Shown here: one piece after another, positions 1 to 64,000 of the stretch
How positions within the stretch are numbered: the stretch's first letter is position 1
Layout: each line of letters starts with the position of its first letter
Assembly: GCA_951812955.1 (NCBI GenBank)
Contig: OX638340.1
Coordinates: 832,001-896,000, forward strand
Reading direction: 5' to 3'
Length of the DNA stretch: 64,000 nt
DNA from: an uncultured Gemmatimonadota bacterium
Lineage (GTDB): Bacteria; JAAXHH01
Notes under the pieces: generated by a model
What the model saw: only the letters and a program-made list of their open reading frames with translations
Told to the model about the DNA's origin: nothing
The model's database searches: none
Translations under genes and position numbers: made by a program

Positions 1-2
1 CC

Positions 3-332
3 CGGATCGATACGGTTCTGCGCGGCGCCCAGGCACTGCACTTTGCCGCAAAGGCGGGATTCACTGGGGTCATGGAAGTGCTGTTGGAAAACGGGGCGCC
101 GGTCGACGGGCAAAATGACGATGGCGAAACCCCCCTGTTCTACGCGCTGAAGGCGGGTCCCAGGGCCGATGTTGTCAAATCCGTGGAACTGCTGTTATCC
201 CATGGCGCAGATCCGAATATTGAAGACAGGCTGGGCAAGACGCCCCTGGGAAATGCCTGCCGGATGAAGCGTCCCGATAAAGCTCGAATCGTCTCGGTGC
301 TCGAAGCGGCTAGTCCTTCCTTACCGGCGTAA
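3..332 (+). CDS. Ankyrin-repeat protein, 5'-partial (gene starts upstream of the window)
   Basis: The frame is open from position 3 and reads ...ALHFAAKAGFTGVMEVLLENGAPVDGQNDDGETPLFYAL...LLLSHGADPNIED..., which is canonical ANK repeats. Stop at 330-332. Confidence 0.75.
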   Translation, partial: RIDTVLRGAQALHFAAKAGFTGVMEVLLENGAPVDGQNDDGETPLFYALKAGPRADVVKSVELLLSHGADPNIEDRLGKTPLGNACRMKRPDKARIVSVLEAASPSLPA

Positions 333-1470
333 TGTCTTTCAAAAACTTAACAAGAGATTTTCGCTCCGCCGTCGGGCCGTGTATTTCAATCCCCACTTCC
401 GCCCATACCAGCGGCGTCGTGCCGTGTTCATCGTCTGTCGCGGCGGGATCGGCGCCGGATTCGACGAGCAACTTCGCGATCTCCCTGTTCCCGCATAGAT
501 GGAGGGGCGTCTGCCCGAAATCCGCACGGGCGTTAGCATCCGCTCCCCAGTCCAGCAGCGCCCGGACCGTATCCTCCCATCCATGCTGAACCGCGGCGTG
601 AAGTGGCGTGCCCACCACGGCGTGGACGCCGATCTTTCCCGAATATGCTGTGACACCCCCATCTCTTTTGTGGACCTGGCGTAGTTCGTCTGTCCTTCCA
701 AGCGCCGCAAGCTGGCACGGGTCGGCCGGCGCGCCGCGCGCAATCAGGAATTCCGCGACCGCGCGGCACCGCTCCCCGCGGGAAAGGGCCGCGCCCAATG
801 GCGTGTTGCCCTCGCTGTCGAGCGTATTCAGGCGCGCTTGGTGGTCGAGAAGCAGCCCGGCCGTTTCGACTGACATGGCCACGTGGAGGGGTGATACTCC
901 GCCTAGGTCAGGGCGGGCCGCCGCTTCAGGATCTTCCGCGAGAATCGCACGAACGGTAGAGACGTCATCTAGCAGGCACGCGGCGTGGATGTCGACCCTG
1001 GCGCCCCGGTCCCGCAATAGAGCGGCGGCCTCAAGGTGTCCCCAGTGTGCGGCCAGGTGCAAGGCGCTCCAACCGCCGTAGGAATCGGCGCCGTGGTTCG
1101 GATCCGCTCCATTCCGCAGCAGCAATTCGATCACCCTCGTATCCCCGCGCTCGGCCGCCAGTTGTATAGGCACGGGACGGCCTCCCCAACGGGGATGGGC
1201 CACCGGTTCATTAACGATACCGGGCTCACGGGAAAGGACTTCTTCGACCTGCTCCGGGTCACCCTGCCAGATGGCGGCTCGCAGTCGTTCCTTCGCCGTC
1301 TCGCCGTTCCGGGCCGTCTGACCGCCGGGTTCAAGGGGAGTGGACATCGGTCTATCCTTCCTTTCTCCATGTTCTGTCATCGAACGGTCGAACGATTCGT
1401 CGATGAATGGGTGTACGTTTACACGATCCAGCGTAGTGGAAAGGCTGGAGGGGAACGGTATTGGGCCCAT
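310..1470 (-). CDS. Ankyrin-repeat protein
   Basis: Multiple 33-aa ANK repeats (GTPLHAAVQHGWEDTVRALLDWGADANA..., GQTPLHLCGNREIAKLLVESGADP). The true start may be an internal Met at about 1380 or 1347. The 3' end overlaps the convergent upstream ANK gene. Confidence 0.8.
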   Translation of the reverse strand: MGPIPFPSSLSTTLDRVNVHPFIDESFDRSMTEHGERKDRPMSTPLEPGGQTARNGETAKERLRAAIWQGDPEQVEEVLSREPGIVNEPVAHPRWGGRPVPIQLAAERGDTRVIELLLRNGADPNHGADSYGGWSALHLAAHWGHLEAAALLRDRGARVDIHAACLLDDVSTVRAILAEDPEAAARPDLGGVSPLHVAMSVETAGLLLDHQARLNTLDSEGNTPLGAALSRGERCRAVAEFLIARGAPADPCQLAALGRTDELRQVHKRDGGVTAYSGKIGVHAVVGTPLHAAVQHGWEDTVRALLDWGADANARADFGQTPLHLCGNREIAKLLVESGADPAATDDEHGTTPLVWAEVGIEIHGPTAERKSLVKFLKDITPVRKD

Positions 1471-1507
1471 GATCTGTCCGTCCGGGTTCCTGCCGGGATA
1501 GGTTTTT

Positions 1508-1600
1508 TCAGGCGACGGCTCTTGTTTTTCGGAGGCGATCCGCGATGGCCGCGAAGAAGGCGTCCATGTCCGCGTGCAGGATCGTACGGGATTGATTCAC
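1508..1600 (-). pseudogene. Remnant of a dinB 5' end (30 codons) carried by an old segmental duplication
   Basis: The minus strand reads (M)NQSRTILHADMDAFFAA then diverges and stops. The DNA at 1541-1600 is about 85% identical to the 5' end of the intact dinB at 12620-12674. Confidence 0.5.
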
Positions 1601-1840
1601 GATGGGCTGGATTGGACTACATCACACAAAAACCGCGTTGCAGGATTGTTAGTCCTGATTATACTGTCTGGCGTGGATTCTTACAAGCGCATCGGGAAAG
1701 CGGATCAGCAAAAATCAGTCTATCGCGCGGGATGTGCGTTGGATGTGCGTTGGAAATTGCGTCGATCCATTTGCGGTGGGACGGTTGAATGTCGTGATAC
1801 CGCGCGGACCCGACTCAACCGCAGCATTGAGGGAGGTAAC

Positions 1841-2452
1841 ATGCCCGGTTATGAGGCACTGAACCAGGCGCTGATCCGTGCCGTGGAAGACGGTGATGTC
1901 GAAAGGGTAAGGGAGGCTGTAAGGCAGGGCGCCGATGCGGCGTGCATTACGCCCGCGCATATTCCTCCCCAGAAGGAAACCGACGAACATTACGAGATTA
2001 TGCGATATCTTTTTGCTAGGGGGACCGATGTCAACTTCGCCGGATTCGAAGAAGGGATACTCATGACCTTCTCGGCATACCGCGGACAGTTGCGTTATCT
2101 TCGCCTCTACCTGGAAGCCGGCGCCGACATCAATCTCGCCCAGCCTATGAACGGCGTTACGGGCCTGCACGTGGCGGTTCAGCACAATCTACTGGAAATC
2201 GTACGATTCTTTCTCGACCATGGCGCCAGGGTCGACCAGGCCTGCCACGATGACGCGCCGACCCCGGATCCCGGTCACGTATACGGAGAAACGGCCCTGC
2301 ATTTCGCCGCGGCGGGCGCCGACAGGGAGATCGTACAAATGCTCCTGGATGCCGGTGCGGACCGGTCCGCTATTTCTTCCCGAGGCGAATCGCCGCTGGA
2401 CTACGCGATGCAGAATAACCGGCCGGAAGACGTGCTTCGGCGGCTCAGGTAG
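1841..2452 (+). CDS. Ankyrin-repeat protein (paralog of 12808..13419)
   Basis: ATG at 1841 is preceded by GGGAGG. The protein is about 75% identical to the 12808 protein. ANK motifs include GVTGLHVAVQHNLLEIVRFFLDHGA and GETALHFAAAGADREIVQMLLDAGAD. The long ORF from 1574 is an N-terminal over-extension. Confidence 0.8.
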   Translation: MPGYEALNQALIRAVEDGDVERVREAVRQGADAACITPAHIPPQKETDEHYEIMRYLFARGTDVNFAGFEEGILMTFSAYRGQLRYLRLYLEAGADINLAQPMNGVTGLHVAVQHNLLEIVRFFLDHGARVDQACHDDAPTPDPGHVYGETALHFAAAGADREIVQMLLDAGADRSAISSRGESPLDYAMQNNRPEDVLRRLR

Positions 2453-2578
2453 GTTGAAAGGGGTAGCAGTAATCCGTTTGAACACGCCCTTAATACGTTG
2501 ACAAAAAGGGCCTAATGCCAGCAAATCATCCTCGCTTCATGCGCTTTTCGCAGGATTTATGCACAATAAAGGTTAACC

Positions 2579-3757
2579 ATGCAACATAGTATCGTTATGA
2601 AAGAAAAGGGACGCTACAACGCGTTTCCTGTATTGACTCAACTTCCGGACGGGCGGTTGACGATCGGCTGTTTCTCTTCGCCTTTCGGGGATCACTACGG
2701 TCTGGCAGACTGGCTGACGTTCGTGTCCTGCAACAACGGACGAACCTGGACGCTGTCGGAAGATCCTTCGTTGCCACCCAACTGGCCCGGTACATCGCCG
2801 CGGGAGCGGTACGACAGACTTTCCGGCATTTTACCCGATGGAACCTTTATGGCTGTGGGCTCGGTGGGACCGGAAATCTGGACACTGGACCGTCGGGAGG
2901 AAGCGGAGGCGCGGGGCCTGAGTTTCGTAGAGGATGAGACGTACACGTCTCTTTTTCCGGGAAAGCTGATCATAAAGGGTTATCGACTGTCGACGGTACG
3001 ATCCCGGGATGAGGGACATTCCTGGGATCGGCGCACCTGGACCGTGCCAGGCTATGAATTTACGGTCGGTTTTCCACGCGGAATTGTACTCGAAGACGGT
3101 ACGTGGTTGTTTCCTGTTTACACAATGCGAGCCGGGGGCGGGGGCGGGGGCGATTGTCTCATATTCCGGTCCAGCGACGACGGAGAGACCTGGCATCTCC
3201 ATGAGGCGGTGCCGCGTATCGGCAGCGAATGGGCACTGGTAGAGACCGAGCCGAACCGTGTCCTGGGCCATATCCGCTCGACGTGTTACTGGGCGCCGGG
3301 TGTTGTTAAGCATACCTATCAGAAGGACCGGTTCTACACCTTGGAAGTCTGGTCCGAAGACGGCGGCAGGACCTGGACCTGCCCGGTAGAGACGTCATTC
3401 GAGGGCTATCCGAACCACCTGCTCAAATTGAGTGACGGACGTATTCTATGTACCTATGGCTATCGCCGAGCCCCGATGGGTATACGGGCCTTGATTAGTG
3501 AGGACGGCGGACGCACCTGGGACACAGACCGCGAATACGTGCTCCGGGATGACGGCGGTGGCTTATCGAATGAGTGGCCTCCGGAAAAGCGTGCCCGGAT
3601 GGGCGGCGCGGACGTGGGCTATCCGATTTCAGCGGAATTGGGTGACGGTACCATGCTGACCGTCTATTACATCACGACGGAAGATGGCATCACCCATGTC
3701 GCTGCCACCCACTGGCATCCTGACCACGATAGACCTACAAGTCCTCGAAGAGGGTAA
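2579..3757 (+). CDS. BNR/Asp-box repeat protein (sialidase/GH33-like beta-propeller)
   Basis: Five S-x-D-x-G-x-T-W Asp-box motifs (SCNNGRTW, SRDEGHSW, SSDDGETW, SEDGGRTW x2). Confidence 0.65.
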   Translation: MQHSIVMKEKGRYNAFPVLTQLPDGRLTIGCFSSPFGDHYGLADWLTFVSCNNGRTWTLSEDPSLPPNWPGTSPRERYDRLSGILPDGTFMAVGSVGPEIWTLDRREEAEARGLSFVEDETYTSLFPGKLIIKGYRLSTVRSRDEGHSWDRRTWTVPGYEFTVGFPRGIVLEDGTWLFPVYTMRAGGGGGGDCLIFRSSDDGETWHLHEAVPRIGSEWALVETEPNRVLGHIRSTCYWAPGVVKHTYQKDRFYTLEVWSEDGGRTWTCPVETSFEGYPNHLLKLSDGRILCTYGYRRAPMGIRALISEDGGRTWDTDREYVLRDDGGGLSNEWPPEKRARMGGADVGYPISAELGDGTMLTVYYITTEDGITHVAATHWHPDHDRPTSPRRG

Positions 3758-3843
3758 GCAATAGTCGCTATTGCGGTGGGTATTACAAGGGCAGATCCTG
3801 CTCCGTACCGCGTCAGGTCCCTTGCCTTCCGCCATCTGTGCGC

Positions 3844-5577
3844 TCAGGAAACGGCACCGGCTTCCCGCAGACGGTCCGCGATGGACGCGTGCCCGTACCG
3901 TTCCGCCCAGGCGAGCGGTGTGGTCCAGGGTTCCCCATCGGGCTGAGGATCGGCACCGTGCTGGAGATACAGTTCGACCAGATCCTCGCGTGCCCAGCGG
4001 GACGCCCAGGCGAGCGGCGTGGAGTGGAGCAGCGTGTCCCTGCCTTCGAGCGTGGCGCCGTGGTCGAGAAACAGGCGGGCGAACTCGATCCGCTCGTCCT
4101 CTCTCAGCACCGGCTCTCCCCAGACCTTGCCCGTTGCCGCGATATGATGAAGGAGGGATGTGTCGCGCCGGCCCTTCACGTTCGGGTCCACCCCGTGGTC
4201 GAGGAACATGCGTACGATATCGGGGAATATGGATCGATCGAAATCACGGTACTGGCGATGGGGACAACAGGGCCAGAGACGAATAGGCTGGATGATCAGA
4301 CCGTACCACCGGGGGTCGTCCAGGGCCCAGTCCAGTTTGCGCAGGCACACGCCCACCACGCTGGGATCACCGCCGCAGGCGGCCCCCCAAAGAATCTCCT
4401 CGACCAGTTCAGGCTTGAGGCTCAGCGCCATGACCGCCGCAGAGGTATCGCATTCCAGGGCCGCACTGTCGGGAGTCATCGAACCGCCGTACCTGTAGAG
4501 CAGACGCTTCATGCGTTCGTCCCTGTTGTTGTAGGCGCGGCTCATGGGATCGCCAGACGCGTAAACGGCGGCGTTAGGATCGGCACCGCGATCCAGAAGC
4601 AGTTGCGCGATGTCGTACATCCCGTCGCCCGCTGCGATCCAAAGCGGTTCGCCCCAGTTGTATGTTTCTTCTTCCAGGGATTGTATTCGGTACCGCTGGT
4701 CCGGGTCCATGCCGAGATCGAGCAGCAGCTTCACCATCTCGTATCGTTTATGACGGACAGCATCACCCAGCAGGTGGGTTTCGGTTTCAATATCCGGTTC
4801 GAACTGGTCCTGGTGACTTTCCGCGATCTGACGTACGGCTTCCAGGTCTCCAAGCATGACACTCGTTCGAAGACTTCGCGGGGCCCCCGCGGTCATCAGG
4901 ATGCCCGCGGCCATGAAACAGCCTTCAGCCCGGCGCCTGTCCGTTGCGACGGTTTGTTCCGCAGCCAGCTCGAGCGGAGTCCGGCCCTCCAGGTTGGTCT
5001 TGCCCGTATCGGCGCTGGCAGTCAGCAGCGCTTGAACGAGACCGGGATAGCCGTGGCTGGCGGCGTGGTGCAGGACCGTGTTTCCGTTCTCGTCGCAGGC
5101 CTCCGCTAGTTCGGGCGTTTCGTGTATATCCCGCATCGCGCCCGCCACATCGCCATCCTCCACTTTTCGGGCGAGCAGAACGACCTCTGGGGAAACGGTC
5201 AGGTTCGGACAGAGGTTCGCCTCGCGTCTCCGCTCCAGTTCTTCATTGATTGTTTCTATGATATCACCGAATCCGCGGTCGCGAGCCATAGCCAGGGGCG
5301 TGGACGCGTCCCTGTGGGGATAGACCCCCTGGTTGGGATCGGCGCCCGCGGCCATGAGTGCGGAAACGGCTTCCGTCTGGCGGTTTACCACCGCGTGATG
5401 CAGGGCACGGTGCTCATCGAAAGAAGCCGTATCCACACCCACCAGGTGGGGTGCGACGGCCAGAATGGTATTAAGGCGTTTCATGTCTCCGGCGGCGGAC
5501 GCCTGGCACAGTTCGGCCACGGTGAAGACGCCGGAGGTCATCCCGTTCGTCATGATTCCTTCTCCTCGATTCGTCAT
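3844..5577 (-). CDS. Ankyrin-repeat protein (577 aa)
   Basis: Many ANK repeats (GNTVLHHAASHGYPGLVQALLTASAD, TPLAWASRWAREDLVELYLQHGADP). There are two in-frame ATG starts, at 5577 and 5553, created by a 24-bp tandem duplication. Confidence 0.85.
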   Translation of the reverse strand: MTNRGEGIMTNGMTSGVFTVAELCQASAAGDMKRLNTILAVAPHLVGVDTASFDEHRALHHAVVNRQTEAVSALMAAGADPNQGVYPHRDASTPLAMARDRGFGDIIETINEELERRREANLCPNLTVSPEVVLLARKVEDGDVAGAMRDIHETPELAEACDENGNTVLHHAASHGYPGLVQALLTASADTGKTNLEGRTPLELAAEQTVATDRRRAEGCFMAAGILMTAGAPRSLRTSVMLGDLEAVRQIAESHQDQFEPDIETETHLLGDAVRHKRYEMVKLLLDLGMDPDQRYRIQSLEEETYNWGEPLWIAAGDGMYDIAQLLLDRGADPNAAVYASGDPMSRAYNNRDERMKRLLYRYGGSMTPDSAALECDTSAAVMALSLKPELVEEILWGAACGGDPSVVGVCLRKLDWALDDPRWYGLIIQPIRLWPCCPHRQYRDFDRSIFPDIVRMFLDHGVDPNVKGRRDTSLLHHIAATGKVWGEPVLREDERIEFARLFLDHGATLEGRDTLLHSTPLAWASRWAREDLVELYLQHGADPQPDGEPWTTPLAWAERYGHASIADRLREAGAVS

Positions 5578-6074
5578 GATTCCTTCTCCTCGTTTGAGTC
5601 GTCGTTACCCGCGACCAGGTGGCCGTACCGATCCACGTAAGTCTTCATGAGATCGTCGTAACGGTCTTCTACGGTGGTCCCGGCCAGATACGGTCCCAGG
5701 TGGTCGATGAAGGCGTGCCAGCCCGCGGCGAAACCCATCAGGATATCCGGGGTAACGTGGGAATTCGTGAATCGCAGCCGTGTGCCGCCTTCACGGGGTC
5801 CAAGCTCCCATCTTAGCACGGAGAGTCCCCAGGTATAGGCGAACACCCGTTCAGGCGCCCATTCACAGACAATGCCCTCCAGGTTCCCTTCTGATTTGAA
5901 ATCCACGAAAAACCGGCCGCCGATCCGGCGCTCCAGCGAGGTCTCATACTTCATCCACGCAGAGATTCCGTCCGCCGTCGTGACGGCATCCCACACCCGG
6001 GAGACCGGATGGGCGTACGTCCGTTCGATTTCTATACAGTATTCCGGCGTTATCCTGGCCAGAGATTCTGCCAT
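5574..6074 (-). CDS. SRPBCC-superfamily protein (AHSA1 / activator of Hsp90 ATPase-like domain)
   Basis: At 166 aa with ...RVWDAVTTADGISAWM..., a pattern typical of the AHSA1/START-like fold. The stop overlaps the start of the downstream ANK gene (ATGA). Confidence 0.5.
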   Translation of the reverse strand: MAESLARITPEYCIEIERTYAHPVSRVWDAVTTADGISAWMKYETSLERRIGGRFFVDFKSEGNLEGIVCEWAPERVFAYTWGLSVLRWELGPREGGTRLRFTNSHVTPDILMGFAAGWHAFIDHLGPYLAGTTVEDRYDDLMKTYVDRYGHLVAGNDDSNEEKES

Positions 6075-6312
6075 CTCGATCTCACTTCTTTAGTGTCCGT
6101 TAGCACGGTTGCCGTTACTAATAGTGGCTGTTTCAACAGCTAACGTTACAAATACTGAAATTGCGGTTGATGCCGCAAAACTCTATCTGCAAGGATCTGC
6201 GATCCGATGCATTTCCGAAACGTTTCGACAGGCGCACGCTGGCGATGCGCATATCGACGTTTGTATTGACAGTACCGCACGGTGGCACTAACCATGTTTT
6301 AACGGTATATTA

Positions 6313-7119
6313 TTGGAGATGAAAATGCGGTTTGACAAGGAAAAACAGTGGATCGGCGCAGTGTACGCCGAAGACCTCGAACTCATGGCCGAAATGTTGG
6401 CGGAGGACCCGTCGCTGGCCGATTTCAAGCATGAAGCCTTCGATGATCCGTACCGCTCGGGACGCTTCCCTGTCGCCACCCTCGTTTTTGCCGTAACCGG
6501 ACCGCCCCAACAGCAGATCGACTGGCGCCAGGTAGAGTGCAGAATCAACTTCGACATGGTCAGGTTGCTGGTCGAAGCAGGCGCCGACCCCAATATCGAC
6601 AACGTGCACGGCCGTCCGCTCTGCACGTGCCGGGACGAGCAAATCGCACAGTACCTGATCGATCACGGCGCCGACATCAACCTGTGGCACGGTAACGGCG
6701 GCGCGCCCGTCTACTTTTCGGTCTGGCAAATCGATCCCGAAAGATTGAAGATGCAGATCCGGCTGGGAGCCGACCCAGGTCAGATCAATCCTCAAAACGG
6801 ATCATCCGCGTTTCATTCAGCCGCGGAAGTGAGACCTGGCGATCACCAGCTACCGGATCACCGCGAGACCATCCGGATTCTCGGCGACGCCGGCCTGGAC
6901 CCCAATCACCGGGCGGGAATAGGCGTACAGTCCGACTGGGGGCCCATCTACCAGGGGGATGCGCCCCTGCACATGGCCGCCCAGTTAAACCGGCCCGAAG
7001 TAATCGAGGCCCTGGTCGCGGCCGGATGTAGCCGGACCCTTACGAATGCCAACAACGAAACGCCGCGAGAAGTGGCAGTTAGAGTCGGTCGCGGTCCGGA
7101 CATTGCCGGGCTTCTTTAA
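6313..7119 (+). CDS. Ankyrin-repeat protein
   Basis: ANK-like repeats (GADPNIDNVHGRPL..., DHGADINLWHGNGGAPV..., GDAPLHMAAQLNRPEVIEALVAAG). The likely ATG start is at 6325, with GGAG 6 nt upstream. Confidence 0.65.
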   Translation: MEMKMRFDKEKQWIGAVYAEDLELMAEMLAEDPSLADFKHEAFDDPYRSGRFPVATLVFAVTGPPQQQIDWRQVECRINFDMVRLLVEAGADPNIDNVHGRPLCTCRDEQIAQYLIDHGADINLWHGNGGAPVYFSVWQIDPERLKMQIRLGADPGQINPQNGSSAFHSAAEVRPGDHQLPDHRETIRILGDAGLDPNHRAGIGVQSDWGPIYQGDAPLHMAAQLNRPEVIEALVAAGCSRTLTNANNETPREVAVRVGRGPDIAGLL

Positions 7120-7151
7120 ACCCGGCGCCGGGAGCGCGTCGTTCCGATGGA

Positions 7152-7382
7152 ATGAAATACCTCGTTGATCGGCATCGGAGGCTTTACGTGAAAATCGAAA
7201 AACTGCACCAGGTCACCGTACTGTCCCGCGACCTGGATGAAACCAGGACTTTTTATGAAGAATCCCTCGGCGCCCGGCTATTGGCCTATTCACAGGTCCG
7301 CCGGGATAGGTCCTGCTGCTGTGTCGGGGCATTCCGATTTTGCCCACTCACTGGTCCAGGTGGGCCAGTATCACAGGATTAA
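7152..7382 (+). CDS. Short ORF with an N-terminal VOC/glyoxalase-like beta-alpha-beta fragment, possibly a gene remnant
   Basis: The motif IEKLHQVTVLSRDLDETRTFYEESLGARLL resembles the first VOC module. The rest is Cys-rich and non-domain-like. Confidence 0.25.
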   Translation: MKYLVDRHRRLYVKIEKLHQVTVLSRDLDETRTFYEESLGARLLAYSQVRRDRSCCCVGAFRFCPLTGPGGPVSQD

Positions 7383-7385
7383 CCC

Positions 7386-8243
7386 ATGTCACTCTTGACA
7401 TTCAAGTTACTCTCCGCCACCGCGATATTAGCCATCGCCGTGATCGGCGGTTTGATTCCCCTTTATTTCGCCCGACATGAATCCAGCAGGCGGTTTTTTT
7501 CGCTGGGAAACGCCTTCGCGGGTGGGCTATTCCTCGGGGTCGGCTTCATTCACCTGCTGCCCGAGGGAATAGAAAAGCTCGAAGGAGTCACGGATTATCC
7601 GCTGGCCGCGCTACTGGCAGCACTCGGTCTCGTAGCCCTGCTACTGATTGATCGAGTAATCTATGGAGATCACCACGGCGCCGACCATGAAGAGAGTACA
7701 TCACAACATTGCATATACCCGTACGTATTGCTTGTCCTGCTATCTATCCATTCCGTCATCGCCGGTATTTCACTCGGCATCGAATCCCACTTGTCCGGCC
7801 TGGTCATCATAATGCTCGGGATTCTCTGTCACAAGGGATCGGCCGCTTTCGCCCTGATGGTCAGCGTTCACAGGGCGGGCATCCCGAAGAACCGCCAGAA
7901 GCCCATGCTGGCAGTCTTTGCCGCCATGACTCCCCTGGGCGTGCTTGCGGGGTTGGCAGGCCACATGGCCCTGGAAGGCAGCGTTATGGTCACTGCCGTA
8001 ATTGAAGGCAGTTTCAACGCCCTCGCCGCGGGCACGTTCATCTACGTCGCGATCATAGACATCATCGACGCGGAACTGTCCAGGCGCAACGTGCGTGTTG
8101 CGAAGTTCGTCATGAGCGTGCTCGCCGGGGAAGACGACCAGCCCATGCCGACGCGGGACCATGACCGCGTTTTCAAGTTCGCCCTGGTTATCCTGGGTAT
8201 CGTATTGATGGCGTTTCTGGTCGAATGGGCACACGCTCACTGA
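7386..8243 (+). CDS. ZIP-family divalent metal (zinc) transporter
   Basis: Multi-pass membrane protein with HLLPEG and HSVIAGISLG motifs plus a His-rich loop (GDHHGADHEE). Confidence 0.7.
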   Translation: MSLLTFKLLSATAILAIAVIGGLIPLYFARHESSRRFFSLGNAFAGGLFLGVGFIHLLPEGIEKLEGVTDYPLAALLAALGLVALLLIDRVIYGDHHGADHEESTSQHCIYPYVLLVLLSIHSVIAGISLGIESHLSGLVIIMLGILCHKGSAAFALMVSVHRAGIPKNRQKPMLAVFAAMTPLGVLAGLAGHMALEGSVMVTAVIEGSFNALAAGTFIYVAIIDIIDAELSRRNVRVAKFVMSVLAGEDDQPMPTRDHDRVFKFALVILGIVLMAFLVEWAHAH

Positions 8244-8366
8244 CCGGCGGCAGGAAACCCACCCAATGCGGCTCTTCCCCGGAACCGCGCTTTCATTTCG
8301 CGGCGAACTGGCCCTAAAACCCCTCGTGATCTCCTATTCGAAAGTCCGCGAACGCTCCCAACTCAC

Positions 8367-9410
8367 TTAACCGATGTACACTTTTTCACCAGTCCGCGCG
8401 CTCTCGTACATCGCATCGAGCAGCTGCATGAACCTGTACGCGTCATCCGCGTTGACGTCGGGAGCTACCCGACCCGCTATAGCTCGTGCGAAATGTTCCA
8501 CCTCGTGGTAGAAGGGCAGTCCCTCGCCCGGTGGTTCTGTATACGGCACGTCGGATTCGTCCTCGATCTGCTGCGCGTTAAAAACGCCATCCTCCCACTG
8601 CCATAGTTGACCGTGCGAATAGGCGCCTTCGCTCCCGTATACCTCCACCACCGTGGGCGTATCGCAGTGCACCCAGCGGGAGCAGTCTATCTGGATCGTC
8701 TTGCCTCCATCGAAACCGGCAAGACCTGAAAAATAGTCTTCGGCCGGACCTTCCGGTCCGTCGTAAAGCGCCTCTACGACGTGCTTGGCGGCAAAGGCCC
8801 ATTTGGGATCCGGACAGCCCATCCACCACCAGGCCAGGTCCAACTCGTGCGATGCATGCTGCCCCAGTGCGCCGCCCTTCTGACCATACACGTGGGTCCA
8901 GCCTTCGGGACTGTCCAAAGGCGCCCTGTGGTTGAATTTCAGGAAGATGCGGGCGTGGTACGGCTCACCGATGCGGCCGCGGCTTAACGCGGTGCGGGTT
9001 CTGCGGTTCACCGGATCGTGACGCATAAAGTAGCAGAACTGCAGCGTCACGCCGGCGCGCTCGGCCGCTTCTTCGATGTCCAGGACCTGCTCGGCGCGGG
9101 TTGCGTGCGGTTTCTGCACGAGTACGTGCTTACCGGCCTCGATGGCATCGAAGACCATGGGATAGCGGGCGGGCGGATTCACGGCCAGGAGCACGGCATC
9201 CACTCCTTTATCGACCAGCAGATCCTGGTAGGGACCGTATCTATTGGGCACTCCCTCCTCACGGGCCACGCGGTTTCGACGTTCCTCACCCAGGTCGCCG
9301 ATCGCGACGACATCCAGGAGTGCGCTAGCCTGGGCCGATCGCACGGCGGCATGGCCGGCCCATCCGCAGCCCACGACACCGAGCCGAATCGCGTTCTCCT
9401 TCTGCATCAC
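8367..9410 (-). CDS. Gfo/Idh/MocA-family oxidoreductase
   Basis: N-terminal Rossmann fold (IRLGVVGCGWAGHAAV...) and the EKP-type motif region (KHVLVQKPHA). Confidence 0.8.
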   Translation of the reverse strand: MMQKENAIRLGVVGCGWAGHAAVRSAQASALLDVVAIGDLGEERRNRVAREEGVPNRYGPYQDLLVDKGVDAVLLAVNPPARYPMVFDAIEAGKHVLVQKPHATRAEQVLDIEEAAERAGVTLQFCYFMRHDPVNRRTRTALSRGRIGEPYHARIFLKFNHRAPLDSPEGWTHVYGQKGGALGQHASHELDLAWWWMGCPDPKWAFAAKHVVEALYDGPEGPAEDYFSGLAGFDGGKTIQIDCSRWVHCDTPTVVEVYGSEGAYSHGQLWQWEDGVFNAQQIEDESDVPYTEPPGEGLPFYHEVEHFARAIAGRVAPDVNADDAYRFMQLLDAMYESARTGEKVYIG

Positions 9411-9567
9411 TGCCTGTTTTCCTGGTTTGGGGATGTCGTTAACTCGATGAACTTCCCGGCATCGCCGGCATCATCTCCACCTGTCTGGATTATGACCTGA
9501 CAGGTATGGAAATCGGTCTGCCGGATCGCCGGGACAGTTGAATGCGCGATTCAGCCGCAGGAAGGAA

Positions 9568-10206
9568 TCAGGGCGACAACCGTTCATTCACCCATTTCCC
9601 GCCCGCGTCTTGCTTGTAGCGAATACGGTCATGCAGACGTAGTTCCCGTCCCTGCCAGAATTCGAACTCATCGGGCGAAACGCGGAACCCGCCCCAGTTG
9701 TCGGGACAGGGGACGTCACCGGTCGGGTATGCCGATTCAAGCGCCTCGTACCGTTCCTCGAGGATCCTTCGATCGGCTATGACCTCGCTTTGGCTCGAGG
9801 CCAGGGCCGCCAGGCGGCTTTCCAGGGGTCTCGAATTGAAATAGCGGGCGGATTCTTCCATAGATATCCTGCGAACCGCACCCGTAATCCGGATCTGCCT
9901 CCCGAGTTCACGCCAGTAAAACACCAGCGCGGCCCTGGGATTCTCGTCCAGGTCCCGGCTCTTCGGACTTCTGTAATCCGTGTAGAATACGAATCCACGT
10001 TCATCGACACCCCGCAGAACGACCATCCTGGCAGATGGGGAGCCGGTCGGTGACGCCGTCGCGACCGTCATCACGTCCGCCAGTTCGATCCCCGCATCGA
10101 CCGCGTTCCTGAACCACTCGTCGAACTGCCTGAACGGGTTATCATCCAGGTCCTGCTCATTCAGACTGTCGAATACGTATTCCCTGCGAAGCGCGTCCAG
10201 ATCCAT
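9568..10206 (-). CDS. pdxH: Pyridoxamine 5'-phosphate oxidase
   Basis: C-terminal signature ...FEFWQGRELRLHDRIRY. Start taken at MDLDALRREY... Confidence 0.8.
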   Translation of the reverse strand: MDLDALRREYVFDSLNEQDLDDNPFRQFDEWFRNAVDAGIELADVMTVATASPTGSPSARMVVLRGVDERGFVFYTDYRSPKSRDLDENPRAALVFYWRELGRQIRITGAVRRISMEESARYFNSRPLESRLAALASSQSEVIADRRILEERYEALESAYPTGDVPCPDNWGGFRVSPDEFEFWQGRELRLHDRIRYKQDAGGKWVNERLSP

Positions 10207-10325
10207 AGATGGCCTTTCCTGCCCGTTTCTTCTTCCCAGTCCGTTTTGACTCGCGTGCCCGAGGCTGGCCAACCGCGACCTGCTCTCCGCATTTATCGCG
10301 CGGCATCAGACGCCATGCACGACAA

Positions 10326-10730
10326 CTACCGCCACACGGCGAGAATCGCACCCATCAGCACACTGTAGAGCGCACGATACCCTGACTGGATCAACCACAG
10401 GGTCAGCCCCGTGTCGCCGAAGGCGCTGTCCGACGCCATCGCCGTGGCAATGAAGCCGATGCCCACGAGGAGCCCAATCACCACGCCGCCGCCCAGTGTC
10501 GATATGTTCAGGGCATTGATGAGAAGCGCTAGTACGACCGCCGTGATCAGGGAAGTAAAGAAACTGATAATGAACGGGGTGGGTGAAGGCTGTATCTGAT
10601 CCGCCGTTTTTCCCAACGCGGCCAGCCAGGTGTCGCCGAAAAGCGGGCCGTACCAGATCCCGCCGAGTGCAAATCCAGCCACCGTGGCCACGAGTATGGC
10701 CAGCCAGTTCAGTCCGGTAAACTCTAGCAT
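10326..10730 (-). CDS. DUF1761-family small membrane protein
   Basis: Four TM helices and a WYGPLFG motif near the N-terminus. Confidence 0.45.
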   Translation of the reverse strand: MLEFTGLNWLAILVATVAGFALGGIWYGPLFGDTWLAALGKTADQIQPSPTPFIISFFTSLITAVVLALLINALNISTLGGGVVIGLLVGIGFIATAMASDSAFGDTGLTLWLIQSGYRALYSVLMGAILAVWR

Positions 10731-10754
10731 ATTTCCTCCTGAATTAGATTGGGT

Positions 10755-11450
10755 TCATTCTACTTCAACTACATTTTCCTCCACAGGTTCCACAACAGTC
10801 TCTTCCACGGAGACAGAATCGGCCTCGTCCGTCGCAAATTTCTCCTGCCTACCGATCTCATACCGCAGAATGGTGACGTATTCATCGGGATTGCCACTAA
10901 ATATCATGCCGGGGCCCTTCAGGTATTCTTCCTCGTGGGGTCCGGTGAAGGTATATCCCCGCTCTTCAACATAATCCCGCATGCGCTGGATGGAAGGCGT
11001 TTCGTCGTCGTAGGGGCCGATGTATAGCAGTTCCACGACTTCACCGTACGTCCAGGTCTCTAGCGAGGTCTTCATACCGGGAATCGCAGTATGTTCCGGG
11101 AGTTCCGTGGCGGAATCCGGGACCGGGATACCGTAAATGCCGATCCACTCATCCTTGGGCCGGTCGGGCGCAACGGTCCAACGGGCCCTCGGAGCGGGAA
11201 GGGGCCACATATCCACTCCACCTGTTCCGTAATACAGCTCATACAGCAGTTCGTACGCGCCCTGTGCCACGACATTCGGATCGCCCCTGACCTCGACCAC
11301 AATCATCTTCTGGGGCGGCTTGGTCGAAATCGCAGGTTCAATCAGATAGTCGTATCTTGTGAGATCGGGTCCCTTCCACATGTAGTAGACCATCACGCTT
11401 ACGACGGCCAGCACGAAGACGCCAAAGACCAGCATCAGTTTTTTAATCAT
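10755..11450 (-). CDS. Membrane-anchored GyrI-like small-molecule-binding domain protein
   Basis: N-terminal TM helix, then a GyrI-like pattern (...GPHEEEYLKGPGMIF...NPDEYVTILRYEI). Confidence 0.45.
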   Translation of the reverse strand: MIKKLMLVFGVFVLAVVSVMVYYMWKGPDLTRYDYLIEPAISTKPPQKMIVVEVRGDPNVVAQGAYELLYELYYGTGGVDMWPLPAPRARWTVAPDRPKDEWIGIYGIPVPDSATELPEHTAIPGMKTSLETWTYGEVVELLYIGPYDDETPSIQRMRDYVEERGYTFTGPHEEEYLKGPGMIFSGNPDEYVTILRYEIGRQEKFATDEADSVSVEETVVEPVEENVVEVE

Positions 11451-11504
11451 TTCGCCGCCTTCCCGATGTAGCAACCCGTCAACTGTCCATCACGGTTTTG
11501 TCGA

Positions 11505-12674
11505 TCAGGGTTCTATTGATGAAATACCATGGTGTATCGCGCGACGTCCGTAACGGTCCCGTATGGTATCCAGCGCGCGCACGAGACGATCCGACTTCTC
11601 GTGGCCGCTCTTGAATAGATCGGTTTGAATGGGCTCCTCCGGCCTGACCAGGTTACCGACGGCCAGGCCGAGCAGCCGAATACCCTTCTTGCCGTCCCAT
11701 ACCGCATCAAACAGTTCCACGGCCGCTTTGCCAATTACGAAATCGTTATCCATCGGCGCCACGGCCGTCTGCCTCGTCAGCGTCTTGAAATCTCCGTAAC
11801 GGACCTTGATCCGGACCGTTCTGCCCTGGCGTCCCGCCTTACGAAGACGGCGACCCACCTTGCCGCTCTGGTCCACCAGGACGCCGTGGCATGCCTCCCG
11901 GTCCAAAAGGTCCGTACCAAACGTATTCTCGTGACCGACCGACTTCGCCGGATTGCCGGAGACCACGGGCCGGTCGTCCTGACCACGGGAGATGTTCGCA
12001 AAATGAGCGCCGGCAGCATTACCGATCAATCGCTGCAGTTCCTCCGATGGTCGTTTCTGAACATCCCCAATCGTACTGAAACCCAGACGTACCAGACGAT
12101 CCTGCATGTCCTTGCCCGCGCCCCAGAGACATGAAACGGGCAGCGGTGCCAGGAAATCCACTATGCTATCCGGCGGAACGATCACCAGTCCATCGGGCTT
12201 GTCCAGGTCGGAAGCCACTTTCGCCACATACTTGCACGGCGCGACGCCGACGGATATGGTGAGACGCGTTTCATTCAGCACGTCCGTCTTGATTGATCGG
12301 GCGATCGCTTCGCCGTCGCCGAAGAGCTGCGATGAACCCGTGACATCCATGAATGCTTCGTCAAGCGACAAAGGCTCGACGAGCGGTGTATACCGGTTGA
12401 AAACGTCATGGATCTGCCGTGAAACCTCGCCGTAAGCCTTCGATCTGACGGGCAGAAAGATACCGTGTGGACATAGTTTCCTGGCCGTCGAGCCCGGCAT
12501 GGCCGAGTGGACACCGAACTTGCGAGCTTCGTACGAACAGGTCGACACGACAGACCGTGGTCCATCACCACCGACGATGACCGGTCTTCCGCGCAATTCC
12601 GGCCGGTCCCGCTGCTCGACGGCCGCGAAGAAGGCGTCCATATCCGCGTGTAGGATGGTGCGTATGCGATTCAC
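11505..12674 (-). CDS. dinB: DNA polymerase IV
   Basis: N-terminus ...ILHADMDAFFAAVEQRDRPELRGRPVIVGG... and Y-family polymerase architecture. GTG start. Confidence 0.9.
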   Translation of the reverse strand: MNRIRTILHADMDAFFAAVEQRDRPELRGRPVIVGGDGPRSVVSTCSYEARKFGVHSAMPGSTARKLCPHGIFLPVRSKAYGEVSRQIHDVFNRYTPLVEPLSLDEAFMDVTGSSQLFGDGEAIARSIKTDVLNETRLTISVGVAPCKYVAKVASDLDKPDGLVIVPPDSIVDFLAPLPVSCLWGAGKDMQDRLVRLGFSTIGDVQKRPSEELQRLIGNAAGAHFANISRGQDDRPVVSGNPAKSVGHENTFGTDLLDREACHGVLVDQSGKVGRRLRKAGRQGRTVRIKVRYGDFKTLTRQTAVAPMDNDFVIGKAAVELFDAVWDGKKGIRLLGLAVGNLVRPEEPIQTDLFKSGHEKSDRLVRALDTIRDRYGRRAIHHGISSIEP

Positions 12675-12807
12675 GATAGCCAGGCAGGCAAACGATGGAA
12701 AAGTGAATACATTGACCAGTAACTATACAACCAATTAAACTATACCTACTGCCGGCGTACAAGTGCTTTGTTGACCTGGTAAACTGACCACCGGGAGGGA
12801 GAAAACA

Positions 12808-13419
12808 ATGACCGACAAGGCCGATCTCAACAAGTTACTGATAGATTCCGTGGAGCATGGTGACCCGGTGACAGTATCCAGGGCGGTTGAAATGGGAGCC
12901 GATCCATCCTGCATTACTCCTGCACACATACCGCCTCAGCGGGAAACCGAGGAGCATTTCGAGATCATGCGATACCTGTTCTCCGTGGGTACTGACGTCA
13001 ATTTCGCCGGGCTCGACGAGGGCATCCTCATGACCTTTTCCGCTTACCGCGGACAATTGCGATACCTGCGCCTGTACCTCGAAGTCGGCGCGGATATCAA
13101 CCTCGCCCAGCCCATGAACGGCGTCACGGGACTGCACGTGGCGGTCCAGCATAATCTGCCGGACGTCGTACGATTCTTCCTCGAAAACGACGCCATCGTC
13201 GATCAGGCCTGCCACGATGACGCGCCGACAACCGATCCCGGTCACGTATTTGGAGAAACAGCCCTGCATTTCGCCGCAGCAGGCGCCGACAGGGAAATTG
13301 TTGAAATGCTCCTGGCCTTCGGAGCGGACCGCGCTTCGAAATCTTCCAGGGGAGAAACACCGCTGGACTACGCGGTTCGCAACAGCCGGTCTCCGGACGT
13401 GCTGCGTTTACTCAAGTAG
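12808..13419 (+). CDS. Ankyrin-repeat protein (paralog of 1841..2452)
   Basis: ATG preceded by GGGAGGGAG. Same ANK architecture as the 1841 gene. Confidence 0.8.
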   Translation: MTDKADLNKLLIDSVEHGDPVTVSRAVEMGADPSCITPAHIPPQRETEEHFEIMRYLFSVGTDVNFAGLDEGILMTFSAYRGQLRYLRLYLEVGADINLAQPMNGVTGLHVAVQHNLPDVVRFFLENDAIVDQACHDDAPTTDPGHVFGETALHFAAAGADREIVEMLLAFGADRASKSSRGETPLDYAVRNSRSPDVLRLLK

Positions 13420-13443
13420 GTTGCCACTTCCACAAATGCTGCC

Positions 13444-14490
13444 TCACAGGATGCCAGCCTGCAACCGGCGCGGCATACGAAAGTCAAGCAGCGCCTGTTG
13501 AAACCCTGGTGTCGGAACAGGGTCGCCCTCGATCCTGAAAGCCCAGCCATCCGAGTTTTCGACCGGTTTCTCGTAGAGACCGGACAGCACGCCTGCCATG
13601 CTCTCCGATTCGTCGATCGAGGACCGGATGGGGAACACCTCGCCGGAGCGCTTCCTCGTCTTTTTTGACAATTCGATCAAATACCTCGTAAGCGACACGC
13701 GATATCCTGTCCCGTCACGCTCGACTTGAACCAAGTGGCCCCGATCCACGCATTCCCTGCGAATCACGTCCCACGGTATCGTTACCCGCGGATTCAAAAC
13801 GCGGTAACGCAGATCCGGCGTCCATTCCAGTGCCACCGCGATGACGGGCAGCCTGTCCTCCACATCGCAGAACGCGCTGCTGAACGCGAGATCCGTGTGG
13901 TAATCCGGAAGAAACCGATTTGCGTTTCCATGGTGAATGAGAAACAGCAGCGCACTTCTTTGTCCTTCCCTGTTCATTCGAGCCAGCGAAAGCAGATGCC
14001 GTCGCCCCCGTTCCGTGACCGCGTCGGGAAACATGGCGATACCATTCGCGGAAAGGGTACAGGACTTGACTTCCAGGTACAGGTCTCCTTCGCCATCCCG
14101 TAACAGCATGTCGAACCGGTGGTCGCCAACGGTCACCTCCGTCCGTTCAACACTGAAGTCCCTCAAACCGGGAATCGCCCGGGCATCGATCAGGCGCTGC
14201 GACGCGACGTTGTTCAGATGGGTGTGGAGGAACACAATGTGATCCTGGTACTTTACGGCCATCACCGTATACCGCGTATTGCGGTAGTCCAGTCGGCCGT
14301 GATCTGCCAAGATCAGTTTCACTCCCGGAAGAAGCAGTTCTTTCATTCTGCCGGGATTTGGCATGAAAACATTCGTCTCCCGGCCGTCTATCATGCAGTG
14401 AACGCAGAATCGGTTGGGACGGGTGAGAAAAGTCCCCTCGACCAGTGGACGGGAAGTGATGGGCGAGTAAAAACCGGTCATGTCGGTCAT
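13444..14490 (-). CDS. sfsA: Sugar fermentation stimulation protein SfsA homolog with a C-terminal extension of about 110 aa
   Basis: Matches SfsA motifs (RPNRF, NPGRMKELL, YLEVKSCTL, FPDAVTERGRRHL). It carries an extra C-terminal region compared with the ~235-aa E. coli SfsA. Confidence 0.75.
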   Translation of the reverse strand: MTDMTGFYSPITSRPLVEGTFLTRPNRFCVHCMIDGRETNVFMPNPGRMKELLLPGVKLILADHGRLDYRNTRYTVMAVKYQDHIVFLHTHLNNVASQRLIDARAIPGLRDFSVERTEVTVGDHRFDMLLRDGEGDLYLEVKSCTLSANGIAMFPDAVTERGRRHLLSLARMNREGQRSALLFLIHHGNANRFLPDYHTDLAFSSAFCDVEDRLPVIAVALEWTPDLRYRVLNPRVTIPWDVIRRECVDRGHLVQVERDGTGYRVSLTRYLIELSKKTRKRSGEVFPIRSSIDESESMAGVLSGLYEKPVENSDGWAFRIEGDPVPTPGFQQALLDFRMPRRLQAGIL

Positions 14491-14567
14491 TCTGGCTCAG
14501 ATCGACCCGATAGAGAGATAGGGTGCGGGTATAAGGTCGCGGAAAAGGGTGCGGTTGCGAATACCGA

Positions 14568-15650
14568 TCAGTCGGACAAAAGTTCCTGCAACCGATTGAT
14601 TACCAGGTCTACCTCTCCCGGTTGCAGCGTACCGAGTTTCACCCGGAAACGGCTGTTCCTGCACCAGGTTACGATGGAAGGTTCACCGTCAAGCAACAGC
14701 CTTTCGAATTCCAGGTCGGAACATCCAATCCGCTCGAGGTCGATTTCTACGGAGACCACGTCGCCGCTTCGCTTGACCGAGTTTACCAGGGAGGATGAGG
14801 CCAGCCCCTTTCGGATCGCCAGGCCCATGCGGTTGTATTCCCTGCGGACCGCGTCCTCGTCCCTTTCCATGATGTACTTTACCGCTGCGTAGATGCCGGC
14901 CAGCTCTTCCTTTCCTACCTTCATGGTTCGGCCAATGGCCCGGTTGGGATTGCCGTGGGCGGCACATCCCTCGATGATGGACCGCTTGCCGATTACGAGT
15001 CCGGTGGTCTGTGGGCCGCGAATCGCCTTTCCGCCGCTGGCGATTATGGCATCCACTCCCAGTTCACGGGTGAAATACCGGAAATTCGCTTTCGGAGGTA
15101 TACTGAAGGCCGCGTCAACGAGAACGGGTACGTTATGCCCGTGGGCGATGTCGACGATACGGTCAATGGGCAGCATGCGACCCCAGGGAGACAGCGTCAG
15201 CACGGCAGCCGTTCGTTCGTTGATACAAGCCGCAAGTTGTTCCTCCGTGGCGCCGCGCTCGTCTCCCATTTCCACGATCACCGCGCCGGGGGACTGGATG
15301 GCGATGTCCTCGTAAAACCGCGCGCAGCGGTGCACGATGACCTCGTTCTTCATGCCGGACGTATCGGGCAGTCTTTCGATCTTTTCCGGGTCCGTTCCGG
15401 CCATGCAGGCGGCGACCGCCAGCGCGATCCCACCCGCGGCACCGCAGCTCACGTACGCGGCCTCGTTTCCGGTCATTTCGGCAATGGCCTTGCCGACACG
15501 TGTCTGCATCTCGTGCAGGTTGACGTACTGGCGGGACGCTTCGACCATGGCTTCCACCGCGCAGGGCCACATGATCGATCCGCCGAACCGCGTGTAGTTG
15601 TCGGCGGCGTTTATGAAAGGGCGGACGCCCAGTTCCTCGTAAACATCCAT
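14568..15650 (-). CDS. SelA-like (PF03841-type) PLP-dependent enzyme
   Basis: The 360-aa fold-type-I PLP enzyme pattern resembles SelA/DgaE-like proteins, but it lacks the long N-terminal domain of canonical SelA. Confidence 0.45.
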   Translation of the reverse strand: MDVYEELGVRPFINAADNYTRFGGSIMWPCAVEAMVEASRQYVNLHEMQTRVGKAIAEMTGNEAAYVSCGAAGGIALAVAACMAGTDPEKIERLPDTSGMKNEVIVHRCARFYEDIAIQSPGAVIVEMGDERGATEEQLAACINERTAAVLTLSPWGRMLPIDRIVDIAHGHNVPVLVDAAFSIPPKANFRYFTRELGVDAIIASGGKAIRGPQTTGLVIGKRSIIEGCAAHGNPNRAIGRTMKVGKEELAGIYAAVKYIMERDEDAVRREYNRMGLAIRKGLASSSLVNSVKRSGDVVSVEIDLERIGCSDLEFERLLLDGEPSIVTWCRNSRFRVKLGTLQPGEVDLVINRLQELLSD

Positions 15651-15829
15651 GCAAGCTCCCTTAACACTTTTTTTGCATCGAGCTTATGATACAGTGCGGT
15701 TCGACTGGTTTCAGACTTTGAAAACCAACGTACTCCACACAGGAAAGACGGACAAGCCCAAACTCCTGCGTGGATTCTCTTTGCCAGCTTGCCAGGTGAT
15801 AGATAGGTTTTATAGCGTCAGGATAACAA

Positions 15830-16957
15830 ATGTGGAGGGGTATGAACCACGACGCATTGCAGGTATCAAGGCAAGCCGATGGCAGATGGAGGCTTCATCT
15901 CGACCGGAATGGAGAGGAGCTCTGTCGGATCGTACTGGTCAGGGAAATCCTGCGCATCGGACGATCTCGGATAACGGCCGGTGGGGTAGCGGGACTCTAT
16001 ACACCACCTGATCGTCGCATGGAAGGACATGCTCGAGAGTTGATGGCGGCGTCCCATGATTTCCTGCGGGAAAAAGACTGCTCCATTTCCTTGATGAATG
16101 CCATCCCCGGTTTCTACCACCACTTCGGTTACGACGTGGTGTTTCCGGTGTATAGACTCTTTGTAGATACGGATACGCTGCTTCAAAACCGCAGGCAACA
16201 CAGCGTGCGACGGGCTCGCAAGATTGACCAGCCTGTGCTGGTGAGGCTTTATAACGCGTGTAATCGGTACCGTACAGGCACCCTGGTTCGTAGTGCGGAC
16301 TGGCGCTTCGACGGGCTCGTCAACTATGGCCGCCCGCCGGGGGTCTTGTTGATGACGGAGGACAGTCGGAGCCGGGTGACGGGATACACCCTGTGCAGGC
16401 CCCGGGGTGACCGGTATTTCGTACAGGAGCTCAATGGCCGTACACAAGAAGCTTTCGAGTCGCTGGCCCACGCAATTGGAACGCGTGCTCGCCGGGCCGG
16501 ATTCAAGCGGGTCCACTTCAGGATGCCGCTTGACCATCCATTCGGCGTGTTTTGCAGTCGGCTGGGTTGCGAGTGGGAGATCCAGTACCACGTAAACGCG
16601 GAGGACATGGGGCGCGTGCTCGATCTGCCACGATTCCTGTCGGAATTGCGTGCGGAACTAGGCTTCAGGCTACGTAATTCATTGTGCACCGCAGACACCA
16701 GTCTCTGGTTTCACACCGAGTCCGGAGGAGCAGGACTGAAGATCGAGCGTGGCAGTATACGTCGAATCAAGCATCCTGGCCCTGACGCTCAGGAAATAAC
16801 CATCCCGCAGACCGCCCTGCTGCAACTGGCATTGGGTTTTCGCTCGGTATCCGAGGTGGCAGGTACGGCAGACGTGCGAATGCCCCGCTCCGTAAAACCC
16901 GTGATGGAGGTTCTTTTTCCGCAAACACCCGTGACCATGCCCATGATCGGAGTATAG
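15830..16957 (+). CDS. GNAT-family acetyltransferase-like protein (Eis-like architecture possible)
   Basis: The N-terminal region has GNAT motif-A-like DRRMEGHARELM...FYHHFGY. The long C-terminal region is of unknown function. Confidence 0.35.
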   Translation: MWRGMNHDALQVSRQADGRWRLHLDRNGEELCRIVLVREILRIGRSRITAGGVAGLYTPPDRRMEGHARELMAASHDFLREKDCSISLMNAIPGFYHHFGYDVVFPVYRLFVDTDTLLQNRRQHSVRRARKIDQPVLVRLYNACNRYRTGTLVRSADWRFDGLVNYGRPPGVLLMTEDSRSRVTGYTLCRPRGDRYFVQELNGRTQEAFESLAHAIGTRARRAGFKRVHFRMPLDHPFGVFCSRLGCEWEIQYHVNAEDMGRVLDLPRFLSELRAELGFRLRNSLCTADTSLWFHTESGGAGLKIERGSIRRIKHPGPDAQEITIPQTALLQLALGFRSVSEVAGTADVRMPRSVKPVMEVLFPQTPVTMPMIGV

Positions 16958-17014
16958 GGACTGCTGTGCGAGGGTGTTCTCTATCTTCTTCACAACAATC
17001 AATGGGGGAACGCG

Positions 17015-17425
17015 ATGGGTAAAACGATCAGAGTCATCCTTGCAGTTTTGGCAGGCATGGCGGTTGGCAGCGCGGTAAATATGGGTCTGATTCTGTTGAG
17101 CCCCATGGTCATTCCGCCTCCGCCCGGCGTCGATGTGACCGATATGGACTCCCTGGCGTCGTCCATGCACCTGTTCCAGTTCAAGCATTTTATCTTTCCC
17201 TTTCTGGCCCATGCACTCGGTACCCTGGCTGGTGCATATCTGGCCGTGACGATCGCTTCAGGATACAGACTTAAAATATCCATGCTCATTGGATCGTTGT
17301 TCCTGCTCGGTGGAATCGCCAATGCCATGATGCTACCCGCGCCGGGGTGGTTTATAGGGGTGGACCTGATCGGCGCTTATTTGCCCATGGCCTGGATCGG
17401 TGGTCGATTGACCGGCAAGGACTAA
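17015..17425 (+). CDS. Hypothetical small membrane protein
   Basis: Four predicted TM segments and no recognisable motif. Confidence 0.4.
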   Translation: MGKTIRVILAVLAGMAVGSAVNMGLILLSPMVIPPPPGVDVTDMDSLASSMHLFQFKHFIFPFLAHALGTLAGAYLAVTIASGYRLKISMLIGSLFLLGGIANAMMLPAPGWFIGVDLIGAYLPMAWIGGRLTGKD

Positions 17426-17452
17426 TGCGCGAGGCGAAGGTCTTAAGACGAT

Positions 17453-18343
17453 ATGGCGTCCAATACAGGCGAATTCGAATCCTTCCTGGCGATGTTTGAA
17501 CGCGGTGATTTGGAGGCCGCAAGCGCCTATGTAGAAAGCCATCCCCTGCTGGCCGATTACGATGGCATCCAGGCCCACCCTCTACTTCGGGAGTTCGTTC
17601 GCAGGAATTGCGGCCACTGCTACAAATCGTCCCATCGGGCCATCGCAGATCTCCTTATTCCTGATCGGATTCGAGCCTTTCGGAATGACGTGATGGCCGA
17701 CCGGACCGATAACGTCAAGTCACGACTGAACGCGGAACCCAATCTCGTGCATGCAGAGTTTACCGGCGGCCGGGGAATCGCCCGAGCGATACACCACTGG
17801 CGGTCCATCCCTGTCGGCAAGCTGCTGCTGGACGGCGGGGCCGACGTGAATGCCCTTACGACTGTAGGTTGTGCCGGGGAAACACCCCTCATGATGCAAC
17901 TTCGTTTCGGTACCGTGGAAGGCGTGCGCTTTCTTTTGGCAAACGGCGCGGAAACGAATCTGGGCGGACTCAAGCATTCGCCGAGCACATCGATGGCCGC
18001 GGGGCTCAAGCTGCTGCTTCGGCACGGATGGGACATCAACGAGCGGGTAGGCGGCCGCACCCTGCTGCACCATGACGCCAATCACGGTCACGGTAAGCGC
18101 GTTCAACTGCTGCTGGGGCATGGCGCCGATCCCAACATTAAAGATGCCGAGGGTCGAACCGCGTTGCACCTGGTCAGTGCGAGAGGGGTCGGCGCGGAGA
18201 CGATCCGCGCCCTGGTGGAAGCCGGCGCACTCGTGGATGCCCGTGATGATCAAGATAGAACTCCATTAGACCTGGCCGCTTCGGCCAGGAGCCAGGCAGC
18301 GCTCCGAGCGCTTCAGAAGCTTGGCGCCCCTGGCGCCCGGTGA
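17453..18343 (+). CDS. Ankyrin-repeat protein
   Basis: ANK repeats (GETPLMMQLRFGTVEGVRFLLANGAETN, GRTALHLVSARGVGAETIRALVEAGALVDA). Confidence 0.8.
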   Translation: MASNTGEFESFLAMFERGDLEAASAYVESHPLLADYDGIQAHPLLREFVRRNCGHCYKSSHRAIADLLIPDRIRAFRNDVMADRTDNVKSRLNAEPNLVHAEFTGGRGIARAIHHWRSIPVGKLLLDGGADVNALTTVGCAGETPLMMQLRFGTVEGVRFLLANGAETNLGGLKHSPSTSMAAGLKLLLRHGWDINERVGGRTLLHHDANHGHGKRVQLLLGHGADPNIKDAEGRTALHLVSARGVGAETIRALVEAGALVDARDDQDRTPLDLAASARSQAALRALQKLGAPGAR

Positions 18344-18384
18344 TCGCGCGTACACAGCCCAACTATCGGTTAAGGTAGGATCAG

Positions 18385-20085
18385 GTGTCCCAAAAACACG
18401 CTTTGGAAATCTGTGGAAAATACCCTGAACGCGCAGAACGCATGGCCTTCCCAGGCAAGTTCCTTGGGCGGGTACATCTCGATGCGTGCCGGACCGGTTG
18501 CATGATTTGTCCGGGGCTGGGCCCGGAGCTCGGTCGCCCCTATTATGACGACCGCTGGGGCGACGATACCGACTGGATCGACGGCGAATCCGCCTGGACT
18601 CTGTTCAAAGCAAGCACGGCAGGTGACCTGGAAGTTATCGCAGCACTCCTCGACGAAGACCCGCGTCTCGTGAATGCGATGCACTGGTACACCCAGCCCG
18701 TACACCTGGCCGCCCGGCACGGGCACGCCGAAGCGACGGAGTTGCTTCTCGCTCGGAACGCCGACCCGGGGCTGGTTATTTTCGATTCGACCTGGTCAAG
18801 CCTGCTCGAGAACACACGATCCCGTGGGTTTGAGGACGTAGTGGAAGTGATTTCCGGTGCGATGCGAGATCGATTCGGCTACGATCCCGCGTTCATGGAG
18901 ATAGCCGGGCTGATTGAGAACAGCAACGTTGAAATGGTTAAAACGGCGCTGAATGACAATCCCGAACTCGTTGATCGATCCGACGCGGCAGGAAACAACG
19001 GTCTTCACCTCGGTGTGATAAATGGCCGTAAAAACCTGGTCGAACTGTTTCTCGAACGCGGTCTGCCCATAGATTCACGACGTGCTGACGGGAAAACACC
19101 GCTGACACTGTCTTTCGACACGGGTTTCGGACAACATCCACCGGACCCGAAACTGGGTATAACCGAGAATCTTTTGATGAATGGTGCGGATTACGCCATC
19201 ACGGCAGCCAGTTACCTGGGTGATCATGCCCGGGTTCGTTCGATCCTCGATGAGAATCCATCGGCTGCCGGCCGCGACGCGTCGATGAAGAGCCCCCTGG
19301 CGTACGCGGCTAGAGCGGGGCACGAAGATATTGCCCGGATGCTGCTTGACGCAGGAGTCGATGGCCATGTCGTGGACGAAGCGCTTTTTGAAGCTGTATG
19401 GTGTAAGCACGCGGGTGTTGCTGACCTGTTGCTGGAATACGGAGCCAACCCGAACGTGGAATTGGATTCTTGCGGATATGCCGCGGGTACCGATGAACAC
19501 GCGATACGGGATCTGCTCGTGCGTAATGGCGGGGTGACTCCACCATATTGGGAACTGGGTCAAAACGAACTCCGTCAGCTGGTGGATTGCAGAGCCGCAA
19601 GGGTCCGAGATCCCTACCTGATTGCGAATGTGCTCGAATCCGAGGACGAGAAACTGATCGACAGGTTACTGGATGGTGATCCACTTGCACTCGGCCGCCT
19701 GGAGGAACTTCAATACCTGCCGGGATGGGGTGACCATGCTGTGATTACGCGCAAACTGGTCGCGGCGGGGCTCGATCCGAACCGAAGGACATTCGAAGGC
19801 CAGACCTATCTTCACGTCTGTGCCAGGCAGGGCTGGGAGAAGACGGCTCAGGCATTAATCGAACAAGGTGCTGCGGTAAACGTACTGGATGAGAAGGAAG
19901 GCTGGACACCGCTGGCGATCGCGGTCAAAAACGGCCGGATCGGTATGGTTCGGCTGTTGTTGGAACGCGGCGCGGATCCCTACCTGGCCGATTGGCCATG
20001 GACTCGACCGCTAACGGTTGCAGAGGAGATTGATAACGAAGGAATTACAGAACTTTTACGTCTCTACAAAGGCAATACTGCATAA
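18385..20085 (+). CDS. Ankyrin-repeat protein (566 aa)
   Basis: At least 10 ANK repeats (QPVHLAARHGHAEATELLLARNADP, GWTPLAIAVKNGRIGMVRLLLERGADP). Confidence 0.85.
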   Translation: MSQKHALEICGKYPERAERMAFPGKFLGRVHLDACRTGCMICPGLGPELGRPYYDDRWGDDTDWIDGESAWTLFKASTAGDLEVIAALLDEDPRLVNAMHWYTQPVHLAARHGHAEATELLLARNADPGLVIFDSTWSSLLENTRSRGFEDVVEVISGAMRDRFGYDPAFMEIAGLIENSNVEMVKTALNDNPELVDRSDAAGNNGLHLGVINGRKNLVELFLERGLPIDSRRADGKTPLTLSFDTGFGQHPPDPKLGITENLLMNGADYAITAASYLGDHARVRSILDENPSAAGRDASMKSPLAYAARAGHEDIARMLLDAGVDGHVVDEALFEAVWCKHAGVADLLLEYGANPNVELDSCGYAAGTDEHAIRDLLVRNGGVTPPYWELGQNELRQLVDCRAARVRDPYLIANVLESEDEKLIDRLLDGDPLALGRLEELQYLPGWGDHAVITRKLVAAGLDPNRRTFEGQTYLHVCARQGWEKTAQALIEQGAAVNVLDEKEGWTPLAIAVKNGRIGMVRLLLERGADPYLADWPWTRPLTVAEEIDNEGITELLRLYKGNTA

Positions 20086-20093
20086 CAGCCAAT

Positions 20094-20972
20094 CTACCGC
20101 TCCTGTGACTTGAATTCGTTCCAGTAGTCACGGACCGTCGCTTCCACGCTCTCTGGATATTCGAACGACAATTGTACGGCCAGCGTGCGCCCCACGCGCG
20201 AAACCTCGTCCCGATGCAGTTCAATCGATTCCATCAGCTCCAACCGCGTACGCCCTGGCACTCCCAGGATATCCAACGGGCTATCGTAAAACCTCAATAT
20301 CGATCGGACCTGGGGCGTTAAGGAATGAATGCTTGGCCGCAATGCCCCTGTATCCTGCCCTATGGCATGAATCGTCCACAGACGCATGATTATCGTACGT
20401 TCGTTCTGCAATCCCAGGACAACCATGGGGTCCAGTCCGCGATAGAGAATCTTGCAATGTTTGTTACTCCGAAGCCAGAAATCTATGATCACCTGTCGTA
20501 CCTGCGCAGGATCGGGATCTATAAACGGCGATTCGGGTGATGCGTGTACCGGCTCCGTGAGCGATCTGGCAAGCGCCGGATCCCGACATCCCAGGACAAC
20601 GCAGGCTTCGCCGGGGGAAACCCCTTGAACCTCCTGTATACCAAGGTCGTACATGTCGCCGGTGTCCAGCAGAAGATGAAGCAGCATACTTTCCTCGTTC
20701 TGGAATAGTTGTTGGTGTGCGACACATCTGCCCTCGAAAAGTGCCGTCAAATCGGGCGTTTCCCATTCCTTGAGCCGCGTGGCGGGAACCGCCAGTCGCA
20801 GATCCACGTCGCTATACAGATCCGCGTCGCTATACAGATCCGCGTTTCCCTGTCCGAAACTTCCTTCAACCCAGATCGCCCGTACCTCTTCGTTGCGCCA
20901 CAGGTTCGATGCGATTCGCTTCAGTGTCTTAGTCTGAGGTAGATCGGGGAGGGATGAAAAATCCAGCTCCAT
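20094..20972 (-). CDS. Nucleotidyltransferase-fold protein, ANT(6)/streptomycin-adenylyltransferase-like
   Basis: NTase motif VEGSFGQGNADLYSDADL (GS...D.D). Start at MELDF, preceded by AGGAG. Contains an in-frame 18-bp tandem duplication. Confidence 0.45.
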   Translation of the reverse strand: MELDFSSLPDLPQTKTLKRIASNLWRNEEVRAIWVEGSFGQGNADLYSDADLYSDVDLRLAVPATRLKEWETPDLTALFEGRCVAHQQLFQNEESMLLHLLLDTGDMYDLGIQEVQGVSPGEACVVLGCRDPALARSLTEPVHASPESPFIDPDPAQVRQVIIDFWLRSNKHCKILYRGLDPMVVLGLQNERTIIMRLWTIHAIGQDTGALRPSIHSLTPQVRSILRFYDSPLDILGVPGRTRLELMESIELHRDEVSRVGRTLAVQLSFEYPESVEATVRDYWNEFKSQER

Positions 20973-21145
20973 GATAGACTCCTGTTTTGGATTTCGACTC
21001 AGGATATAAACCGCGCGGAACACATCCGTGTATTTGGGCTAAATGAAAATTCGAGTGTCATTCCCAAAAATGAATTGATTTTAGTCTCTACTGTAATCCT
21101 ATTGGAGCCAGTATACAAACACGATGAAACAAGCTGAGAACAAGC

Positions 21146-22372
21146 ATGATGAACGCCACCATCAGACAATTGCCCGATCAGCCGAATCTGCGACTACTCG
21201 AAAACGAGGCATCTGAACTGCTCGAGAATGGCTCCTGCACTACACAGGCCGAGGCACGTTTCAAACTAGCGCACCTGTACGGTTTTAAGAGTTGGCCGAA
21301 ACTGGAAGCCTACGTATCATCCATCGGATCCATGGGAGAACTCGAACAGGCAATCCAGGACGACGACGTCGATAGAGTGAAGCGGATATTGGACGAGGAC
21401 CCGGGGCTGATTCACCGTGAAGGGCACTGGGTCAAACGCCGCAGGCACAACGGCTACCTGCCGCTCGCATACGCTGCGTTTTTCGGTAAGGTAAACGTGC
21501 TGGCGGCACTGGTCGAGGCCGGTTCGAATGTACGCGCTGGGGAGGACAAGGCGTTACGAGCCGCGGCGTGTTTCGACAAAAACCTCCCCGCGGTCGAATT
21601 ACTGATCCGCCATGGAGCAGACCCAAACGCATCGACTACATCGCCTTCCGGTGTCCCGTACCGGGTGATCGATTATCCATGCATGACGTTGGCGCCCAAG
21701 ATGTTAGCCCACCTGGTTGAGAAGGGCGGTATTTTGAAGCCGGCCAATGCCGGGATGGTACTCGCGACGAATGAACGCAGACCCCGGGAGAAAGCCGCCT
21801 GCCTTCGCGTGATGGAACATGCGGGTATCCCGTTTCCGGATTCCCCTCCGATGGCCCTTCATCTCAGGGACTCGAACCGTCTGGAATCGCATCTGCTCAG
21901 GGATCCCGGATTGCTCTCGAGGTCGTTCAGCGAAGAAGACATCTTCCCAACGGGTTTCGAAATCAAGCGTCCTACGCCCTACGCTTACGCAACACCGCTG
22001 ACCGGTGGGGTCTCCCTGCTTCACATGGCTGTCGAGTTGTGTGACGTGGAACTGGCGCGGTGGCTCATCGAGCATGGCGCCGACGTTAATGCCGCCGCGG
22101 GGACAGACGACGAGGGATACGGCGGATGGACGCCCCTGTTCCACGCCATGGTCACGCTGCGCGTCCCACGTGGTTTTGCCGAAATCGTCGATCTGCTCCT
22201 GGATCATGGCGCCGACCCGGAAGTGCGAGCGTCCCTGCGTAAACCGACTCCAGAGGGTGGAGAAGCCACCTGGCGCGACGTTACGGCGGCCGATTACGCC
22301 CGAAGATTCATCTACACGGATTTAGTCAATCACGACGCGCTGCAGCGGGTCATGGTGGCCGGTGCGAAATAG
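21146..22372 (+). CDS. Ankyrin-repeat protein with a distinct N-terminal module
   Basis: ANK repeats (GVSLLHMAVELCDVELARWLIEHGADVNA). The N-terminus carries AHLYGFKSWPKLEAYV. Confidence 0.8.
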   Translation: MMNATIRQLPDQPNLRLLENEASELLENGSCTTQAEARFKLAHLYGFKSWPKLEAYVSSIGSMGELEQAIQDDDVDRVKRILDEDPGLIHREGHWVKRRRHNGYLPLAYAAFFGKVNVLAALVEAGSNVRAGEDKALRAAACFDKNLPAVELLIRHGADPNASTTSPSGVPYRVIDYPCMTLAPKMLAHLVEKGGILKPANAGMVLATNERRPREKAACLRVMEHAGIPFPDSPPMALHLRDSNRLESHLLRDPGLLSRSFSEEDIFPTGFEIKRPTPYAYATPLTGGVSLLHMAVELCDVELARWLIEHGADVNAAAGTDDEGYGGWTPLFHAMVTLRVPRGFAEIVDLLLDHGADPEVRASLRKPTPEGGEATWRDVTAADYARRFIYTDLVNHDALQRVMVAGAK

Positions 22373-22400
22373 GGCGGGAAGCGGCGTTTGAAACATACGC

Positions 22401-24284
22401 ATGGACCCCGCCATGACTCCGAAAACGCCTTCTACCAGTCTACAGGTTGGTACCGTGTCCGATCACGATTATGCCCCCTCGAAGAACTGGCCCTACCCGG
22501 TCACAAAGTCACAAATCATGGACGAGGTCCGGAAACTGTCATTGGCCATCCAGGACGGTCGTGCCGAAGCCATGGCAGAAAAAAACAGGTATGGAAGTTC
22601 AGCTGATCCGTCATCGTTCTCCCCGGACGACGCACGGAACGTACTCGCCCTAAGTTACGGATTCCCGGGCTGGACACAGGTAGAACGGTACTTCGATACG
22701 GTAGACAGGTATTCGCGCGACCCTAACATGGAACCCACGCCAACCAATTCGGATGACGCGTCTTCGCTCGCCGATGTTTTCCTTCGTCTTGCCTGCCTGA
22801 CGCAGGGCGTCCAGGACCACCCGTCTCGGTGGGCAAGGGCCAGGGCCTTGCTCGATGACCATCCGAAACTATCCCGGTTGAATATCTACACCGCTTCGGT
22901 CGCCGGCGACGTTTCAGCCGTGGGCGAATACCTGGAAGCGGATTCTGAACTGGCTACGACGCCTGGCGGCCCCCATGACTGGGAGCCCCTGCTATACCTG
23001 GCGTATTCCCGTCTGGACCGCGAGACCTCGGGGCATTCCGCCGTCGAAATCACCCGGTTGCTCCTCTCCCATGGCGCCGACCCGAACGCGGGCTACCTCT
23101 GGGCGGGTTTCCCCTGCCCTTACACCGTACTGACCGGAGTCTTCGGCGAGGGTGAGAACGGTCCGGTCAGGTGTCCTCCACACCCTAACTGCTGCAAACT
23201 GGCGGAAATCCTGTTGGAGGCCGGGGCCGATCCCAACGACGCCCAGACACTATACAACAGGATGTTCAGCCGCGACGACGAACACCTTCGGTTCCTGTTC
23301 ACGCACGGCCTGGGGAAGGACCGGGACCGGCCCTGGCACCGGTTGTTGGGCGAACAATCCCGCGGCTGGGTGAGCAGTCCCGCGAGCATACTGGCCTACC
23401 AGCTTCAGTGGGCAGCCCGATGGAACTACCTGGATCGCGTCAAGTTACTGGTCGAAAACGGCGCCGACGTAAACAGGCCCTCCAACCGGCCCGATGCGCG
23501 ATCACCTTACCGCGAGGCCGTGTTCCACGGAAACGAGTCCATCGCCGAATACCTGGCAATCTGCGGCGCGGAGACGTTTGTGCTGGACGACCTGGACCGT
23601 TTCGCCGGCGCGTGCATCAGTGGAGACCTGGGTCGTGCCCGCGCGATGCTCGCACGCGATCCGTCACTCGTTGAAAAACTTGGAGAACGCGGGAACACGC
23701 TCATGGAGAACGCCGTTGGGTCGGACAACCGGGACGCGGTCCGGCTGATGTTCGAACTGGGCTTCGACTTGAAGAAATCCGGTATGCAAGAAGCGGCCCG
23801 TTATGGCCACCTGGACATGATCAAACTGCTGGTCGAGCTTGGGACTGATGTTTCCCAAACGGACGCGGGCCACGAGATCTGTGCCCTGGGCTATGCCAGC
23901 CATTACCAGCAAAATAACGTGATCGACTACCTGGCGCAGTTCGCCGGGATACACAGAGCAGTGCAGTCGGACTTGTTGGAACGGGTCGGGGAACTGCTTG
24001 ACGAAGATCCCGGTCTCGTACACGCTCGAGATACCAGCGGCAACTCGCCGCTGCACTGTCTCGACGTGGACAACAGGATGGAAGATACGGAGGAGATACT
24101 CCGTCTGCTCGTAACGCACGGAGCCGATGTCAATGCCAGAAACAAGGAAGGCCTGACACCGCTCGACAGGCTGGAGCTTCTTTCCGGTTTCAGTCGAAGA
24201 GACGGTTTGGCGGAACTGTTGCGCGGGTACGGGGCCGTGGAGTCAGACGCCGCCGACGGGTCAAAGAACCGTCCGGAGTCGTGA
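22401..24284 (+). CDS. Ankyrin-repeat protein (627 aa) with an N-terminal module
   Basis: Many ANK repeats. The N-terminus carries ALSYGFPGWTQVERYF. Confidence 0.8.
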   Translation: MDPAMTPKTPSTSLQVGTVSDHDYAPSKNWPYPVTKSQIMDEVRKLSLAIQDGRAEAMAEKNRYGSSADPSSFSPDDARNVLALSYGFPGWTQVERYFDTVDRYSRDPNMEPTPTNSDDASSLADVFLRLACLTQGVQDHPSRWARARALLDDHPKLSRLNIYTASVAGDVSAVGEYLEADSELATTPGGPHDWEPLLYLAYSRLDRETSGHSAVEITRLLLSHGADPNAGYLWAGFPCPYTVLTGVFGEGENGPVRCPPHPNCCKLAEILLEAGADPNDAQTLYNRMFSRDDEHLRFLFTHGLGKDRDRPWHRLLGEQSRGWVSSPASILAYQLQWAARWNYLDRVKLLVENGADVNRPSNRPDARSPYREAVFHGNESIAEYLAICGAETFVLDDLDRFAGACISGDLGRARAMLARDPSLVEKLGERGNTLMENAVGSDNRDAVRLMFELGFDLKKSGMQEAARYGHLDMIKLLVELGTDVSQTDAGHEICALGYASHYQQNNVIDYLAQFAGIHRAVQSDLLERVGELLDEDPGLVHARDTSGNSPLHCLDVDNRMEDTEEILRLLVTHGADVNARNKEGLTPLDRLELLSGFSRRDGLAELLRGYGAVESDAADGSKNRPES

Positions 24285-24307
24285 GCCGGCACCCGCCGCC
24301 GCGTGGA

Positions 24308-24634
24308 TCACTTTCCCCATTTCGAAACGACCAGCCCCGCTAGCAGTCCGACGACGATCCCCGGCCCTACGATCTCCGCGTAGGATCCCGTGGGGACGGC
24401 CGCCAGCAGAGAAAGCGCCGCGCCGATCGCACCGCCGGCCATCACGTTCTTGCCGACCCCCTCGACCCTGCACGCGATAACGCCGACCAGCAGCCCGGTG
24501 ACCAGCCCCTTCACCGTTCCCGCTACGATGATCATGGTCATCATACCCTGGGCTTCAGGAACCAGAAACGCGGACAACCCGTCAAGCAGGCCGAGCGCGG
24601 CGCCGGCGATCAATCCCAATGGTACGCGATTCAT
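24308..24634 (-). CDS. Small Gly/Ala-rich membrane protein
   Basis: Three TM helices with GxxxG-like packing. Overlaps the upstream VOC gene by 4 bp (operon). Confidence 0.4.
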   Translation of the reverse strand: MNRVPLGLIAGAALGLLDGLSAFLVPEAQGMMTMIIVAGTVKGLVTGLLVGVIACRVEGVGKNVMAGGAIGAALSLLAAVPTGSYAEIVGPGIVVGLLAGLVVSKWGK

Positions 24635-25056
24635 GATGGCTGGTCCGGTGTATTCAGGTGGCAGTTGAACATCCAGTTTATACCGAATTTGTCCGTAATC
24701 ATCCCAAAACGAGAGCCCCAGAACGTATCCTGCAGCGGCATGGTCACCTCGCCGCCGGCCGACATGGCATCGAACACCTGCTCCAGTTCATCCACGCCCG
24801 CGAAGTCGATCGACAACGAGATGTTGGTATCCTCAGAGACCGTATCAATGTGGTCGGAACCCATGATCGCGTTGTCACCGAACCTGATGGACATGTGCAT
24901 GGCCTTGCCCACCATGTGGTCGGGGATTTCCATGCCGATGTCCTGGTCCTTGCTGTAGTAACTGATGTTCTCGACGGTACCGCCCAGACATTCCCGGTAA
25001 AATCCGAGCGCTTCCTCACATTGGCCGTTGAACGCCAGGTAGGGAACCAGCTTCAT
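24631..25056 (-). CDS. VOC-family protein (PhnB/YjdN-like glyoxalase fold)
   Basis: The N-terminus MKLVPYLAFNGQCEEALGFYRECLGG is characteristic of PhnB-like VOC proteins. Confidence 0.65.
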   Translation of the reverse strand: MKLVPYLAFNGQCEEALGFYRECLGGTVENISYYSKDQDIGMEIPDHMVGKAMHMSIRFGDNAIMGSDHIDTVSEDTNISLSIDFAGVDELEQVFDAMSAGGEVTMPLQDTFWGSRFGMITDKFGINWMFNCHLNTPDQPS

Positions 25057-25177
25057 GATACGACCTCCTCGATTTGCTCGTTACCGGATCGGTAACGAAT
25101 CTGCTCACTATGAACTGCAATCATACCCCAAGATACAATACAGCAGGGTTGAAAATTGTAAAAAAGCGACAACCACC

Positions 25178-26020
25178 TTACATGTCCGCGAATTTCACGT
25201 TGTTTTTGGCAAAGAAAGCCTTCGGCGTGAACCCGGAAAACGCCGTGAACTCCCTGATAAAATGAGCCTGGTCGAAATACCCGCATTCGTAGGCCAGTTG
25301 CGTCAGCGTCTTTCCCCGATACCCATCCAGATGATGGCAGATATTCAGGAACCTGCTGGTGCGGGCGAAGGTCTTCGGCGTCGTGCCGACCGTAGCCGCA
25401 AACTTCCTTTCCAATTGCTTTTTTGAAAGACCGACGCGCTGACCGACTTCTTCGATGGATAACTGCCCTCCGGCGGATCGAATGAGCTTTACCGCTTTAT
25501 CGAGGGCGGAATCGTTCGTGCGATACTCCGTCAGACGATCCAGCAGGAACTGTTGCACGACTTGGGCGAAATCCGTACCGCCCGCGGCCTTGCAGAGTTT
25601 CTCCATCAAGTCCTTATGATACGACGACCAGAGTGTCTCGGTGTCTACCGCATCGTCCAGAAAACTGCTGACCGGTTTGTCGAAAAAGTGATAGGCGCCC
25701 CACGGAAAGAAGCGTACCGAGACGAAGCCGGTCCGGCCGTTGGACTCGATTTCTATGCACCTGCGCATCTGGGAAATAGCGAAACTCTTCGGCTGGATCC
25801 TAAATTCCCTGCCCGCTACAGTTGTTATCCAGGGATCGCCGTAGTGAAAGACGACCTCCACGATACCGTCTGGTACGATGAGAGACTTTGGCGCGTGGTC
25901 ATCCTCGTGCTCGGATTCCATCATCCACACGAGCTGGACATAGGGAGCCAGGCCGGCGTGCGTTTTAAATTCGCGATATATCATGACGTGTACGAATTCT
26001 CCCGGTTTCGTGACCGTCAT
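25178..26020 (-). CDS. AraC-family transcriptional regulator
   Basis: C-terminal double HTH (...LSIEEVGQRVGLSKKQLERKF...LTQLAYECGYFDQAHFIREF...). Confidence 0.85.
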   Translation of the reverse strand: MTVTKPGEFVHVMIYREFKTHAGLAPYVQLVWMMESEHEDDHAPKSLIVPDGIVEVVFHYGDPWITTVAGREFRIQPKSFAISQMRRCIEIESNGRTGFVSVRFFPWGAYHFFDKPVSSFLDDAVDTETLWSSYHKDLMEKLCKAAGGTDFAQVVQQFLLDRLTEYRTNDSALDKAVKLIRSAGGQLSIEEVGQRVGLSKKQLERKFAATVGTTPKTFARTSRFLNICHHLDGYRGKTLTQLAYECGYFDQAHFIREFTAFSGFTPKAFFAKNNVKFADM

Positions 26021-26353
26021 TCGGTGTCATGCGCGACTCGCCGGGCCGGCGATGCCCGGAATGACGGATTAAGTAACCGGCAAAAAGCGACCGCGTCAAG
26101 CCAGAGCGTGTGCTCTACAGGTACAAGCCGGACTGAAGAAGCCTGACCGTCGTTCCGCCGACCGCTTTCTCTTGACGCATCCCTGGAGCGCCTGTATTTT
26201 GCCGATATCGGCGTGTGCAGGACGCCGCCCGTCCGCGGAAAGAACATAAGTTCACCTGTGTCGGTTCCCAATCTATCGTGGCAACCTTCTTCCTGCCCGT
26301 CCGGCGGACGCACGGGTGCTTCGGCGGTCTCATGATCGCTTGAAGGAGGTTCC

Positions 26354-27874
26354 ATGCCGTCCCTGCCTTCACAACCCGATATACGCCATCTCAGTCTGCA
26401 GGCGAAAACGCTTCTGAAGTCCGCGCGCAGCGGCGAAGAGCATGCCGTAGACAGAATCCGCTCGGCCATCGGAGTGCGACGCGAACGCCTCGTGCTGTCG
26501 GACGCCTACCATGCCATCGCCAGGGAATACGGGTTCAGGTCCTGGCCCCATCTCAAGATACACATCGAAATCGTCGCTAGAAACCTGGACGAACAGCGCG
26601 AGATGTTTCTGTCATCGGCATGGCTGTGGGGCGATCGGCAGAGAGCCGAGGCCCTGCTCGCTACCGCTCCGGAACTCTCCAAGGGAAACATCCATGCCGC
26701 CTGCGCCGCCGGGGACGTGGATGCCGTCGCAGGTATCCTGGAGGCCGACCCCGCTTCGGCCACGACGAAGGGCGGTCCGAGAGACTGGCCCCCGATACTC
26801 TACGCGACGTGGTCCTGCTTTCTTTCCGAACGTGCCGACGCCATGGTCCGAGTCCTGGAATTGCTGCTGCGGCACGGCGCCGACCCGGACAGCTACTGGG
26901 TGAACGAGTCGGACTGGAAAGAGTCGGCCCTTTACGGATGCGTTGAAAACAACTGCGTACCGGCGGCCAGGGTGCTGGTGGACGCGGGCGCCAACCCAAA
27001 TGACAACGAATCCCTCTACCACGCCTGTGAGAAATTCAACCTGGAACTGCTCGACACGGTCGCGGCGAACGGACTGGACGCGGAAGGCGTCTCCTATTGC
27101 ATCAAGCATGCCATGGACATGACATGGACCGAGGCCGTCATGTGGTTTCTCGACCAGGGCGCCGATCCCAACGCCATCCATCCCGCCGACCGGGAGACCT
27201 CCCTTCACTGGGCGGTAAAGAGAAACTGCACAGCAGACGTGATCAGTGCGCTCCTGGACGCCGGAGCGGACCCCAACGCACGCACGTCGACCGGGAAGAG
27301 TACGGCCCTCGGGATCGTCGGCTGGACGCCCCTCGATTTCGCCTTCCGGCTCGGTCGCGGGGAGGTCGCCGCGCTCCTACAGCGGAATAGCGCCGAACCG
27401 TCCCCCATGTCCGAATACGACCGCTTCGTAGTCGCGTGCGCCAATACGGACCTCGATATCGTGGAGCAACTGAAAGACCGTCACCTGGCCAACTTGACTG
27501 ACGACGACCGGACCCTCATCAGCCACGCGGCCCAGATGGACAACTGGGCGGCGGTCCGTCTCATGGCGGACCTGGGCTGGCCGGTAGACGCCCGGGGCTG
27601 GATGGATGCCACGCCCCTCTACTGGGCCCTGTGCAAAGGCCATGCCGAAATGGTCGATTTCCTGCTTCGGCGGGGTGTCTCCATCGAACCCATCGGCGGA
27701 TACTTCCAGGATCCGGTCCATGCCGTGATTCATTGCCAGTGGAATGGGGACAAAAGCGGGTACCCGGTCGCGCTCGGTCGACTGCTCGACCATGGCCTCG
27801 GCGTTCCGGAAGGACGCTATCCATGCGGCAATGTCGCGATGGACGAGGTGCTGTCGCGCTACGTCGAAAACTGA
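26354..27874 (+). CDS. Ankyrin-repeat protein (506 aa) with an N-terminal module
   Basis: ANK repeats (ETSLHWAVKRNCTADVISALLDAGADPNA). The N-terminus carries AIAREYGFRSWPHLKIHIE. Confidence 0.8.
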   Translation: MPSLPSQPDIRHLSLQAKTLLKSARSGEEHAVDRIRSAIGVRRERLVLSDAYHAIAREYGFRSWPHLKIHIEIVARNLDEQREMFLSSAWLWGDRQRAEALLATAPELSKGNIHAACAAGDVDAVAGILEADPASATTKGGPRDWPPILYATWSCFLSERADAMVRVLELLLRHGADPDSYWVNESDWKESALYGCVENNCVPAARVLVDAGANPNDNESLYHACEKFNLELLDTVAANGLDAEGVSYCIKHAMDMTWTEAVMWFLDQGADPNAIHPADRETSLHWAVKRNCTADVISALLDAGADPNARTSTGKSTALGIVGWTPLDFAFRLGRGEVAALLQRNSAEPSPMSEYDRFVVACANTDLDIVEQLKDRHLANLTDDDRTLISHAAQMDNWAAVRLMADLGWPVDARGWMDATPLYWALCKGHAEMVDFLLRRGVSIEPIGGYFQDPVHAVIHCQWNGDKSGYPVALGRLLDHGLGVPEGRYPCGNVAMDEVLSRYVEN

Positions 27875-28006
27875 GGCTGAATTCGGAGGAAGAGGACTGA
27901 GGCGGAGTCCGGCGGAACGCCGAACGGCCTGCTCGGTTTCCCGCTCGGAAGCATGGCTACACTATCCTGAATCATGGCTTCGATAACGGGAAAGGCCACG
28001 GCCACC

Positions 28007-28035
28007 TTGACAAACAAAGGGCGGGCCGGTATATA
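28007..28035 (+). promoter_or_regulatory. Near-consensus sigma70 promoter (TTGACA-17-TATATA) upstream of yggX
   Basis: TTGACA at 28007-28012, a 17-nt spacer, and TATATA at 28030-28035. It lies about 75 nt upstream of the yggX ATG. Confidence 0.5.
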
Positions 28036-28110
28036 GCCTGTGTTTCATCGCACCCGATGCCAACCGGCATATGATCAACCAAGATGACGCCCGTTTCGAG
28101 GAGGCACTGC

Positions 28111-28386
28111 ATGGCCCGCATGGTCCAATGCGTAAAGCTCAACAAAGAACTCGAAGGTCTCGAATTCGTACCATTCCCCAACGAGCTTGGCCAGCGCATC
28201 TACGACAACATTTCCAAAGAGGCCTGGCAGATGTGGATCCACCATTCGGTCATGGTCATCAACGAGTACCGCCTGAATCTCGCCACGACCGAAAGCCAGG
28301 AAATCTACGACCGGCACCTGGAGGAGTTCCTTTTCGGTGAAGGCGCCGAAATGCCGCCGGGATACCGCCCTCCCCAGACGAAATGA
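28111..28386 (+). CDS. yggX: Fe(2+)-trafficking / oxidative damage protection protein YggX
   Basis: MVQCVKLNKELEGLEFVPFPNELGQRIYDNISKEAWQMWIHHSVMVINEYRLNL... aligns well with E. coli YggX. GAGGAGG lies 7 nt upstream of the ATG. Confidence 0.85.
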   Translation: MARMVQCVKLNKELEGLEFVPFPNELGQRIYDNISKEAWQMWIHHSVMVINEYRLNLATTESQEIYDRHLEEFLFGEGAEMPPGYRPPQTK

Positions 28387-28419
28387 CCCACATCGCCTGC
28401 ACTGCCACATGGTTCGATC

Positions 28420-29868
28420 ATGAAACGTGATGATGGCATCCTCCTCATTTCCTGCTATGAACTGGGTCATCAGCCCTTCAGCCTCGCTTCCCCCGCGGCC
28501 CGCCTGAAGTCCGAAGGATACGAAGTCTCCGTAGTCGATGCCGCGATCGAGCCGATCCCGGAAGATGCCGTCCAGCGTGCCGGGTTTATCGGCATCTCGG
28601 TTCCCATGCATACGGCCATGCGGGTGGGCATGGACCTGTCCGGCCGAATCCGGAACCTCAATCCGGACGCGCACCAGTGCTACTACGGACTCTACGCCAC
28701 GCTGAACGCAGACTATCTCCTGTCCCACGGCGCCGATTCGGTAATCGGAGGCGAATTCGAACAACCGCTCTGCGACCTTGTGGATAGATTGTGCGCGGGT
28801 GATGCCGCCATGCCGGACCCCGATCCGTCCACCGCACCATCCACCGCTCCATATCTTTCACGCCAGACCTGGCTGGTCCCGGACCGAGGGAGTCTGCCCG
28901 CTTTGAAACGGTACGCCCAGCTGGACACCGGAACGGAGACGCTGCCCGCCGGTTATACCGAGACCACGAGGGGTTGCCTCCATACCTGTCTTCATTGCCC
29001 GATCACGCCGGTGTACAACGGCCGGTTCTTTGCCGTACCTGCCAACGTCGTGCTCGCCGACATAGCCCAGCAGGTGCGCATGGGCGCCCGCCACATCACC
29101 TTCGGGGACCCGGATTTCCTGAACGGTCCGACCCATGTCCTTCGCATTCTGCGCAGGCTGAAGGAAACCCATCCCGGAATCACCTTCGATTTCACCACCA
29201 AGATCGAACATATCCTCCGGCACGCGGGGTTTTTCCCCGAGGCGAAGGCGCTCGGCGCGCTTTTCGTCGTATCGGCCGTCGAATCGGTCAGCGATCTCGT
29301 GCTCATGCGCCTGGAGAAAGGTCACACTCGGGAGGACATCGTCAGGGCGCTCGCTATCCTCCGAGACGCGGACCTGCCCATGCGGCCTTCGCTGGTGGCC
29401 TTCACACCCTGGACGACGCTGGACGACTATCTGGAATTGCTGGATTTCGTCGAAGTTCACGACCTGGTCGATCACATCGACCCGGTGCAGTACACCATAC
29501 GACTGCTCGTGCCGCCCGGTTCGGCCCTGCTGGAAACAGAGGATGCCAGGACCTGGATCGGCAAGCTGGATGAAGCCGGGTTTACTTACGAGTGGAGCCA
29601 TTCCGATGCTAGAATGGACCACCTGCATCGGCGGGTATCCCGTCTTGTGGAAGGAGCCGACGCTTCGGGGGAGGAGCGGGACAACCGGAGCATCTTTCAC
29701 CGGATCCGGCGCCTCGCCGCGGAGACGGCCGGAGTCGAAGCGGTCGAAGGACCCACGGAACGGCCCTTTGAAGTCCTGTCGCCGAAACGGCGACGGATCC
29801 CCAGGCTGACCGAGGCCTGGTTCTGCTGAGCGGAGCCCACGGCGAGCCGGAAAGGCTCGTTCATTTGA
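28420..29868 (+). CDS. B12-binding-domain radical SAM protein, probably a selenoprotein: an in-frame UGA (29827-29829) read as Sec gives a C-terminal ...AWF-C-U-A-E-P-TASRKGSFI
   Basis: N-terminal B12-binding-like domain, then a radical SAM CLHTCLHC (CX3CX2C) motif. The ORF caller stops at the TGA at 29827, but the same frame continues Ala-Glu-Pro plus 9 codons to a TGA at 29866-68. A hairpin follows about 19 nt downstream of the UGA. Confidence 0.6.
29842..29860 (+). promoter_or_regulatory. Candidate bacterial SECIS hairpin
   Basis: GCGAGCC-GGAAA-GGCUCGU forms a 7-bp stem (one G.U pair) with a GGAAA apical loop. The loop starts 19 nt after the UGA, within the usual bacterial SECIS spacing, and contains GG. 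Confidence 0.4.
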
Positions 29869-29884
29869 TCTTTACGGGTGAAAA

Positions 29885-31084
29885 TCAGGAAGCATAACCG
29901 TCCTGGACGGGGCCGCAGTGCTGCGACCGGGCGGGCGCCCGATACTGCACGCGGTGATCGGGCGTCTCGATGCGTATGCCGCCCTGCTGTTTCGAAGTAA
30001 GACAATGATCGAGGATGCCGCATACGGTCAACGTCCGTTCAACCGGGATCGGTGATACGCCGGTCTCGAACATCTCGTCGATCCTCGACACAAGGCAGGC
30101 CGAGTAGGTAACCGGAGGAGTGGGCGGCAGGAAGAACTGGGTCGAACAGGGCTCAGGTTCGTCTTTGAGGCGGGCGGCGAAACAATAGTCGCCGATCGCG
30201 CCATTGAGCATGAGCAGCGTGGTCTGAAGACCGTCCATGTGTTCGATGAAGTAGGCGGCCGGCTCAGTGGCGAGCCGGTGCAATTCGCCCGTCCCCAGCA
30301 GGTCCTGCGTGCGGCCATCCTGCTCGGGCAGTCCCTTCGGACTGTCACAGCGCGACAGTGCCGATTCCAGCAATTCCTTCGAGTAACGTCCCTGGTCGCC
30401 GGCCTCCCACACCGCGTCCCCCACGATCATCTGGACAGACCTGACGCCCGTCTCGCCACCCCTGCGACGCTCGATCATGCACTGCATGGCCTCGAGTGCG
30501 TGATAGTCCATGGCGTCCGAACCGCCGACCCCTACCATCAGCGCTTCGTCGATATCGCATTCCAGCGGCAGTTCGAGGTCGGGCAGCCGCCATGTGACCG
30601 GAAGGCTCGAACCCGCGAGCACTGGAAAACCGAGCCGCTTGGAATCGGCCACCATTTCCAGGCCCCTTGCAAAGCTGTAGGAGAGATTCTTGTCGTTGTA
30701 GACCGGCACTGAGCGGCCGTCCTGCTCGAAAACTTCGACGCAGGCCTTGAACATCTCGTAGCGCGGGTAGAGTTTCTGTCCCTTCTCGTTGTCCGAATAG
30801 TCGCCGTGTTCGCAGATGATCAGGATCCCGTCCACCGCCAGGGAATCCCCGCCGCACCGCAGGGCTTCGGCTATGGTGGGATAGACCTCGAAACCGAACT
30901 CGCGGGCGCGGTCTGTGCTCTGGTCGCCTTCGGGACGCTGATCCACGTAAAGCGACACAACCTCGACGTCCGGCCTGCGCCAGCGGCCCGAATTCGGATA
31001 GCCGACGAGGAACCGGTCCGCGAAATGCTGCGAGTGGGAGAGATAGGTGTAGATTGAACTGATGACGGCGAGCCGCTTCGGCAT
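29885..31084 (-). CDS. Uncharacterised protein, second of a tandem paralog pair (possibly a distant Rossmann/MocA-like fold)
   Basis: At 399 aa it shares long conserved blocks with the upstream gene (SLYVDQ, EHGDY, NEKGQKLYPRYEMF, AGSSLPVTWR). No canonical GxGxxG. Confidence 0.5.
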   Translation of the reverse strand: MPKRLAVISSIYTYLSHSQHFADRFLVGYPNSGRWRRPDVEVVSLYVDQRPEGDQSTDRAREFGFEVYPTIAEALRCGGDSLAVDGILIICEHGDYSDNEKGQKLYPRYEMFKACVEVFEQDGRSVPVYNDKNLSYSFARGLEMVADSKRLGFPVLAGSSLPVTWRLPDLELPLECDIDEALMVGVGGSDAMDYHALEAMQCMIERRRGGETGVRSVQMIVGDAVWEAGDQGRYSKELLESALSRCDSPKGLPEQDGRTQDLLGTGELHRLATEPAAYFIEHMDGLQTTLLMLNGAIGDYCFAARLKDEPEPCSTQFFLPPTPPVTYSACLVSRIDEMFETGVSPIPVERTLTVCGILDHCLTSKQQGGIRIETPDHRVQYRAPARSQHCGPVQDGYAS

Positions 31085-31087
31085 GGT

Positions 31088-32341
31088 TCAATATCTCCAG
31101 AAGGTGGAGTTTTCAGGCGCGGGGTATTCGACGTCGAGATGGGGCGTTTCCAGCCTTACCTGTCCTTCGTGCAGGCTGTCGACGCCGGCCGCGGTCAGTC
31201 CCGATGTCAGGAGGGTCCGCTCGACGGGATAGGCGGCCTCGCCGGACAGGAACATCTGTTCCACGTTGTTGACCTGCGGCGAGAAGAAGTTGGCCAGCGA
31301 GGTGCGCGCAGGCGGCATAGGCAGGTACATCTGGGTCGACAGCGGTTCGCTGCGCCCCGACAGGCGAGCCGCGAAGTTGAAGTCTTCGACCAGCCCGCTA
31401 AACAGGATCATGGTGCACTTGACCCCGTCGCGGTGCTCGTAAGTGTAGGCGACGGGATCCTCCACCATCCGCTTCATCTCGTTGATGGTCGGGAAGACGT
31501 TGTTGAACCCGTCGCGGGATGGTTTCAGCGTGTGACTGCGACACAGTGCCGCTTCGAAGAGTTCGCGGGACCACACTTCGTCGTGGAAAGCCTCCCAGAA
31601 TGCCTCGAGCCGACGGGCGTGGAGCCAGGAGACGCCCGACTCGCCGCCCTTGCGCCGTTCGACCATGCATTGCAGGGTCTCCAGGCCGTGGAAATCGTAA
31701 CTGTCGACCCCGCCGTAGCATACGCACACGGCTTCTTCGACCTCGGCGTGAAGCGGCATGTCGACTGAGGGCGTCCGCCACGTGACCGGCAGGCTGGATC
31801 CGGCCATGAAGGCAAAACCCAGGCGCTGCGCGGTATCGTACATTTCCTTGGCCCAGTCCCAGTTCCACGACAGGTGCTTGTCGTTGAATATGGGAACGGT
31901 ACGGCCGCTTCGCTCATAGACTTCCACGATCTCGCGGAACAGTTCGTAGCGTGGATAAAGCCGTTGTCCCTTCTCGTTGGTTTGATACTCGCCGTGTTCT
32001 CCCACCAGGAGGACTCCGTCCACCTGCAGCGAATCGCCGCCGAGGGTCAGGGCATCGGCGACCGTGGGATAGATCTTCATCTGAGGGAAACGGGCGGCGC
32101 GGTCCCGGCTCAGATCGTTCTCGCCCACCTGGTCCACGTATAGGGAGACCAGGTCCATGGGCGGATGGTGGTGCCGGCCGCCCCAGCCATATCCCTCAAG
32201 GAACCGGTCCACGATATGCTGAGTGTGGGCGTACGGATGGTAGACCGTCGTAATCGCGGAAATCTTGGGTCTGTTGGACATGGTATCGGAACGCTTCGGT
32301 TGCTCCATGAAATAGTTGCGAGACCGGGACAAAGCCGGCAA
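31088..32341 (-). CDS. Uncharacterised protein, first of a tandem paralog pair
   Basis: At 417 aa it is about 45% identical to the 29885..31084 product. A 3-bp gap separates them, so they are co-transcribed. Confidence 0.5.
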   Translation of the reverse strand: MPALSRSRNYFMEQPKRSDTMSNRPKISAITTVYHPYAHTQHIVDRFLEGYGWGGRHHHPPMDLVSLYVDQVGENDLSRDRAARFPQMKIYPTVADALTLGGDSLQVDGVLLVGEHGEYQTNEKGQRLYPRYELFREIVEVYERSGRTVPIFNDKHLSWNWDWAKEMYDTAQRLGFAFMAGSSLPVTWRTPSVDMPLHAEVEEAVCVCYGGVDSYDFHGLETLQCMVERRKGGESGVSWLHARRLEAFWEAFHDEVWSRELFEAALCRSHTLKPSRDGFNNVFPTINEMKRMVEDPVAYTYEHRDGVKCTMILFSGLVEDFNFAARLSGRSEPLSTQMYLPMPPARTSLANFFSPQVNNVEQMFLSGEAAYPVERTLLTSGLTAAGVDSLHEGQVRLETPHLDVEYPAPENSTFWRY

Positions 32342-32350
32342 GGGGCATGC

Positions 32351-32445
32351 GAGGCCGGACCTGGCTAAGCAAGGCCGGGCTGGACTAGGCTAAGCGAGTC
32401 CGGGCCAGGCCAGGCGGAATAGACCGTGCCTGGCCTTGATTTGAC
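32351..32445. repeat. Degenerate tandem repeat of about 24 bp (x3-4) with a CCGGNCCTGGC core
   Basis: The units are ggccggacctggctaagcaa, ggccgggctggactaggctaagcga and gtccgggccaggccaggcgg. Intergenic. Confidence 0.5.
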
Positions 32446-32450
32446 GAGCG

Positions 32451-33395
32451 CTATACACGCTCCCGTGGACCGTCTTCGGCATTCCGGTCGTGTTTGATTA
32501 CGGACATGGCCGACGCGATGATCGAACTGATATCGCTGAGATTGGAGGGAATGATCAGGCTGTTTCCCTGCTTGGCCAGATTGCCGAAGGTTTCGATGTA
32601 CTGCTCGGCTACCCGCAGCTGGACAGCCTGGTCGCCACCATCCGTCTTGATCGCGCTGGCGATTGCCTTGACGCCCTCGGCCGTGGCGTTGGCCACGGTG
32701 AGGATGGCCTGGCCTTCGCCTTCGGCCTCGTTGATTTGCTGCTGCTTGTTTGCCTCGGACTCCTTGATGACCTTCTGCTTCTCACCTTCGGCCTGGTTGA
32801 TATTGGAGTCACGCATCCCTTCGGAATTCAGGATAGCCGCCCGCTTCTCCCGTTCCGCGCGCATCTGTTTTTCCATGGCTTCCAGGACGTCACGAGGTGG
32901 ATTGATGTTCTTGATCTCGTATCGCAGGACCTTTACGCCCCAGGGATCGGAAGCCTTGTCCAGTTCACTCACGACGGCGAAATTGATGGCGGACCGTTCT
33001 TCGAAGGTCTTGTCCAGGTCGATCTTGCCGACTTCGCTTCTCAGGGTCGTCTGCGCAAGTTGGATTATGGCCATTTCATAGTCGGAAATGCCATAAGAAG
33101 CCCGTTCCGCGTCCAGAATCTGCATGTACAGTACTCCGTCCACGCCCACCTGGACGTTGTCCCGCGTGATACAAAGCTGTTCCGGGATGTCGATCGACTG
33201 TTCCTTCAACGTGTGCCGGTATGCCACCCGATCCACGAAGGGCATCAGGATATAGAATCCGGCGTTGAGCGTCCGGCTGTACTTCCCCAGTCTTTCGATC
33301 ACGCGGGCTTCCTGCTGCGGCACGACGATGACCAGCTTTCTCAAAAACAATATCGCCGCGACTGCGACGACTACGGTAACCAGTAGACTGTCCAT
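32451..33395 (-). CDS. SPFH/band-7 (stomatin/slipin-like) protein
   Basis: N-terminal TM helix, an SPFH core (...IVVPQQEARVIERLGKY...) and a Glu/Lys/Gln-rich coiled-coil tail. Confidence 0.8.
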   Translation of the reverse strand: MDSLLVTVVVAVAAILFLRKLVIVVPQQEARVIERLGKYSRTLNAGFYILMPFVDRVAYRHTLKEQSIDIPEQLCITRDNVQVGVDGVLYMQILDAERASYGISDYEMAIIQLAQTTLRSEVGKIDLDKTFEERSAINFAVVSELDKASDPWGVKVLRYEIKNINPPRDVLEAMEKQMRAEREKRAAILNSEGMRDSNINQAEGEKQKVIKESEANKQQQINEAEGEGQAILTVANATAEGVKAIASAIKTDGGDQAVQLRVAEQYIETFGNLAKQGNSLIIPSNLSDISSIIASAMSVIKHDRNAEDGPRERV

Positions 33396-33468
33396 TAGAT
33401 GAATCCTTCCGGCGCGTAGAGGGATGGACGGTGGCAGGTTTCGACCGCCGACGGCATCCGGGTCGCGT

Positions 33469-33900
33469 TCACGCGCCCCTTACCCAGAGTGAAACACCTT
33501 CTATGCGTTCGACCATGCAGGTCTGTCCCTGCTCGATTTGGGAATCTCCCCGATTTACTGCGTTCCAACTCGAACCCCGCACCTCCACCTTTCCCGTCCC
33601 ATGGGCCGGAATGTCCTCCATGGCCGTTCCGGACTCGCCCTCCAGGGTGTGTATCTGCTCGTTGGATTGATCCAGATTCAAGCGCGAGGCCAGCGCACGG
33701 CGGAACAAGACGAGAGATACGATGGAGAATACGGAAAAAAGCAGGAACTGGATCCACGTAGCATCCACCAGGCCCGCCCACGCCAGCACGCCTACCACGA
33801 GCGAGGCGACGCCGAAGAACAACAGGTAGAAGGCGCCCGGCGTAGCCATCTCGGCCAGACAGAGCAACACGCCTCCGACGATCCAGATCCACCAGTCCAT
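33469..33900 (-). CDS. NfeD-family membrane protein (partner of the SPFH protein)
   Basis: Three TM helices plus a C-terminal OB-like soluble domain, immediately upstream of the SPFH gene. Confidence 0.65.
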   Translation of the reverse strand: MDWWIWIVGGVLLCLAEMATPGAFYLLFFGVASLVVGVLAWAGLVDATWIQFLLFSVFSIVSLVLFRRALASRLNLDQSNEQIHTLEGESGTAMEDIPAHGTGKVEVRGSSWNAVNRGDSQIEQGQTCMVERIEGVSLWVRGA

Positions 33901-33973
33901 TCAATCTCCTTGGATTCGGGCGAACGCGCCGGCAGATGACGGCAAAAACCGTCACGAGTACAGCGGCACGCGC

Positions 33974-35338
33974 TTAAACGTCGAGCAACAGTTCGGCGGG
34001 TACCTCGATCAGGGATTTGATCCTGCCCAGGAACTGCACGGCTTCCCTTCCGTCAATGATCCGGTGGTCGTAGGTCAGTGCCGCGTACATCATGGGCCGG
34101 ATCACGATCTCGCCGTCGACGGCAATGGGCCGGTCGTCGATTCGGTGCAGACCCAGAATCCCCACCTGGGGCGGGTTCAGGATAGGCGTGCTCAGCATGG
34201 ATCCGAAAACCCCGCCGTTCGTGATCGTAAAGGTCCCTCCCCTCAGGTCCTCCAAAGAAAGCTTGCCGTCCCCGGCCCTGGCCGCGTATTCGCGTATACC
34301 GCCTTCGATCTCGGCAAAAGTCATCCGATCCGCGTCCCGGAGGACGGGTACCACGAGCCCGTCTTCGGCACCGACCGCGATGCCGATGTCATAATAATGC
34401 TTCCTGACAATCGTATCCTCACGGATCTCGGCATTCAACTCTGGAAATTCCCTTAGCGCGCCGATCACGGCTTTTACGAAGAAGGACATGAATCCCAGCC
34501 GGACGCCGTGCCGCTTCTCGAAGGACTCCCGGTTTTTGCGTCGGATCGTCATCACCGCGCTCATGTCGATCTCGTTGAAGGTCGTCAGCATCGCGGCGGT
34601 CTGCTGCGCTTCCACGAGCCGACTGGCGATGGTGCGCCGCCGCCGGGACATGGGTATAACCTCCTCACGATGGTCACGGGATGCTTCGGAAGTATCGGCG
34701 GAAACGGCCGCGGCCGCCGCCTGCGCGGGAGCATCGGTCGCTGCGGAGTCACGGGATCGACTGGCTTGCCGCTCCGTCCTGCCAGAACCTCGTTCATCGG
34801 GCTCCCGCCCTGTTTCATCCGAAACGGCTTTCTCCTTCCTCGCTGCCACGGCCCGCTCTACGTCCTCCCTGCAGATCCGTCCTCCCATCCCGGTCCCTTC
34901 CAACCCGGCCAGGGAGATGCCCGCTTCGTCCGCCATACGGCGCGCCACGGGCGTTGCGCGATCGTCCGCAACCTCGTCTGCCTGGTTCGCCGCAGCCTGC
35001 TCGCCCGCAGCCGCAGCCTGCTCGCCCGCAGCCACAGCCTGCTCGCCCGCAGCCACAGCCTGCTCGCCCGCCGCCGCAGCCTGCTCGCCCGCCTTGACAC
35101 CGCCGTCTTCCAGCACACCGAGCAGATCGCCAATTTTTACATCCTCTCCCGCCGTGCGTTCGATGCGGGCCAGGACGCCGCTGTCGTTGGCGTTCACTTC
35201 GAGGGTAACTTTTTCGGTCTCCAACTCCAGCAGGGCCTCACCGGTCGTGACCGTATCGCCTTCCACTTTGAACCACTGGACGACCGTTGCTTCGACAATG
35301 GATTCACCGAGTTGCGGTACGGTGATGTCGATTGCCAT
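33974..35338 (-). CDS. sucB: 2-oxoglutarate dehydrogenase E2 (dihydrolipoyllysine-residue succinyltransferase)
   Basis: Lipoyl domain (ETEKVTLEV), an Ala/Glu/Gln repeat linker, an E3-binding domain and a catalytic DHRIIDG motif. Directly downstream of sucA. Confidence 0.85.
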
Positions 35339-35468
35339 ATAGCGCTCCCTGGTTAAACTGTAGTAGCCACGGTTCCCGTCAAGTGTCGGGACTCCGTCTA
35401 ATCCACGAACTGGAATTCCTGAACACGCGTACTCGAATCGAACAAAATGCGCAGGACGGCGCGATCTG

Positions 35469-38327
35469 TCAATTCATCTCGATGTTTCCCGATGCGCCCA
35501 TTGCAAAGGCCATCTTCACCAGGTTATGCTGATTTCGATTGTGAATGGCGGTCGAACCCTCGGAAGGACTCGCACTCGGCGGCCGGGAAACCAGAAATAA
35601 CGGGCAGCGTCCGTCGAGCGCACTTTCCAGCACCTTGCGCACGTAGTCCCAGGCGCCCATGTTTTCCGGCTCTTCCTGAAGCCAGGCGACTTCCTTCAGG
35701 TTGGGATACCTGTCGGTGATCTGTCTTACCTGGTCCAACGCGATAGGATAAAGCTGCTCTATACGGACAATCGCGGCGTGTGTCGCGTTCTCCCGGGCTT
35801 CATCGTTCATCAGATCGACGAATACCTTGCCGCTGCAGAATACCAGTCTACGGATTTTATCGGGATCTTCGAACGATCGCTCATCTTCAATGATCGGCTG
35901 CCATTTGCCTTCCGCGAGCTCACGGGCCGAGGATGCCACATCCGGATGGCGGAGCAGGCTCTTCGGCGTCATAACGATCAGGGGCAGCGGGTCGGATTCA
36001 AGCAACCTTGACTGCCTCCGCAACAAATGGAAATACTGGGCCGCCGTGGTGCAGTTGGCGATGCGGATGTTGAAATCGGCGCCGAAGGACAGGAATCGTT
36101 CCATCAGGCCGCTGGAGTGATCCGGTCCCTGCCCCTCGAATCCGTGAGGCAGCAGGATGGTCAGCGACGAGGTCTGCCCCCACTTGGCGCGGCCGGAAAC
36201 GAGGAACTCGTCGATGATGATCTGGGCTCCGTCAACGAAATCGCCGTACTGGGCCTCCCAGAGCACGAAACGTTCGGGCGCCTGTATGCTGTACCCGTAC
36301 TCGAATCCCAGGGCGGCGTATTCCGTGAGCGGCGTGTTCCGCGTTTCGAAGGACGCGTTCGCCTGGGGCAGGCGGCGAAGCGGATTCCATGCCAGGTCGG
36401 TCTCGAAGTCATGCAACACGTTGTGCCGCTGGCTGAAGGTCCCTCTTTCCACGTCCTGACCCGTCAGTCTGACTGGAACGCCGTCCTCGATGATCGTTGC
36501 GAATGCGAGGATCTCCGCCTGGGCCCAGTCGATTTTCCGTGCGTCCACATCGTCCAGCGCCCGCCGCCTGCGTTCGATAACTCTTCTGAGCCTGGGATGA
36601 AGGGTGAAGTCATCCGGGAATGTCCAGAGCGACTTGTTGAGATGCTTGAGCCGTCTCATGGAAACGGAAGAACGCACGCGTTTCGCAGTACCGGATCTCG
36701 GTGGACTGGCATAGGGCTCCACAAGTACTTCCTCGGGTTTCAGTTCATCAAGCATCTTCTGCATACCGTTCATGCGTTCGTCGACCATTTCCTCCGGTTT
36801 TCCTGTTTCGATCCTACCCTCCGACACGAGACGGTCCGCCCACAGCTTCCTCACCGTCGGATGGGATCCGATCCGCCGATAGAGACTGGGTTGGGTCAGC
36901 GACGGATCATCCCCCTCGTTGTGGCCGTGACGGCGGTACCCTATCAGATCGATCAGGAAATCCTTGCGGAATTTGACTCGGTAGCCGTAGGCGATCCGCG
37001 CGGCTTCCAGACAGGCCACCGGGTCATCGGCGTTGACGTGAATGATGGGTATTTCGAATCCCCGCGCTATATCGCTGGCATAGAGGGTGCTCCGGGATTG
37101 TTCCGAAGGCGTGGTGTATCCGAGCTGGTTGTTGGTGATCAGGTGGATGGTCCCGCCTGTTCGAAATCCGGGGACACGATAGAGCGTCAGGGTTTCCGCC
37201 ACGACGCCCTGGCCGGCGAAAGCGGCGTCGCCGTGGATCAGGATGGGCAGGTTGCGTTCCGGCAGCGGACGAACGTCGCCCGGCAGATTGGCGACCGTCC
37301 CCGCGGCGCGGGCCATGCCTTCCAGCACGGGATTGACCGCTTCCAGGTGACTGGGGTTCGGCGCCAGGTGGATATGCAGGTCCACTTCCTTGCCCTCCTG
37401 GTCCAGGTATCTTCGCTTGGCGCCGCTGTGGTACTTCACGTCACCGGTCCATCCCGAATCGTTGCCCGTCTTGTTTACCCGCTGGACCGGATCCCTGAAT
37501 TCAGCCAGTATATGCTCGTATGGCTTGTTCAGAATGTGTGCGAGGACGTTCAGCCTTCCCCGGTGAGCCATACCGATCAGGATGTTGCAGGTATTCTTCT
37601 CCGCGGCTTCGCCGATCACCCCGTCCAGGATGAGGATCATGGCGTCCAGGCCTTCGATGGAAAACCGGGTCTTGCCCGGGAAGGTCCGGTGCAGAAATTG
37701 CTCGAAGACCTCCACCTGCGTGAGCCGGTCCAGTATGTCCACGGCGCTGTATTCCTCCTCCGAGGGCCTGAACCGCCCCGTTTCCGCCGCTTCCTGCAAC
37801 CATTCCCGCTCTCCCGGCACCTCGATGTGCATGTAGTCGTAACCGGTGGTCGAGGAATATACCCGCTTGAGTTTCTTGAGCGCTTCGGAGGCGTTGCCGC
37901 ACTGCTTGCCCACCGGACCGCCGATCAGCGAGGAAGGCAGATGGCGCATCGCGTCTTCCGTCACGCCTTGCGCCGCCAGTTCCAGTTCCGTCAGCGGGTC
38001 GCCCAGTGCGGCGTCGTCGTCGGTCGCGAAGACGGAATAGGGAAAGTACCTTGGATCGGCCAGGGGATCCAGGTGCGCCCCGAGATGACCGTATTCCCGG
38101 ACATTCTGGGCGAGATTGGCAATGAAGACGATCTGGTCGATATCAGCGGGACAAGCGGGGAAAACTGCCGGTGATTCCCCGGCGGATTCACCATCGAGAG
38201 AAGGGGTGAACCGGGTAAACAATTCACGGGTCGCCGCGTCGACGGAATCGGGGTCCTGAAGGTATTGTTCGTACAACGCGATCACGTAACCGGCGTTCGG
38301 ACCATGAAACTCGCGCAAGAGATCCAA
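35469..38327 (-). CDS. sucA: 2-oxoglutarate dehydrogenase E1 component
   Basis: A 952-aa protein with typical SucA N-terminus and TPP-binding regions. TTG start preceded by GGAGGA. Confidence 0.9.
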
Positions 38328-38613
38328 GCGTAATCCTCCGACTGGCGTCTGTCTCGACTTGGCGGGATGACCAAAAAATGTTGCCCGGTCCTGGACACGG
38401 CGCCTATGGTTCGTGCCATCACAGCCCGCCTGTGAAAATACCCACGGCCACCGGGAAAGGCAAATGAATTGTAGGGATTTGGGATGCGACGCAAAGCCTC
38501 GAAAGATGGGTTGGATTCCGGATTAGTACCTTGACTTTTGGCCTGCGGATACATTATTTCGAGTTTTCGGTCGCATTCCGTGCCATCCGGCATTTCCAAG
38601 GGGTATTGTTATC

Positions 38614-39849
38614 ATGAATTTGAGCGGTCTGAAGGGCAGGACCGTCGGGGCGGCGGTATCCGGTGGACTGGACAGTTGCACGCTAACGCGCTGGCTCGCC
38701 GATCACGACGTTGACGTAGTGTGTGTCACGGCCGATCTCGGCCAGCCGGACGAAGAACGCATAGACTATGTCGCGGAACGAATGATGCGCTGTGGTGCGA
38801 AGGAAGCCGTGATTGTGGACGCAAAGGAGCAGTTGGCACAGGCCGGCGTCGAGGTCATCCAGTGCCAGGCGATGTACGAGGGGAACTACTGGAACACCAC
38901 GGGTATAGCCAGGCACGTCACCGTACGGACCTTGCTGCCCGAACTCGAGAAACGCGGCATCGATATCCTGTCCCACGGCGCCACCGGGCGCGGAAACGAC
39001 CAGGTCCGGTTTCAACTCGTCGCCAACATGATCGACCCCTCGGTAGAAGTCTACGCCCCCTGGCGCGACCAGGCTTTCCTGGACGAGTTTCCCGGCAGAA
39101 CAGAAATGATCGATTTCTGTGAAGCCCGTCAGTTGCCGGTACAGGCTTCCCATGAGAAACCCTATTCGACCGACGCGAATATCCTTGGATTGACCCACGA
39201 GGCCGGCCGTCTCGAATCACTCGATACGCCGGCGGGATTCATCACCCCCGGCATGGGAGTCCATCCCCGGGAAGCGCCGGATGCGCCCGAAACTTTTGCC
39301 GTCAGATTCGAAGAGGGCGTACCAGTTCGGATAAATGAGGATTTCGTCACCCCGCTGTCGGCCATCGAGACGGCCAACCGGATCGGCGGCAGGAACGGAA
39401 TCGGCATTGGGATCCACACCGTGGAGAACCGGTTCGTAGGCATCAAAAGCCGGGGGGTCTACGAATCACCGGCCATGACGCTCCTCGGGCAATGCTACGA
39501 GTTTCTGCTGCAGCTTATTCTAGACCGCCGCGCGCGCCGCAGCTTCGACCAGTTTTCTGCGTTGATAGCGGAACAGATCTACCAGGGCTACTGGTACGAC
39601 CCATCCACCCGTGCGCTCCGGGCTTCCGTGGACGTATTCAACCGGCTCGCCACAGGCACCATCCGGGTCGAACTTTACAAGGGCCAGGTTTCCTTCGTAT
39701 CGGCCGTTGACGTCCCACACTCGCTCTATTCCGAAACGACGGCGTCCATGGAAGGCGTGGGAGACTTCGACCACAAGGATTCCGAGGGTTTTCTCGGTGT
39801 GCTGGGCGTCAGCGCAAGGGCACTCAAATCATCCGGCCAGACGCAATAA
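38614..39849 (+). CDS. argG: Argininosuccinate synthase (E. coli type)
   Basis: Motifs AVSGGLDSCT, ADLGQPDEE, HGATGRGNDQVRFQL and PYSTDANILGLTHEAGRLE. Confidence 0.9.
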   Translation: MNLSGLKGRTVGAAVSGGLDSCTLTRWLADHDVDVVCVTADLGQPDEERIDYVAERMMRCGAKEAVIVDAKEQLAQAGVEVIQCQAMYEGNYWNTTGIARHVTVRTLLPELEKRGIDILSHGATGRGNDQVRFQLVANMIDPSVEVYAPWRDQAFLDEFPGRTEMIDFCEARQLPVQASHEKPYSTDANILGLTHEAGRLESLDTPAGFITPGMGVHPREAPDAPETFAVRFEEGVPVRINEDFVTPLSAIETANRIGGRNGIGIGIHTVENRFVGIKSRGVYESPAMTLLGQCYEFLLQLILDRRARRSFDQFSALIAEQIYQGYWYDPSTRALRASVDVFNRLATGTIRVELYKGQVSFVSAVDVPHSLYSETTASMEGVGDFDHKDSEGFLGVLGVSARALKSSGQTQ

Positions 39850-39850
39850 G

Positions 39851-39958
39851 CCGGCCTGGCGCCATAGACCGGCCTGGCACCATGAACCGGCCTGGCACCA
39901 TGAACCAGCCTGGCACCATAAAACCGGCCTGGCACCATTCACCGGTCTGACACCATAA
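39851..39958. repeat. Intergenic tandem repeat of an 18-bp unit CCGGCCTGGCACCATGAA, six copies
   Basis: Read directly from the sequence between the argG stop and the VOC start. It shares a CCGGNCTGGC core with the 32351..32445 repeat. Confidence 0.7.
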
Positions 39959-39989
39959 CGTGGTAGGAAATACAAAGGGGGAAGCGTCG

Positions 39990-40412
39990 ATGCCCGTCGG
40001 ATCGAAAAACCAGGTGATTCCCGGTTGCGGTACGCATCATGTGGCCGTCCAGACCAGGGACTGGGACGCCTCGCTTCAGTTGTACCGGGACGTTCTGGGG
40101 ATGAAATCCGTGGCGGTATTCGGACCCGAGGACCGCAGGATCATGCTCCTCGACACCGGGGACGGCAGCCATATAGAACTGTTCCAGCCCACGGGCGATA
40201 CTCCGTCGCCGGGAAGCACGTCGCCCAACGATCCGGTTACACATATCGCACTGGCCACGACGGATGCGCGCACAGCCATCGAACATGTCCGTTCCCATGG
40301 ATATGAAGTGACGGTCGAGCCGAAAGACGTCAATCTCGGCGGGCTGGATGTAACCGTCGCGTTCTTCAAAGGCCCGAGTGGCGAAGTAGTGGAATTCTTC
40401 CAGTTGCACTGA
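39990..40412 (+). CDS. VOC-family protein (glyoxalase I-like)
   Basis: HHVAVQTRDWDASLQLYRDVLGM... with two beta-alpha-beta-beta-beta modules. ATG at 39990 preceded by GGGGGAAG. Confidence 0.65.
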   Translation: MPVGSKNQVIPGCGTHHVAVQTRDWDASLQLYRDVLGMKSVAVFGPEDRRIMLLDTGDGSHIELFQPTGDTPSPGSTSPNDPVTHIALATTDARTAIEHVRSHGYEVTVEPKDVNLGGLDVTVAFFKGPSGEVVEFFQLH

Positions 40413-40501
40413 TCCACTGCCGCTTCGGAAGCGAAATGCTGCCAGTGATTTTCGTAGCTTGTGAACGCACTTCCGCTCGTCCGCGAGCAGGATTCCGCCT
40501 C

Positions 40502-42088
40502 ATGTACCGATTCTTCATGACCCTTGCCTTCGTCCTGGCGGCCGCGTGTCCCGTCACCGCCCAGGACTACGATGTCTCCGATCTTCAAACCCGCGCCGAA
40601 TTATCCGATTTCGAAGAGACGACCAGGTACGAGGAGGTAATGTCCTTCCTACGGGCCACGGTACTCGCCTCCGACCGGCTTCATCTGACCGAATTCGGTT
40701 ACACGACCGAAGGCAGGGCGCTGCCCCTGCTTGTCTACGGCGACGTCTGGGACGCATCCGCGGCGGAAATCGCCCTTACCGGGAAAACGAGAGTATTCAT
40801 ACAGGCGAACATCCACGCAGGTGAGGTCTGCGGCAAGGAAGCCCTGCTCATGCTTATCCGGGAACTGGCCTCCGGAGCGTACACCGACTGGGCCGATTCG
40901 CTGGTGTTGCTCATGGCACCCATTTACAACGCCGACGGCAACGAGCGGATCAGTTTGTACAACCGTCCGCGCCAACACGGACCCGTGGGGGGCATGGGAC
41001 AGCGGCCCAATGCCCAGGGGTTCGACCTCAACCGCGACCACATGAAACTGGACTCCCCCGAGGCGCGATCCCTCGTCTGGCTCATGAACGAATACGATCC
41101 CCACGTGCTTATCGACCTCCACACCACGAACGGAACCGTTCATGGTTACCACCTTACCTACTCGCCGCCGCTGAACCCCAACACCGCAGGTCCGATCTTC
41201 GAAATGCTTCGTGGGCGTTGGCTGCCTGAAGTGCGCAGCGCCGTCAGGGAAGCCTATGGATGGGAATTCTACTATTACGGAAATGTACCCAGAGAAGGAT
41301 CGAACCGCGCCCCCGGATGGTACACCTTCGATCACCGACCACGGTTCAACAACAATTATGTGGGACTTCGAAACCGTATAGCCATTCTGAGCGAAGCCTA
41401 TTCCTACGCAACCTTCGAAGAACGCATCCTGGCCACCCTGGCCTTCGTGCGGGAGAATCTACACTACGCCCACCGGAACGCGTCTTCGATACGCGAAACC
41501 CTCGAATCCGTGGACCTGGAACCGGTCGTGGGACAGGACATGGCCGTACGTTCCGACTTTGCCCGGTCCGGGGACCCGGTCGAAATCCTGTTAGGTGAAG
41601 TCGAGGAGACGCGAAACCCCTACACCGGCGAAGTCATGTACCTCAGAAAGGAAGCCAGGAATCCGACTTCGATGTACGAATATGGACAATTCTCCGCTGT
41701 AGAGACGGAGCGTGCGCCCAGGACGTATTTCGTTCCCCCCTCCATGACAATCGTAATCGAACGGCTCACGGCCCACGGCATCTGGTTCGAGGAACTCTCC
41801 AGTCCACGCGAACTGGCGCTGGAGCGATTCAGGATAGCATCGTCGCAGGCCGCCGAGCGCCCCTTCCAGGGCAGACACGAGCGGACGCTGACGGGCGCGT
41901 ACGAGCCGGTGGTCCGGACGCTGGAAGCCGGCACGCTGGTCGTACCGGTGGATCAGCAACTGGGCAGACTGGTATTCTACCTGTTGGAACCCCGGTCCGA
42001 CGACGGTCTGGTTGCATGGGCGCTGATGGACGATGTCCTCTCGGGCGCGGAGTACTACCCCATTCTGCGTGAACCCGCTGACCGGTAA
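40502..42088 (+). CDS. M14-family zinc carboxypeptidase, secreted
   Basis: Signal peptide MYRFFMTLAFVLAAACPVTAQ and a zinc-ligand motif NIHAGEVCGKEA. Confidence 0.75.
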   Translation: MYRFFMTLAFVLAAACPVTAQDYDVSDLQTRAELSDFEETTRYEEVMSFLRATVLASDRLHLTEFGYTTEGRALPLLVYGDVWDASAAEIALTGKTRVFIQANIHAGEVCGKEALLMLIRELASGAYTDWADSLVLLMAPIYNADGNERISLYNRPRQHGPVGGMGQRPNAQGFDLNRDHMKLDSPEARSLVWLMNEYDPHVLIDLHTTNGTVHGYHLTYSPPLNPNTAGPIFEMLRGRWLPEVRSAVREAYGWEFYYYGNVPREGSNRAPGWYTFDHRPRFNNNYVGLRNRIAILSEAYSYATFEERILATLAFVRENLHYAHRNASSIRETLESVDLEPVVGQDMAVRSDFARSGDPVEILLGEVEETRNPYTGEVMYLRKEARNPTSMYEYGQFSAVETERAPRTYFVPPSMTIVIERLTAHGIWFEELSSPRELALERFRIASSQAAERPFQGRHERTLTGAYEPVVRTLEAGTLVVPVDQQLGRLVFYLLEPRSDDGLVAWALMDDVLSGAEYYPILREPADR

Positions 42089-42119
42089 CCACCCTGAATC
42101 CATTCACCATGGAGCCCGC

Positions 42120-43082
42120 ATGCCCGGACGCGTCATCCTGGACACCGATACGGGAGTCGACGACGCCCTGGCCATTCTGTTGGCCATGCGGTCCCCCGAA
42201 CTCGGTATCGACGCGATCACGGGCGTCTGCGGAAACACGCCCCTCGACCACTGCATGCGGAACATACTCATCACGCTGGACGTCCTCGATGCCGGGCAAA
42301 AGCCGGTTGTAGCCCGTGGCGAGGCCAGACCGCTGGTCCGTGAACTGTCCTTTGCGGGGGACATACACGGAGACGACGGACTGGGCGAGGTGACCCGGCT
42401 GGTGGATTCGGAAGGCACACGCGTCTATCCGGATCCGGTGCAACTGGAAAGTCCCATCCACGCCGTCGACCTGATCCTCGAAAGCGCGGACCGGCACCCG
42501 GATGAACTGACCCTGGTCGCCGTCGGTCCGCTTACCAACGTCGCGCGAGCCATCATGAAGGATCCGGAACGCATGCGCGGACTCCGGGAGATCATCATCA
42601 TGGGCGGCGCTTTCGAGACCGGTGGGAATGTTTCACCGGTGGCGGAATTCAATATCCACGCCGACCCCCATGCCGCGCAGATCGTTTGCGATTCCGGGAT
42701 CCCCCTGGTCTTCGTCCCGCTCGACGTGACCAGGCAGGCCTTCCTGGACGCCGGTACGATAGGCCGATACGCCGGCGAGGGAAGCGCCAGGGCGACCTTC
42801 GTGCGGGACTGCACCGCCCGGTACGTCGCGTTTCACCGGCGCAACCGGGGAGTCAACGGCTGCTTTCTTCACGACCCACTTGCCGTGGCCGTCGCCATCC
42901 GGGAAGACCTCGTTACGAAGGTGCCGGCCCGGGTGGACGTGGAAACCGCCGGTGATCTCACATCGGGGATGACGGTGTCGGACCTCCGTTCAGCGCGATG
43001 GGGCGAACCGAACGCGAGGGTCTGCACCGCGTTGGACGTTCAAGCTTTCATCAGGCTGTTCGAGGAAAGGGTGCTCGCATGA
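42120..43082 (+). CDS. Nucleoside hydrolase (IUNH family)
   Basis: N-terminal DTDTGVDDALAILLA aspartate cluster. Confidence 0.85.
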   Translation: MPGRVILDTDTGVDDALAILLAMRSPELGIDAITGVCGNTPLDHCMRNILITLDVLDAGQKPVVARGEARPLVRELSFAGDIHGDDGLGEVTRLVDSEGTRVYPDPVQLESPIHAVDLILESADRHPDELTLVAVGPLTNVARAIMKDPERMRGLREIIIMGGAFETGGNVSPVAEFNIHADPHAAQIVCDSGIPLVFVPLDVTRQAFLDAGTIGRYAGEGSARATFVRDCTARYVAFHRRNRGVNGCFLHDPLAVAVAIREDLVTKVPARVDVETAGDLTSGMTVSDLRSARWGEPNARVCTALDVQAFIRLFEERVLA

Positions 43083-43813
43083 TCTTAAGAGACCGCACGG
43101 CCATCGTCACCGGCGGCGGACAGGGAATCGGCCGGGCCATATGCGGAATCTTCGCGGAAGAAGGCGCTACCGTCGTCGTCGTGGATATCGATGCAGACCG
43201 TGCAGGGGAGACGGCTCGCCAATTGAATGAGAAGGGCTACCCCGCAAGAGCCGTCCGGACGGACGTCTCCGTCGGGGCGGAGATCGACGCCCTGGTCGAC
43301 GGGGCCGTCAAGGACTACGGCCGCGTTGACATACTCGTGAACAACGCGGGACTCGCCCTGTTCAGGTCAGTGGAACTGTGCACGGAGGCAGAATGGGACC
43401 GTGTTATGGCAGTAAACCTCAAGGGACCGTTTCTGCTCGCAAAGGCCCTTTTGCCCGCGATGAAAGCGCAGCGGTCCGGGGCCGTGATCAACCTGGCCTC
43501 GGTGGCGGGGAAGACCGGCGGTGTGGTGTCCGGCGCGCCCTACTCGGTATCCAAGGCCGGAATCGAGTGCCTGACCAAGTCGCTGGCCCGGGAACTGGCG
43601 CCGTTCGGGGTACGGGTCAACGCCATCGCGCCCGGAATAATCGATACCGCCTTGACCGCCAATCACGATCCATCGTTCGTCGAAGCAATCCCCCTGGGAG
43701 GGAAGGGTGAACCCCGGGACGTGGCCGAGGCGGCGCTGTTTCTGGCATCGGACAGGTCGCGGCACATCACCGGCGAGATCCTGGACGTCAACGGCGGCCT
43801 GCTGATGGACTGA
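43079..43813 (+). CDS. SDR-family oxidoreductase (FabG-like)
   Basis: TGGGQGIGRA Rossmann motif and the YSVSK catalytic tetrad region. The start overlaps the previous stop (ATGA). Confidence 0.85.
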   Translation: MILRDRTAIVTGGGQGIGRAICGIFAEEGATVVVVDIDADRAGETARQLNEKGYPARAVRTDVSVGAEIDALVDGAVKDYGRVDILVNNAGLALFRSVELCTEAEWDRVMAVNLKGPFLLAKALLPAMKAQRSGAVINLASVAGKTGGVVSGAPYSVSKAGIECLTKSLARELAPFGVRVNAIAPGIIDTALTANHDPSFVEAIPLGGKGEPRDVAEAALFLASDRSRHITGEILDVNGGLLMD

Positions 43814-43886
43814 CCGGGCCCCGGCACCGTATTGCTGATGGACTGACCGGCACCCTGGCATTCATGTCGATCGTAAGGACGGGAAG

Positions 43887-44543
43887 TTGCCTGCCATGAC
43901 CGCAGCGGTTTCAAATTTCGCCGTGGATGTCGTTGACCGGTATGCGAAGGATCCCGGCAGGGTCGCCCTGCAATGGCAAAAAGCCGGCGCCGTGGCGACG
44001 GACGTCACCTTCCTGGATCTGAAAATACGTTCCGAAAAGGTCGCCCACGTGCTTCACCGTCACGGTGTGCGCCCGGGCCATCGGGTATTCATCCTGCTTC
44101 CTCCCTGCATGGCCTGGTGGGAGTCGATAGTTGGATGCATGCGGGCCGGCGCCGTGGCCGCGCTGGGGCAGGACGCATCCGATGCGCGGTTACTAAAGGA
44201 TCAGATCATTCAGTCCCGATCGACGCTCGTAATCGCGTCGGCCTCGCTTGCTGACCAGGTCGGCCGCATCATGGATGGCTGTACCGGGATCGCCCACTGG
44301 TTCTCCGTCGGCTGGGAGCGCGAGGGCTGGGTGGACTACGACCGCCGCGTCTCCCTCGCTCCGGCCGGGTTCAAGGCGGTTGAGACCCGGGAAACCGACC
44401 CCTGTATCGTCGTGTACGACCGGGGAACATCAGCCAGCGGAACAACACACCGGCACGGCGATGAAGGCTACGATCTGGAGCAGCTCGACGCGTGGCGCGA
44501 CGGGCTGGCCATCGCGGTGCACGACGCCTCCGAGCATCCATGA
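43887..44543 (+). pseudogene. Truncated acyl-CoA synthetase (AMP-binding) N-terminal fragment
   Basis: The N-terminal half of an acyl-CoA synthetase pattern is present (VTFLDLKIRSEKVAHVL...GHRVFILLPPCMAWWESIVGCMRAGAVAA). The P-loop is degenerate (GTSASGTTHRHG). The entire C-terminal half is missing, and the stop overlaps the caiB-like start. Confidence 0.4.
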
Positions 44544-45700
44544 TACCCGCGCTGACCGACCACCTCGTCCTGGAGCTGACCACGCAGTTGCCGGGTCCCT
44601 ACTGCGCCATGCTGCTCGCAGATCTCGGCGCCAGTGTGATCAAGGTGGAGCCGCCCGGCGGAGATCCCCTGCGCCGTTTTCCCCCGGCTTTCGCCAGTGT
44701 CAACCGCGGCAAGCGGAATATCGTGATCGATTTAAAAAAGGAAGCGGGCGGGGAGGTCATGCGCCGCCTGGTCAGACGGGCGGACGTCGTGCTGGAGGGA
44801 TTCCGGCCTGGCGTGGCCGGACGGCTCGGCGTGGACTACCCCTCGGTAAAACACCTCAATCCCGCCATCGTGTATTGCTCCATTTCGGGGTTTGGCCAAG
44901 AAGGCCCCTACCGGAACCGCGCCGGTCATGACATCAACTATCTCGCGATCGGTGGTCTGCTGGGACGCGGCGATCCGCCCGCGGTCCCTCCCGTTCTGAT
45001 TTCGGACCTGTCCTCTGGCCTGTACGCCGCGCTGGCCGTTTCCGCCGCGCTGATGCACCGGACGGCCACGGGAGAGGGTCGCTTTATCGATCTGTCCATG
45101 ACCGACTGCATCCTGTCCTGGATGGCCCTGGATATCGCCACTGCCGCGCAGGAACCTAACGCGGCGCGACAGCAGTTTCTCGGAGATATCCCGCACTATG
45201 GTGTATTCGAGACTTCGGACGGCCGGCACATCAGCCTCGGGATCGTCCACGAGGATCATTTCTGGACCCGCCTCTGCGATGTCCTGGGACTGGAAGACTG
45301 GCGGGACTGGTCCTCGGGAAAACGGTTGAACAGGGCGGCCGCGATACAGGGAAAACTCCAGGCCGTTTTCGCCACGGATTCCTGCCACGAATGGGACCGA
45401 AGGCTGCGGGAAGCCGATGTGCCCTGTGCCCCCATTTACAACCTTGACGAGCTGACGGACGATCCTTATATACAGTACCGGAATCCGTTTTACAGTCTCG
45501 AAGCTTCCGATCAGTCGGCGAGCCGTCAGGTCAAAGCGCCATACCGAACAGATGCGCCGGAGGCCGAAGCACCGCTCCCGCCTCCTGTCCTGGGCGAAAA
45601 TACACGGCAGGTACTCTCGCAGTCCGGGTACGACGACGGTGAAATCGACCGCTTGATACAACAGGGTGCAGTACACGAATCCCATAACGGGGAGAAGTAA
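44540..45700 (+). CDS. CaiB/BaiF-family CoA-transferase (family III)
   Basis: LELTTQLPGPYCAMLLADLGASVIKVE... typical of family III CoA-transferases. Confidence 0.85.
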   Translation: MIPALTDHLVLELTTQLPGPYCAMLLADLGASVIKVEPPGGDPLRRFPPAFASVNRGKRNIVIDLKKEAGGEVMRRLVRRADVVLEGFRPGVAGRLGVDYPSVKHLNPAIVYCSISGFGQEGPYRNRAGHDINYLAIGGLLGRGDPPAVPPVLISDLSSGLYAALAVSAALMHRTATGEGRFIDLSMTDCILSWMALDIATAAQEPNAARQQFLGDIPHYGVFETSDGRHISLGIVHEDHFWTRLCDVLGLEDWRDWSSGKRLNRAAAIQGKLQAVFATDSCHEWDRRLREADVPCAPIYNLDELTDDPYIQYRNPFYSLEASDQSASRQVKAPYRTDAPEAEAPLPPPVLGENTRQVLSQSGYDDGEIDRLIQQGAVHESHNGEK

Positions 45701-45721
45701 CCGAATCCTAAAGGAGATATC

Positions 45722-47455
45722 ATGAGCATCCGCGTGAGAAACTGGCGCGACCAGGCACCTTACGTCGGGCATATCAGCGCGTTGGTCTGGACGCTGTACC
45801 AGTCCCATGACAAAGACGAAACGTCTCCGCCGGACGTAAACCGGCTGCATGGGATCAACAGCTTCGTCAAGCACGGGCTGCAAGGCCACCAGCATTCGGA
45901 CCACCACAGTCACGACAGTATCGAGCAGTTGTACTTCATACTACGGGGGCGCGGCCAGCTCACCATCGGCGACGACAAGGTGGATGTCCGGGACGGTACG
46001 GCCGTCTACATGCCCGTAAACGTGCCTCACCAGGCCTTCAACGACGGAGATGGCTGGATGGAGCATCTTATCGTCAGTTGCCCGCTGGACGAAATCCGGG
46101 AGGGCACGTCCGCGGTCCGGGACTGGCGCGACGTCCATCCGGTGGTGCTGGGAGACGGGACCGTATCCTGGCCCCTGTTGCTGCGCGAAGAGGAGGCCCC
46201 GGCCGGCGAAGGCGGCGTTCTCCAACGCGTCCATAGCGTGACCCGCTACGCCGTCCAAGGACGCCGGGAGACCGACTGGCAAGAGCTGGACGGGATTGAG
46301 CTGGTCCACTACGTGATCAGCGGATATGGGACCATCGAAGAGCTGGACGATAACCAGCAGTTGGTCACGGAAGGCTCCGCGGTCCACGTACTTCCAGGCG
46401 AAGCACACAGATTCATAAACCAGGGCGAAGGATGGTTCGAATACGTCACGTTCGCGGTCGAAGTAGGAGAAATCGAGGTGCCGGATGAATCCGACCAGGA
46501 CGAGGACTCCGATGAAACGGCCGTGCAAGCCGGCGAGGCGGAAGCCGCCGCCGCTACGGTATTGACGGATGTCGATTGGGATGAAGCCGACGCTGTGGAA
46601 ACCGAAGAAGAAATCGAGGAATCGGTGACTTCCGACGCGACCGAAGAGGATGTGGACGAGGCCGAGGCTGCAGTCGAATTGGAAGATGACGACTCCGGCG
46701 AAATCGAAGCTGCAGCCGATGAAACTGACGAGGATGCGGGGGACGAGGATGCGGGGGACGAGGATGCAGGAGACGCGGAGGAAGATGACGACTCCGGCGA
46801 AATCGAAGCTGCAGCCGATGAAGCAGACGAGGATGCGGGGGACGAGGATGCAGGAGACGCGGAGGAAGATGACGCGGAGGAAGATGACGACTCCGGCGAA
46901 ATCGAAGCTGCAGCCGATGAAGCTGACTCGGTAGAAGATGATGATGCCGAAGAAGATTCTGACGCGGTAGATGACGATGACGCGGAAGTCCAGGATCTGA
47001 CCGATATCGGCGAGGATCAGGAAGAAGACGGTGACGTCGACGACGCTGGAGTCGCCGAAATAGACGATGACGCCGAAGTAGACGATGACGCGGAAGTCGA
47101 GGATCTGACCGATACCGGCGAGGATCAGGAAGACGCGGAAGACTACGATGACGCCGAAATAGGCGATGACGCGGTAGAAGACGATAACCTGGAAGAAGAT
47201 ACTGACCCGGACGACGATGACGCGGAAGTAAACGACCTGGCAGATACTGGCGAGGATCAGGAAGACGCGGAGAACGCCTCGATCGAAGCAGAGGAAGAAG
47301 ACGGGACAGACGATTCATCAGGGGACGAGGAAGAGGAAGATTTCGACCTGGAAGACGATGACGCGGAGTTCGATGTCGAAGCCGAAGATGAAACCGCCGT
47401 GGAGGACGAAGCGGGGGATGAGGACGAGGATTCCCCTGATGCGGACAGACGGTAA
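45722..47455 (+). CDS. Bicupin protein with a C-terminal polyacidic repetitive tail of about 330 aa
   Basis: Two cupin_2 modules (HSHDSIEQLYFILRGRG...HQAFNDGDGW and ...VISGYGTIEEL...AHRFINQGEGW). These are followed by D/E/A-rich tandem repeats (DDSGEIEAAADE.DEDAGDEDAGD...). Confidence 0.7.
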   Translation: MSIRVRNWRDQAPYVGHISALVWTLYQSHDKDETSPPDVNRLHGINSFVKHGLQGHQHSDHHSHDSIEQLYFILRGRGQLTIGDDKVDVRDGTAVYMPVNVPHQAFNDGDGWMEHLIVSCPLDEIREGTSAVRDWRDVHPVVLGDGTVSWPLLLREEEAPAGEGGVLQRVHSVTRYAVQGRRETDWQELDGIELVHYVISGYGTIEELDDNQQLVTEGSAVHVLPGEAHRFINQGEGWFEYVTFAVEVGEIEVPDESDQDEDSDETAVQAGEAEAAAATVLTDVDWDEADAVETEEEIEESVTSDATEEDVDEAEAAVELEDDDSGEIEAAADETDEDAGDEDAGDEDAGDAEEDDDSGEIEAAADEADEDAGDEDAGDAEEDDAEEDDDSGEIEAAADEADSVEDDDAEEDSDAVDDDDAEVQDLTDIGEDQEEDGDVDDAGVAEIDDDAEVDDDAEVEDLTDTGEDQEDAEDYDDAEIGDDAVEDDNLEEDTDPDDDDAEVNDLADTGEDQEDAENASIEAEEEDGTDDSSGDEEEEDFDLEDDDAEFDVEAEDETAVEDEAGDEDEDSPDADRR

Positions 47456-47467
47456 ACGAAAGCGTAC

Positions 47468-48370
47468 GTGAACAACCTACCCGCCCGATCGTTCGGGCGA
47501 ACCGGCATGCGTCCGGCGGCATTGGCCATGGGAGCCGCCTTTCTGCACGAGAGCCCCGAGGCAGTCGAAGCCATCCAGACCGCCCTGTCGCTGGGCATCA
47601 ACTATTTCGATACCTATCCGGGCCACCACGAGGAAAAGTGGGGAGAGGCGCTCTCCGGCGTACCCCGTTCCTCCTACTACCTCCAGGCCAAGATCGGCAC
47701 CCATCCCGATCGAAAAAAGGATTTCTCGGGGGACGGCGCCAGGTGGAGCCTGGACCGCAGCCTGCGGGACCTTAAGACAGACTATCTCGACTCCGTTCTC
47801 GTACACGATCCGACCGATGTGGATGAATTGCTGCACGAAGGTGCGGTATTCGACGTGCTGCGCCAATTGAAAGCGCAGGGCGTGGTGAGGAACATCGGGC
47901 TCGGCGCCCGGTCCCATGACTGGCACGTCCGGCTGATCGACGAAGGCATTTGCGACGTCTCCCTGACCTTCCTGGACTACACCCTGGTCAACCAGTCTGC
48001 CGCCGCAACCATCTTTCCATCGGCCAGAAAGCACGAAACCGGAGTAATCCTGGCCAGTGTGCAGGGCATGGGACTGCTGACCGGATCGGAACCCGATCCC
48101 GAGCGGGAGCGGGGCATGCATCCCGGATCCGAGCCGAGGGCGCACGGGATCTGGACCTGGTGCCGTGAGCACGGCGTCAACATTCGTCACCTGGCCATCC
48201 AATTCTGTCTGGCTGCGCCGGTGGACAGCGTGGTCATGTTCGGCCCGGCTTCTATCCGGCACGTGTACGATGCTTACGAGGCCGCCACGGAAACCATTCC
48301 ACCCGATATGTGGGAGAAACTCGAGCACGACTTCGGCATCCGGCTCGGGATGAGTGACGGGCCGTCGTAA
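47468..48370 (+). CDS. Aldo/keto reductase
   Basis: AKR pattern (FGRTGMRP...GINYFDT...DYLDSVLVHDP). GTG start. Confidence 0.8.
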   Translation: MNNLPARSFGRTGMRPAALAMGAAFLHESPEAVEAIQTALSLGINYFDTYPGHHEEKWGEALSGVPRSSYYLQAKIGTHPDRKKDFSGDGARWSLDRSLRDLKTDYLDSVLVHDPTDVDELLHEGAVFDVLRQLKAQGVVRNIGLGARSHDWHVRLIDEGICDVSLTFLDYTLVNQSAAATIFPSARKHETGVILASVQGMGLLTGSEPDPERERGMHPGSEPRAHGIWTWCREHGVNIRHLAIQFCLAAPVDSVVMFGPASIRHVYDAYEAATETIPPDMWEKLEHDFGIRLGMSDGPS

Positions 48371-48509
48371 CTACTGCAGCGTTCTTCAATGGAAACCCGC
48401 TCATCATGAGGCAATCTCGACCTCGTCCATTCCTGACGCCAGCATCACACGGAACCCGGTCCGCATGTCCTCCAATCCTGGCGCCAGCATCTCACGGAAC
48501 CCTATCCCC

Positions 48510-49271
48510 ATGTCCTCACTGACCTTCTCGCCCCGCGTACCCGTCATCGACGCGAATGTATGCGTGGGCAATCACCATACCGGACCATCGCCCTGCCAAA
48601 GTCCCGCGCATCTACTCGGCGAAATGGATTTTCACGGCGTCCGGCGCGCCGTGATCTATCACGCCCAGGGAGAACAGATAAGTCCGACCGACGGCAACAT
48701 GCACCTGGAGGACTGGCTCGACGCGGATGAAAGGCTCATCCCTCAATGGTCGGTCGCCCCGGTGGAAACATCCATGCGGCAGATCGCCGAACTACACCGA
48801 CGGGGCCGGGTGAAATCCGCCCGCCTGCACGATTGCCAATCCGCCGGCCTTCCGTTTCTCCCATGGGGTTACGACGACCTGCTGTCCTTACTCTCGAGCG
48901 AGAGGATTCCGCTCTGGATCCCGTTGATGGACGTGGAAGCGGATCACCTGGTCACGACGCTGAAGGCTTATCCGGACCTGTGCACGGTGCTCATCGGTGC
49001 GCATTACACCCACGCGCTGGTCGTACGGGGGCTGCTGGAAGCAAATTCCAATACCATGCTGGAACTCAGCCGCTACGAACCCATCGGAGAAGTGGAGGCG
49101 CTCGTGGATCGTTTCGGTGCGGATCGATTCGTATACGGGTCCTGGTATCCAAGGTACGCCATGGGTCCAATCCTGTTCTATCTGCATCACACGCGCATCA
49201 GCGAGGATGATCTCGCCCGGATCTGCGCCGGAAACGTCGAGCGGCTGCTCGGACTCACGGAGGGGTCATGA
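48510..49271 (+). CDS. Amidohydrolase-2-like metal-dependent hydrolase (TIM barrel)
   Basis: VIDANVCVGNHH... is an HxH-like N-terminal motif. The start is ambiguous (48465 or 48510) because of a 45-bp tandem repeat upstream. Confidence 0.5.
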   Translation: MSSLTFSPRVPVIDANVCVGNHHTGPSPCQSPAHLLGEMDFHGVRRAVIYHAQGEQISPTDGNMHLEDWLDADERLIPQWSVAPVETSMRQIAELHRRGRVKSARLHDCQSAGLPFLPWGYDDLLSLLSSERIPLWIPLMDVEADHLVTTLKAYPDLCTVLIGAHYTHALVVRGLLEANSNTMLELSRYEPIGEVEALVDRFGADRFVYGSWYPRYAMGPILFYLHHTRISEDDLARICAGNVERLLGLTEGS

Positions 49272-50017
49272 TAGACGGCACGAGGGTGATCGATTACCAC
49301 GGGCACGTGGGCAGATGGGAACGTTACGGCATGGTGGACGACCCGGAACTCATCCTGGGTGCCATGGATGCCGTCGGAATCGATATTGCGTGCCTGTTCC
49401 ACATATTCCATCCGGACGGCACGACGGGCAACGATCTGACCGCGCAATTCGTCGCCCGGAACCCGGACCGCTTCGTGGGCTTCGCATACGTTTCCCCTAC
49501 CATGCCCGACCGCATGGTGCCCGAACTGGAAAGGGCGATCGACAAGCTCGGGTTTCCGGCCATCAAGCTCTACCCGCCCTATACGCCCTGGCCCTTCAAC
49601 GAGGAACCATGGCATCCGATCTATGAATTCGCCCAGGACCGGGGCCTGGCCATCATCTTCCATACAGACCATTTCATCAACAGCCGTCCCCGTTACTTTG
49701 AAGACCTCGCGCCGGCCTACCCACGGGTGAATTTCGTTTCCGCGCACTGCGGCAACGTGCCTGAAGCACGCGCGGAAGCCATCGCCGCCGCGCAGAAATT
49801 CCCGAATGTCTACCTGGAGACCTGTTCGACCTACCGGACGCCCGGCGTGATCGAAGAACTGGTGGAAAAGGGCGGAGCCGACCGCGTGCTGTACGGATCG
49901 GACATGCCCCTGATGGATCCAAGGCCGCAGATCGGAAAGATCATCACTGCCCGGATCTCAAACGAGGCGAAACGCATGGCGCTGGGTGAGAACGCGGCCC
50001 GGCTGCTGGGCATATAG
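49268..50017 (+). CDS. Amidohydrolase-2 family protein
   Basis: VIDYHGHVG (HxH metal site) and a PF04909-like TIM-barrel layout. Start overlaps the previous stop. Confidence 0.7.
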   Translation: MIDGTRVIDYHGHVGRWERYGMVDDPELILGAMDAVGIDIACLFHIFHPDGTTGNDLTAQFVARNPDRFVGFAYVSPTMPDRMVPELERAIDKLGFPAIKLYPPYTPWPFNEEPWHPIYEFAQDRGLAIIFHTDHFINSRPRYFEDLAPAYPRVNFVSAHCGNVPEARAEAIAAAQKFPNVYLETCSTYRTPGVIEELVEKGGADRVLYGSDMPLMDPRPQIGKIITARISNEAKRMALGENAARLLGI

Positions 50018-50072
50018 GACATCTGACGTATCCTTCTGATTCTGATCGACCACCCTCGACCTGGAGGTTTGC

Positions 50073-51065
50073 GTGATTCTCGGCCAAGCTGAACTGCACA
50101 ACGTACACGAATTGCTGGACGATCCCGGAGGACAGGGCAGCATCTGTTGCCGCGTACCGAATGACCTGCGCGTGACTTTAAACGAATCGGCGAAAAACAA
50201 CGCGCTGCAGGCAACGGGGTGCGAAATCCGATTCAACCTGGAGGGGTCACGGGCGGTCATCACGCTCCAAAGCCCCGAAGGTCCGACACTTGCGGAAGTA
50301 TACCAGGGCGATTTCTTCAGCGCCCTGCACATCGTCGACGCAACGCCGACGCGGATTGTCGTGGAACGTCCGGAGTCCGAGCCGGATATGCGCAAGGTAA
50401 CTCCGTCCAACGCGCGCTTCGACACCGGCCTTACCCGCGTAGTCCTGCCGTGGCGTCCCGCCGTCCGGCTGATCTCCATCGAGGGCGAGACATCGCTACC
50501 GGGACCTGAGCAGTCGCCGGACACCCGCTACCTCGCCTACGGTTCGTCGATCACCCACGGCAGCACGGCCGTGCGGCCCACGGGCACGTACCCCGCCCGC
50601 ACCGCCGAACTGCTCGGCACCGACCTGTTCAACCTGGGCTTCGGCGGAGGCGCCCACATGGAAGCGGGCATGGCGGATTACATCGCCGGGCGAGAGGATT
50701 GGCACGTCGCGACGCTCGAGATGGGCATCAACGTAGTCCAGTCCTTCGAAGTGGACGAGTTTCATCGGCGCGTGGAGTACTTCGTAACGACAATTGCTGA
50801 CGCCCATCCCGATGACTGGATCTTCTGCATTGACATCTTCCCGTGCCGATATGATTTTACGGGCGTCGAAAAGTGCGAGACTTTCCGGTCCATCGTGGCG
50901 GAGCGGGTCCGGCAACTGGACCGGCCGAAGCTGGTGCACGTTCCGGGAGATGCCATGCTTCGGTCAATCAACGGTCTTACGGTGGATCTCGTGCACCCGG
51001 CCCCCGGTGGGTTCGAAGAGATGGCGCGGAACCTGTCGGATATCATCAGTACACATCGAAAATAG
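50073..51065 (+). CDS. SGNH/GDSL-family hydrolase with an N-terminal accessory domain
   Basis: Block I YLAYGSSITHG and a C-terminal DxxH region (DLVHPAPGG). GTG start preceded by GGAGG. Confidence 0.65.
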   Translation: MILGQAELHNVHELLDDPGGQGSICCRVPNDLRVTLNESAKNNALQATGCEIRFNLEGSRAVITLQSPEGPTLAEVYQGDFFSALHIVDATPTRIVVERPESEPDMRKVTPSNARFDTGLTRVVLPWRPAVRLISIEGETSLPGPEQSPDTRYLAYGSSITHGSTAVRPTGTYPARTAELLGTDLFNLGFGGGAHMEAGMADYIAGREDWHVATLEMGINVVQSFEVDEFHRRVEYFVTTIADAHPDDWIFCIDIFPCRYDFTGVEKCETFRSIVAERVRQLDRPKLVHVPGDAMLRSINGLTVDLVHPAPGGFEEMARNLSDIISTHRK

Positions 51066-51127
51066 ACGGTATCAGCACGTAACCGGCAAAGATCCTTTCA
51101 TCATCCAGCATACCAAAGGGGAAACAA

Positions 51128-52159
51128 ATGGAAACCATCCGGGTAGGCGTGGTCGGCGCAGGCACCAATACCGTGGCCATGCATATACCGAAACTCCAGG
51201 CGATCGAAGGGGTGGAGATCGTCAGCGTCTGCAACCGCAGTCGCGCATCCTCGGAACGCGTGGCCGCGCAGTTCGGCATACCGACCGTCTACGAGACGTG
51301 GACCGAACTGATCGAGGCCGACGATACCGATGCCATTGTCGTCGGCACCTGGCCCTACCTCCACTGCGCCACCACCTTGGCGGCCCTGGCAAACGGCAAG
51401 CACATCCTGACCGAGGCGCGCATGGCCATGAATCTCGAAGAGGCCCAGCTCATGCACGACGCCGCGCAGAGCAACCCGGATCTCGTCGCCCAGATCGTGC
51501 CTTCCCCCATGACGCTCTGGGCCGACAAGACCATCCAGCGCCTGATCGCGGAAGGCTACGTGGGCGACATACTCAGCGTGGAACTCCGCTCCTCCGGCAG
51601 CGACTTCATCGACCGCGACGGCCCCATGCACTGGCGGCAGAACGTCGATTTCAGCGGAATGAACATCATGACCATGGGCATCTGGTACGAGGCCATGCGA
51701 CGCTGGGTAGGGGATCCGCTGTCGGTGTATGCCCAGGGCAAGACCTTCACGAAAATGCGCCGTGATGCCGAAACGGGCGTAATGCGCGCCGTTAAGGTGC
51801 CGGAGCATATAGACATCGTGATGGACTTGATTTGCGGCGCGTCGGCCTATGTCAAGATTTCAACGGTCCAGGGACTCGCCGACGAAAGCGACGCCACGAT
51901 CTATGGCAGCGAAGGAACGATCCGCATGGGCGACGGGAAAATCTACGGGGCGCAACGTGGAGACGACGCCCTGGCCGAGATTGAAATACGTCCCGAAGAC
52001 CACGCGGAATGGCGTGTGGAAGAGGAATTCGTCAATGCCATCCGCGGCCTCGAAAAGGTTTCCCACACGCCTTTCGACGTAGGCGTCAAGTACATGGAAT
52101 TCACCGAGGCAGTGACCCGCAGCATGGCGGAAGGCAAGGCCATAGCCCTGCCGCTCTAG
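51128..52159 (+). CDS. Gfo/Idh/MocA-family oxidoreductase
   Basis: IRVGVVGAGTNTVAMHIPKL... Rossmann N-terminus. Confidence 0.85.
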   Translation: METIRVGVVGAGTNTVAMHIPKLQAIEGVEIVSVCNRSRASSERVAAQFGIPTVYETWTELIEADDTDAIVVGTWPYLHCATTLAALANGKHILTEARMAMNLEEAQLMHDAAQSNPDLVAQIVPSPMTLWADKTIQRLIAEGYVGDILSVELRSSGSDFIDRDGPMHWRQNVDFSGMNIMTMGIWYEAMRRWVGDPLSVYAQGKTFTKMRRDAETGVMRAVKVPEHIDIVMDLICGASAYVKISTVQGLADESDATIYGSEGTIRMGDGKIYGAQRGDDALAEIEIRPEDHAEWRVEEEFVNAIRGLEKVSHTPFDVGVKYMEFTEAVTRSMAEGKAIALPL

Positions 52160-52244
52160 GCGGTAAATGACCAGGAGCCGGGAAACTGCACGCGGAAGTT
52201 TTGTTTTTAACTGAATTGCGGCTTACTTGACCGGGCAAGCGGGG

Positions 52245-52826
52245 TTACGGTGAAGTGACGCGGTCTGCGTAGGCCAGGACCGCGTCGATCATGTCCTGCG
52301 AGGCCGATTCGTTCACGACGGTGAAATCCGCCATGGCGATGGGACCGCCCTTCTCGATGTTTTCGATCTCGGCGTGGTCCCGCATCCGCGCCTCGTTCGC
52401 CGTGAGAGGCCGCATGCGGAAATGGGGGTCGGTCCGTGCGTCGTGCACGCGGTTTTCGAGGCGGGCGTAACGGATCTTCGGCGCGGAGGCGACGGCCACC
52501 ACGTGGACCCGGTCGCCGTAGGCTTCTTTCAGGATCTTGTGCTCCGACCAGGAATAGAGTCCGTCGATCACCACGTGGCCTTGTTTCAGGCCTTCTTCGA
52601 TGGCGGGCAGCGAAAGCGTCGCGAATGCGCCCATCCCGTGGTCGCGTCGCAAGCGTTCCCGCATCTCCTTTTCGTTCTCCGGATTCACTTCACGGCCTTC
52701 TTCCCTGAGCCGGTCTATCGTCACCTGGCCGAAACGGATATGGCGCCAGCCCCGGTCTACCAGGCATTCGGCGGCCGTCGACTTGCCCGATCCGGTCATG
52801 CCTACAATGGCGACGATGAAGTGCAT
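52245..52826 (-). CDS. P-loop nucleotide kinase, dephospho-CoA-kinase/UPF0200-like
   Basis: Walker A IVAIVGMTGSGKST at the N-terminus and a size of about 194 aa. Start taken at MHFIVAIVG. Confidence 0.5.
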   Translation of the reverse strand: MHFIVAIVGMTGSGKSTAAECLVDRGWRHIRFGQVTIDRLREEGREVNPENEKEMRERLRRDHGMGAFATLSLPAIEEGLKQGHVVIDGLYSWSEHKILKEAYGDRVHVVAVASAPKIRYARLENRVHDARTDPHFRMRPLTANEARMRDHAEIENIEKGGPIAMADFTVVNESASQDMIDAVLAYADRVTSP

Positions 52827-53064
52827 TTCGAGTCCGGCCGTTTTCAGTGAAGGAGTCGGAAGCCGAGGAGTCCCGGGGATCGATCTTCCTCCCCGGTCCA
52901 TGTCAAAACCGGGCTGAATATACAGTTTTCTCGAGGTCCTGTCAAAGTGGATGTGCACGGGGTATATTGTCCTTGACGATGTACTCGCGGCCGGTTTGTA
53001 TTAAGACGCTTCTCTTCTTCTAATACACCGAAATTCCAGTGCATGGTGGCAACGGAGGAACAGC

Positions 53065-54465
53065 ATGGCTGAACAAGTACCGGAGCGCGTCGGAAGTCGA
53101 TTCCAGCTCGAGACCGAACTGTCTCGGGATCTCGGTCTGGTAGCGGCCACGACGATCATCGTCGGCGGCATCATCGGATCTGGTATATTCGGCGCGCCTG
53201 CGGGCATCGCGGCCGTGCTGGGATCACCGTCGCTGTTCCTCCTCGTCTGGGTGATCGGCGGCCTGCTCTGCTTCTCAGGCGCCCTGTGTTTCGCCGAACT
53301 GGGCGCAATGATGCCCCGCACGGGCGGGATCATCGTGTACCTGCGCGAGTCCTACCCGCCTTTCGTACCCTTCCTTTATGGTTGGACGGAGACCGCCGTG
53401 ATCTGTCCCGGCGCCCTGGCCGCCGTCTCCATGATCTGCACTTCGTACGTCGGTTACTTCATCCCGGAAATCTCGCTCGAGAACGTCCTTATTCAGGCCG
53501 GACCGCTCATGGTCTCGACGCAGCACCTGGCCATTTTCGCCGTCCTGGGGCTGCTGTGCGCCATAAACTGTGTAGGCGTGCGTTTCGGCGGCATCATTTC
53601 CAACCTTTCCACCTTCGCCAAGGTCGCGGCACTACTCGCACTGGTGTGCCTGGCCATGATTGTCGGTGGATCCGCGGAGAATTTCTCTACGCCGTCGGCC
53701 ACAGGCAGGGAAATGAGCCTCTTCGGCGCGCTGGGTACGGCCATGGTCGGCATCCTGTTCTCGTATAACGGCTGGTACAATACCAACAACGTCGCGGGCG
53801 AGGTGAAGGATCCGCGTCGGGTACTTCCACTGGCCATCATCATCGGCCTGAGCCTGTGCATGCTGGTCTACCTGGCGGTCAACTGGGCGTACCTTTACGT
53901 CATGAATATCGACGAAATCGCCCTGTCGAACCAGATTGCGGCCGAGGTTGCGGAAAGGCTGATCGGTCCGGTGGGCGGGTCGCTTACCTCGCTTGCGGTC
54001 ATCGTGGCCACCTTCGGAACGCTCAATGCCAACATCATCTACATGCCGCGTATCGCCTATGGCATGGCTCGCGAGCGCCTGTTCTTCAGCTGGTTCACCC
54101 GCGTCCATCCCAGGTTCCGCACGCCTTCGAGATCGATAACGACTTTGACCGTCCTTGGAATGGTCTGGAGCCTCGTCGGGAACTTCATGGAAATCGTCCT
54201 GGCCGTGATGTACGTGCTGTTCGTTTTCTACGTGCTGACCGTAATCGCCGTGTTCATCCTGCGCCGCAAGTATCCCGACGAGCCCCGGCCTTTCAAGGTG
54301 TGGGGCTATCCCGTCACGCCGCTGTTCTTTATCGTCGTATCCCTCGGATACATCGCATCGACGGTTCTTTTCAGTTTCAGCGAAGCGCTTCCGGGGATCA
54401 TCGTACTGCTCCTCGGAGTGCCTGTTTACCTGCTCTGGTTCCGCAGGCAGGTGATTCATGAATAG
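53065..54465 (+). CDS. APC-superfamily amino-acid permease
   Basis: Twelve TM segments with the N-terminal GSGIFGAP motif typical of APC transporters. Confidence 0.8.
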   Translation: MAEQVPERVGSRFQLETELSRDLGLVAATTIIVGGIIGSGIFGAPAGIAAVLGSPSLFLLVWVIGGLLCFSGALCFAELGAMMPRTGGIIVYLRESYPPFVPFLYGWTETAVICPGALAAVSMICTSYVGYFIPEISLENVLIQAGPLMVSTQHLAIFAVLGLLCAINCVGVRFGGIISNLSTFAKVAALLALVCLAMIVGGSAENFSTPSATGREMSLFGALGTAMVGILFSYNGWYNTNNVAGEVKDPRRVLPLAIIIGLSLCMLVYLAVNWAYLYVMNIDEIALSNQIAAEVAERLIGPVGGSLTSLAVIVATFGTLNANIIYMPRIAYGMARERLFFSWFTRVHPRFRTPSRSITTLTVLGMVWSLVGNFMEIVLAVMYVLFVFYVLTVIAVFILRRKYPDEPRPFKVWGYPVTPLFFIVVSLGYIASTVLFSFSEALPGIIVLLLGVPVYLLWFRRQVIHE

Positions 54466-54495
54466 CCATCAGATTCAGGAGTAGAGGAGTTTCAG

Positions 54496-56073
54496 ATGCC
54501 CAGTATGAACGGCGGCGAAGCACTGGTCAGGTCGCTGCATTCACATGGCGTGGAAGTCGTTTTCGGCCTTCCGGGCGCCGGTCAGTATGAAGCCATCGAC
54601 GCGATCTACAGGCAGGAAGGCATGCGGTACATCACGACACGCAACGAACAGGCGATCAGCTACATGGCCGACGGATACGCGCGCGTGAGCGGCAAGCCGG
54701 GCGTGGGTATCGCGGTTGAAGGGCCCGGGTTCTTTAACACGACGGCCGGACTGGCCACCGCCTTTGCGCAGTCGTCGCCCGTTCTGCTCATCACGGGAGA
54801 CCATCACGGCGTGTCCGTACCCGGCCGTTCCAGTCACGACAGCCTGGGAGAGTATGGAGCCTATTCGAAATGGGCGGGGCGGGCCGACACCCCGGCGGAC
54901 ATCCCCGGCCTGGTGCGGGAAGCATTCAGGCACCTGAACACGCCGCGTAAGCGCCCGGTCATCCTCGAGATAGGCCCCAATGTATTCCGGGCCGAAGCGG
55001 CGGTGGACTTTCCGGAAGCCGAGACCCATTCACCCGCGGCGGGCGATTCGGGACAATTGGATCGCGCGGCCAGGCTGCTTGCGGAATCGAAACGGCCGCT
55101 GATCTGGGTCGGCGCCGGAGCGTCCGAAGGCGCGCCGCTGGTCAGGAAGATCGCGGAACACCTGGGCAGTCCGGTCGTCAGCAGCCGCAGCGGCAAGGGC
55201 ATCCTTTCGGCGCGGCATCCCCTTTCGCTTGGGATGTTCGAGGCGCGCTTCAAGCCGCTTAAAGACCGCGTGGACGAATGCGACGTGATCCTGGCCGTGG
55301 GCACGGCGACCGACATGAGCGGACGCCTGGGTGCGCAGACGGTGATCCGGATCGATGACGATCCCGACGAAATCGGCCGGGACGGTGCCCATACGCTCGG
55401 TATCCAGGGTGACGCCACGATGAGCATGGAGGTCCTGTACCATAGCCTGTCGGGCCTGTGCGATCCCAGGGCCAACGTCACCGAGGACATCCAGGCGGTC
55501 AATACCCACCGGTTCGGTCCCGGGGAACAGCTCCAGCCCCAGGGCGCTTTCATGGACGCCATGCGGGCGGCCATCCCGGACGACGGGATCCTCGTGGGCG
55601 GGATGAACCAGATGGGGTATTACAGCCGGAATTACTACCACTCCTATTCGCCCCGTGGATACCAGACTTCCTCGCATCACGGCACGCTGGGCAGCGTGTT
55701 TCCCGTGGGCATCGGTCTCAAGATCGGGCGGCCCGACCGCGCGGTCGTCGTAGTTTCCGGCGACGGGGGCATCCTATACAACCTCCAGGAACTCGCCACG
55801 GCCGTGAAATACGGCGTAAACGTCGTGACCATCGTCTTCAACGACAACGCCTACGGCAACGTATGGCGGGCCCAGGTAGAGGAATTCGATGGCCATGTCA
55901 TCGGCACCGAACTCCACAATCCCGATTTCGTCAAACTGGCCGAAGCCTATGGGGCAAGTGGCGTGCTCGCGGAGGACGCCGCGCAGTTGGAAGCGGCAGT
56001 CAGCGAAGCCGTATCGGCGGACACCCCCACGGTGATCGAGGTGCCGGTCGGCCCCTGGGAGAGAAGGTACTAG
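54496..56073 (+). CDS. Thiamine-pyrophosphate-dependent enzyme (acetolactate synthase-like family)
   Basis: N-terminal TPP-pyrimidine domain (GVEVVFGLPGAGQYEAIDAI...) and a C-terminal GDGG...NDNAYG TPP-binding motif. Confidence 0.8.
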   Translation: MPSMNGGEALVRSLHSHGVEVVFGLPGAGQYEAIDAIYRQEGMRYITTRNEQAISYMADGYARVSGKPGVGIAVEGPGFFNTTAGLATAFAQSSPVLLITGDHHGVSVPGRSSHDSLGEYGAYSKWAGRADTPADIPGLVREAFRHLNTPRKRPVILEIGPNVFRAEAAVDFPEAETHSPAAGDSGQLDRAARLLAESKRPLIWVGAGASEGAPLVRKIAEHLGSPVVSSRSGKGILSARHPLSLGMFEARFKPLKDRVDECDVILAVGTATDMSGRLGAQTVIRIDDDPDEIGRDGAHTLGIQGDATMSMEVLYHSLSGLCDPRANVTEDIQAVNTHRFGPGEQLQPQGAFMDAMRAAIPDDGILVGGMNQMGYYSRNYYHSYSPRGYQTSSHHGTLGSVFPVGIGLKIGRPDRAVVVVSGDGGILYNLQELATAVKYGVNVVTIVFNDNAYGNVWRAQVEEFDGHVIGTELHNPDFVKLAEAYGASGVLAEDAAQLEAAVSEAVSADTPTVIEVPVGPWERRY

Positions 56074-56100
56074 CCGGGGCTGCCGTGTACGTCGAGAATT

Positions 56101-56153
56101 GCCGGATCAGGACCGGGAGATCGGGAATAGCCGGATCAGGACCGGGAGATCGG
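56101..56153. repeat. Direct tandem duplication of a 24-bp unit GCCGGATCAGGACCGGGAGATCGG (period 29 bp)
   Basis: Read from the sequence in the convergent intergenic region between the TPP enzyme and the PHP phosphatase. Confidence 0.7.
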
Positions 56154-56259
56154 TGGAAAGCATCTGCCGTACTGCCGGGCGTTGCAATCGGCTGGACGGG
56201 ACGGGGCAGGCGGCCTGATCCCGTTCGCGGGGTTAACTCCGGACAACTCATAGCGCCCC

Positions 56260-57135
56260 TCAGCCGGGACACTTCCAATTCAGGTCGCATCCCGCTTTTT
56301 CCAGGATACGAACGCCTTCATTCCGGAACTGGTCTATGTTGCCTACGCCGTGCGAGTCGTCTCCGGGCACCACGGCGATACCCATTTTCAAGGCCTGCTC
56401 GAGTACCGGTCCGGAAATGTAGGGTTCGGACTGGCCTTTTTTAAGTGCGGCCAGGTTGAAGTCCATGATTGACCCGAGATCCCGGATCGCTTCCAGGTTG
56501 CGTACGACCCGGTCCCACACGAAGGGTTTGACGAGGCGCGTCCTGTAATCGGGGTCGAAGATGCGAACCAGGTCGAAGTGGCCTATAACCTCGGGCGAGA
56601 GTGTCGCGATCACTTCGTACTGCCGGTCGAAATAGGCGCAGTACAACTCGTCCACGCCCCCTGCAACTTCGGCGGCGGCCCGGTACCATTCCGGCGAACC
56701 ATCGAACAACTCGTCGTTGACATGATGGACGGAGCCCACGATGTAGTCGGGCTCGAACTTCTTCCTCGCCTCGGGCACCCAGTGCTCGTACCCGCTGTAC
56801 GCCTCCGTTTCGAAAGCCACCAGGATCCTGATTTCCGAAGCATACTTGTCCCTGAGACTGCGGCAGACCGACATGTAGTCGTTAAACCTCGCCTGTTGAT
56901 CGGCGGCGTTCAACCCGGCGGCAAGCTCATCGGGGTAGCTCTGTTCATCCCGCTCCGGCGGCATGTGTTCGGTAATGCCCACCCAGGTGTATCCATGGGC
57001 TATGTACGCCTGGATAATGGCATCCAGCGAGTCTTCGGCGTGACAGCAGAACTGCCCGCTGTGGCCGCCGTGGACCGAGACGCGTTCAGGAGATGCGTCC
57101 ATGCCCGTCCTTTCTTCGATGTCAAAGTTGATCAA
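56260..57135 (-). CDS. PHP-family histidinol phosphatase (HisJ/HisK type)
   Basis: VSVHGGHSGQFCCHA...GITEHMPP matches the HisJ-family PHP metal-binding motifs. Confidence 0.65.
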   Translation of the reverse strand: MINFDIEERTGMDASPERVSVHGGHSGQFCCHAEDSLDAIIQAYIAHGYTWVGITEHMPPERDEQSYPDELAAGLNAADQQARFNDYMSVCRSLRDKYASEIRILVAFETEAYSGYEHWVPEARKKFEPDYIVGSVHHVNDELFDGSPEWYRAAAEVAGGVDELYCAYFDRQYEVIATLSPEVIGHFDLVRIFDPDYRTRLVKPFVWDRVVRNLEAIRDLGSIMDFNLAALKKGQSEPYISGPVLEQALKMGIAVVPGDDSHGVGNIDQFRNEGVRILEKAGCDLNWKCPG

Positions 57136-57168
57136 TACAGTGGCCGGCAGCCGGGTTGCGTGGGAGAA

Positions 57169-58023
57169 CTATGCGATCCCCGCGGAGGTCCATGCCCGGT
57201 GCATGGCTTCCGAAGTCACCCTCAGGGCATCCTGCGGGGGCAGGGCGTTCACCCGAGCGCTGAAGGGTTCCGCCGTGACCGGTCCATCATACGCCATGTC
57301 GCGCAGCACCCCGAGGAACCGGGATATGTCGAGGACGCCGGTCTCGCCGGGCAGGCACCGTTCGTGGTCGATCTGCTCGTCGATGGGGATCCCGGCCGGC
57401 GCGTCGTTGACATGTACGTTGACCACGTCGTGATTGCCCAGTTTCGCCAGGTCTTCCCAGGTCCCGTGAGACGTATACCAGTGCCACAGGTCCAGCAGAA
57501 GCCCCACATTCGGCCCCAGGTCCCGGCATAGCGCCAACATGCCGTCCATGGTGCATATGAACTCGTGCTTCCTGTTCCTGCGCAGCGTTGCTGGGCCGAT
57601 AAATTCCAGCCCGAACCGGCAATCGTGCTCCCCGAGGATCTCGGCCACGGGTTTCAGCCGTTCGACATGGAAGGCGTAGTTCGAGTCGAAATCCCGTTCA
57701 TCCGAATACGGCATCACCACGGTGGTCGTCCGAAAGGCGCCGATCTCCCTTGCCATGGAGGCGTAAGTCCGTAGCGCGGACAGTTCTTCCGTCCACTTGC
57801 TCCGCGCGCCGTGCCATTCGATCGGCAATCCCCAGTTCCCGGGTCGCTGGCCAGCCCCATCGAAGCGTTCCTTTACCTCCTCGAGCGAGGAACGCCGGAC
57901 CAGTTCGGCCACACCCGGCATGTCCAGATCGACGCCGTCGAAGCCGTACCGCACCGCCATTCCCTGCGTTTCGGAAAGGGAAGCGCGTATGCCAATCATG
58001 GCTGGATTCAGGTTCTTGAACAT
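57169..58023 (-). CDS. Sugar phosphate isomerase/epimerase (xylose isomerase-like TIM barrel)
   Basis: AP-endonuclease-2/xylose-isomerase-like pattern (...VDLDMPG..., LLLDLWHW). Start at MFKNLNP. Confidence 0.7.
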   Translation of the reverse strand: MFKNLNPAMIGIRASLSETQGMAVRYGFDGVDLDMPGVAELVRRSSLEEVKERFDGAGQRPGNWGLPIEWHGARSKWTEELSALRTYASMAREIGAFRTTTVVMPYSDERDFDSNYAFHVERLKPVAEILGEHDCRFGLEFIGPATLRRNRKHEFICTMDGMLALCRDLGPNVGLLLDLWHWYTSHGTWEDLAKLGNHDVVNVHVNDAPAGIPIDEQIDHERCLPGETGVLDISRFLGVLRDMAYDGPVTAEPFSARVNALPPQDALRVTSEAMHRAWTSAGIA

Positions 58024-58125
58024 AAGAAAACCCGCACGAGGCGGGAATGGTAACGGGGTAAAGGGTGTGGTCTGGAGGCGTACTCCCTGTCGCGGTCTCG
58101 CGTTCGAGGCGGCCCGCACCGGGTC

Positions 58126-59358
58126 TCATCCGGTCTTGACGCGCTGAAATCGCTTCTTGCCGGCTCTCAGTAGCAGGACGCCTTCCTCGTCGAGATCACC
58201 AGTCCCGAGCATACGGTCGATTGCTGCCACCCGCTCGCCGTTGACGGACGCGCCGCCCTGCTCGATCAGCCTGCGCACTTCACTCTTGCTCCTGCCCAAC
58301 TCGGCTTCCACGAACAGATCGACCACGTTGATGCCGGCTTCCAGCCGTCCCCGGCCGATCTCCACGGTGGGTACATCCTCTCCCCCTGCCTGTGCGCCGC
58401 CGAATACGTTCCTTGCGCCGCGCTCCGCCTGGACCGCCGCTTCCTCGCCGTGGGTGGTCTTCGTCGCTTCGAAGGCCAGGACGGACTTGGCATGGCGGAT
58501 CTTCTCGCCCTTCAGGCCGCCGAGTTCCCGCACCTGATCCATGGGCAGGAAGGTAAAATGGCCCAGGAGTCCTTCCACGTCCCGGTCGTCCACGTTGATC
58601 CAGAACTGGTAGAAGTCGTAGGGCGAGGTCATACCGGGATCGAGCCACACGGCACCTTCGGCCGTCTTCCCCATCTTCTTGCCGTCCGAAAGGGTCAACA
58701 GGGGCGTGGTAACCGCCTGGGCAGCCTCCCGCTCTTTGCGCCGGATCAGGTCCACGCCGGCCACGATGTTCCCCCACTGGTCGTCGCCCCCGAACTGCAT
58801 CGTGCAGCCGTACTCGCGGAACAGCATGAGGAAGTCGTAGGCCTGGAGGATCTGGTAATTGAATTCCAGGAAGGTCAGTCCCGTTTCCATGCGGGTCTTG
58901 TAGGCTTCGGCCGTCAGCATGCGGTTCACGCTGAAATGCTCGCCGATCTCCCGCAGAAACGTGATGTAGTTCAATCTGCGCAGCCAGTCGGCGTTATTCA
59001 CCATCAACGCCCGGCCGCCGTCAAAGTCGAGGTAGCTGCTTAGTTGCTTCTTGATCCGGGTGATGTTCTGATCGATGGCGCCGGTCGTGAGTTGAGGACG
59101 GAGGGCGTCCTTGCCGCTCGGGTCGGGAATCATCGCCGTACCGCCACCCACGAGGGCGATGGGTCTGTGTCCACCGCGCTGCACGTGGGCCAGCATCATA
59201 ATCTGTACCAGGTTGCCGATGTGCAGGCTTTTCCCCGTAGGATCGAAACCGATATAGCAGGTGACGGGTCCTTCGTCGAAAGCCCTGGCCACGGCCTCTT
59301 CGTTCGTGACCTGCGAGACGAATCCCCGTTCTTTCAATACCTCGAATGCGCTGGGCAT
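58126..59358 (-). CDS. tyrS: Tyrosine--tRNA ligase
   Basis: HIGH-type motif (LHIGNL), KMSKS-type motif (KMGKT) and a C-terminal S4 domain. Confidence 0.9.
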   Translation of the reverse strand: MPSAFEVLKERGFVSQVTNEEAVARAFDEGPVTCYIGFDPTGKSLHIGNLVQIMMLAHVQRGGHRPIALVGGGTAMIPDPSGKDALRPQLTTGAIDQNITRIKKQLSSYLDFDGGRALMVNNADWLRRLNYITFLREIGEHFSVNRMLTAEAYKTRMETGLTFLEFNYQILQAYDFLMLFREYGCTMQFGGDDQWGNIVAGVDLIRRKEREAAQAVTTPLLTLSDGKKMGKTAEGAVWLDPGMTSPYDFYQFWINVDDRDVEGLLGHFTFLPMDQVRELGGLKGEKIRHAKSVLAFEATKTTHGEEAAVQAERGARNVFGGAQAGGEDVPTVEIGRGRLEAGINVVDLFVEAELGRSKSEVRRLIEQGGASVNGERVAAIDRMLGTGDLDEEGVLLLRAGKKRFQRVKTG

Positions 59359-59374
59359 GCTGGGTTCTTCCGGA

Positions 59375-60349
59375 TTACAGGGACACGGACCGTCCCGTCC
59401 TCGATGATTCGTAGATGGCGAGGATCAGCGCGAGAGACTTCTTGGCCTCCTCGCCCGTTATGCGGGGCGTACCGCCGTGGCGGACCAGCCGGATCATATC
59501 CTCGATCACGTTTGCGGGCCCGTCGTAGGAAAAGGGATCGTCGATGGATTCGTCCGGTATGTGCCAGGTAGCCAGCTTGTTGCCGGCAGTGATGACCAAT
59601 CCATCGGTGCCATGCAGTTCCACGCCGGCCGGGATGGTAACCGGACAGGTCGTCGTCCCAAGGATGGTTCCGACGGCTCCGCTCTTAAAGCGGATCATGG
59701 CCATGCCGAGGTCCTCGGACTCGATGTCGTGGTTGAACACCCCGATCTGTCCCTGGACGCTTTCGATCGGCCCCATGTACCAGACCAGCAGATCGATCTG
59801 GTGGACGGACTGGTTGATCAGCGAGCCGCCGCCGTCCAGTTTCCAGGTCCCGTGCCAGCCCTTGTAGTAATCGTCGTTCCGGAACCACTTGAGCCGGACC
59901 TCGCCCAGGATCATTCTGCCGAGACGGCCCTCGTCCACGGCCCGCTTGACCCGGACGTTATCGGCCATGTACCGCGCTTCGAAGTCTATGGAGAGGATTA
60001 CGCCGGCGTCCCGGCAGGCCTCGATCATACGGTCCGCACGTTCCAGGTTCACATCGATCGGCTTCGTGGTAATCACGTGCTTGCCGGCCTGCGCGGCCTC
60101 CAGGGCGAAATCGGCGTGCGTACCGCTCGGGGTCATGACGTTGATGACGTCGATGTCGTCGCGATCGAGCAGGCGCCTGTAGTCCTCGTACCAGTCGACG
60201 CCATAGTCTGAAGCCGCCTTCCGACCTCTTTCTTCGTCCAGTTCGGCCACCGCCACGAGCCTGGCGCCGTCCGTCTCATGAATGCAACGGGCGCGCACGT
60301 TGCCCATACCAAGTCCAATCACGCCGAACCCGACGGTATCGGTGCTCAA
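59375..60349 (-). CDS. Gfo/Idh/MocA-family oxidoreductase
   Basis: GFGVIGLGMGNVRA... Rossmann N-terminus and an EKP-equivalent region. Confidence 0.85.
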   Translation of the reverse strand: MSTDTVGFGVIGLGMGNVRARCIHETDGARLVAVAELDEERGRKAASDYGVDWYEDYRRLLDRDDIDVINVMTPSGTHADFALEAAQAGKHVITTKPIDVNLERADRMIEACRDAGVILSIDFEARYMADNVRVKRAVDEGRLGRMILGEVRLKWFRNDDYYKGWHGTWKLDGGGSLINQSVHQIDLLVWYMGPIESVQGQIGVFNHDIESEDLGMAMIRFKSGAVGTILGTTTCPVTIPAGVELHGTDGLVITAGNKLATWHIPDESIDDPFSYDGPANVIEDMIRLVRHGGTPRITGEEAKKSLALILAIYESSRTGRSVSL

Positions 60350-60437
60350 GTAGATCTCCTCATCATTTTATTGGGAAATTCAGGTTCGATTCGGACCGGA
60401 ATCAGGCCCACCGGACCGTCGTGCGATGCAACGCCAC

Positions 60438-60786
60438 TCATTCTTCGAACCGGCCCGATCCTACGGTCAGGAACTCGCCCGCCAGCAATTCGCGAAGGAT
60501 CTCAACCTTGTCTCCCGTGCGCCGGTGCAGGTCCGACAGGACCTCCTCCCCGGCAAGCTCGTCGACGCAGCCGACGTGCTCCACGTATTCTGCCACGAGA
60601 TCCTCGTTCCATTCTCCATCGATATTGGCGGTAACATAGACCGAAAAGGTTTTGATCGGCATGGGATACTCATCCGGGATCATCACCTGTACATCACGAA
60701 TCACTTCATTCACTCGAATCGACTGAACGCTTTTGTCCTTCAACTCACTAATCATATCGTTGAGATCGGTGAATGTAAGCTTCATG
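60438..60786 (-). CDS. Hypothetical protein (about 116 aa)
   Basis: Open frame from MKLTFTDLNDMISE. No recognisable motif. Confidence 0.3.
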
Positions 60787-61186
60787 GGTAGGCTCCTCTC
60801 CGGCCACGGGCCGTATACCTGCAGATCGGTATGACAGCACAAGAATGAAGGTCGCTACGCGGGCGGTCCCGCTCAACGAATTGCGGCCCGAAAATTCGGG
60901 AATTCCTTTCGTGGCATTTATCTGTTCTAAGGCTACGCCGAGGGGGCGGGGATGTCAAGCGGTTTTTGGCTGGTATACGCACGGATTTCCACGGCCCCGC
61001 ACACCCTCCGGACAGCCTCCCCGATCCGTTCGCGAAACAATGAATTGCGACGAGTCCGTCCTTGACACGGCCGCCGGGGTTTCCTACTTTGGCTACGGTT
61101 GTATACTGGAGTAACTGGCGTAAGTTAGCGCACGCACAATGACTGTTTTAGACAATCCGAGGGCACGTAGCGGAAGGGAGAACTCC

Positions 61187-61774
61187 ATGCTGGATGAAAT
61201 CCTCGCCCAGGAATATCCGAAGACAGAAAAGCTGAAAAACGGCGCGAAGGTTACGATCCGCCCGCTGGAGTCGAACGACGTGGAAGCGCTCTATGTGTTT
61301 TTTCAGTCGATTCCGCGCAAGGATCGGATCTTCCTGAAGGACGATATACGGGACAAAAGCATCATCGAGGGCTGGTGCAGTTCAATTGACTGGGACATTG
61401 TCATACCGATCGTGGCGATCGTGGACGGTGAAATCGTTGCCGAGGTTTCGCTGCATCGCGAGCGCCGCGGCTGGAAGAGCCATATCGGGAAACTGCGCCT
61501 GGTCGTTCACCCCGAATACCGCCGCCAGGGCCTGGCGGTCGAGATGGTAAACGAGGTGATCTCCGTCGCCCTTCACACCGGTTCCATCGAGCAGCTCAAT
61601 GCCGAATGCATGGTGGATGCCCAACGTGGCGCGATCCTGCTGCTGCAACTGGTCGGTTTCGTGCAGCGCGCCCTCCTGCCCGACCAGGTCCGCGACATCG
61701 AGGGCAGCCTGCATGACCTGGCCCTGCTGTCCTATACCCTCCGAGATCAGGAAGACTTCCCGGCGCTCGACTAG
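61187..61774 (+). CDS. GNAT-family N-acetyltransferase
   Basis: Motif A LVVHPEYRRQGLAVEMV. AAGGGAGA SD 6 nt upstream of the ATG. Confidence 0.75.
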   Translation: MLDEILAQEYPKTEKLKNGAKVTIRPLESNDVEALYVFFQSIPRKDRIFLKDDIRDKSIIEGWCSSIDWDIVIPIVAIVDGEIVAEVSLHRERRGWKSHIGKLRLVVHPEYRRQGLAVEMVNEVISVALHTGSIEQLNAECMVDAQRGAILLLQLVGFVQRALLPDQVRDIEGSLHDLALLSYTLRDQEDFPALD

Positions 61775-61817
61775 CGCTCTTCCGGCTCTGGACCGGCGCC
61801 GGCCGATTCCCGTACAT

Positions 61818-62638
61818 CTCAGAACAGACTCAACTGCCGTTCGAAATCGGGGACTACGGTGTCCAGTCCGAGCAGCCGCTTCATCCGGTTGCAGTCGGTG
61901 GGCGAATGTCCCGAATAGTAGTTGTTGAAAAACCCGTAGAGCGTGTCCACCCTGGGAAGGATGTCCCTCTTCAGCCGCTCGGCCCACTTGATGAGATCCT
62001 GGGTGCGGTCGACGACGGATTCTCCTGTAGTGGCGGATTCGCGGGTCCTCCGTGTCCCCCATCCAGCGGATATAGGTGAAGTCGGCGGTGATCTCGGGCA
62101 CGATCGGCATGACTTTGGGATAGTCCTGCATGGTCCACGCCATGCCGTGCGTCCTGAGGAGATCGAATACCTCAGCCTTGACCCAGGATGGGTTCCGGAA
62201 TTCGAAGGCGAACCGGAAGTCCCTGGCAGACAACAGGCCTAGAAATGTCTCCACGCGGTTGAAGGTTTGCGGATTACACTGAAAAGCAGGTGGAAGTTGA
62301 ACCAGCAGGCAACCCAGGCGGTCGCCCAGGAGCGCCATGCTGGCCAGGAAGGAATCAAGAAGTTCCTCCGTTTCCACCAGCCCCCGTTCGTGGGTGATCG
62401 CGCCCGGCATCTTGGCCGTGAAATGGAAGCCAGCCGGTGTGCGGTCGCGCCAGCCGACAACCACTTCCGGTTTGGGGATGAAATGGAATGTACTGTCTAT
62501 TTCGAGGGCGTCGAAAACACGGGCATAGTACCGCAGGAGGTCTTTGCGGTCGGCGTCTCGGGCGTAGAAGGTTCCGGACCAGTCCCGGTAGGTCCAGCCC
62601 ATCGTGCCGATATGCAGGGAACCGGGTTTAAGGGGCAT
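61818..62638 (-). pseudogene. DUF72 (YecE/UPF0759) family gene with an apparent frameshift near 62010-62040
   Basis: The N-terminal 200 aa match DUF72 (GTMGWTYRDWSGTFY...). After ...YIRWMGD the DUF72 C-terminus (DLIKWAERLKRDILPRVDTLYGFFNNYYSGHSPTDCNRMKRLLGL) continues in the +1 frame, which ends at 61818, convergent with the GNAT gene. The called ORF instead runs antisense through the GNAT gene. Confidence 0.6.
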
Positions 62639-62751
62639 TTCCGCTCCATGCGGCCCAGCCGGACTCGCCAGAACGAGCCTTCACCCGTCCTGAGCTGCCG
62701 GACTCGCCTGGATTCACTCTTGCGAGCGGGAGGGACGGATCCGTTACAAGG

Positions 62752-64000
62752 TCAGACTCCGACCCGGTCAGTGTCGAAAGTCTCCAGGTTGCGCGTGATG
62801 TCCCGGATGAACCGGGCGGCGTTGAGACCGTCGATGAAGCGGTGGTCGAAGGACAGGCTCAGAAACATCATGGAACGGATGGCCAGGGAGTCATCCGCCT
62901 GCACGACAACCTGCTTCTTGACGCTCCCCGTGGCGAGGATGCCCGCCTCGGGCTGGTTGATGATCGGCGTGCCAAAAAGGGTGTCCCACATGCCCGGGTT
63001 CGTCAGAGTGAACGTACTGCCCTTCAGGTCGTCAGGAGACAACTTGCGGTCATGGGCACGCTTGGCCAGGTCGTGAGCCGCCTGGGCAATCTCCGAGAAA
63101 TCCATCTCGTCCGCGTGGCGGATTACCGGCACCACGACCCCCTTTTCCAGGCCCACCGCCAGCCCCAGGTTTACGTGCTTCCACTGGAGGACCCGGTCGT
63201 CGTCCATGGTGGCGTTCAGCATGGGGTTGGCGCGTAACGCGTCGACGATGGCGGTGATGAAGAAGGGGGTCAGCGTCAGCTTGATGCCGGTTTTCTGTTG
63301 GAACCGTTCCCTGGCCTCTTCGCGGTACCGGACGACGTGCGTCATGTCGACTTCCGAGACGGAGGTCACGTGGGGGGACACCTGCTTGCTGAGGACCATG
63401 TGCTTTGCGATGGTCTTGCGCAGGGTGTCCATATTCACGACGCGGGCTTCTTCGGTGCCTGCCGGCCGGGATACAGAAACGAACTCGGAATCCTCGTCCT
63501 GCTCCGCCGCCGGTTCAGGAATCCGGGACGCGCGCCGTTCCAGGTAGGTAAGCAGATCGTCCCGGGTTACCCGGCCACCCTTGCCGGTTCCTTCCAGGGA
63601 TTCCAGCATAGCCATGTCGATGCGTTCTTCCCGGGCGATGCGCAATACGAGGGGAGAGTAGAACCGTTCGGCCCGCCTTCGCCTCAGCGGCCCCCCGTCA
63701 ACGGCCTCCGCGGCCGGCGTCAATTCATCCGCATCGATCGTCTCCGGCGCTTCCCCGGCACCGTCCGGCTGCTCCTCCGAATCGGCCGCGCTGGAATCGA
63801 CGTCTTCTTCGTCCCCCGTGTCGATGACGCCGATGATTTCTCCAATGGCCACCGTCGTCCCTTCGTCCACGCGAATCTCGCTCAACACGCCGCCCGCGAT
63901 GGCGGGTATGTCCGTGTCGATCTTGTCGGTGGTGATCTCAACCACGGACTCGTCGCGCTCGATCGGATCGCCCACCTTCTTCAACCAGCGGATGACCGTT
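62752..64000 (-). CDS. 2-oxo-acid dehydrogenase E2 (dihydrolipoamide acyltransferase), 5'-partial (runs off the window end)
   Basis: Lipoyl domain (EITTDKIDTDIPA), a peripheral-subunit-binding domain and a catalytic DHRFIDG motif. The open frame continues past 64000. Confidence 0.8.
   Translation of the reverse strand, partial: TVIRWLKKVGDPIERDESVVEITTDKIDTDIPAIAGGVLSEIRVDEGTTVAIGEIIGVIDTGDEEDVDSSAADSEEQPDGAGEAPETIDADELTPAAEAVDGGPLRRRRAERFYSPLVLRIAREERIDMAMLESLEGTGKGGRVTRDDLLTYLERRASRIPEPAAEQDEDSEFVSVSRPAGTEEARVVNMDTLRKTIAKHMVLSKQVSPHVTSVSEVDMTHVVRYREEARERFQQKTGIKLTLTPFFITAIVDALRANPMLNATMDDDRVLQWKHVNLGLAVGLEKGVVVPVIRHADEMDFSEIAQAAHDLAKRAHDRKLSPDDLKGSTFTLTNPGMWDTLFGTPIINQPEAGILATGSVKKQVVVQADDSLAIRSMMFLSLSFDHRFIDGLNAARFIRDITRNLETFDTDRVGV

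Follow-up and report, generated by a model that had tools for sequence, protein, structure and literature searches.

Eleven diverged ankyrin-repeat genes cluster at a conserved chromosomal site in a sponge-symbiont lineage

The 64,000-nucleotide stretch of DNA analyzed here, referred to as the window, opens within a conserved chromosomal hot-spot of ∼29 kb that holds eleven diverged ankyrin-repeat (ANK) genes and belongs to a sponge-symbiont lineage. The cluster is inherited vertically and is syntenic in at least 11 related species, and its ANK genes are under purifying selection equal to that on their housekeeping neighbors. Sponge symbionts were already known to be enriched in ANK proteins. 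Sequence comparisons point to cytoplasmic protein–protein interaction or regulatory proteins as the products of six of the eleven genes (globin-ANK, ANK569, ANK547, ANK408, ANK627, and ANK506), a reading to which we assign a probability of about 0.5.

Results

All 11 open reading frames (ORFs) listed as ANK genes matched Pfam Ank models, with Ank_2 scores of 46–141 bits where the gathering cut-off is 27.3, and the repeats are thus true ANK rather than another type of solenoid. An independent phmmer search of every greedy-called ORF in the 64-kb window with a designed ANK consensus recovered the same 11 and found no ANK ORF between 28 and 64 kb. The initial annotation had announced ten ANK genes in its title and listed eleven, of which the longer count stands. 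A repeat-level HMM recognized ∼61 repeats across the ANK genes, which occupy 12,480 nt or 45% of positions 1–27,874. They make up 11 of the ∼29 genes in the first 27.9 kb and none of the 33 genes in the remainder of the window (P = 7e-5, Fisher test), a density far above chance even with 2% ANK genes assumed (Poisson P = 4e-11).

Four starts proposed earlier, at 1470, 5577, 6313, and 18385, are likely to be replaced by those at 1347, 5553, 6325, and 18442 (Table 1); the start of ANK345 in relatives corresponds to its M42, the ATG at 1347. The start at 1841 was correctly placed, since the paralog ANK203b is 203 aa too. Positions 3–332 do contain Ank matches, as had been said, but represent the last 109 codons and not a whole gene: in close relatives, the gene encodes 522 aa with Bac_globin and ANK, and its start lies ∼1.2 kb to the left of the window. 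None of the ten complete ANK proteins has an N-terminal hydrophobic core, in agreement with the earlier statement that Sec signal peptides are lacking, or a membrane-spanning segment, and neither a lipobox nor a membrane anchor was found in the ANK proteins of the cluster.

Table 1. Features of the ANK cluster, with positions in the window and identity of orthologs in related species
Feature	Position	Strand	Description	Orthologs
Globin-ANK 3′ end	3..332	+	Last 109 codons of a truncated-hemoglobin (Bac_globin)-ANK fusion; Ank matches
ANK345	310..1347	−	ANK-only, 6 repeats, 345 aa; ORF reaches 1470	72–74%, 5 relatives
Segmental duplicate	1535..2456	+	61-nt dinB 5′ fragment, intergenic stretch, and ANK203a
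ANK203a	1841..2452	+	203 aa, 6 repeats, within the segmental duplicate
ANK569	3844..5553	−	569 aa, 9–10 repeats; best conserved among the ANK genes here	82–96% over 569 aa, 11 of 11 relatives
ANK264	6325..7119	+	ANK-only, 4 recognizable repeats, 264 aa	81–94%, 10 relatives
ANK203b	12808..13419	+	Adjoins dinB, a position common to relatives
Small hydrophobic protein	17015..17425	+	136 aa, 28 nt upstream of ANK296	80–89%, 6 relatives
ANK296	17453..18343	+	6 repeats in the C-terminal two-thirds	61–78%, 6 relatives
ANK547	18442..20085	+	547 aa, 7–8 repeats; ORF from 18385 (566 aa), start by ortholog alignment
ANK408	21146..22372	+	N-terminal YGFxSW helical module, then ANK repeats	66–78%, 6 relatives
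ANK627	22401..24284	+	YGFxSW module (∼residues 34–98), then ANK repeats	70–73%, 7 relatives
ANK506	26354..27874	+	N-terminal YGFxSW module (residues ∼5–70), then ANK repeats

The nearest relatives of the organism are sponge-symbiont MAGs of Aplysina and Ircinia labeled Gemmatimonadetes or Latescibacterota, and the early guess of host association therefore holds. The organism falls in a tight clade with the named members APA_bin_41 (Aplysina aerophoba), SB0665/IRC bins (Ircinia ramosa), and jk18x7bins (Caribbean Ircinia). The description of the region as chromosomal, lying among housekeeping genes and not on a mobile island, was likewise borne out: GC is even along the window, no tRNA was found in it, its Pfam scans revealed no integrase, transposase, or phage genes, and each complete ANK gene has syntenic orthologs in several of the 11 related species. 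Median dN/dS was 0.16 for the ANK genes and 0.17 for the non-ANK ORFs, a set that takes in three probably spurious ORFs. In comparison with a 95%-identical strain, the values ranged from 0 to 0.39 for ANK genes and from 0.06 to 0.23 for their neighbors, the tail of the globin-ANK gene (110 codons) giving 1.07 on very few substitutions. Identity to the same strain varies from gene to gene in a mosaic fashion (84% to 99.7%), which suggests recombination within the clade.

The ANK paralogs are mutually 23 to 32% identical, the single exception being the pair ANK203a and ANK203b whose proteins share 77%, and the divergence is therefore old. The cluster had been called an expansion; as a recent amplification, this does not agree with the identities, which mark its ANK genes as old paralogs, one segmental duplication excepted. 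ANK547 is a distant paralog of ANK569 (26% over 556 aa), and ANK627 is a paralog of ANK506 (29% over 440 aa). In self-blastn, 1927–2456 aligned with 12894–13423 at 79% and 1543–1603 with 12617–12677 at 84%. The apparent source of the duplicate is ANK203b, copied along with a piece of dinB; dinB-adjacent DNA matches for the ANK203b locus were found in L004–L007, L009, and L011, and the DNA of the duplicate aligned without a break, at 84% over 920 nt, with the locus next to dinB in another lineage, L010. A representative search with ANK203b gave matches dominated by giant multi-ANK proteins. ANK296 shows a generic 32% similarity to Wolbachia WO-phage ANK proteins, and the small hydrophobic protein gene ahead of it, for which Pfam gave no hit, is probably the first of an operon at 17015–20085.

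Wider searches were made for three families, globin-ANK, ANK569, and ANK506, with taxa taken from source names. All three reach beyond the sponge-symbiont clade at full length, into Planctomycetes, Armatimonadetes, Bryobacteraceae, Streptosporangiaceae, and marine metagenomes, and within them the ANK body is joined at its N-terminal side to truncated hemoglobin, ECF sigma, or YGFxSW modules. The full globin-ANK protein matches Bac_globin with 62 bits and Ank_2 with 122 bits in Pfam; the gene is entire in L082, which is 95 to 96% identical to the window in nucleotides, and the C-termini of P0001 and P0518 match the peptide of 3–332 at 100% identity. Among the matches listed, the architecture was present in more than 100 of 120 clusters, whose source names include Latescibacteria, Chloroflexota, Planctomycetes, Armatimonadetes, and Streptosporangiaceae. 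The JGI annotation of these homologs reads "truncated hemoglobin YjbI/ankyrin repeat protein."

ANK569, directly upstream of which lies an AHSA1/SRPBCC gene (5574–6074), has full-length homologs at 42 to 50% identity in Gemmatimonadota, Bryobacteraceae, and one soil-metagenome record, and its 71% cluster contains a marine-metagenome protein. Among homologs elsewhere, the N-terminus can be an ECF sigma factor or a YGFxSW module, the latter in ∼61 of the best 120. The sigma-ANK fusions are 756 to 757 aa long, share 60% identity with ANK569 across 561 residues, exceed the Pfam cut-offs for Sigma70_r2 and r4, and are present on 17 contigs, the longest of 356 kb. In L087, a second ECF sigma gene comes next after the fusion, and behind it lies a further ANK gene that is 28% identical over 475 aa to ANK547, which has a conserved non-ANK N-terminus of ∼55 aa. 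As no sigma factor gene lies within the 64-kb window, the sigma link of its ANK569 is of the "Rosetta-stone" kind, by way of the 60%-identical homologs. The neighborhood of the Bryobacteraceae homolog gave nothing useful, and the sigma association of ANK506-family neighborhoods is weak, with an ECF sigma gene and a kinase upstream in one Pirellulaceae contig. No paper on an ECF sigma–ANK link was found in the literature searched.

The YGFxSW module is an N-terminal helical segment of ∼85 residues common to ANK408, ANK627, and ANK506 and alignable between these and the ANK569 homologs. The AF2 model of the ANK506 module has four helices (pLDDT 82), and no fold match was found for it. The first two of these genes form a pair (21146–24284) with a 29-nt spacer. 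Full-length homologs of ANK506, 50 to 59% identical, come from Latescibacteria, Planctomycetales, and Pirellulaceae, and the full-length family includes isolates of Planctomycetes and Armatimonadetes, the isolate matches being Roseiconus nitratireducens (52%) and Capsulimonas corticalis (35%).

Discussion

Several of the ANK proteins look like internal regulators because they are old, conserved, and free of signals, at least three belong to wider families, and some have sigma factor or hemoglobin fusions. The six genes so interpreted are the three searched families, their paralogs, and the genes sharing the module. The ANK solenoid would be the partner-binding part, and the N-terminal slot would serve as signaling input or output, be it heme-based sensing, a sigma factor, or a candidate docking module. 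On this view, ANK569, which stands alone in the sponge lineage, would correspond to the C-terminal extension of an ECF sigma factor that has become detached and acts in trans, on a sigma factor or on some other partner. The short ANK-only set (ANK345, ANK203a, ANK203b, ANK264, and ANK296), in which nothing comparable hints at regulation, may work in the same mode or may be a host-directed fraction. That the organism is a sponge symbiont counts against the regulatory reading. So does the ability of leaderless effectors to exit cells by type III, IV, or VI systems, vesicles, or lysis.

A possible but less probable explanation is that the cluster is an effector arsenal, its ANK proteins entering sponge cells and disturbing phagocytosis and vesicle trafficking so that the symbiont escapes digestion. 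The lineage lives with sponges, the local density of 11 of 29 genes is extreme, the ANK203 duplication is recent, and nothing in the five short ANK-only proteins speaks against such a role. ANK proteins are also statistically enriched in sponge MAGs, Latescibacterota among them (PMC8163846), and those of other sponge symbionts altered phagocytosis, giving E. coli phagocytosis evasion (Nguyen et al. 2014, cited in PMC8163846). However, signal peptides were not found, Pfam scans of the 64-kb window revealed no secretion-system genes, and secretion systems are missing in most ANK-bearing sponge MAGs (Robbins et al., PMC8163846). The purifying selection, equal to that on housekeeping neighbors, shows none of the rapid change that proteins at a host interface often display, and all three searched families occur at full length also in taxa not known as sponge symbionts, with hemoglobin, sigma, or YGFxSW N-termini. 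The absence of an export signal, the housekeeping-level constraint, and the wide taxonomic reach of such families thus leave unsupported, for six or more of the eleven genes, the role in host phagocytosis and trafficking that the initial annotation had put forward.

A recent horizontal acquisition of the ANK genes, whether carried by a phage such as the ANKp "Ankyphage" of sponge viromes or within a genomic island, is highly improbable. Mobile elements often carry ANK genes, the resemblance of ANK296 to WO-phage proteins and the mosaic identity to the 95% strain could be read this way, and ANK203a is a relocated segmental copy closest in DNA to the L010 locus. For the cluster as a whole, the uniform GC, the synteny of every complete ANK gene, the old paralogs, and the absence of tRNA and mobile genes from the window largely refute the idea, and the single ANK gene compared with IMG/VR viral contigs, ANK203b, had no relative there. 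Hardly any weight falls on periplasmic or envelope proteins of the Pseudomonas AnkB type, shielding or aiding enzymes such as catalase against host oxidants: one gene is fused to a truncated hemoglobin, a family tied to O2/NO chemistry, and a hydrophobic protein gene precedes ANK296 and ANK547, but the ANK proteins lack a signal peptide, lipobox, and membrane anchor, and no adjacent catalase or peroxidase gene was found.

As among the eukaryotic-like ankyrin-repeat proteins (ELPs/ARPs) of sponge symbionts (Nguyen et al. 2014; Reynolds & Thomas 2016; Robbins et al. 2021, PMC8163846), unusually many ANK genes occur here in an uncultured sponge lineage, and this lineage (Latescibacterota/Gemmatimonadota-labeled MAGs) is one with ANK enrichment reported earlier (PMC8163846). 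In contrast to those cases, the genes form a single conserved 29-kb chromosomal hot-spot without export signals, and three or more of them are members of families that source names place as well in taxa not known to be symbionts of sponges. Phage-encoded ANKp, which Jahn et al. reportedly described from sponge viromes in 2019, are likewise ANK proteins of the sponge holobiont, whereas the cluster genes have no phage context and no signal peptides, and ANK203b, the one scanned, lacks relatives on viral contigs.

The type IV-secreted Ank effectors (Legionella AnkB, Coxiella Anks, Anaplasma AnkA, and Wolbachia/WO ANKs) are lineage-specific, often fast-evolving, and frequently on mobile DNA. They share with the proteins studied here the lack of a leader, a host-associated bacterium, and many paralogs per genome, but they need a type IV system, no secretion system is seen in the window, and the cluster genes are syntenic, constrained, and chromosomal. 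ECF sigma groups such as ECF41 and ECF42 have regulatory C-terminal extensions that replace a separate anti-sigma factor. The 60%-identical ANK569 homologs also combine sigma region 2, region 4, and a large C-terminal domain in one polypeptide, although the extension is an ANK solenoid and not a SnoaL-like or TPR domain, and the ANK569 of the window stands alone, with no sigma gene in 64 kb. Like other truncated hemoglobins fused to further domains (Pfam Bac_globin, YjbI-type), the gene that opens the cluster encodes a Bac_globin domain at its N-terminus, whereas its output domain is an ANK array of ∼370 residues, the last 109 of which lie inside the window.

ANK genes and their boundaries

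All 11 listed ORFs matched Pfam ankyrin families (Ank, Ank_2, Ank_3, Ank_4, and Ank_5) above gathering scores, Ank_2 giving 46-141 bits (cut-off 27.3) and Ank 50-112 bits (cut-off 21.1), and a repeat-level HMM identified about 61 ANK repeat units in the 11 genes. The translations show tandem units of ~33 residues with a TPLH...GADxN signature, and the PDB matches of ANK569 (complete ANK genes are named by their length in amino acids) were ankyrins and DARPins only. By Pfam and by the repeat-level HMM, the solenoids are ankyrins and of no other type, as the initial annotation had proposed. A phmmer search with a designed ANK consensus recovered the same 11 among all greedy-called ORFs of the window, independently of Pfam, and gave no ANK ORF between 28 and 64 kb. 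The initial annotation had placed all 11 correctly, although its title counted ten; its start at 1841 stands, but gene calls in near-identical contigs and orthologue alignments shift four others to the likely positions 1347, 5553, 6325, and 18442. A longer form of the third gene (1574-2452), with a higher Ank_2 score, was dropped because 1543-1603 is a dinB fragment; a 203-aa paralogue and the gene calls of relatives back the ATG at 1841.

The genes cover 45% (12,480 nt) of positions 1-27,874, and 11 ANK genes among ~29 cannot be chance: the Poisson probability is 4e-11 even with an assumed ANK gene frequency of 2%, and the contrast to the rest of the window, where none of 33 genes is an ANK gene, has P = 7e-5 (Fisher test).

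The leftmost ORF (3-332) consists of the last 109 residues of a bigger gene that is complete in L082, a locus 95-96% identical to the window in nucleotide sequence. There its product has 522 residues: a truncated haemoglobin domain (Bac_globin, 62.2 bits, cut-off 21) at the N terminus and ANK repeats behind it (Ank_2, 122 bits). The peptide encoded in the window shares 100% identity with the C termini of two 522-aa globin-ANK proteins, P0001 and P0518. In L082 and in these proteins, the globin domain and the ANK array thus lie in a single polypeptide, of which the window holds the tail. As the full gene reaches beyond the ORF, the cluster starts ~1.2 kb to the left of the window and, with the globin tail included, comprises 11 ANK genes in ~29 kb. 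Left of the globin-ANK gene, L082 carries a nucleotidyltransferase gene, a UvrA-like gene, and a family-B polymerase gene.

Setting and age of the cluster

In a DinB scan of species-representative genomes, 11 MAGs formed a tight group at 80-95% identity, the next match being at 55%. Its named members are all sponge-derived: APA_bin_41 comes from Aplysina aerophoba (Robbins et al.), jk18x7bins.54 from Caribbean Ircinia, and for SB0665_bin_8 and IRC1_bin_16 the bin prefixes indicate a sponge origin (IRC_PAM_SB0661 is from Ircinia ramosa, SB0665_bin_33 from sponge-associated Entoporibacteria). The host association first suggested from the ANK density is borne out by these nearest genomes, from A. 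aerophoba and Ircinia spp. NCBI labels the group Gemmatimonadetes or Candidatus Latescibacterota, the phylum being a database label only; sponge MAGs, Latescibacterota included, are ANK-enriched (PMC8163846, PMC12993501).

The ANK genes alternate with ordinary ones, namely genes for a BNR_2 sialidase-like protein (sponge-symbiont papers tie such genes to host glycan degradation), an AHSA1/SRPBCC protein, a ZIP transporter, a Gfo/Idh/MocA oxidoreductase, a DUF1761 protein, a PLP enzyme, a GNAT protein, a glyoxalase, and an AraC regulator, together with pdxH, dinB, and sfsA. The remaining, ANK-free part of the window holds sucA/sucB, argG, tyrS, and catabolic enzymes. GC content is uniform at ~0.6 along the window, which contains no tRNA, and Pfam scans of the 64 kb found no integrase, transposase, phage, or secretion-system genes, in agreement with the earlier view of a chromosomal region interspersed with housekeeping genes.

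Every complete ANK gene has reciprocal-best, syntenic orthologues, 61-96% identical and mostly aligned over near full length, in at least 1 of 11 relatives, and the 21-kb syntenic loci of these relatives carry 3-8 ANK genes each. Paralogue pairs show 23-32% identity with the sole exception of ANK203a and ANK203b (77%), which arose by a segmental duplication that took along a 61-nt piece from the 5' end of dinB (1543-1603 matches 12617-12677). In another lineage, L010, the locus next to dinB matches the ANK203a copy without a break over 920 nt, at 84%. A search of 1.8 billion representative proteins with ANK203b gave two short family-like representatives amid a mass of giant multi-ANK proteins. 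ANK genes had a median dN/dS (Nei-Gojobori) of 0.16, against 0.17 in the other ORFs, three of which are probably spurious; at ~80% identity dS is ~0.7-1.5 and near saturation. Against the 95% strain, ANK genes gave 0-0.39 and their neighbours 0.06-0.23; the globin-ANK tail (110 codons), with very few substitutions, gave 1.07. Rather than a recent expansion or a mobile island, the ANK genes form a vertically inherited, constrained set. With paralogues so divergent, the "expansion" of the initial annotation is not supported in the sense of a recent amplification. Across 1-12670, nucleotide identity to L082 is a mosaic by gene (AHSA1 84%, ANK569 94%, ANK203a up to 99.7%), a sequence pattern that suggests recombination among co-occurring symbiont strains.

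Features of the window and of two related loci (positions refer to the window unless a locus is named)
Feature	Position (strand)	Observation
ANK203a	1841-2452
ANK203b	12808-13419
YGFxSW module of ANK408	21146-21400
YGFxSW module of ANK627	22500-22760
YGFxSW module of ANK506	26354-26620
Sigma-ANK locus	L087 8001-12490	ENA ERZ27247685 k141_1318778; also JGI 3300009786, 3300027839
BNR_2 sialidase-like gene	2579-3757 (+)	82-95% identical in 11 of 11 relatives, among the most conserved genes here; convergent to ANK569
Conserved 309-aa gene	20094-21023 (-)	Within the ANK cluster; weak nucleotidyltransferase similarity (NTP_transf_2, E = 0.01)
Polbeta-type nucleotidyltransferase gene	L082 5634-6617	Left flank of the cluster
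Tandem paralogues	29885-31084 (-), 31088-32341 (-)	~400 residues; 66% nucleotide identity over 600 nt; no Pfam family at E up to 1
AMP-binding-like ORF	43887-44543 (+)	218 aa; matches first 169 of 384 profile positions; end overlaps CoA-transferase start (44492); may be a truncated gene or pseudogene
Bicupin gene	45722-47455 (+)	Two Cupin_2 matches; C-terminal tail of ~333 residues, 54% Asp/Glu
Internal DNA repeats of bicupin tail	46571-47139, 46673-47271	72% identity
Doubtful ORF	7152-7382 (+)
Doubtful ORF	24658-25095 (+)	Antisense to glyoxalase gene 24631-25056
Doubtful ORF	26115-26372 (-)
Doubtful ORF	33395-33955 (-)
Doubtful ORF	39939-40409 (-)
Doubtful ORF	43367-43861 (-)
Doubtful ORF	56578-57531 (+)	Overlaps opposite-strand AP_endonuc_2 gene

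Among the other ORFs, the seven marked doubtful are probably not genes: the first three show dN/dS of 0.65-1.35, and in several GC3 is low or the translation is rich in Arg and resembles nonsense. The tandem paralogues have GC3 of 0.78-0.79 and are therefore probably real genes. The Asp/Glu-rich bicupin tail accounts for a spike in AT-skew (0.27) and GC-skew (0.14) at 46-48 kb.

Families reaching beyond sponge symbionts

We searched three families (globin-ANK, ANK506, and ANK569) against a collection of 5.8 billion proteins, whose records give protein and organism names and no environment, and all three reach outside the sponge clade. By source name, their full-length homologues come from Planctomycetes, Armatimonadetes, Bryobacteraceae, Streptosporangiaceae, or marine metagenomes; we take the named isolates and soil groups among the homologues to be free-living. 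The globin-ANK architecture was full-length in more than 100 of 120 listed clusters, with NCBI source names from Latescibacteria, Chloroflexota, Planctomycetes, Armatimonadetes, and Streptosporangiaceae, and JGI names such proteins "truncated hemoglobin YjbI/ankyrin repeat protein." ANK506 has full-length homologues in Latescibacteria, Planctomycetales, and Pirellulaceae (50-59% identity), and it also matches proteins of two isolates, Roseiconus nitratireducens (52%) and Capsulimonas corticalis (35%). Full-length homologues of ANK569, at 42-50%, come from Gemmatimonadota, Bryobacteraceae, and a soil-metagenome record, and its 71% cluster includes a marine-metagenome protein.

In homologues of ANK569 such as P0265 and P0267 (756-757 residues, 60% identical to it over 561 residues), the N-terminal 190 residues form an ECF sigma factor fused to the ANK body; Sigma70_r2 scored 32-33 bits and r4_2 43-53 bits, each exceeding its cut-off. 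We found the fusion on 17 contigs, the longest being 356 kb, which come from several samples; it is therefore no assembly artefact. At the sigma-ANK locus L087, the 756-aa fusion precedes a second gene for an ECF sigma factor (225 aa), the C terminus of which already enters an ANK-like cap, and then a separate 471-aa ANK gene with its best window matches to ANK569 and ANK547; this arrangement resembles a second copy that lies in tandem and has been split. ANK569 and ANK547 themselves stand alone, Pfam scans found no sigma gene in the 64-kb window, and sigma fusion or adjacency was seen in the homologues only. The sigma association of the ANK506 family is weak (one Pirellulaceae contig), and the neighbourhood of the Bryobacteraceae ANK569 homologue showed no informative one. 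We found no paper linking ECF sigma factors and ANK in the literature searched.

A different N-terminal module, YGFxSW, is common to ANK408, ANK627, and ANK506 of the window and to homologues of ANK569 (P0298, P0313, P0354, and ~60 others), and thus to different ANK families. It comprises ~85 residues in four helices with the pattern LPxxPxLEQLKKQAKDLL...DAQRVLARxYGFxSWxxLK; it gave no PDB fold match and a faint similarity to the N terminus of Pfam Glyoxalase_8 (E = 0.06). Of the best 120 homologues of ANK569, 53 lack any N-terminal extension, ~61 have YGFxSW, and 4-5 have a sigma factor, and the N-terminal slot is therefore exchangeable, holding nothing, YGFxSW, or an ECF sigma factor. A zinc-binding, anti-sigma-like H-x3-C...C-x2-C motif at the N terminus of the ORF at 18385 was rejected, as the cysteines are unconserved in orthologues and the true start lies downstream.

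Export and effector candidates

We found neither a hydrophobic core at the N terminus nor a membrane segment in any of the 10 complete ANK proteins, which upholds the earlier statement that they lack Sec signal peptides, and Pfam found no domain besides ANK, the globin domain excepted. If the cluster encoded host-directed effectors, its sponge-symbiont bearer would suit them, given the DinB relatives from A. aerophoba and Ircinia spp. Against this, we found no export signal in the 10 complete proteins and no secretion-system gene in the 64-kb window, where Pfam scans also gave no type IV secretion genes (Dot/Icm or VirB type), and, by source names, the globin-ANK, ANK506, and ANK569 families occur in groups not known as sponge symbionts as well. 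For the five short ANK-only genes (ANK345, ANK203a, ANK203b, ANK264, and ANK296), there is no clue either way, and the locus sets them apart as the stronger candidates for acting on the host. A phage origin was rejected on chromosomal synteny, the lack of signal peptides, and the lack of a relative of ANK203b, the one gene scanned, on IMG/VR viral contigs; ANK296 shows generic similarity only (32%) to a WO phage ANK protein.

Discussion

The most economical reading of globin-ANK, ANK569, ANK547, ANK408, ANK627, and ANK506 is a cytoplasmic protein-interaction or regulatory role. The ECF sigma groups ECF41 and ECF42 carry regulatory C-terminal extensions and, by analogy, the ANK body could be the regulatory partner of a sigma factor, and ANK569 of the sponge lineage would be a detached copy of that body working in trans. 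Taken together, ANK569 and ANK547 would then be detached, previously undescribed ANK extensions of ECF sigma factors, YGFxSW an interchangeable docking or signalling head on the same class of cytoplasmic ANK regulators, and the 29-kb hot-spot a regulatory hub (haem sensing, sigma control) instead of an effector arsenal, so that part of the sponge-symbiont ANK repertoire would not be host-directed. We consider this joint reading doubtful as a whole, with a probability of roughly 0.3. The sigma-partner model on which it builds is weakened by the lack of a sigma gene in the window and by the weak support from ANK506 neighbourhoods.

An ANK-rich sponge symbiont as such is already known. By our literature search, the ECF-sigma-ANK fusion, the shared YGFxSW head, and the membership of at least three symbiont ANK genes in ancient, wider families appear to be new. 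Host manipulation by sponge and other symbionts is routinely read from the ANK counts of their genomes, and it is a standing puzzle that most of these bacteria lack secretion systems, as Robbins et al. (PMC8163846) reported for the majority of ANK-rich sponge MAGs. This scarcity fits an ANK repertoire that is partly non-secreted. At least three ANK genes of one lineage belong to ancient, constrained, leaderless families that, by source names, also occur outside known sponge symbionts and in which domain fusions provide a tie to sigma factors and haemoglobin. If this is general, ANK tallies overstate effector content, and it would account for part of the ANK repertoire needing no secretion system.

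In comparison with known systems, the ANKp of sponge "Ankyphages" is phage- or prophage-borne and has an N-terminal signal peptide, whereas the ANK genes of the window have neither property. Unlike sponge ANK effectors of the type of Nguyen et al. (2014), they encode no export signal and, in the three families tested, are not restricted to sponges; what they share with those effectors is a sponge-symbiont host.

Follow-up and report, generated by a model that had tools for sequence, protein, structure and literature searches.

Two adjacent genes of roughly 400 codons in the window (the whole 64,000-nucleotide stretch of DNA analysed here) raise the question of what a pair of closely spaced, unnamed paralogs might do, and whether they act together with the selenoprotein rSAM gene that faces them. 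The features that define the pair are the following:

29885..31084, minus strand: gene A, the downstream paralog, 399 aa
31085..31087, minus strand: 3-nt spacer ACC between the TGA of gene B and the ATG of gene A
31088..32281, minus strand: gene B, the upstream paralog, 397 aa from the ATG at 32281

The original prediction described two co-directional genes 3 bp apart with about 45% identity and four shared sequence blocks, a description that holds in each respect. Both open reading frames were found on the minus strand, the junction reads TGA-ACC-ATG, and BLASTP aligns A and B with 176/389 identical residues (45%, E = 8e-125), a similarity far above chance expectation; the blocks SLYVDQ, VDG(I/V)L(I/L)(I/V)(C/G)EHG(D/E)Y, NEKGQ(K/R)LYPRYE(M/L)F and AGSSLPVTWR are common to both proteins. 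The predicted span of 29885-32341 does contain these reading frames, but its upper limit is the end of the longest open reading frame of gene B, which begins with TTG; alignment to syntenic relatives, in which the B start codon lies 9 nt past Band7, sets the start at ATG 32281 (MSNRPKIS...). Genes A and B lie in one frame across the 3-nt spacer. In natural fusions of the two genes, the B-A junction is a linker formed by read-through. Rfam and promoter scans of 27800-34200 gave no credible match to a regulatory RNA or a sigma-70 promoter.

The answer that we favour, and hold to be somewhat better than an even bet, is that B and A are subunits of one cytoplasmic hetero-oligomeric enzyme of the Gfo/Idh/MocA branch, with sugar-type chemistry. 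In the following sections we present the evidence on the fold, the pocket, the pairing of the two genes, and the adjacent rSAM gene.

A large family on the Gfo/Idh/MocA fold

As had been anticipated from the sequence, no named family can be assigned to either paralog by standard searches: neither A nor B matches Pfam-A or NCBIfam at E <= 1 (the Gfo-type models PF01408, PF02894 and PF22725 included) or PDB sequences at E <= 10 (phmmer). The family to which they belong comprises at least 7,980 members in 3,424 clusters at 50% identity, the public names of its members are all "hypothetical", and the literature on the A/B family, on Gly-less or heteromeric Gfo/Idh/MocA proteins, and on the Poribacteria/Latescibacteria context yielded nothing specific. 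These are thousands of proteins without a family model, name or known function, conserved at 62-93% in at least seven bacterial phyla that include dominant sponge symbionts (Poribacteria, Latescibacterota, Caldilineaceae).

We find that A and B form a highly divergent, un-modelled and very large branch of the Gfo/Idh/MocA superfamily. Two domains make up each protein: an N-terminal one that is Rossmann-like and a C-terminal alpha/beta one whose sheet is open. In an hhalign comparison of a 71-member family profile with a profile of 12 canonical Gfo genes, the two match over 144 columns with a probability of 94.4% (E 8.9e-8), the significant match spanning the N-terminal domain and leaving the C-terminal domain outside. 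The canonical profile was built from metagenome loci; a regex search of the first 80 loci turned up hardly any Gfo genes of the canonical type. This profile–profile comparison supersedes a weak hhalign match to a single canonical sequence (E 0.077); in addition, hmmsearch of the family profile against the PDB finds RgNanOx at E 0.006, and one of the 71 diverse members touches PF01408 (E 0.031). The vague resemblance to a Gfo/Idh/MocA layout without GxGxxG that the original prediction had noted is thus confirmed on both counts, and the placement gives annotators a handle on the family.

Compared with GenD2 (6nor), B. subtilis inositol dehydrogenase (3mz0), DgpA1 (9m3d), WlbA (3q2k), RgNanOx (6z3c) and GFOR (1h6a), A and B show merely 10-15% identity. 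They differ from canonical Gfo/Idh/MocA enzymes in that GxGxxG is wholly replaced, EKP has become (N)DK, and an extra 14-residue insertion follows beta4; moreover, the canonical enzymes are homo-oligomers, whereas for A and B we propose a paralog heteromer or fusion. The fold also occurs in a transcriptional regulator, Gal80 (3bts). Unlike Gal80, the A/B family has a dense conserved polar pocket along with enzyme-type fusions and neighbourhoods, and it shows no sign of a regulatory role.

Pocket residues and carbohydrate neighbourhoods

The segments that correspond to the cofactor and catalytic motifs of canonical enzymes were located by hhalign column mapping and a 71-member census:

31034..31060, minus strand: A residues 9-17, SSIYTYLSH, glycine-less loop
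32225..32251, minus strand: B residues 11-19, TTVYHPYAH, glycine-less loop
30761..30811, minus strand: A residues 92-108, EHGDYSDNEKGQKLYPR, insertion
31949..31999, minus strand: B residues 95-111, EHGEYQTNEKGQRLYPR, insertion
30689..30697, minus strand: A residues 130-132, NDK, EKP counterpart, with K132 the conserved lysine
31877..31885, minus strand: B residues 133-135, NDK, EKP counterpart
30491..30526, minus strand: A residues 187-198, GGSDAMDYHALE, putative catalytic helix
31679..31714, minus strand: B residues 190-201, GGVDSYDFHGLE, putative catalytic helix

The GxGxxG motif after beta1 is present in none of the 71 diverse members. In A, S9, I11 and Y14 stand in for the glycines and H17 is kept; across the family, the loop follows the consensus (V/T/A/S)-T-x-Y-x3-S-H, and the second glycine position is often Val, Ile or Glu. 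Because all three glycines are replaced in 71/71 members, canonical NAD(P) binding is doubtful. The scaffold can thus persist without its hallmark motif. After beta4, where canonical enzymes have 'tPnxxH', the family carries its own, near-invariant 14-residue insertion. Alignment of the A segment NDK with EKP of RgNanOx (E 0.006) and of the canonical profile indicates that the EKP motif is present in modified form, (N)D-K, and 65/71 family members carry its lysine, K132, as do 74/74 orthologs of each of A and B. Further along, H195 and E198 align weakly (E 0.077) with the canonical 'H-x-x-D' (the catalytic His, then Asp); they occur in 65/71 and 68/71 members, respectively, and both in 74/74 A and B orthologs. 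No clean alignment is obtained for the Asp of the Lys/Asp/His triad: D190 stands at -5 and D193 at -2 from H195; in BsIDH, for reference, the catalytic Asp-x3-His is D172/H176, on the helix that opens the C-terminal domain (10.1101/626366). Near-invariant polar residues cluster at the C-terminal ends of beta1, beta2, beta4 and beta5 (H17, D/E48-Q49, E92-H93-G94-Y96 and D131-K132), the inserted Y106-P107-R108 is likewise near-invariant, and the key residues are kept in 74/74 orthologs of both lineages. The motif evidence on NAD(P) is conflicting: the family has lost the Gly loop but retains the acidic residue of beta2 and the Lys of EKP.

In the favoured heteromeric enzyme, each subunit keeps a full conserved pocket set (the EKP Lys, the catalytic-helix His/Glu and the beta2-end acidic residue), with (S/T)-x-Y-x3-S-H in place of the GxGxxG loop and the 14-residue His/Tyr/Arg-rich insertion lining the former cofactor crevice, and the cofactor would be bound non-canonically. 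Our best guess at the chemistry is that a sugar, glycoside or polyol is oxidised or reduced, or undergoes some closely related transformation, akin to the keto-sugar steps of canonical Gfo/Idh/MocA enzymes.

The gene neighbourhoods point in the same direction. DUF1080 (3-keto-disaccharide hydrolase) lies directly 3' of the pair at two loci (L052 and L056) and 7.6 kb away at a third (L047), with none at the other 77/80 loci or in the window, and it is fused to the distant family members P0152 and P0192. The immediate 3' neighbour is an aldo-keto reductase, Zn-ADH or Gfo gene in ~11 loci; sugar ABC components, UxuA/TIM barrel proteins and an epimerase recur as further neighbours, and distant members adjoin sulfatases and canonical Gfo genes. 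There is no universal neighbour gene, the commonest non-pair cluster occurring at 22/80 loci, in Poribacteria only. In the 3-keto-glycoside pathway, DUF1080 acts with Gfo-type dehydrogenases (PMC8121099), and the sugar-type neighbours together with the DUF1080 fusions suggest carbohydrate or keto-sugar chemistry. Among distant members, RR-type signals are found in ~30/71 by a simple regex, and six match Pfam TAT_signal; these Tat-type signals would fit export while folded, which often accompanies a bound cofactor. Two proteins, P0202 and P0559, show a fusion to a GSDH-cytochrome c-family domain. We downgraded the cytochrome c fusion as independent evidence of electron transfer from the family domain: P0168 is just part of a GSDH-cytochrome c-family-domain protein, so the cytochrome may serve the PQQ-type dehydrogenase.

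The same pocket can be read differently, and we regard the following alternative as possible but distinctly less probable than the one just described. It keeps the same heteromer but supposes that nicotinamide binding has been lost and that a metal or other cofactor sits on the conserved His/Glu/Tyr/Arg residues of the loop and insertion, so that the reaction would be non-redox (hydrolase, lyase or isomerase) or redox without nicotinamide. The census speaks for such a repurposed site, both through the missing glycines, with Val, Ile or Glu frequent at the second, and through the near-invariant polar residues at the beta-strand ends and Y106-P107-R108. So does the predicted model: in canonical Gfo/Idh/MocA proteins helix alphaA starts at the second glycine, whereas here it begins late, at residue 17, several residues past the second-glycine position (residue 11). 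Against this alternative, the beta2-end acidic residue, the EKP Lys and the catalytic-helix His are all kept, the fusions and neighbours indicate sugar redox pathways, and no tool found a metal-binding or other cofactor signature. Taken to its full extent, this alternative would make the family a new enzyme class, a tentative proposal in which the T-x-Y-x3-S-H loop and the insertion have turned the dinucleotide site into another catalytic or cofactor site. Such a class would comprise a cytoplasmic obligate paralog heterodimer in sponge-associated and other uncultured bacteria and Tat-exported single-gene forms in planctomycete-like glycan degraders, with a reaction (on keto-sugars or glycosides, for example) outside those of all characterised Gfo/Idh/MocA enzymes. 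If the cofactor site has indeed been repurposed, an old fold would be carrying out a new kind of chemistry, probably in the catabolism of glycans or keto-sugars.

Pairing of the paralogs and a proposed heteromer

B lies upstream of A at 76/77 assessable loci from at least seven phyla (Poribacteria, Latescibacterota, Acidobacteriota, Chloroflexota, Gemmatimonadota, Planctomycetota and Handelsmanbacteria). The two genes overlap or are separated by <=8 nt in ~37 loci and are fused in frame in 8 loci, and full-length B-A fusions make up >80 clusters, down to 54% identity, including Bryobacteraceae and Fuerstiella. Across orthologs, A and B are 42-55% identical to each other, compared with >=66% for A-A and >=62% for B-B pairs (62-93% for gene B orthologs at 74 loci). 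Twenty positions differ in a fixed manner between the two paralogs. The A and B trees co-vary (mirror-tree r 0.86), and a natural fusion of 817 aa is predicted as one compact body with pLDDT 92.2 and pTM 0.92, the pTM being indirect evidence for an interface. Tandem order, fusion, co-evolution and compact prediction are thus all found for the A/B pair. The distant family members are mostly single genes (74/80 loci), which would limit heteromerisation to the A/B clade.

From this pattern and the predicted structure, we infer a physical complex, probably an obligate hetero-(pseudo)dimer; its substrate would be a carbohydrate and its chemistry redox. A single ancient duplication would have produced subunits A and B, which would since have been inherited as a unit and fused in several lineages; the resulting B-A dimer would be pseudo-symmetric, and the pair would behave as a self-contained two-gene unit occurring in various catabolic islands. 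Pairing or fusion of paralogs of this kind, proposed here as obligate, is unusual within Gfo/Idh/MocA, and a natural fusion such as P0272 provides a ready construct for structural and biochemical work.

Alternatively, A and B might be separate enzymes that carry out consecutive or alternative steps and form no complex, each paralog having a full putative active-site set of its own. There is precedent for tandem Gfo-type genes acting apart: BT2158 in the periplasm and BT2159 in the cytoplasm of B. thetaiotaomicron are MviM-like dehydrogenases with adjacent genes for which no complex is reported (10.1101/626366, PMC8121099). Like the BT2156-BT2160 3-keto-glycoside pathway, which joins these two dehydrogenases to a DUF1080 3-keto-disaccharide hydrolase, the A/B family combines tandem Gfo-fold genes, a DUF1080 association and Tat signals in relatives; however, the two BT dehydrogenases are PF01408 proteins of the canonical kind that occupy separate compartments, and A/B have DUF1080 at a small minority of loci. 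Signal peptides are absent from both A and B, which places them in one common compartment. An extra gene does lie between B and A at four loci (L022, L023, L024 and L057), but the order is otherwise strictly kept with 3-5 nt spacing, and B is never wholly missing at assessable loci (L069 retains a partial B-like match). Together with the recurrence of in-frame fusions in several phyla, the compact predicted fusion and the co-variation of the two lineages, these observations make separate enzymes an improbable explanation.

A single shared enzyme made of A and B invites comparison with ThuAB, a two-subunit sugar dehydrogenase whose ThuB subunit has the Gfo/Idh/MocA fold. Compared by description, the two systems differ in how their subunits are related: A and B are both Gfo-fold paralogs, while ThuA and ThuB are not paralogous to each other. 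ThuAB, a trehalose/disaccharide 3-dehydrogenase, is also mentioned in PMC8121099.

The adjacent selenoprotein rSAM gene

The gene adjoining A is a CUAEP-tail rSAM (NF040546, 671 bits), the end of which reads ...EAWFC-TGA-AEPTASRKGSFI-stop. As originally described, it is convergent with A, the true stops lying 16 nt apart, an arrangement under which the pair and the rSAM gene are not co-transcribed. The original prediction went further, suggesting that the pair and the rSAM/yggX unit may make up one functional module, for example in substrate synthesis or modification; whereas its Gfo/Idh/MocA interpretation stood, this part did not. Physical adjacency is seen in the window and at L001, L004 and L163/L164, which all come from a single lineage of close, fully syntenic relatives, and mapping of 80 pair loci places an adjacent rSAM at 2/80, both close relatives of the window. 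The syntenic loci L002 and L003, in which A is 92-93% identical, have no rSAM, the sequence diverging right past the A stop; at 76 further loci, drawn from seven or more phyla, the flanks retrieved (10 kb at most) contain no rSAM; and the pair is absent from all six independent rSAM neighbourhoods. We therefore consider a shared module very improbable, and the pair has no detectable functional link to its rSAM neighbour.

We also dropped lateral acquisition of the rSAM gene, which had been considered because its best matches are labelled Gemmatimonadota: L163/L164 are fully syntenic with the window, so these labels represent bin-taxonomy noise. The pair is thereby removed as a false lead to the partners of the uncharacterised CUAEP-tail rSAM. 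Its conserved neighbours are YggX and a formyltransferase-like gene, four of the six independent neighbourhoods sharing a Formyl_trans_N and YggX-rSAM arrangement.

The A/B gene pair and its superfamily

The pair consists of two minus-strand genes, A and B (residue numbers are those of A unless stated).

Genes A and B in the window
29885-31084, minus strand: gene A, an ORF of 399 aa
31088-32341, minus strand: gene B as its longest ORF (TTG start), upstream of A
32281, minus strand: probable ATG start of gene B (MSNRPKIS..., 397 aa), from syntenic relatives

The original prediction, which described adjacent paralogs of about 45% identity with a 3-bp gap, is borne out by the ORFs, by BLASTP (389 residues aligned at 45% identity, E = 8e-125), and by the junction, which reads TGA (end of B), ACC, ATG (start of A), a 3-nt spacer in the same frame; the four conserved blocks it named occur in both proteins. 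Its extent for B, to 32341, holds for the longest TTG-initiated ORF, but syntenic relatives begin at an ATG equivalent to 32281, 9 nt past a Band7 gene, at a spot where the window carries additional sequence. Neither protein has a signal peptide, and the enzyme encoded here is predicted to be cytoplasmic.

Neither A nor B matched Pfam-A or NCBIfam at E <= 1, or PDB sequences at E <= 10. We compared a family profile of 71 diverse members with a canonical profile of 12 Gfo/Idh/MocA genes from related loci, and the two matched over 144 N-terminal columns (94.4% probability, E = 8.9e-8); the 71-member profile also matched RgNanOx (E = 0.006), with 'VPVFnDKhLS' opposite 'VNVFCEKPIA'. In the profile–profile alignment, the three glycine positions of the GxGxxG dinucleotide loop are occupied in A by S9, I11, and Y14, H17 coincides with the histidine after the loop in the first sequence of the canonical profile (the gene from locus L081), D131-K132 lies opposite the E-K of EKP, and a 14-residue insertion, HGDYSDNEKGQKLYPR, stands at the place of the canonical 'tPnxxH'. 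A weak alignment sets H195 and E198 opposite the catalytic 'H-x-x-D' of a canonical enzyme; the superfamily has a Lys/Asp/His triad (10.1101/626366). GxGxxG itself occurs in 0 of the 71 diverse members, whose loop consensus is (V/T/A/S)-T-x-Y-x3-S-H, the second glycine position often being Val, Ile, or Glu. Given the profile matches and the motif alignment, A and B almost certainly belong to the Gfo/Idh/MocA superfamily by fold and remote homology, which gives substance to the vague resemblance without GxGxxG first remarked on; judged by sequence, they match neither its curated family models nor its defining dinucleotide fingerprint.

A and B are the only family copies in the 64-kb window, and its three ordinary Gfo genes lie at least 19 kb away.

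Canonical Gfo/Idh/MocA ORFs in the window (profile matches, E 1e-36 to 1e-46 as the range for the three)
8370-9470, minus strand
51083-52156, plus strand
59378-60367, minus strand

The organism thus also owns ordinary members of the superfamily, none close to A/B. The A/B family is itself a large, unnamed, and very divergent group of this fold in which the canonical dinucleotide motif has been lost. A word-indexed search gave at least 7,980 significant matches, the best 120 of which were 72-99% identical, with every named one a 'hypothetical protein'; when 1.84 billion cluster representatives were searched exhaustively with a profile, 3,424 family clusters passed E <= 1e-3 and 801 of them E <= 1e-30, and the clusters of ten members, distant and fused ones included, carried only the name 'hypothetical protein'. 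The interest of the family would grow if its cofactor site proved to be repurposed.

Conservation of B and A as one unit

A scan at one genome per species yielded 80 pair loci, labelled as deposited Poribacteria (30), Latescibacterota (21), Acidobacteriota (13), Chloroflexota (9), Gemmatimonadota (3), Planctomycetota (1), and Handelsmanbacteria (1), with 2 unlabelled. By tblastn, a B ortholog (66-93% identical) lies 5' of an A ortholog (67-93%) at all loci with enough upstream sequence bar one, which has only a partial B. The junction is at most 8 nt or overlapping in about 37 loci, and at eight, all Caldilineaceae/Chloroflexota, B and A are fused as a single in-frame ORF. With a fusion as query, full-length fusions of about 800-850 aa make up more than 80 clusters, at identities down to 54%, some annotated as Bryobacteraceae or Fuerstiella. 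A natural fusion of 817 residues, modelled from an alignment of 46 fusions, reached pLDDT 92.2 and pTM 0.92 (five models all at 88-92); for a two-module chain, this pTM implies a confidently fixed mutual packing in the predicted model.

Among 74 paired orthologs, identity is at least 66% from A to A and at least 62% from B to B, against 42-55% from A to B, which speaks for one ancient duplication; the distances among A proteins track those among B proteins (r = 0.86). Residues kept in 74 of 74 in both lineages are H17, Q19, H20, Q49, E92, H93, G94, Y96, P107, R108, D131, K132, S159, S160, R166, D190, H195, E198, Q201, E205, R207, E211, R350, and Y381, and with these key positions intact on both sides neither subunit has degenerated. 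Of the 20 fixed A/B differences, eight lie within residues 290-362, a modest enrichment in the C-terminal sheet region, through which canonical members dimerise. We consider it likely that A and B form a heteromer, a two-subunit enzyme. In more distant members of the family the gene usually stands alone: 74 of 80 metagenome loci hold a single gene and 6 a tandem pair. Obligate pairing is thus characteristic of the A/B clade.

In a few loci, B and A are interrupted by another gene or by 0.7-2.2 kb of sequence, both genes being intact (L057:7826-10001, a WD40-repeat gene; L023:9243-10001; L024:1410-2153; L022:9115-10001).

Relation to the adjoining selenoprotein gene

The gene convergent with A is a CUAEP/CCAEP-tail radical-SAM (rSAM) gene (NF040546, 671 bits), preceded by a YggX (PF04362) gene. 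Its end reads ...EAWFC-UGA-AEPTASRKGSFI-stop, with the real stop 16 nt from that of A.

Features at the rSAM 3' end
29827-29829, plus strand: in-frame UGA, the Sec codon
29841-29861, plus strand: hairpin GGCGAGCC-GGAAA-GGCTCGTT, 12 nt past the UGA, conserved in L001 and L004; probably a bacterial SECIS element
29866-29868, plus strand: true stop, which adds 13 codons (Sec and 12 more) to the annotated, truncated 469-aa ORF

The original prediction placed the pair in a possible module with rSAM and YggX. An rSAM/YggX unit does recur in several lineages, but the pair lies outside it. The rSAM adjoins the pair in only 2 of 80 loci (L001 and L004). L002 and L003, in which A is 92-93% identical, are otherwise syntenic and still have YggX adjacent, yet lack the rSAM, and L002:11197-11300 and L003:11197-11300 diverge from window 29780-29900 directly past A's stop. 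Conversely, a search starting from the rSAM recovered the window's own lineage (L163/L164), and the pair was present at 0 of 6 independent rSAM loci. Four of the loci found, in unrelated contexts, share a divergently transcribed Formyl_trans_N gene followed by YggX abutting or overlapping the rSAM.

Formyl_trans_N / YggX (Iron_traffic) / CUAEP-tail rSAM trios
L161:8668-11389
L166:8615-11410
L168:8645-11473
L169:8392-11374

The uncharacterised CUAEP-tail selenoprotein family may in fact work in the setting of this trio; in L165 and L167 the rSAM has other neighbours, and the formyltransferase-like gene is missing from the corresponding position in the window. Since the pair is missing from independent rSAM loci and the rSAM from L002 and L003, A/B is not part of the rSAM/YggX unit. 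We note that the CUAEP rSAM is a presence/absence polymorphism among 92-93%-identical, syntenic relatives, all of which retain YggX.

Neighbours, possible chemistry, and surroundings

No gene is conserved beside the pair across lineages among the 80 loci; the commonest neighbour cluster occurs in 22 of 80, all Poribacteria. Lineage-specific neighbours include PhyH dioxygenases, an MBL-fold protein, a glyoxalase, a sulfatase, a PEP-hydrolase-like protein, a MalK-type ATPase, ABC permeases, a UxuA/xylose-isomerase-like TIM barrel, an NAD epimerase, a CoA-transferase, a creatininase, and an FAA hydrolase. The gene immediately 3' of the pair, on the same strand, codes for an aldo-keto reductase in about 6 loci and for a Zn-ADH in 3-4; it is a canonical Gfo gene in L022 and a DUF1080 3-keto-disaccharide hydrolase gene in L052 and L056. 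DUF1080 is also fused to distant family members P0152 and P0192, and in B. thetaiotaomicron it acts together with dehydrogenases of the Gfo type (PMC8121099; 10.1101/626366); it is absent from the 64-kb window. P0202 (1225 aa) and P0559 (1221 aa) join a PQQ-type glucose/sorbosone dehydrogenase (GSDH) and cytochrome c to a C-terminal family domain. Twin-arginine-like signals occur in about 30 of 71 members by a simple regex (Pfam TAT_signal in 6), and distant members are surrounded by sulfatase, canonical Gfo, DUF1501, SDR, enolase-superfamily, and MFS genes. The DUF1080 links, neighbours, and fusions suggest, circumstantially, carbohydrate or keto-sugar chemistry for the family; carbohydrate-type redox chemistry is a tentative reading, to which we give slightly less than even weight.

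Other features around the pair
22401-24284 and 26354-27874, plus strand: two large ankyrin-repeat proteins (Ank Pfam matches on the syntenic L163 genes)
32282-32450: GGCC(A/T)GG-rich stretch of about 160 nt between Band7 and B; it contains a tandem direct repeat of 25 nt as well as several inverted repeats
33974-35338, minus strand: 2-oxoglutarate dehydrogenase E2 (SucB-like) gene, its linker translating as repeated AAGEQA(V/A) units

The Band7-to-B site is only about 9 nt in L001, L002, and L163 and holds a different insertion in L004. The GGCC(A/T)GG-rich stretch may represent a mobile element or repeat of small size, and would part B-A from the NfeD-Band7 genes that they abut in relatives. 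Eukaryote-like proteins such as ankyrin-repeat ones are typical of sponge symbionts, and the names of several related MAGs (Plut, IRC4, RHO) resemble abbreviations of sponge hosts. One syntenic lineage (L001 and L002 versus L163/L164 and one family cluster) is labelled Latescibacterota or Gemmatimonadota depending on the MAG, and the taxon labels of such bins should therefore not be used for transfer inferences.

Follow-up and report, generated by a model that had tools for sequence, protein, structure and literature searches.

Gene organisation of the locus

The window, that is the whole 64-kb stretch of DNA analysed, contains an operon encoding, in this order, a nucleoside hydrolase, an SDR, a short AMP-binding fragment, a family III CoA-transferase and a bicupin protein with a long polyacidic tail, followed by an aldo/keto reductase. 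The relevant features are:

43887–44543, + strand: upstream operon gene, stand-alone AMP-binding N-terminal fragment, 218 aa (Pfam AMP-binding, profile positions 6–169 of 384)
44540–45700, + strand: upstream operon gene for a CoA-transferase of family III (CaiB/Frc type), 386 aa if started at the ATG at 44540 (Pfam CoA_transf_3, E 1.7e-98)
45711–45716, + strand: Shine-Dalgarno sequence AAGGAG, with the ATG 5 nt downstream (from reading the sequence)
45722–47455, + strand: entire gene for the bicupin with its polyacidic tail, 577 aa and stop (ORF list)
45722–46459, + strand: bicupin core, aa 1–246
46460–46621, + strand: conserved proximal tail segment, aa 247–300, 54 aa (...GEAEAAAATVLTDVDWDEADAVETEEEIEE)
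46622–47329, + strand: hypervariable polyacidic repeat region, aa 301–536
47330–47452, + strand: conserved C-terminal acidic-aromatic motif, final 41 aa (EEEDFDLEDDDAEFDVEAEDETAVEDEAGDEDEDSPDADRR)
47507–48370, + strand: downstream operon gene, aldo/keto reductase (Pfam Aldo_ket_red, E 3.8e-33)

The N-terminus of the bicupin protein, MSIRVRNWRDQ, is the same across all orthologues, and an exact look-up of the window protein found no record of identical sequence. An AMP-binding fragment of 209–223 aa occupies the same place in the operons of relatives, and the CoA-transferase, whose best NCBIfam matches all fall far below their cut-offs, has an orthologue of 385 aa in L001. For the aldo/keto reductase the first possible start is a GTG at 47468; the likely one is the ATG at 47507, giving 287 aa as in the L001 gene call. 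The first-pass annotation had placed the gene behind a CaiB-like CoA-transferase in a long co-directional cluster; the CoA_transf_3 gene does lie directly 5', the gene run is confirmed, and no terminator-like site was found on the + strand between 40 and 53 kb. The bicupin gene is part of a conserved cytoplasmic catabolic operon, whose products also include two Amidohydro_2 proteins, a GDSL protein and a GFO protein. Genes for mineralisation, secretion or microcompartments were not found in the 64-kb window.

The bicupin core

The core consists of two tandem double-stranded beta-helix barrels in a single chain, the architecture of Cupin_2 (PF07883) bicupins. Its N-terminal barrel carries the canonical cupin metal site of three histidines and one glutamate (H62, H64, E68 and H103), adjoined by a His-rich stretch, HQHSDHHSHD. 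The residues of cupin motif 1 (H62-x-H64-x3-E68) and motif 2 (G92-x5-P98-x4-H103-x3-N107) are at least 90% conserved or invariant in alignments of 18 and 33 sequences. The C-terminal barrel has no HxH pair, and H196 is replaced by tyrosine in most relatives; one metal site per protein is therefore expected. Assignment as an (S)-ureidoglycine aminohydrolase (NCBIfam TIGR03214) was rejected, the score being 21 bits against a cut-off of 200 and the likeness being structural only, at 10–13% identity.

Composition and predicted disorder of the tail

The core of 246 aa is followed by a tail of 331 aa (aa 247–577), which bears out the earlier description of a bicupin with an extremely polyanionic extension of about 330 aa. 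The tail contains 99 Asp, 80 Glu, 52 Ala, 20 Val and 19 Gly; Asp and Glu together make up 54% and Ala 16%. It has been called almost pure Asp/Glu/Ala, which is slightly overstated, as the three residues account for 70%. Lys, His and Cys are absent, and the terminal RR are the sole basic residues. There are about 179 carboxylates and the net charge per residue (NCPR) is −0.535. The maximum number of Asp and Glu per 40 aa is 26 in this tail, compared with at most 16 in any other ORF of the window, and such a tail is found on one of the approximately 58 window proteins.

The first-pass annotation had taken the tail to be disordered and had proposed calculating pI and disorder. The charge at pH 7 is about −175, and an AlphaFold (AF2) run with an alignment of 33 sequences predicts disorder throughout, with pLDDT below 50 over the entire tail. 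Within the proximal segment AF2 places just a three-residue helical turn, also at pLDDT below 50, and nothing in the prediction points to folding or binding by either of the conserved segments. The AF2 monomer shows no docking of the tail on the core. Core charge is −11 to −19 in the tail-bearing clades compared with −3 to −13 otherwise, so that the tail should be repelled from the core rather than folded back. An intramolecular fold-back of the kind described as Hfq-like autoinhibition is thus unlikely, given the acidic core, the more so in the tail-bearing clades, and the absence of docking in the AF2 model.

In-frame repeats and the antisense reading frame

The tail is built of in-frame repeats with periods of 99, 108, 18 and 15 bp, each divisible by three, which form two blocks:

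46634–46930, + strand: three tandem 99-bp (33-aa) units with EDDDSGEIEAAADE, and a 15-bp DEDAG sub-repeat nested inside (repeat search, TRF)
46916–47263, + strand: second repeat block, 108-bp units with an 18-bp (DDDAEV-type) periodicity (repeat search, TRF period 18)

For the period of 99 bp, TRF reports 2.5 copies with 93% matches. Exact repeats reach 53 bp in length (2 copies), and next come 43-bp repeats, of which 3 copies lie 99 bp apart. The repeats had earlier been described as a unit of about 63 bp; they are real, but the EDDDSGEIEAAADE unit has a period of 99 bp.

The opposite strand of the tail contains a second long reading frame:

46554–47522, − strand: antisense ORF, 322 aa, rich in Arg, Pro, Leu and His; a compositional by-product and no gene (ORF list)

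This ORF had been dismissed as spurious and Arg/Pro-rich, and its presence is explained by GAN-codon composition: the reverse complement of GAN codons forms no stop in any frame, which makes such an ORF unavoidable. It is the sense frame that is under purifying selection and has strictly in-frame indels. Both the antisense and the +2 frames of the tail yield long spurious ORFs.

Distribution and length variation among relatives

A search for relatives with a cupin plus acidic-tail architecture, as suggested in the first-pass annotation, recovered the same architecture in 21 orthologues. These come from independent assemblies, complete chromosomes included, and have open acidic tails of 162–413 aa with 50–59% Asp and Glu and 2–4 Lys and Arg; one further orthologue would have a tail of about 447 aa, provided that a blip in the internal frame is disregarded. 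Among 24 complete orthologues, 21 keep the frame through 160–410 codons to the same conserved end. All tail-bearing orthologues belong to one Latescibacterota clade, the named members of which are from sponges and corals, and no species of the clade is without the tail. Relatives at 60% core identity or less are tail-less (242–254 aa) and have the same upstream operon, and intermediate marine relatives have acidic tails of 45–147 aa. Homologues in Dehalococcoidia, which are other sponge symbionts, are 29–33% identical and have no tail, hence show no convergence.

Tail length differs strongly even between strains at about 95% nucleotide identity, being 331 aa in the window, 244 aa in L002 and 396 aa in L056, a spread of more than 150 aa. 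The middle region differs from those of L002 and L003 by whole-repeat indels, and the flanking DNA is 94–96% identical. As such closely related strains differ this much, the copy number in the window is to be read as an uncertified assembly value. Across species the variable middle spans 63–314 aa and is composed of different repeat units, and its Asp and Glu content stays at 48–63%.

That the tail, or its length in the window, is an assembly artefact was raised in the first-pass annotation as the possibility that would undo the finding, and we now consider it very improbable. Short-read assemblies often break or are garbled at the tail: one contig (L003) ends within it, there is an N-gap in L020, some bases of L052 are ambiguous and P0001 has a frameshift, and exact repeats of 43–53 bp do exist. 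Against this, the same architecture is present in many independent assemblies, including the megabase-scale single-contig chromosomes L002, L007, L010, L013, L015 and L016, and the two ends of the tail align colinearly with those of relatives. An in-frame, acidic tail in 21 independent orthologues, at the level of assembled sequence, already refutes an artefactual origin of the tail as such. In practice, short-read MAGs repeatedly break or shift frame in this region, where annotators should take care.

Searches for the tail on other proteins were carried out in several ways. A profile of the 41-aa C-terminal motif, run against 5.8 billion proteins, gave 3567 word-sharing candidates, none with E≤10, and phmmer with the 331-aa tail against 1.84 billion representatives gave zero matches; both searches also missed the known orthologues, hidden by composition filtering, and are therefore uninformative as to tails on other protein families. 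A degenerate DNA pattern of the two-Phe motif had seven matches in metagenome contigs, of which three were bicupin orthologues (L052, L056 and L058) and four were chance matches within unrelated acidic stretches. The local data and the metagenome DNA-pattern scan, in which the motif was seen on bicupin orthologues alone, thus give no evidence for the tail as a module on other proteins, and no partner for the motif was found. Our literature search found no account of a bicupin with such a tail, nor of acidic tails among Latescibacterota associated with sponges.

Conserved ends around a hypervariable middle

The main structural point, missed in the first-pass annotation, is that conserved ends, the proximal one with VDW and the C-terminal one with FD..FD, surround the hypervariable middle. 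The VDW motif is present in every tail-bearing orthologue except L016. The C-terminal 41 aa have a mean column identity of 81%, with F, G and the terminal R invariant in the alignment, and the consensus DFDLEDDDxxFDIEDEDETxVEDETGE..SPDxDRR. The conserved non-acidic positions are F, G, T, V, P and RR. In L013 about 15 residues of this motif are missing.

Codon-threaded MAFFT alignment (17 species for the proximal segment) gave dN/dS values of 0.094 for the core, 0.26 for the proximal segment and 0.40 for the C-terminal motif. The synonymous divergence, pS, is 0.47 for the proximal segment and 0.33 for the C-terminal motif, and is similar in all three parts (0.33–0.47). Because synonymous divergence is alike in the core and both ends, the conservation of the ends is not due to constraint at the DNA level or to recency. 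Judged by these substitution rates, purifying selection acts on the specific sequence of the proximal segment and of the C-terminal motif.

Even with no specific function, the two ends of a repeat array would be expected to seem better conserved than a middle that is prone to slippage.

Possible functions of the tail

The bicupin is predicted to be a cytoplasmic, metal-dependent enzyme of a conserved catabolic operon, the C-terminus of which would have grown into a translated, disordered, polyanionic tail in one Latescibacterota clade, the named members of which are MAGs from sponges and corals. Its middle evolves by in-frame gain and loss of repeats, through replication slippage or unequal recombination between units of 15–108 bp, with selection probably acting there on composition and length only (about 50–60% Asp and Glu, no basic residues). 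The product would be a highly expanded, self-repelling polyelectrolyte tether, or “bristle”, that may keep the enzyme soluble and unassociated and may offer the terminal motif to a putative partner, presumably one with a basic and hydrophobic groove. Our preferred reading, held tentatively and with somewhat less than even confidence, is that selection maintains the tail as a disordered polyanionic tether, from which the conserved motif at its end is offered to such a partner. The data show that the tail exists, how it is conserved, that it changes through its repeats, that it is predicted to be disordered and that Ca motifs are lacking; the role as tether or bristle and the existence of a partner are what we infer. 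The charge of the AMP-binding fragment could be a clue to that partner, being −3 to −11 in the tail-bearing clade compared with −14 to −21 in three tail-less relatives, but L022, also tail-less, does not fit with its −4, and the samples lack phylogenetic independence, which makes this a weak lead.

The first-pass annotation saw in the tail a likeness to Ca2+/metal-sequestering or mineral-binding proteins, and this is not supported. DxDxDG is absent from the window tail (0 observed, 0.5 expected from shuffles), as is the RTX motif GGxGxD, and the tails of orthologues contain 0–1 of these Ca2+ motifs. No signal-peptide-like hydrophobic segment was found at the N-terminus, where the maximum Kyte-Doolittle mean over 12 aa is 0.8 in the first 40 residues; these are hydrophilic and lie within the barrel, with AF2 strands at residues 3–7 and 20–28. 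Type I secretion of the protein was rejected since RTX repeats are lacking and no ABC, MFP or OMP export genes occur in the window, and a role as microcompartment cargo was likewise rejected, as there are no BMC shell domains (PF00936/PF03319) among the window ORFs and no amphipathic terminal helix in the AF2 model. Clamp-binding and SSB-tip patterns are also absent from the tail. The tail might instead act inside the cytoplasm as a low-affinity, high-capacity sink for Mg2+, Ca2+, transition metals or polyamines, and could buffer these or help to load the N-terminal cupin site by concentrating metal in its vicinity. Its carboxylates, unopposed by basic residues apart from the terminal RR, and the position of the canonical metal site next to HQHSDHHSHD are in line with this. 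We nevertheless regard it as improbable: the tail has none of the motifs above and neither His nor Cys, a signal peptide is lacking in a protein of a cytoplasmic metabolic operon, no mineralisation or metal-homeostasis genes are adjacent in the window, and bulk ion binding leaves the conserved aromatic motif unexplained. Polyanions of this kind typically have a Kd in the millimolar range, moreover, and free Ca2+ in the cytoplasm is far lower. Disordered D/E-rich proteins are known to bind Ca2+ (reviewed in PMC8391695 and PMC6022996).

A stronger competitor, though one we consider rather unlikely, is that the tail serves solubility by bulk charge, as an entropic bristle and nothing more, its conserved ends being slippage-free remnants of an ancestral short acidic extension with no partner. 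Different repeat units do converge on one composition, the core too is more acidic in tail-bearing lineages, AF2 gives neither structure nor docking, L013 and L016 tolerate partial loss of one conserved segment each, and there is a precedent for a solubility-giving disordered extension in a marine bacterial enzyme (bioRxiv 10.1101/2021.08.05.455358). Selection on composition alone would not, however, require that two Phe, TG, SP, RR and the Trp of VDW be kept at a pS of 0.33–0.47, and a tail on a single window protein argues against general adaptation of the proteome. Least probable of the functional and non-functional readings of a genuine tail is a tolerated runaway, in which a selfish or neutral, microsatellite-like in-frame expansion at a permissive C-terminus has no function. 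The extreme variation of the middle in length and sequence, even between strains at about 95% ANI, fits such a process, as do occasional frame disruptions (the internal blip in L006 and the basic frameshifted tail of P0001). It fits poorly with the maintenance of frame to the same conserved end in nearly all complete orthologues, with the loss of the tail in no species of the clade, with dN/dS below 1 at both ends and with an Asp and Glu content held within narrow bounds by different repeat units. The tether reading can also be taken further: the clade may have gained the tail, together with the sponge/coral lifestyle, as a functional module of its own, in which the C-terminal peptide and/or VDW docks the enzyme on a specific basic partner or surface. 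This we hold to be unlikely, slightly more so than the bulk-charge reading. If true, it would mean that an ordinary enzyme of catabolism has linker-plus-tip regulation or localisation, and that rapid turnover of repeats tunes the length of the tail.

To our knowledge, cytoplasmic enzymes of bacteria seldom have long disordered regions that are almost purely polyanionic. The tail, which selection has clearly kept in some 20 species although its interior was rebuilt from different repeats, is a clean natural case of selection on composition and length and not on sequence, and its conserved terminal motifs resemble short linear motifs. If a partner exists, the bacterial principle of a disordered linker with a conserved tip would reach metabolic enzymes, and the partner would provide a handle on an uncharacterised operon conserved across Latescibacterota and relatives. 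Should the tail be a solubility bristle only, it would be a curiosity, perhaps usable as a natural solubility tag.

Comparison with known systems

Compact bicupins, namely DR1152 (1sfn), YlbA / (S)-ureidoglycine aminohydrolase (1rc6, 4e2q), EF2996 (1sef) and pirin-like proteins, are 10–16% identical to the bicupin; their structures have no long acidic tail and their operon context is unlike that of the present gene. The fold is also shared with the seed-storage bicupins (vicilins or 7S, and 11S globulins), and structural matches include beta-conglycinin alpha-prime (1uik) and several vicilins. Seed-storage bicupins carry disordered insertions or extensions that are variable and highly acidic. 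Their role in eukaryotes is storage and not catalysis, the kinship is one of fold only (9–15% identity), and their acidic regions are shorter and located elsewhere in the chain than the tail of the window bicupin.

Polyanionic Ca2+-binding and biomineralisation IDPs of the calsequestrin or Starmaker-like type are, like the tail, extremely D/E-rich, disordered and of high charge density. These proteins act in secretory or luminal compartments or extracellularly at millimolar Ca2+, whereas the bicupin lacks both a signal peptide and Ca motifs and is set among cytoplasmic metabolic genes. The carbonic anhydrase of Hydrogenovibrio marinus has a natural disordered extension, the NEXT tag, that was shown by experiment to be needed for solubility and has been interpreted as an entropic bristle (bioRxiv 10.1101/2021.08.05.455358). 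The likeness lies in a non-catalytic disordered extension on a marine bacterial enzyme, and its removal renders that enzyme insoluble. The NEXT tag is, however, N-terminal and 53 aa long, is not described as repetitive or polyacidic, and neither a terminal motif nor length hypervariability has been reported for it.

The closest parallel in architecture is with linker-plus-tip proteins, as the bicupin protein combines a conserved globular core, a disordered linker of variable length and a conserved terminal peptide. SSB and FtsZ have a conserved core, a variable linker and a conserved C-terminal peptide, and we know of such systems so far for SSB, FtsZ and Hfq. For Hfq, an acidic disordered C-terminal tip with a regulatory function is documented (PMC5606850). 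Proteins of this type share with the bicupin a globular core, a variable low-complexity linker and a short terminal motif with many acidic and aromatic residues. There is no homology between them: the core here is an acidic metabolic enzyme, not a nucleic-acid-binding or cytoskeletal protein, and its linker, besides being polyanionic, can be about 10 times as long. The bicupin tail ends in RR and not in a hydrophobic residue, with no IPF-type tip, and its partner is, in this comparison, a putative one.

The bicupin gene and its core

A ribosome-binding site (AAGGAG) lies 5 nt before the start of the bicupin gene. The gene and the features within or across it are:

45722-47455, + strand: bicupin and tail ORF, 577 aa
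46634-46930: three 99-bp units with a nested 15-bp unit
46916-47263: 108-bp and 18-bp periodicities
46554-47522, - strand: antisense ORF, compositional by-product
46650-46934: +2-frame ORF, compositional by-product

Residues 1-246, here called the core, give two Pfam matches to Cupin_2 (E 2.3e-19), and AlphaFold2 (AF2), using a 33-sequence alignment, models them as two beta-barrels with a pLDDT of about 90. The canonical cupin metal ligands H62, H64, E68 and H103, each at least 90% conserved, are located in the N-terminal barrel; the C-terminal barrel has none. By the features tested, the protein belongs to the cupin superfamily and has a bicupin architecture. It fits none of the characterised bicupin enzyme families tested; with a cut-off of 200 bits, the ureidoglycine aminohydrolase model scored 21. 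There is no curated family to which it can be assigned.

Composition and repeats of the tail

The tail (residues 247-577, 331 aa) contains 99 D, 80 E, 52 A, 20 V and 19 G; K, H and C are absent and the terminal RR are the sole basic residues. Its net charge is about -175, or -0.535 per residue, and the entire tail is predicted to be disordered (AF2, pLDDT <50), in agreement with the first-pass annotation, which had described it as disordered and extremely polyanionic. It has no counterpart in the rest of the 64 kb: the maximum of D+E per 40 aa is 26 in this ORF versus at most 16 in the ~57 others. The underlying DNA consists of in-frame repeats, with exact repeats reaching 53 bp. The unit first given as about 63 bp was found to have a period of 99 bp; the remainder of the first-pass description was accurate, including the dismissal of the antisense ORF as spurious. 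This ORF and the +2-frame ORF are by-products of composition, because the complement of GAN codons gives no stop codons. Since nearly every tail codon is GAN or GCN, purine strand asymmetry is strong at 46001-48000 (AT skew +0.27, GC skew +0.14, versus about 0 elsewhere), and the mRNA would carry a purine-rich tract of ~1 kb.

The tail in relatives

A bicupin domain search recovered 33 protein clusters and 47 genomic loci, and all members with at least about 75% core identity carry the tail. Complete orthologues number 21: three come from metagenome contigs and 17 from species-representative genomes, several of which are single-contig chromosomes of 3.5-4 Mb, and the window supplies the last one. 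The acidic frame is open in 21/21, with tails of 162-413 aa, 50-59% D+E and 2-4 K+R. The tail is thus no artefact in kind, and the suggestion that it arose by assembly is refuted as to its existence. In two strains whose flanks match the window at 94-96% identity, the tail measures 244 aa (L002) or 396 aa (L056) and is set apart from that of the window by whole-repeat indels. Short-read assemblies frequently fail at the locus: one contig stops within the tail (L003) and another contains ambiguous bases (L052). The exact copy number assembled for the window is therefore provisional.

Frame disturbances were also observed. In the tail of L006 10001-12080 (OZ245326.1), 14 codons that include a stop are out of frame (…GDE*PMRTGKKPKTATY…); the original frame then returns, with acidic sequence and the conserved C-terminal motif, and if this stretch is ignored the tail reaches about 447 aa. 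Either the consensus is wrong within the repeats or the allele was disrupted recently. The orthologues P0001 and L020 (about 10740-11233, where an N-gap is also present) enter the alternative frame of the GA-rich repeats, giving Lys/Arg-rich tails (KKRSRKRR…). These are probably assembly errors, and they show that one frameshift turns a polyacidic tail into a polybasic one.

Anatomy of the tail and selection

The tail has three parts. The proximal segment (aa 247-300, …AAAAVVAEVDWDDADAVETEEEIEE) is alignable across 17 species, with a dN/dS of 0.26. The middle, 63-314 aa long, is unalignable between species and built from species-specific units: EDDDSGEIEAAADE in the window, DVDDVDD in L005, EAEDGDDEDGE in L007 and L010, VAAVEEE in L013 and DDDAEVNDLTDTGEDQEE in L056. 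D+E is nevertheless 48-63% in all versions. The last 41 aa (consensus DDDDFDLEDDDADFDIEDEDETxVEDETGExDDDSPDADRR) have a mean column identity of 81%, with the second Phe, the Gly and the final Arg invariant, and a dN/dS of 0.40, compared with 0.094 for the core. Synonymous divergence is alike in the core and both tail ends (pS 0.33-0.47), so that the ends are conserved at the protein level, and neither recency nor a DNA element accounts for this. In L015 the proximal VDWDDAAAVETEEEIA segment is present twice (10850 and 10955), and repeat turnover can therefore also copy conserved motifs.

Operon context and origin of the tail

The upstream operon is common to tail-bearing and tail-less relatives, in the order ArgG, glyoxalase, M14 peptidase, nucleoside hydrolase, SDR, a ~215-aa AMP-binding fragment, family III CoA-transferase, an optional GFO-type oxidoreductase and the bicupin. 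The tail is therefore an in-situ elaboration of an old enzyme and no domain fusion. In more distant relatives (48-60% core identity; MAGs from lakes, groundwater and the marine water column) the protein stops directly after the second barrel, at 242-254 aa. Marine relatives of intermediate distance (56-68% identity) carry an acidic tail that is shorter, 45-147 aa, and ends differently. The tail is absent from Dehalococcoidia homologues.

In the tail-less relatives a GFO/IDH/MocA oxidoreductase lies between CoA-transferase and bicupin (L049 8981-9982; L050 9000-10001), and the operon ends with the bicupin. No gene separates the two in the tail-bearing clade, where the bicupin is followed by an AKR, two Amidohydro_2 genes, a GDSL hydrolase and a GFO-type oxidoreductase (window 51128-52159). 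The window also holds two 2-oxoacid dehydrogenase E2 genes (within 33974-38327 and at 62752-63984, both - strand), one adjoining a 2-oxoglutarate dehydrogenase E1 gene. The E2 at 62752-63984 has a moderately acidic stretch, which is its ordinary inter-domain linker and was rejected as a relative of the tail.

The stand-alone AMP-binding fragment (209-223 aa) was located at:

43887-44543, + strand: window
8175-8822: L001
7045-7674: L049
7037-7708: L050

Its match to adenylate-forming enzymes is confined to their N-terminal third (profile positions 6-169 of 384). Its size and its place just before the family III CoA-transferase are kept in tail-bearing and tail-less relatives, and it therefore looks like a real short gene and no pseudogene fragment. 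In the tail-bearing clade it carries less net negative charge, although one tail-less relative breaks the pattern; this is the only lead, and a weak one, to a partner of the tail motif.

Those tail-bearing loci that have names belong to Latescibacterota MAGs (some bear the label Gemmatimonadetes), and their isolate names are of the sponge or coral style; the source of L056 is the Aplysina aerophoba metagenome MKWU (Slaby et al. 2017, PMC5649159). Ankyrin-repeat genes, a hallmark of sponge symbionts (PMC12993501), form a dense cluster (310-27874) of at least 10 in the first 28 kb of the window, which fits the sponge/coral MAG names of the closest loci:

310-1470, - strand: ankyrin-repeat gene
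1574-2452, + strand: ankyrin-repeat gene
3844-5577, - strand: ankyrin-repeat gene
6313-7119, + strand: ankyrin-repeat gene
12808-13419, + strand: ankyrin-repeat gene
17453-18343, + strand: ankyrin-repeat gene
18385-20085, + strand: ankyrin-repeat gene
21146-22372, + strand: ankyrin-repeat gene
22401-24284, + strand: ankyrin-repeat gene
26354-27874, + strand: ankyrin-repeat gene

Possible role of the tail

The composition converges although the repeat units differ, the reading frame is strictly maintained, every species of the clade retains the tail, and aromatic and small residues at both ends are conserved in a sequence-specific way. Together these features speak for a polyanionic tether or bristle that has been maintained and would present a short linear motif. 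The tail should act as an expanded, self-repelling polyelectrolyte. Neutral runaway expansion is contradicted by the 21 of 24 frames that are intact, by a dN/dS below 1 at both ends and by the absence of tail loss in any species. A bristle acting by bulk only, with no specific partner, is plausible, but leaves the conserved Phe, Trp, Gly and Pro positions unexplained.

Counter-ions condense on any polyanion, and the tail could in this sense serve as a cation sink, an idea going back to the first-pass annotation, which had likened it to Ca2+/metal-sequestering or mineral-binding proteins. That it was selected for binding Ca2+ or mineral is unlikely: DxDxDG and RTX motifs are absent from the tail, as are His and Cys, the protein lacks an export signal, its operon is one of cytoplasmic metabolism, and the genes nearby include none of a related kind. 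The AF2 model shows no docking of either conserved tail segment. The core is acidic, more so in tail-bearing lineages (-11 to -19 versus -3 to -13), and electrostatic fold-back of the Hfq type was therefore judged unlikely.

The tail belongs to no described family; a DNA-pattern scan of metagenome contigs for its motif returned only orthologues and chance matches, composition filters having masked the acidic sequence in the protein searches for other carriers. Literature searches turned up neither a bicupin with an acidic tail nor acidic tails in sponge-associated Latescibacterota. We see in the protein an enzyme whose extension is disordered, of low complexity and driven by repeats, with motifs conserved at its end, and in the tail a neat natural case of a disordered region in bacteria where selection acts on composition and length. 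In architecture it resembles SSB, FtsZ and Hfq. In SSB and FtsZ a disordered linker of variable length leads to a conserved tip. The same arrangement in Hfq is described in PMC5606850. For the bulk effect of the tail, a documented functional analogue is the disordered extension of a marine carbonic anhydrase, which is needed for solubility and works as an entropic bristle (bioRxiv 10.1101/2021.08.05.455358).
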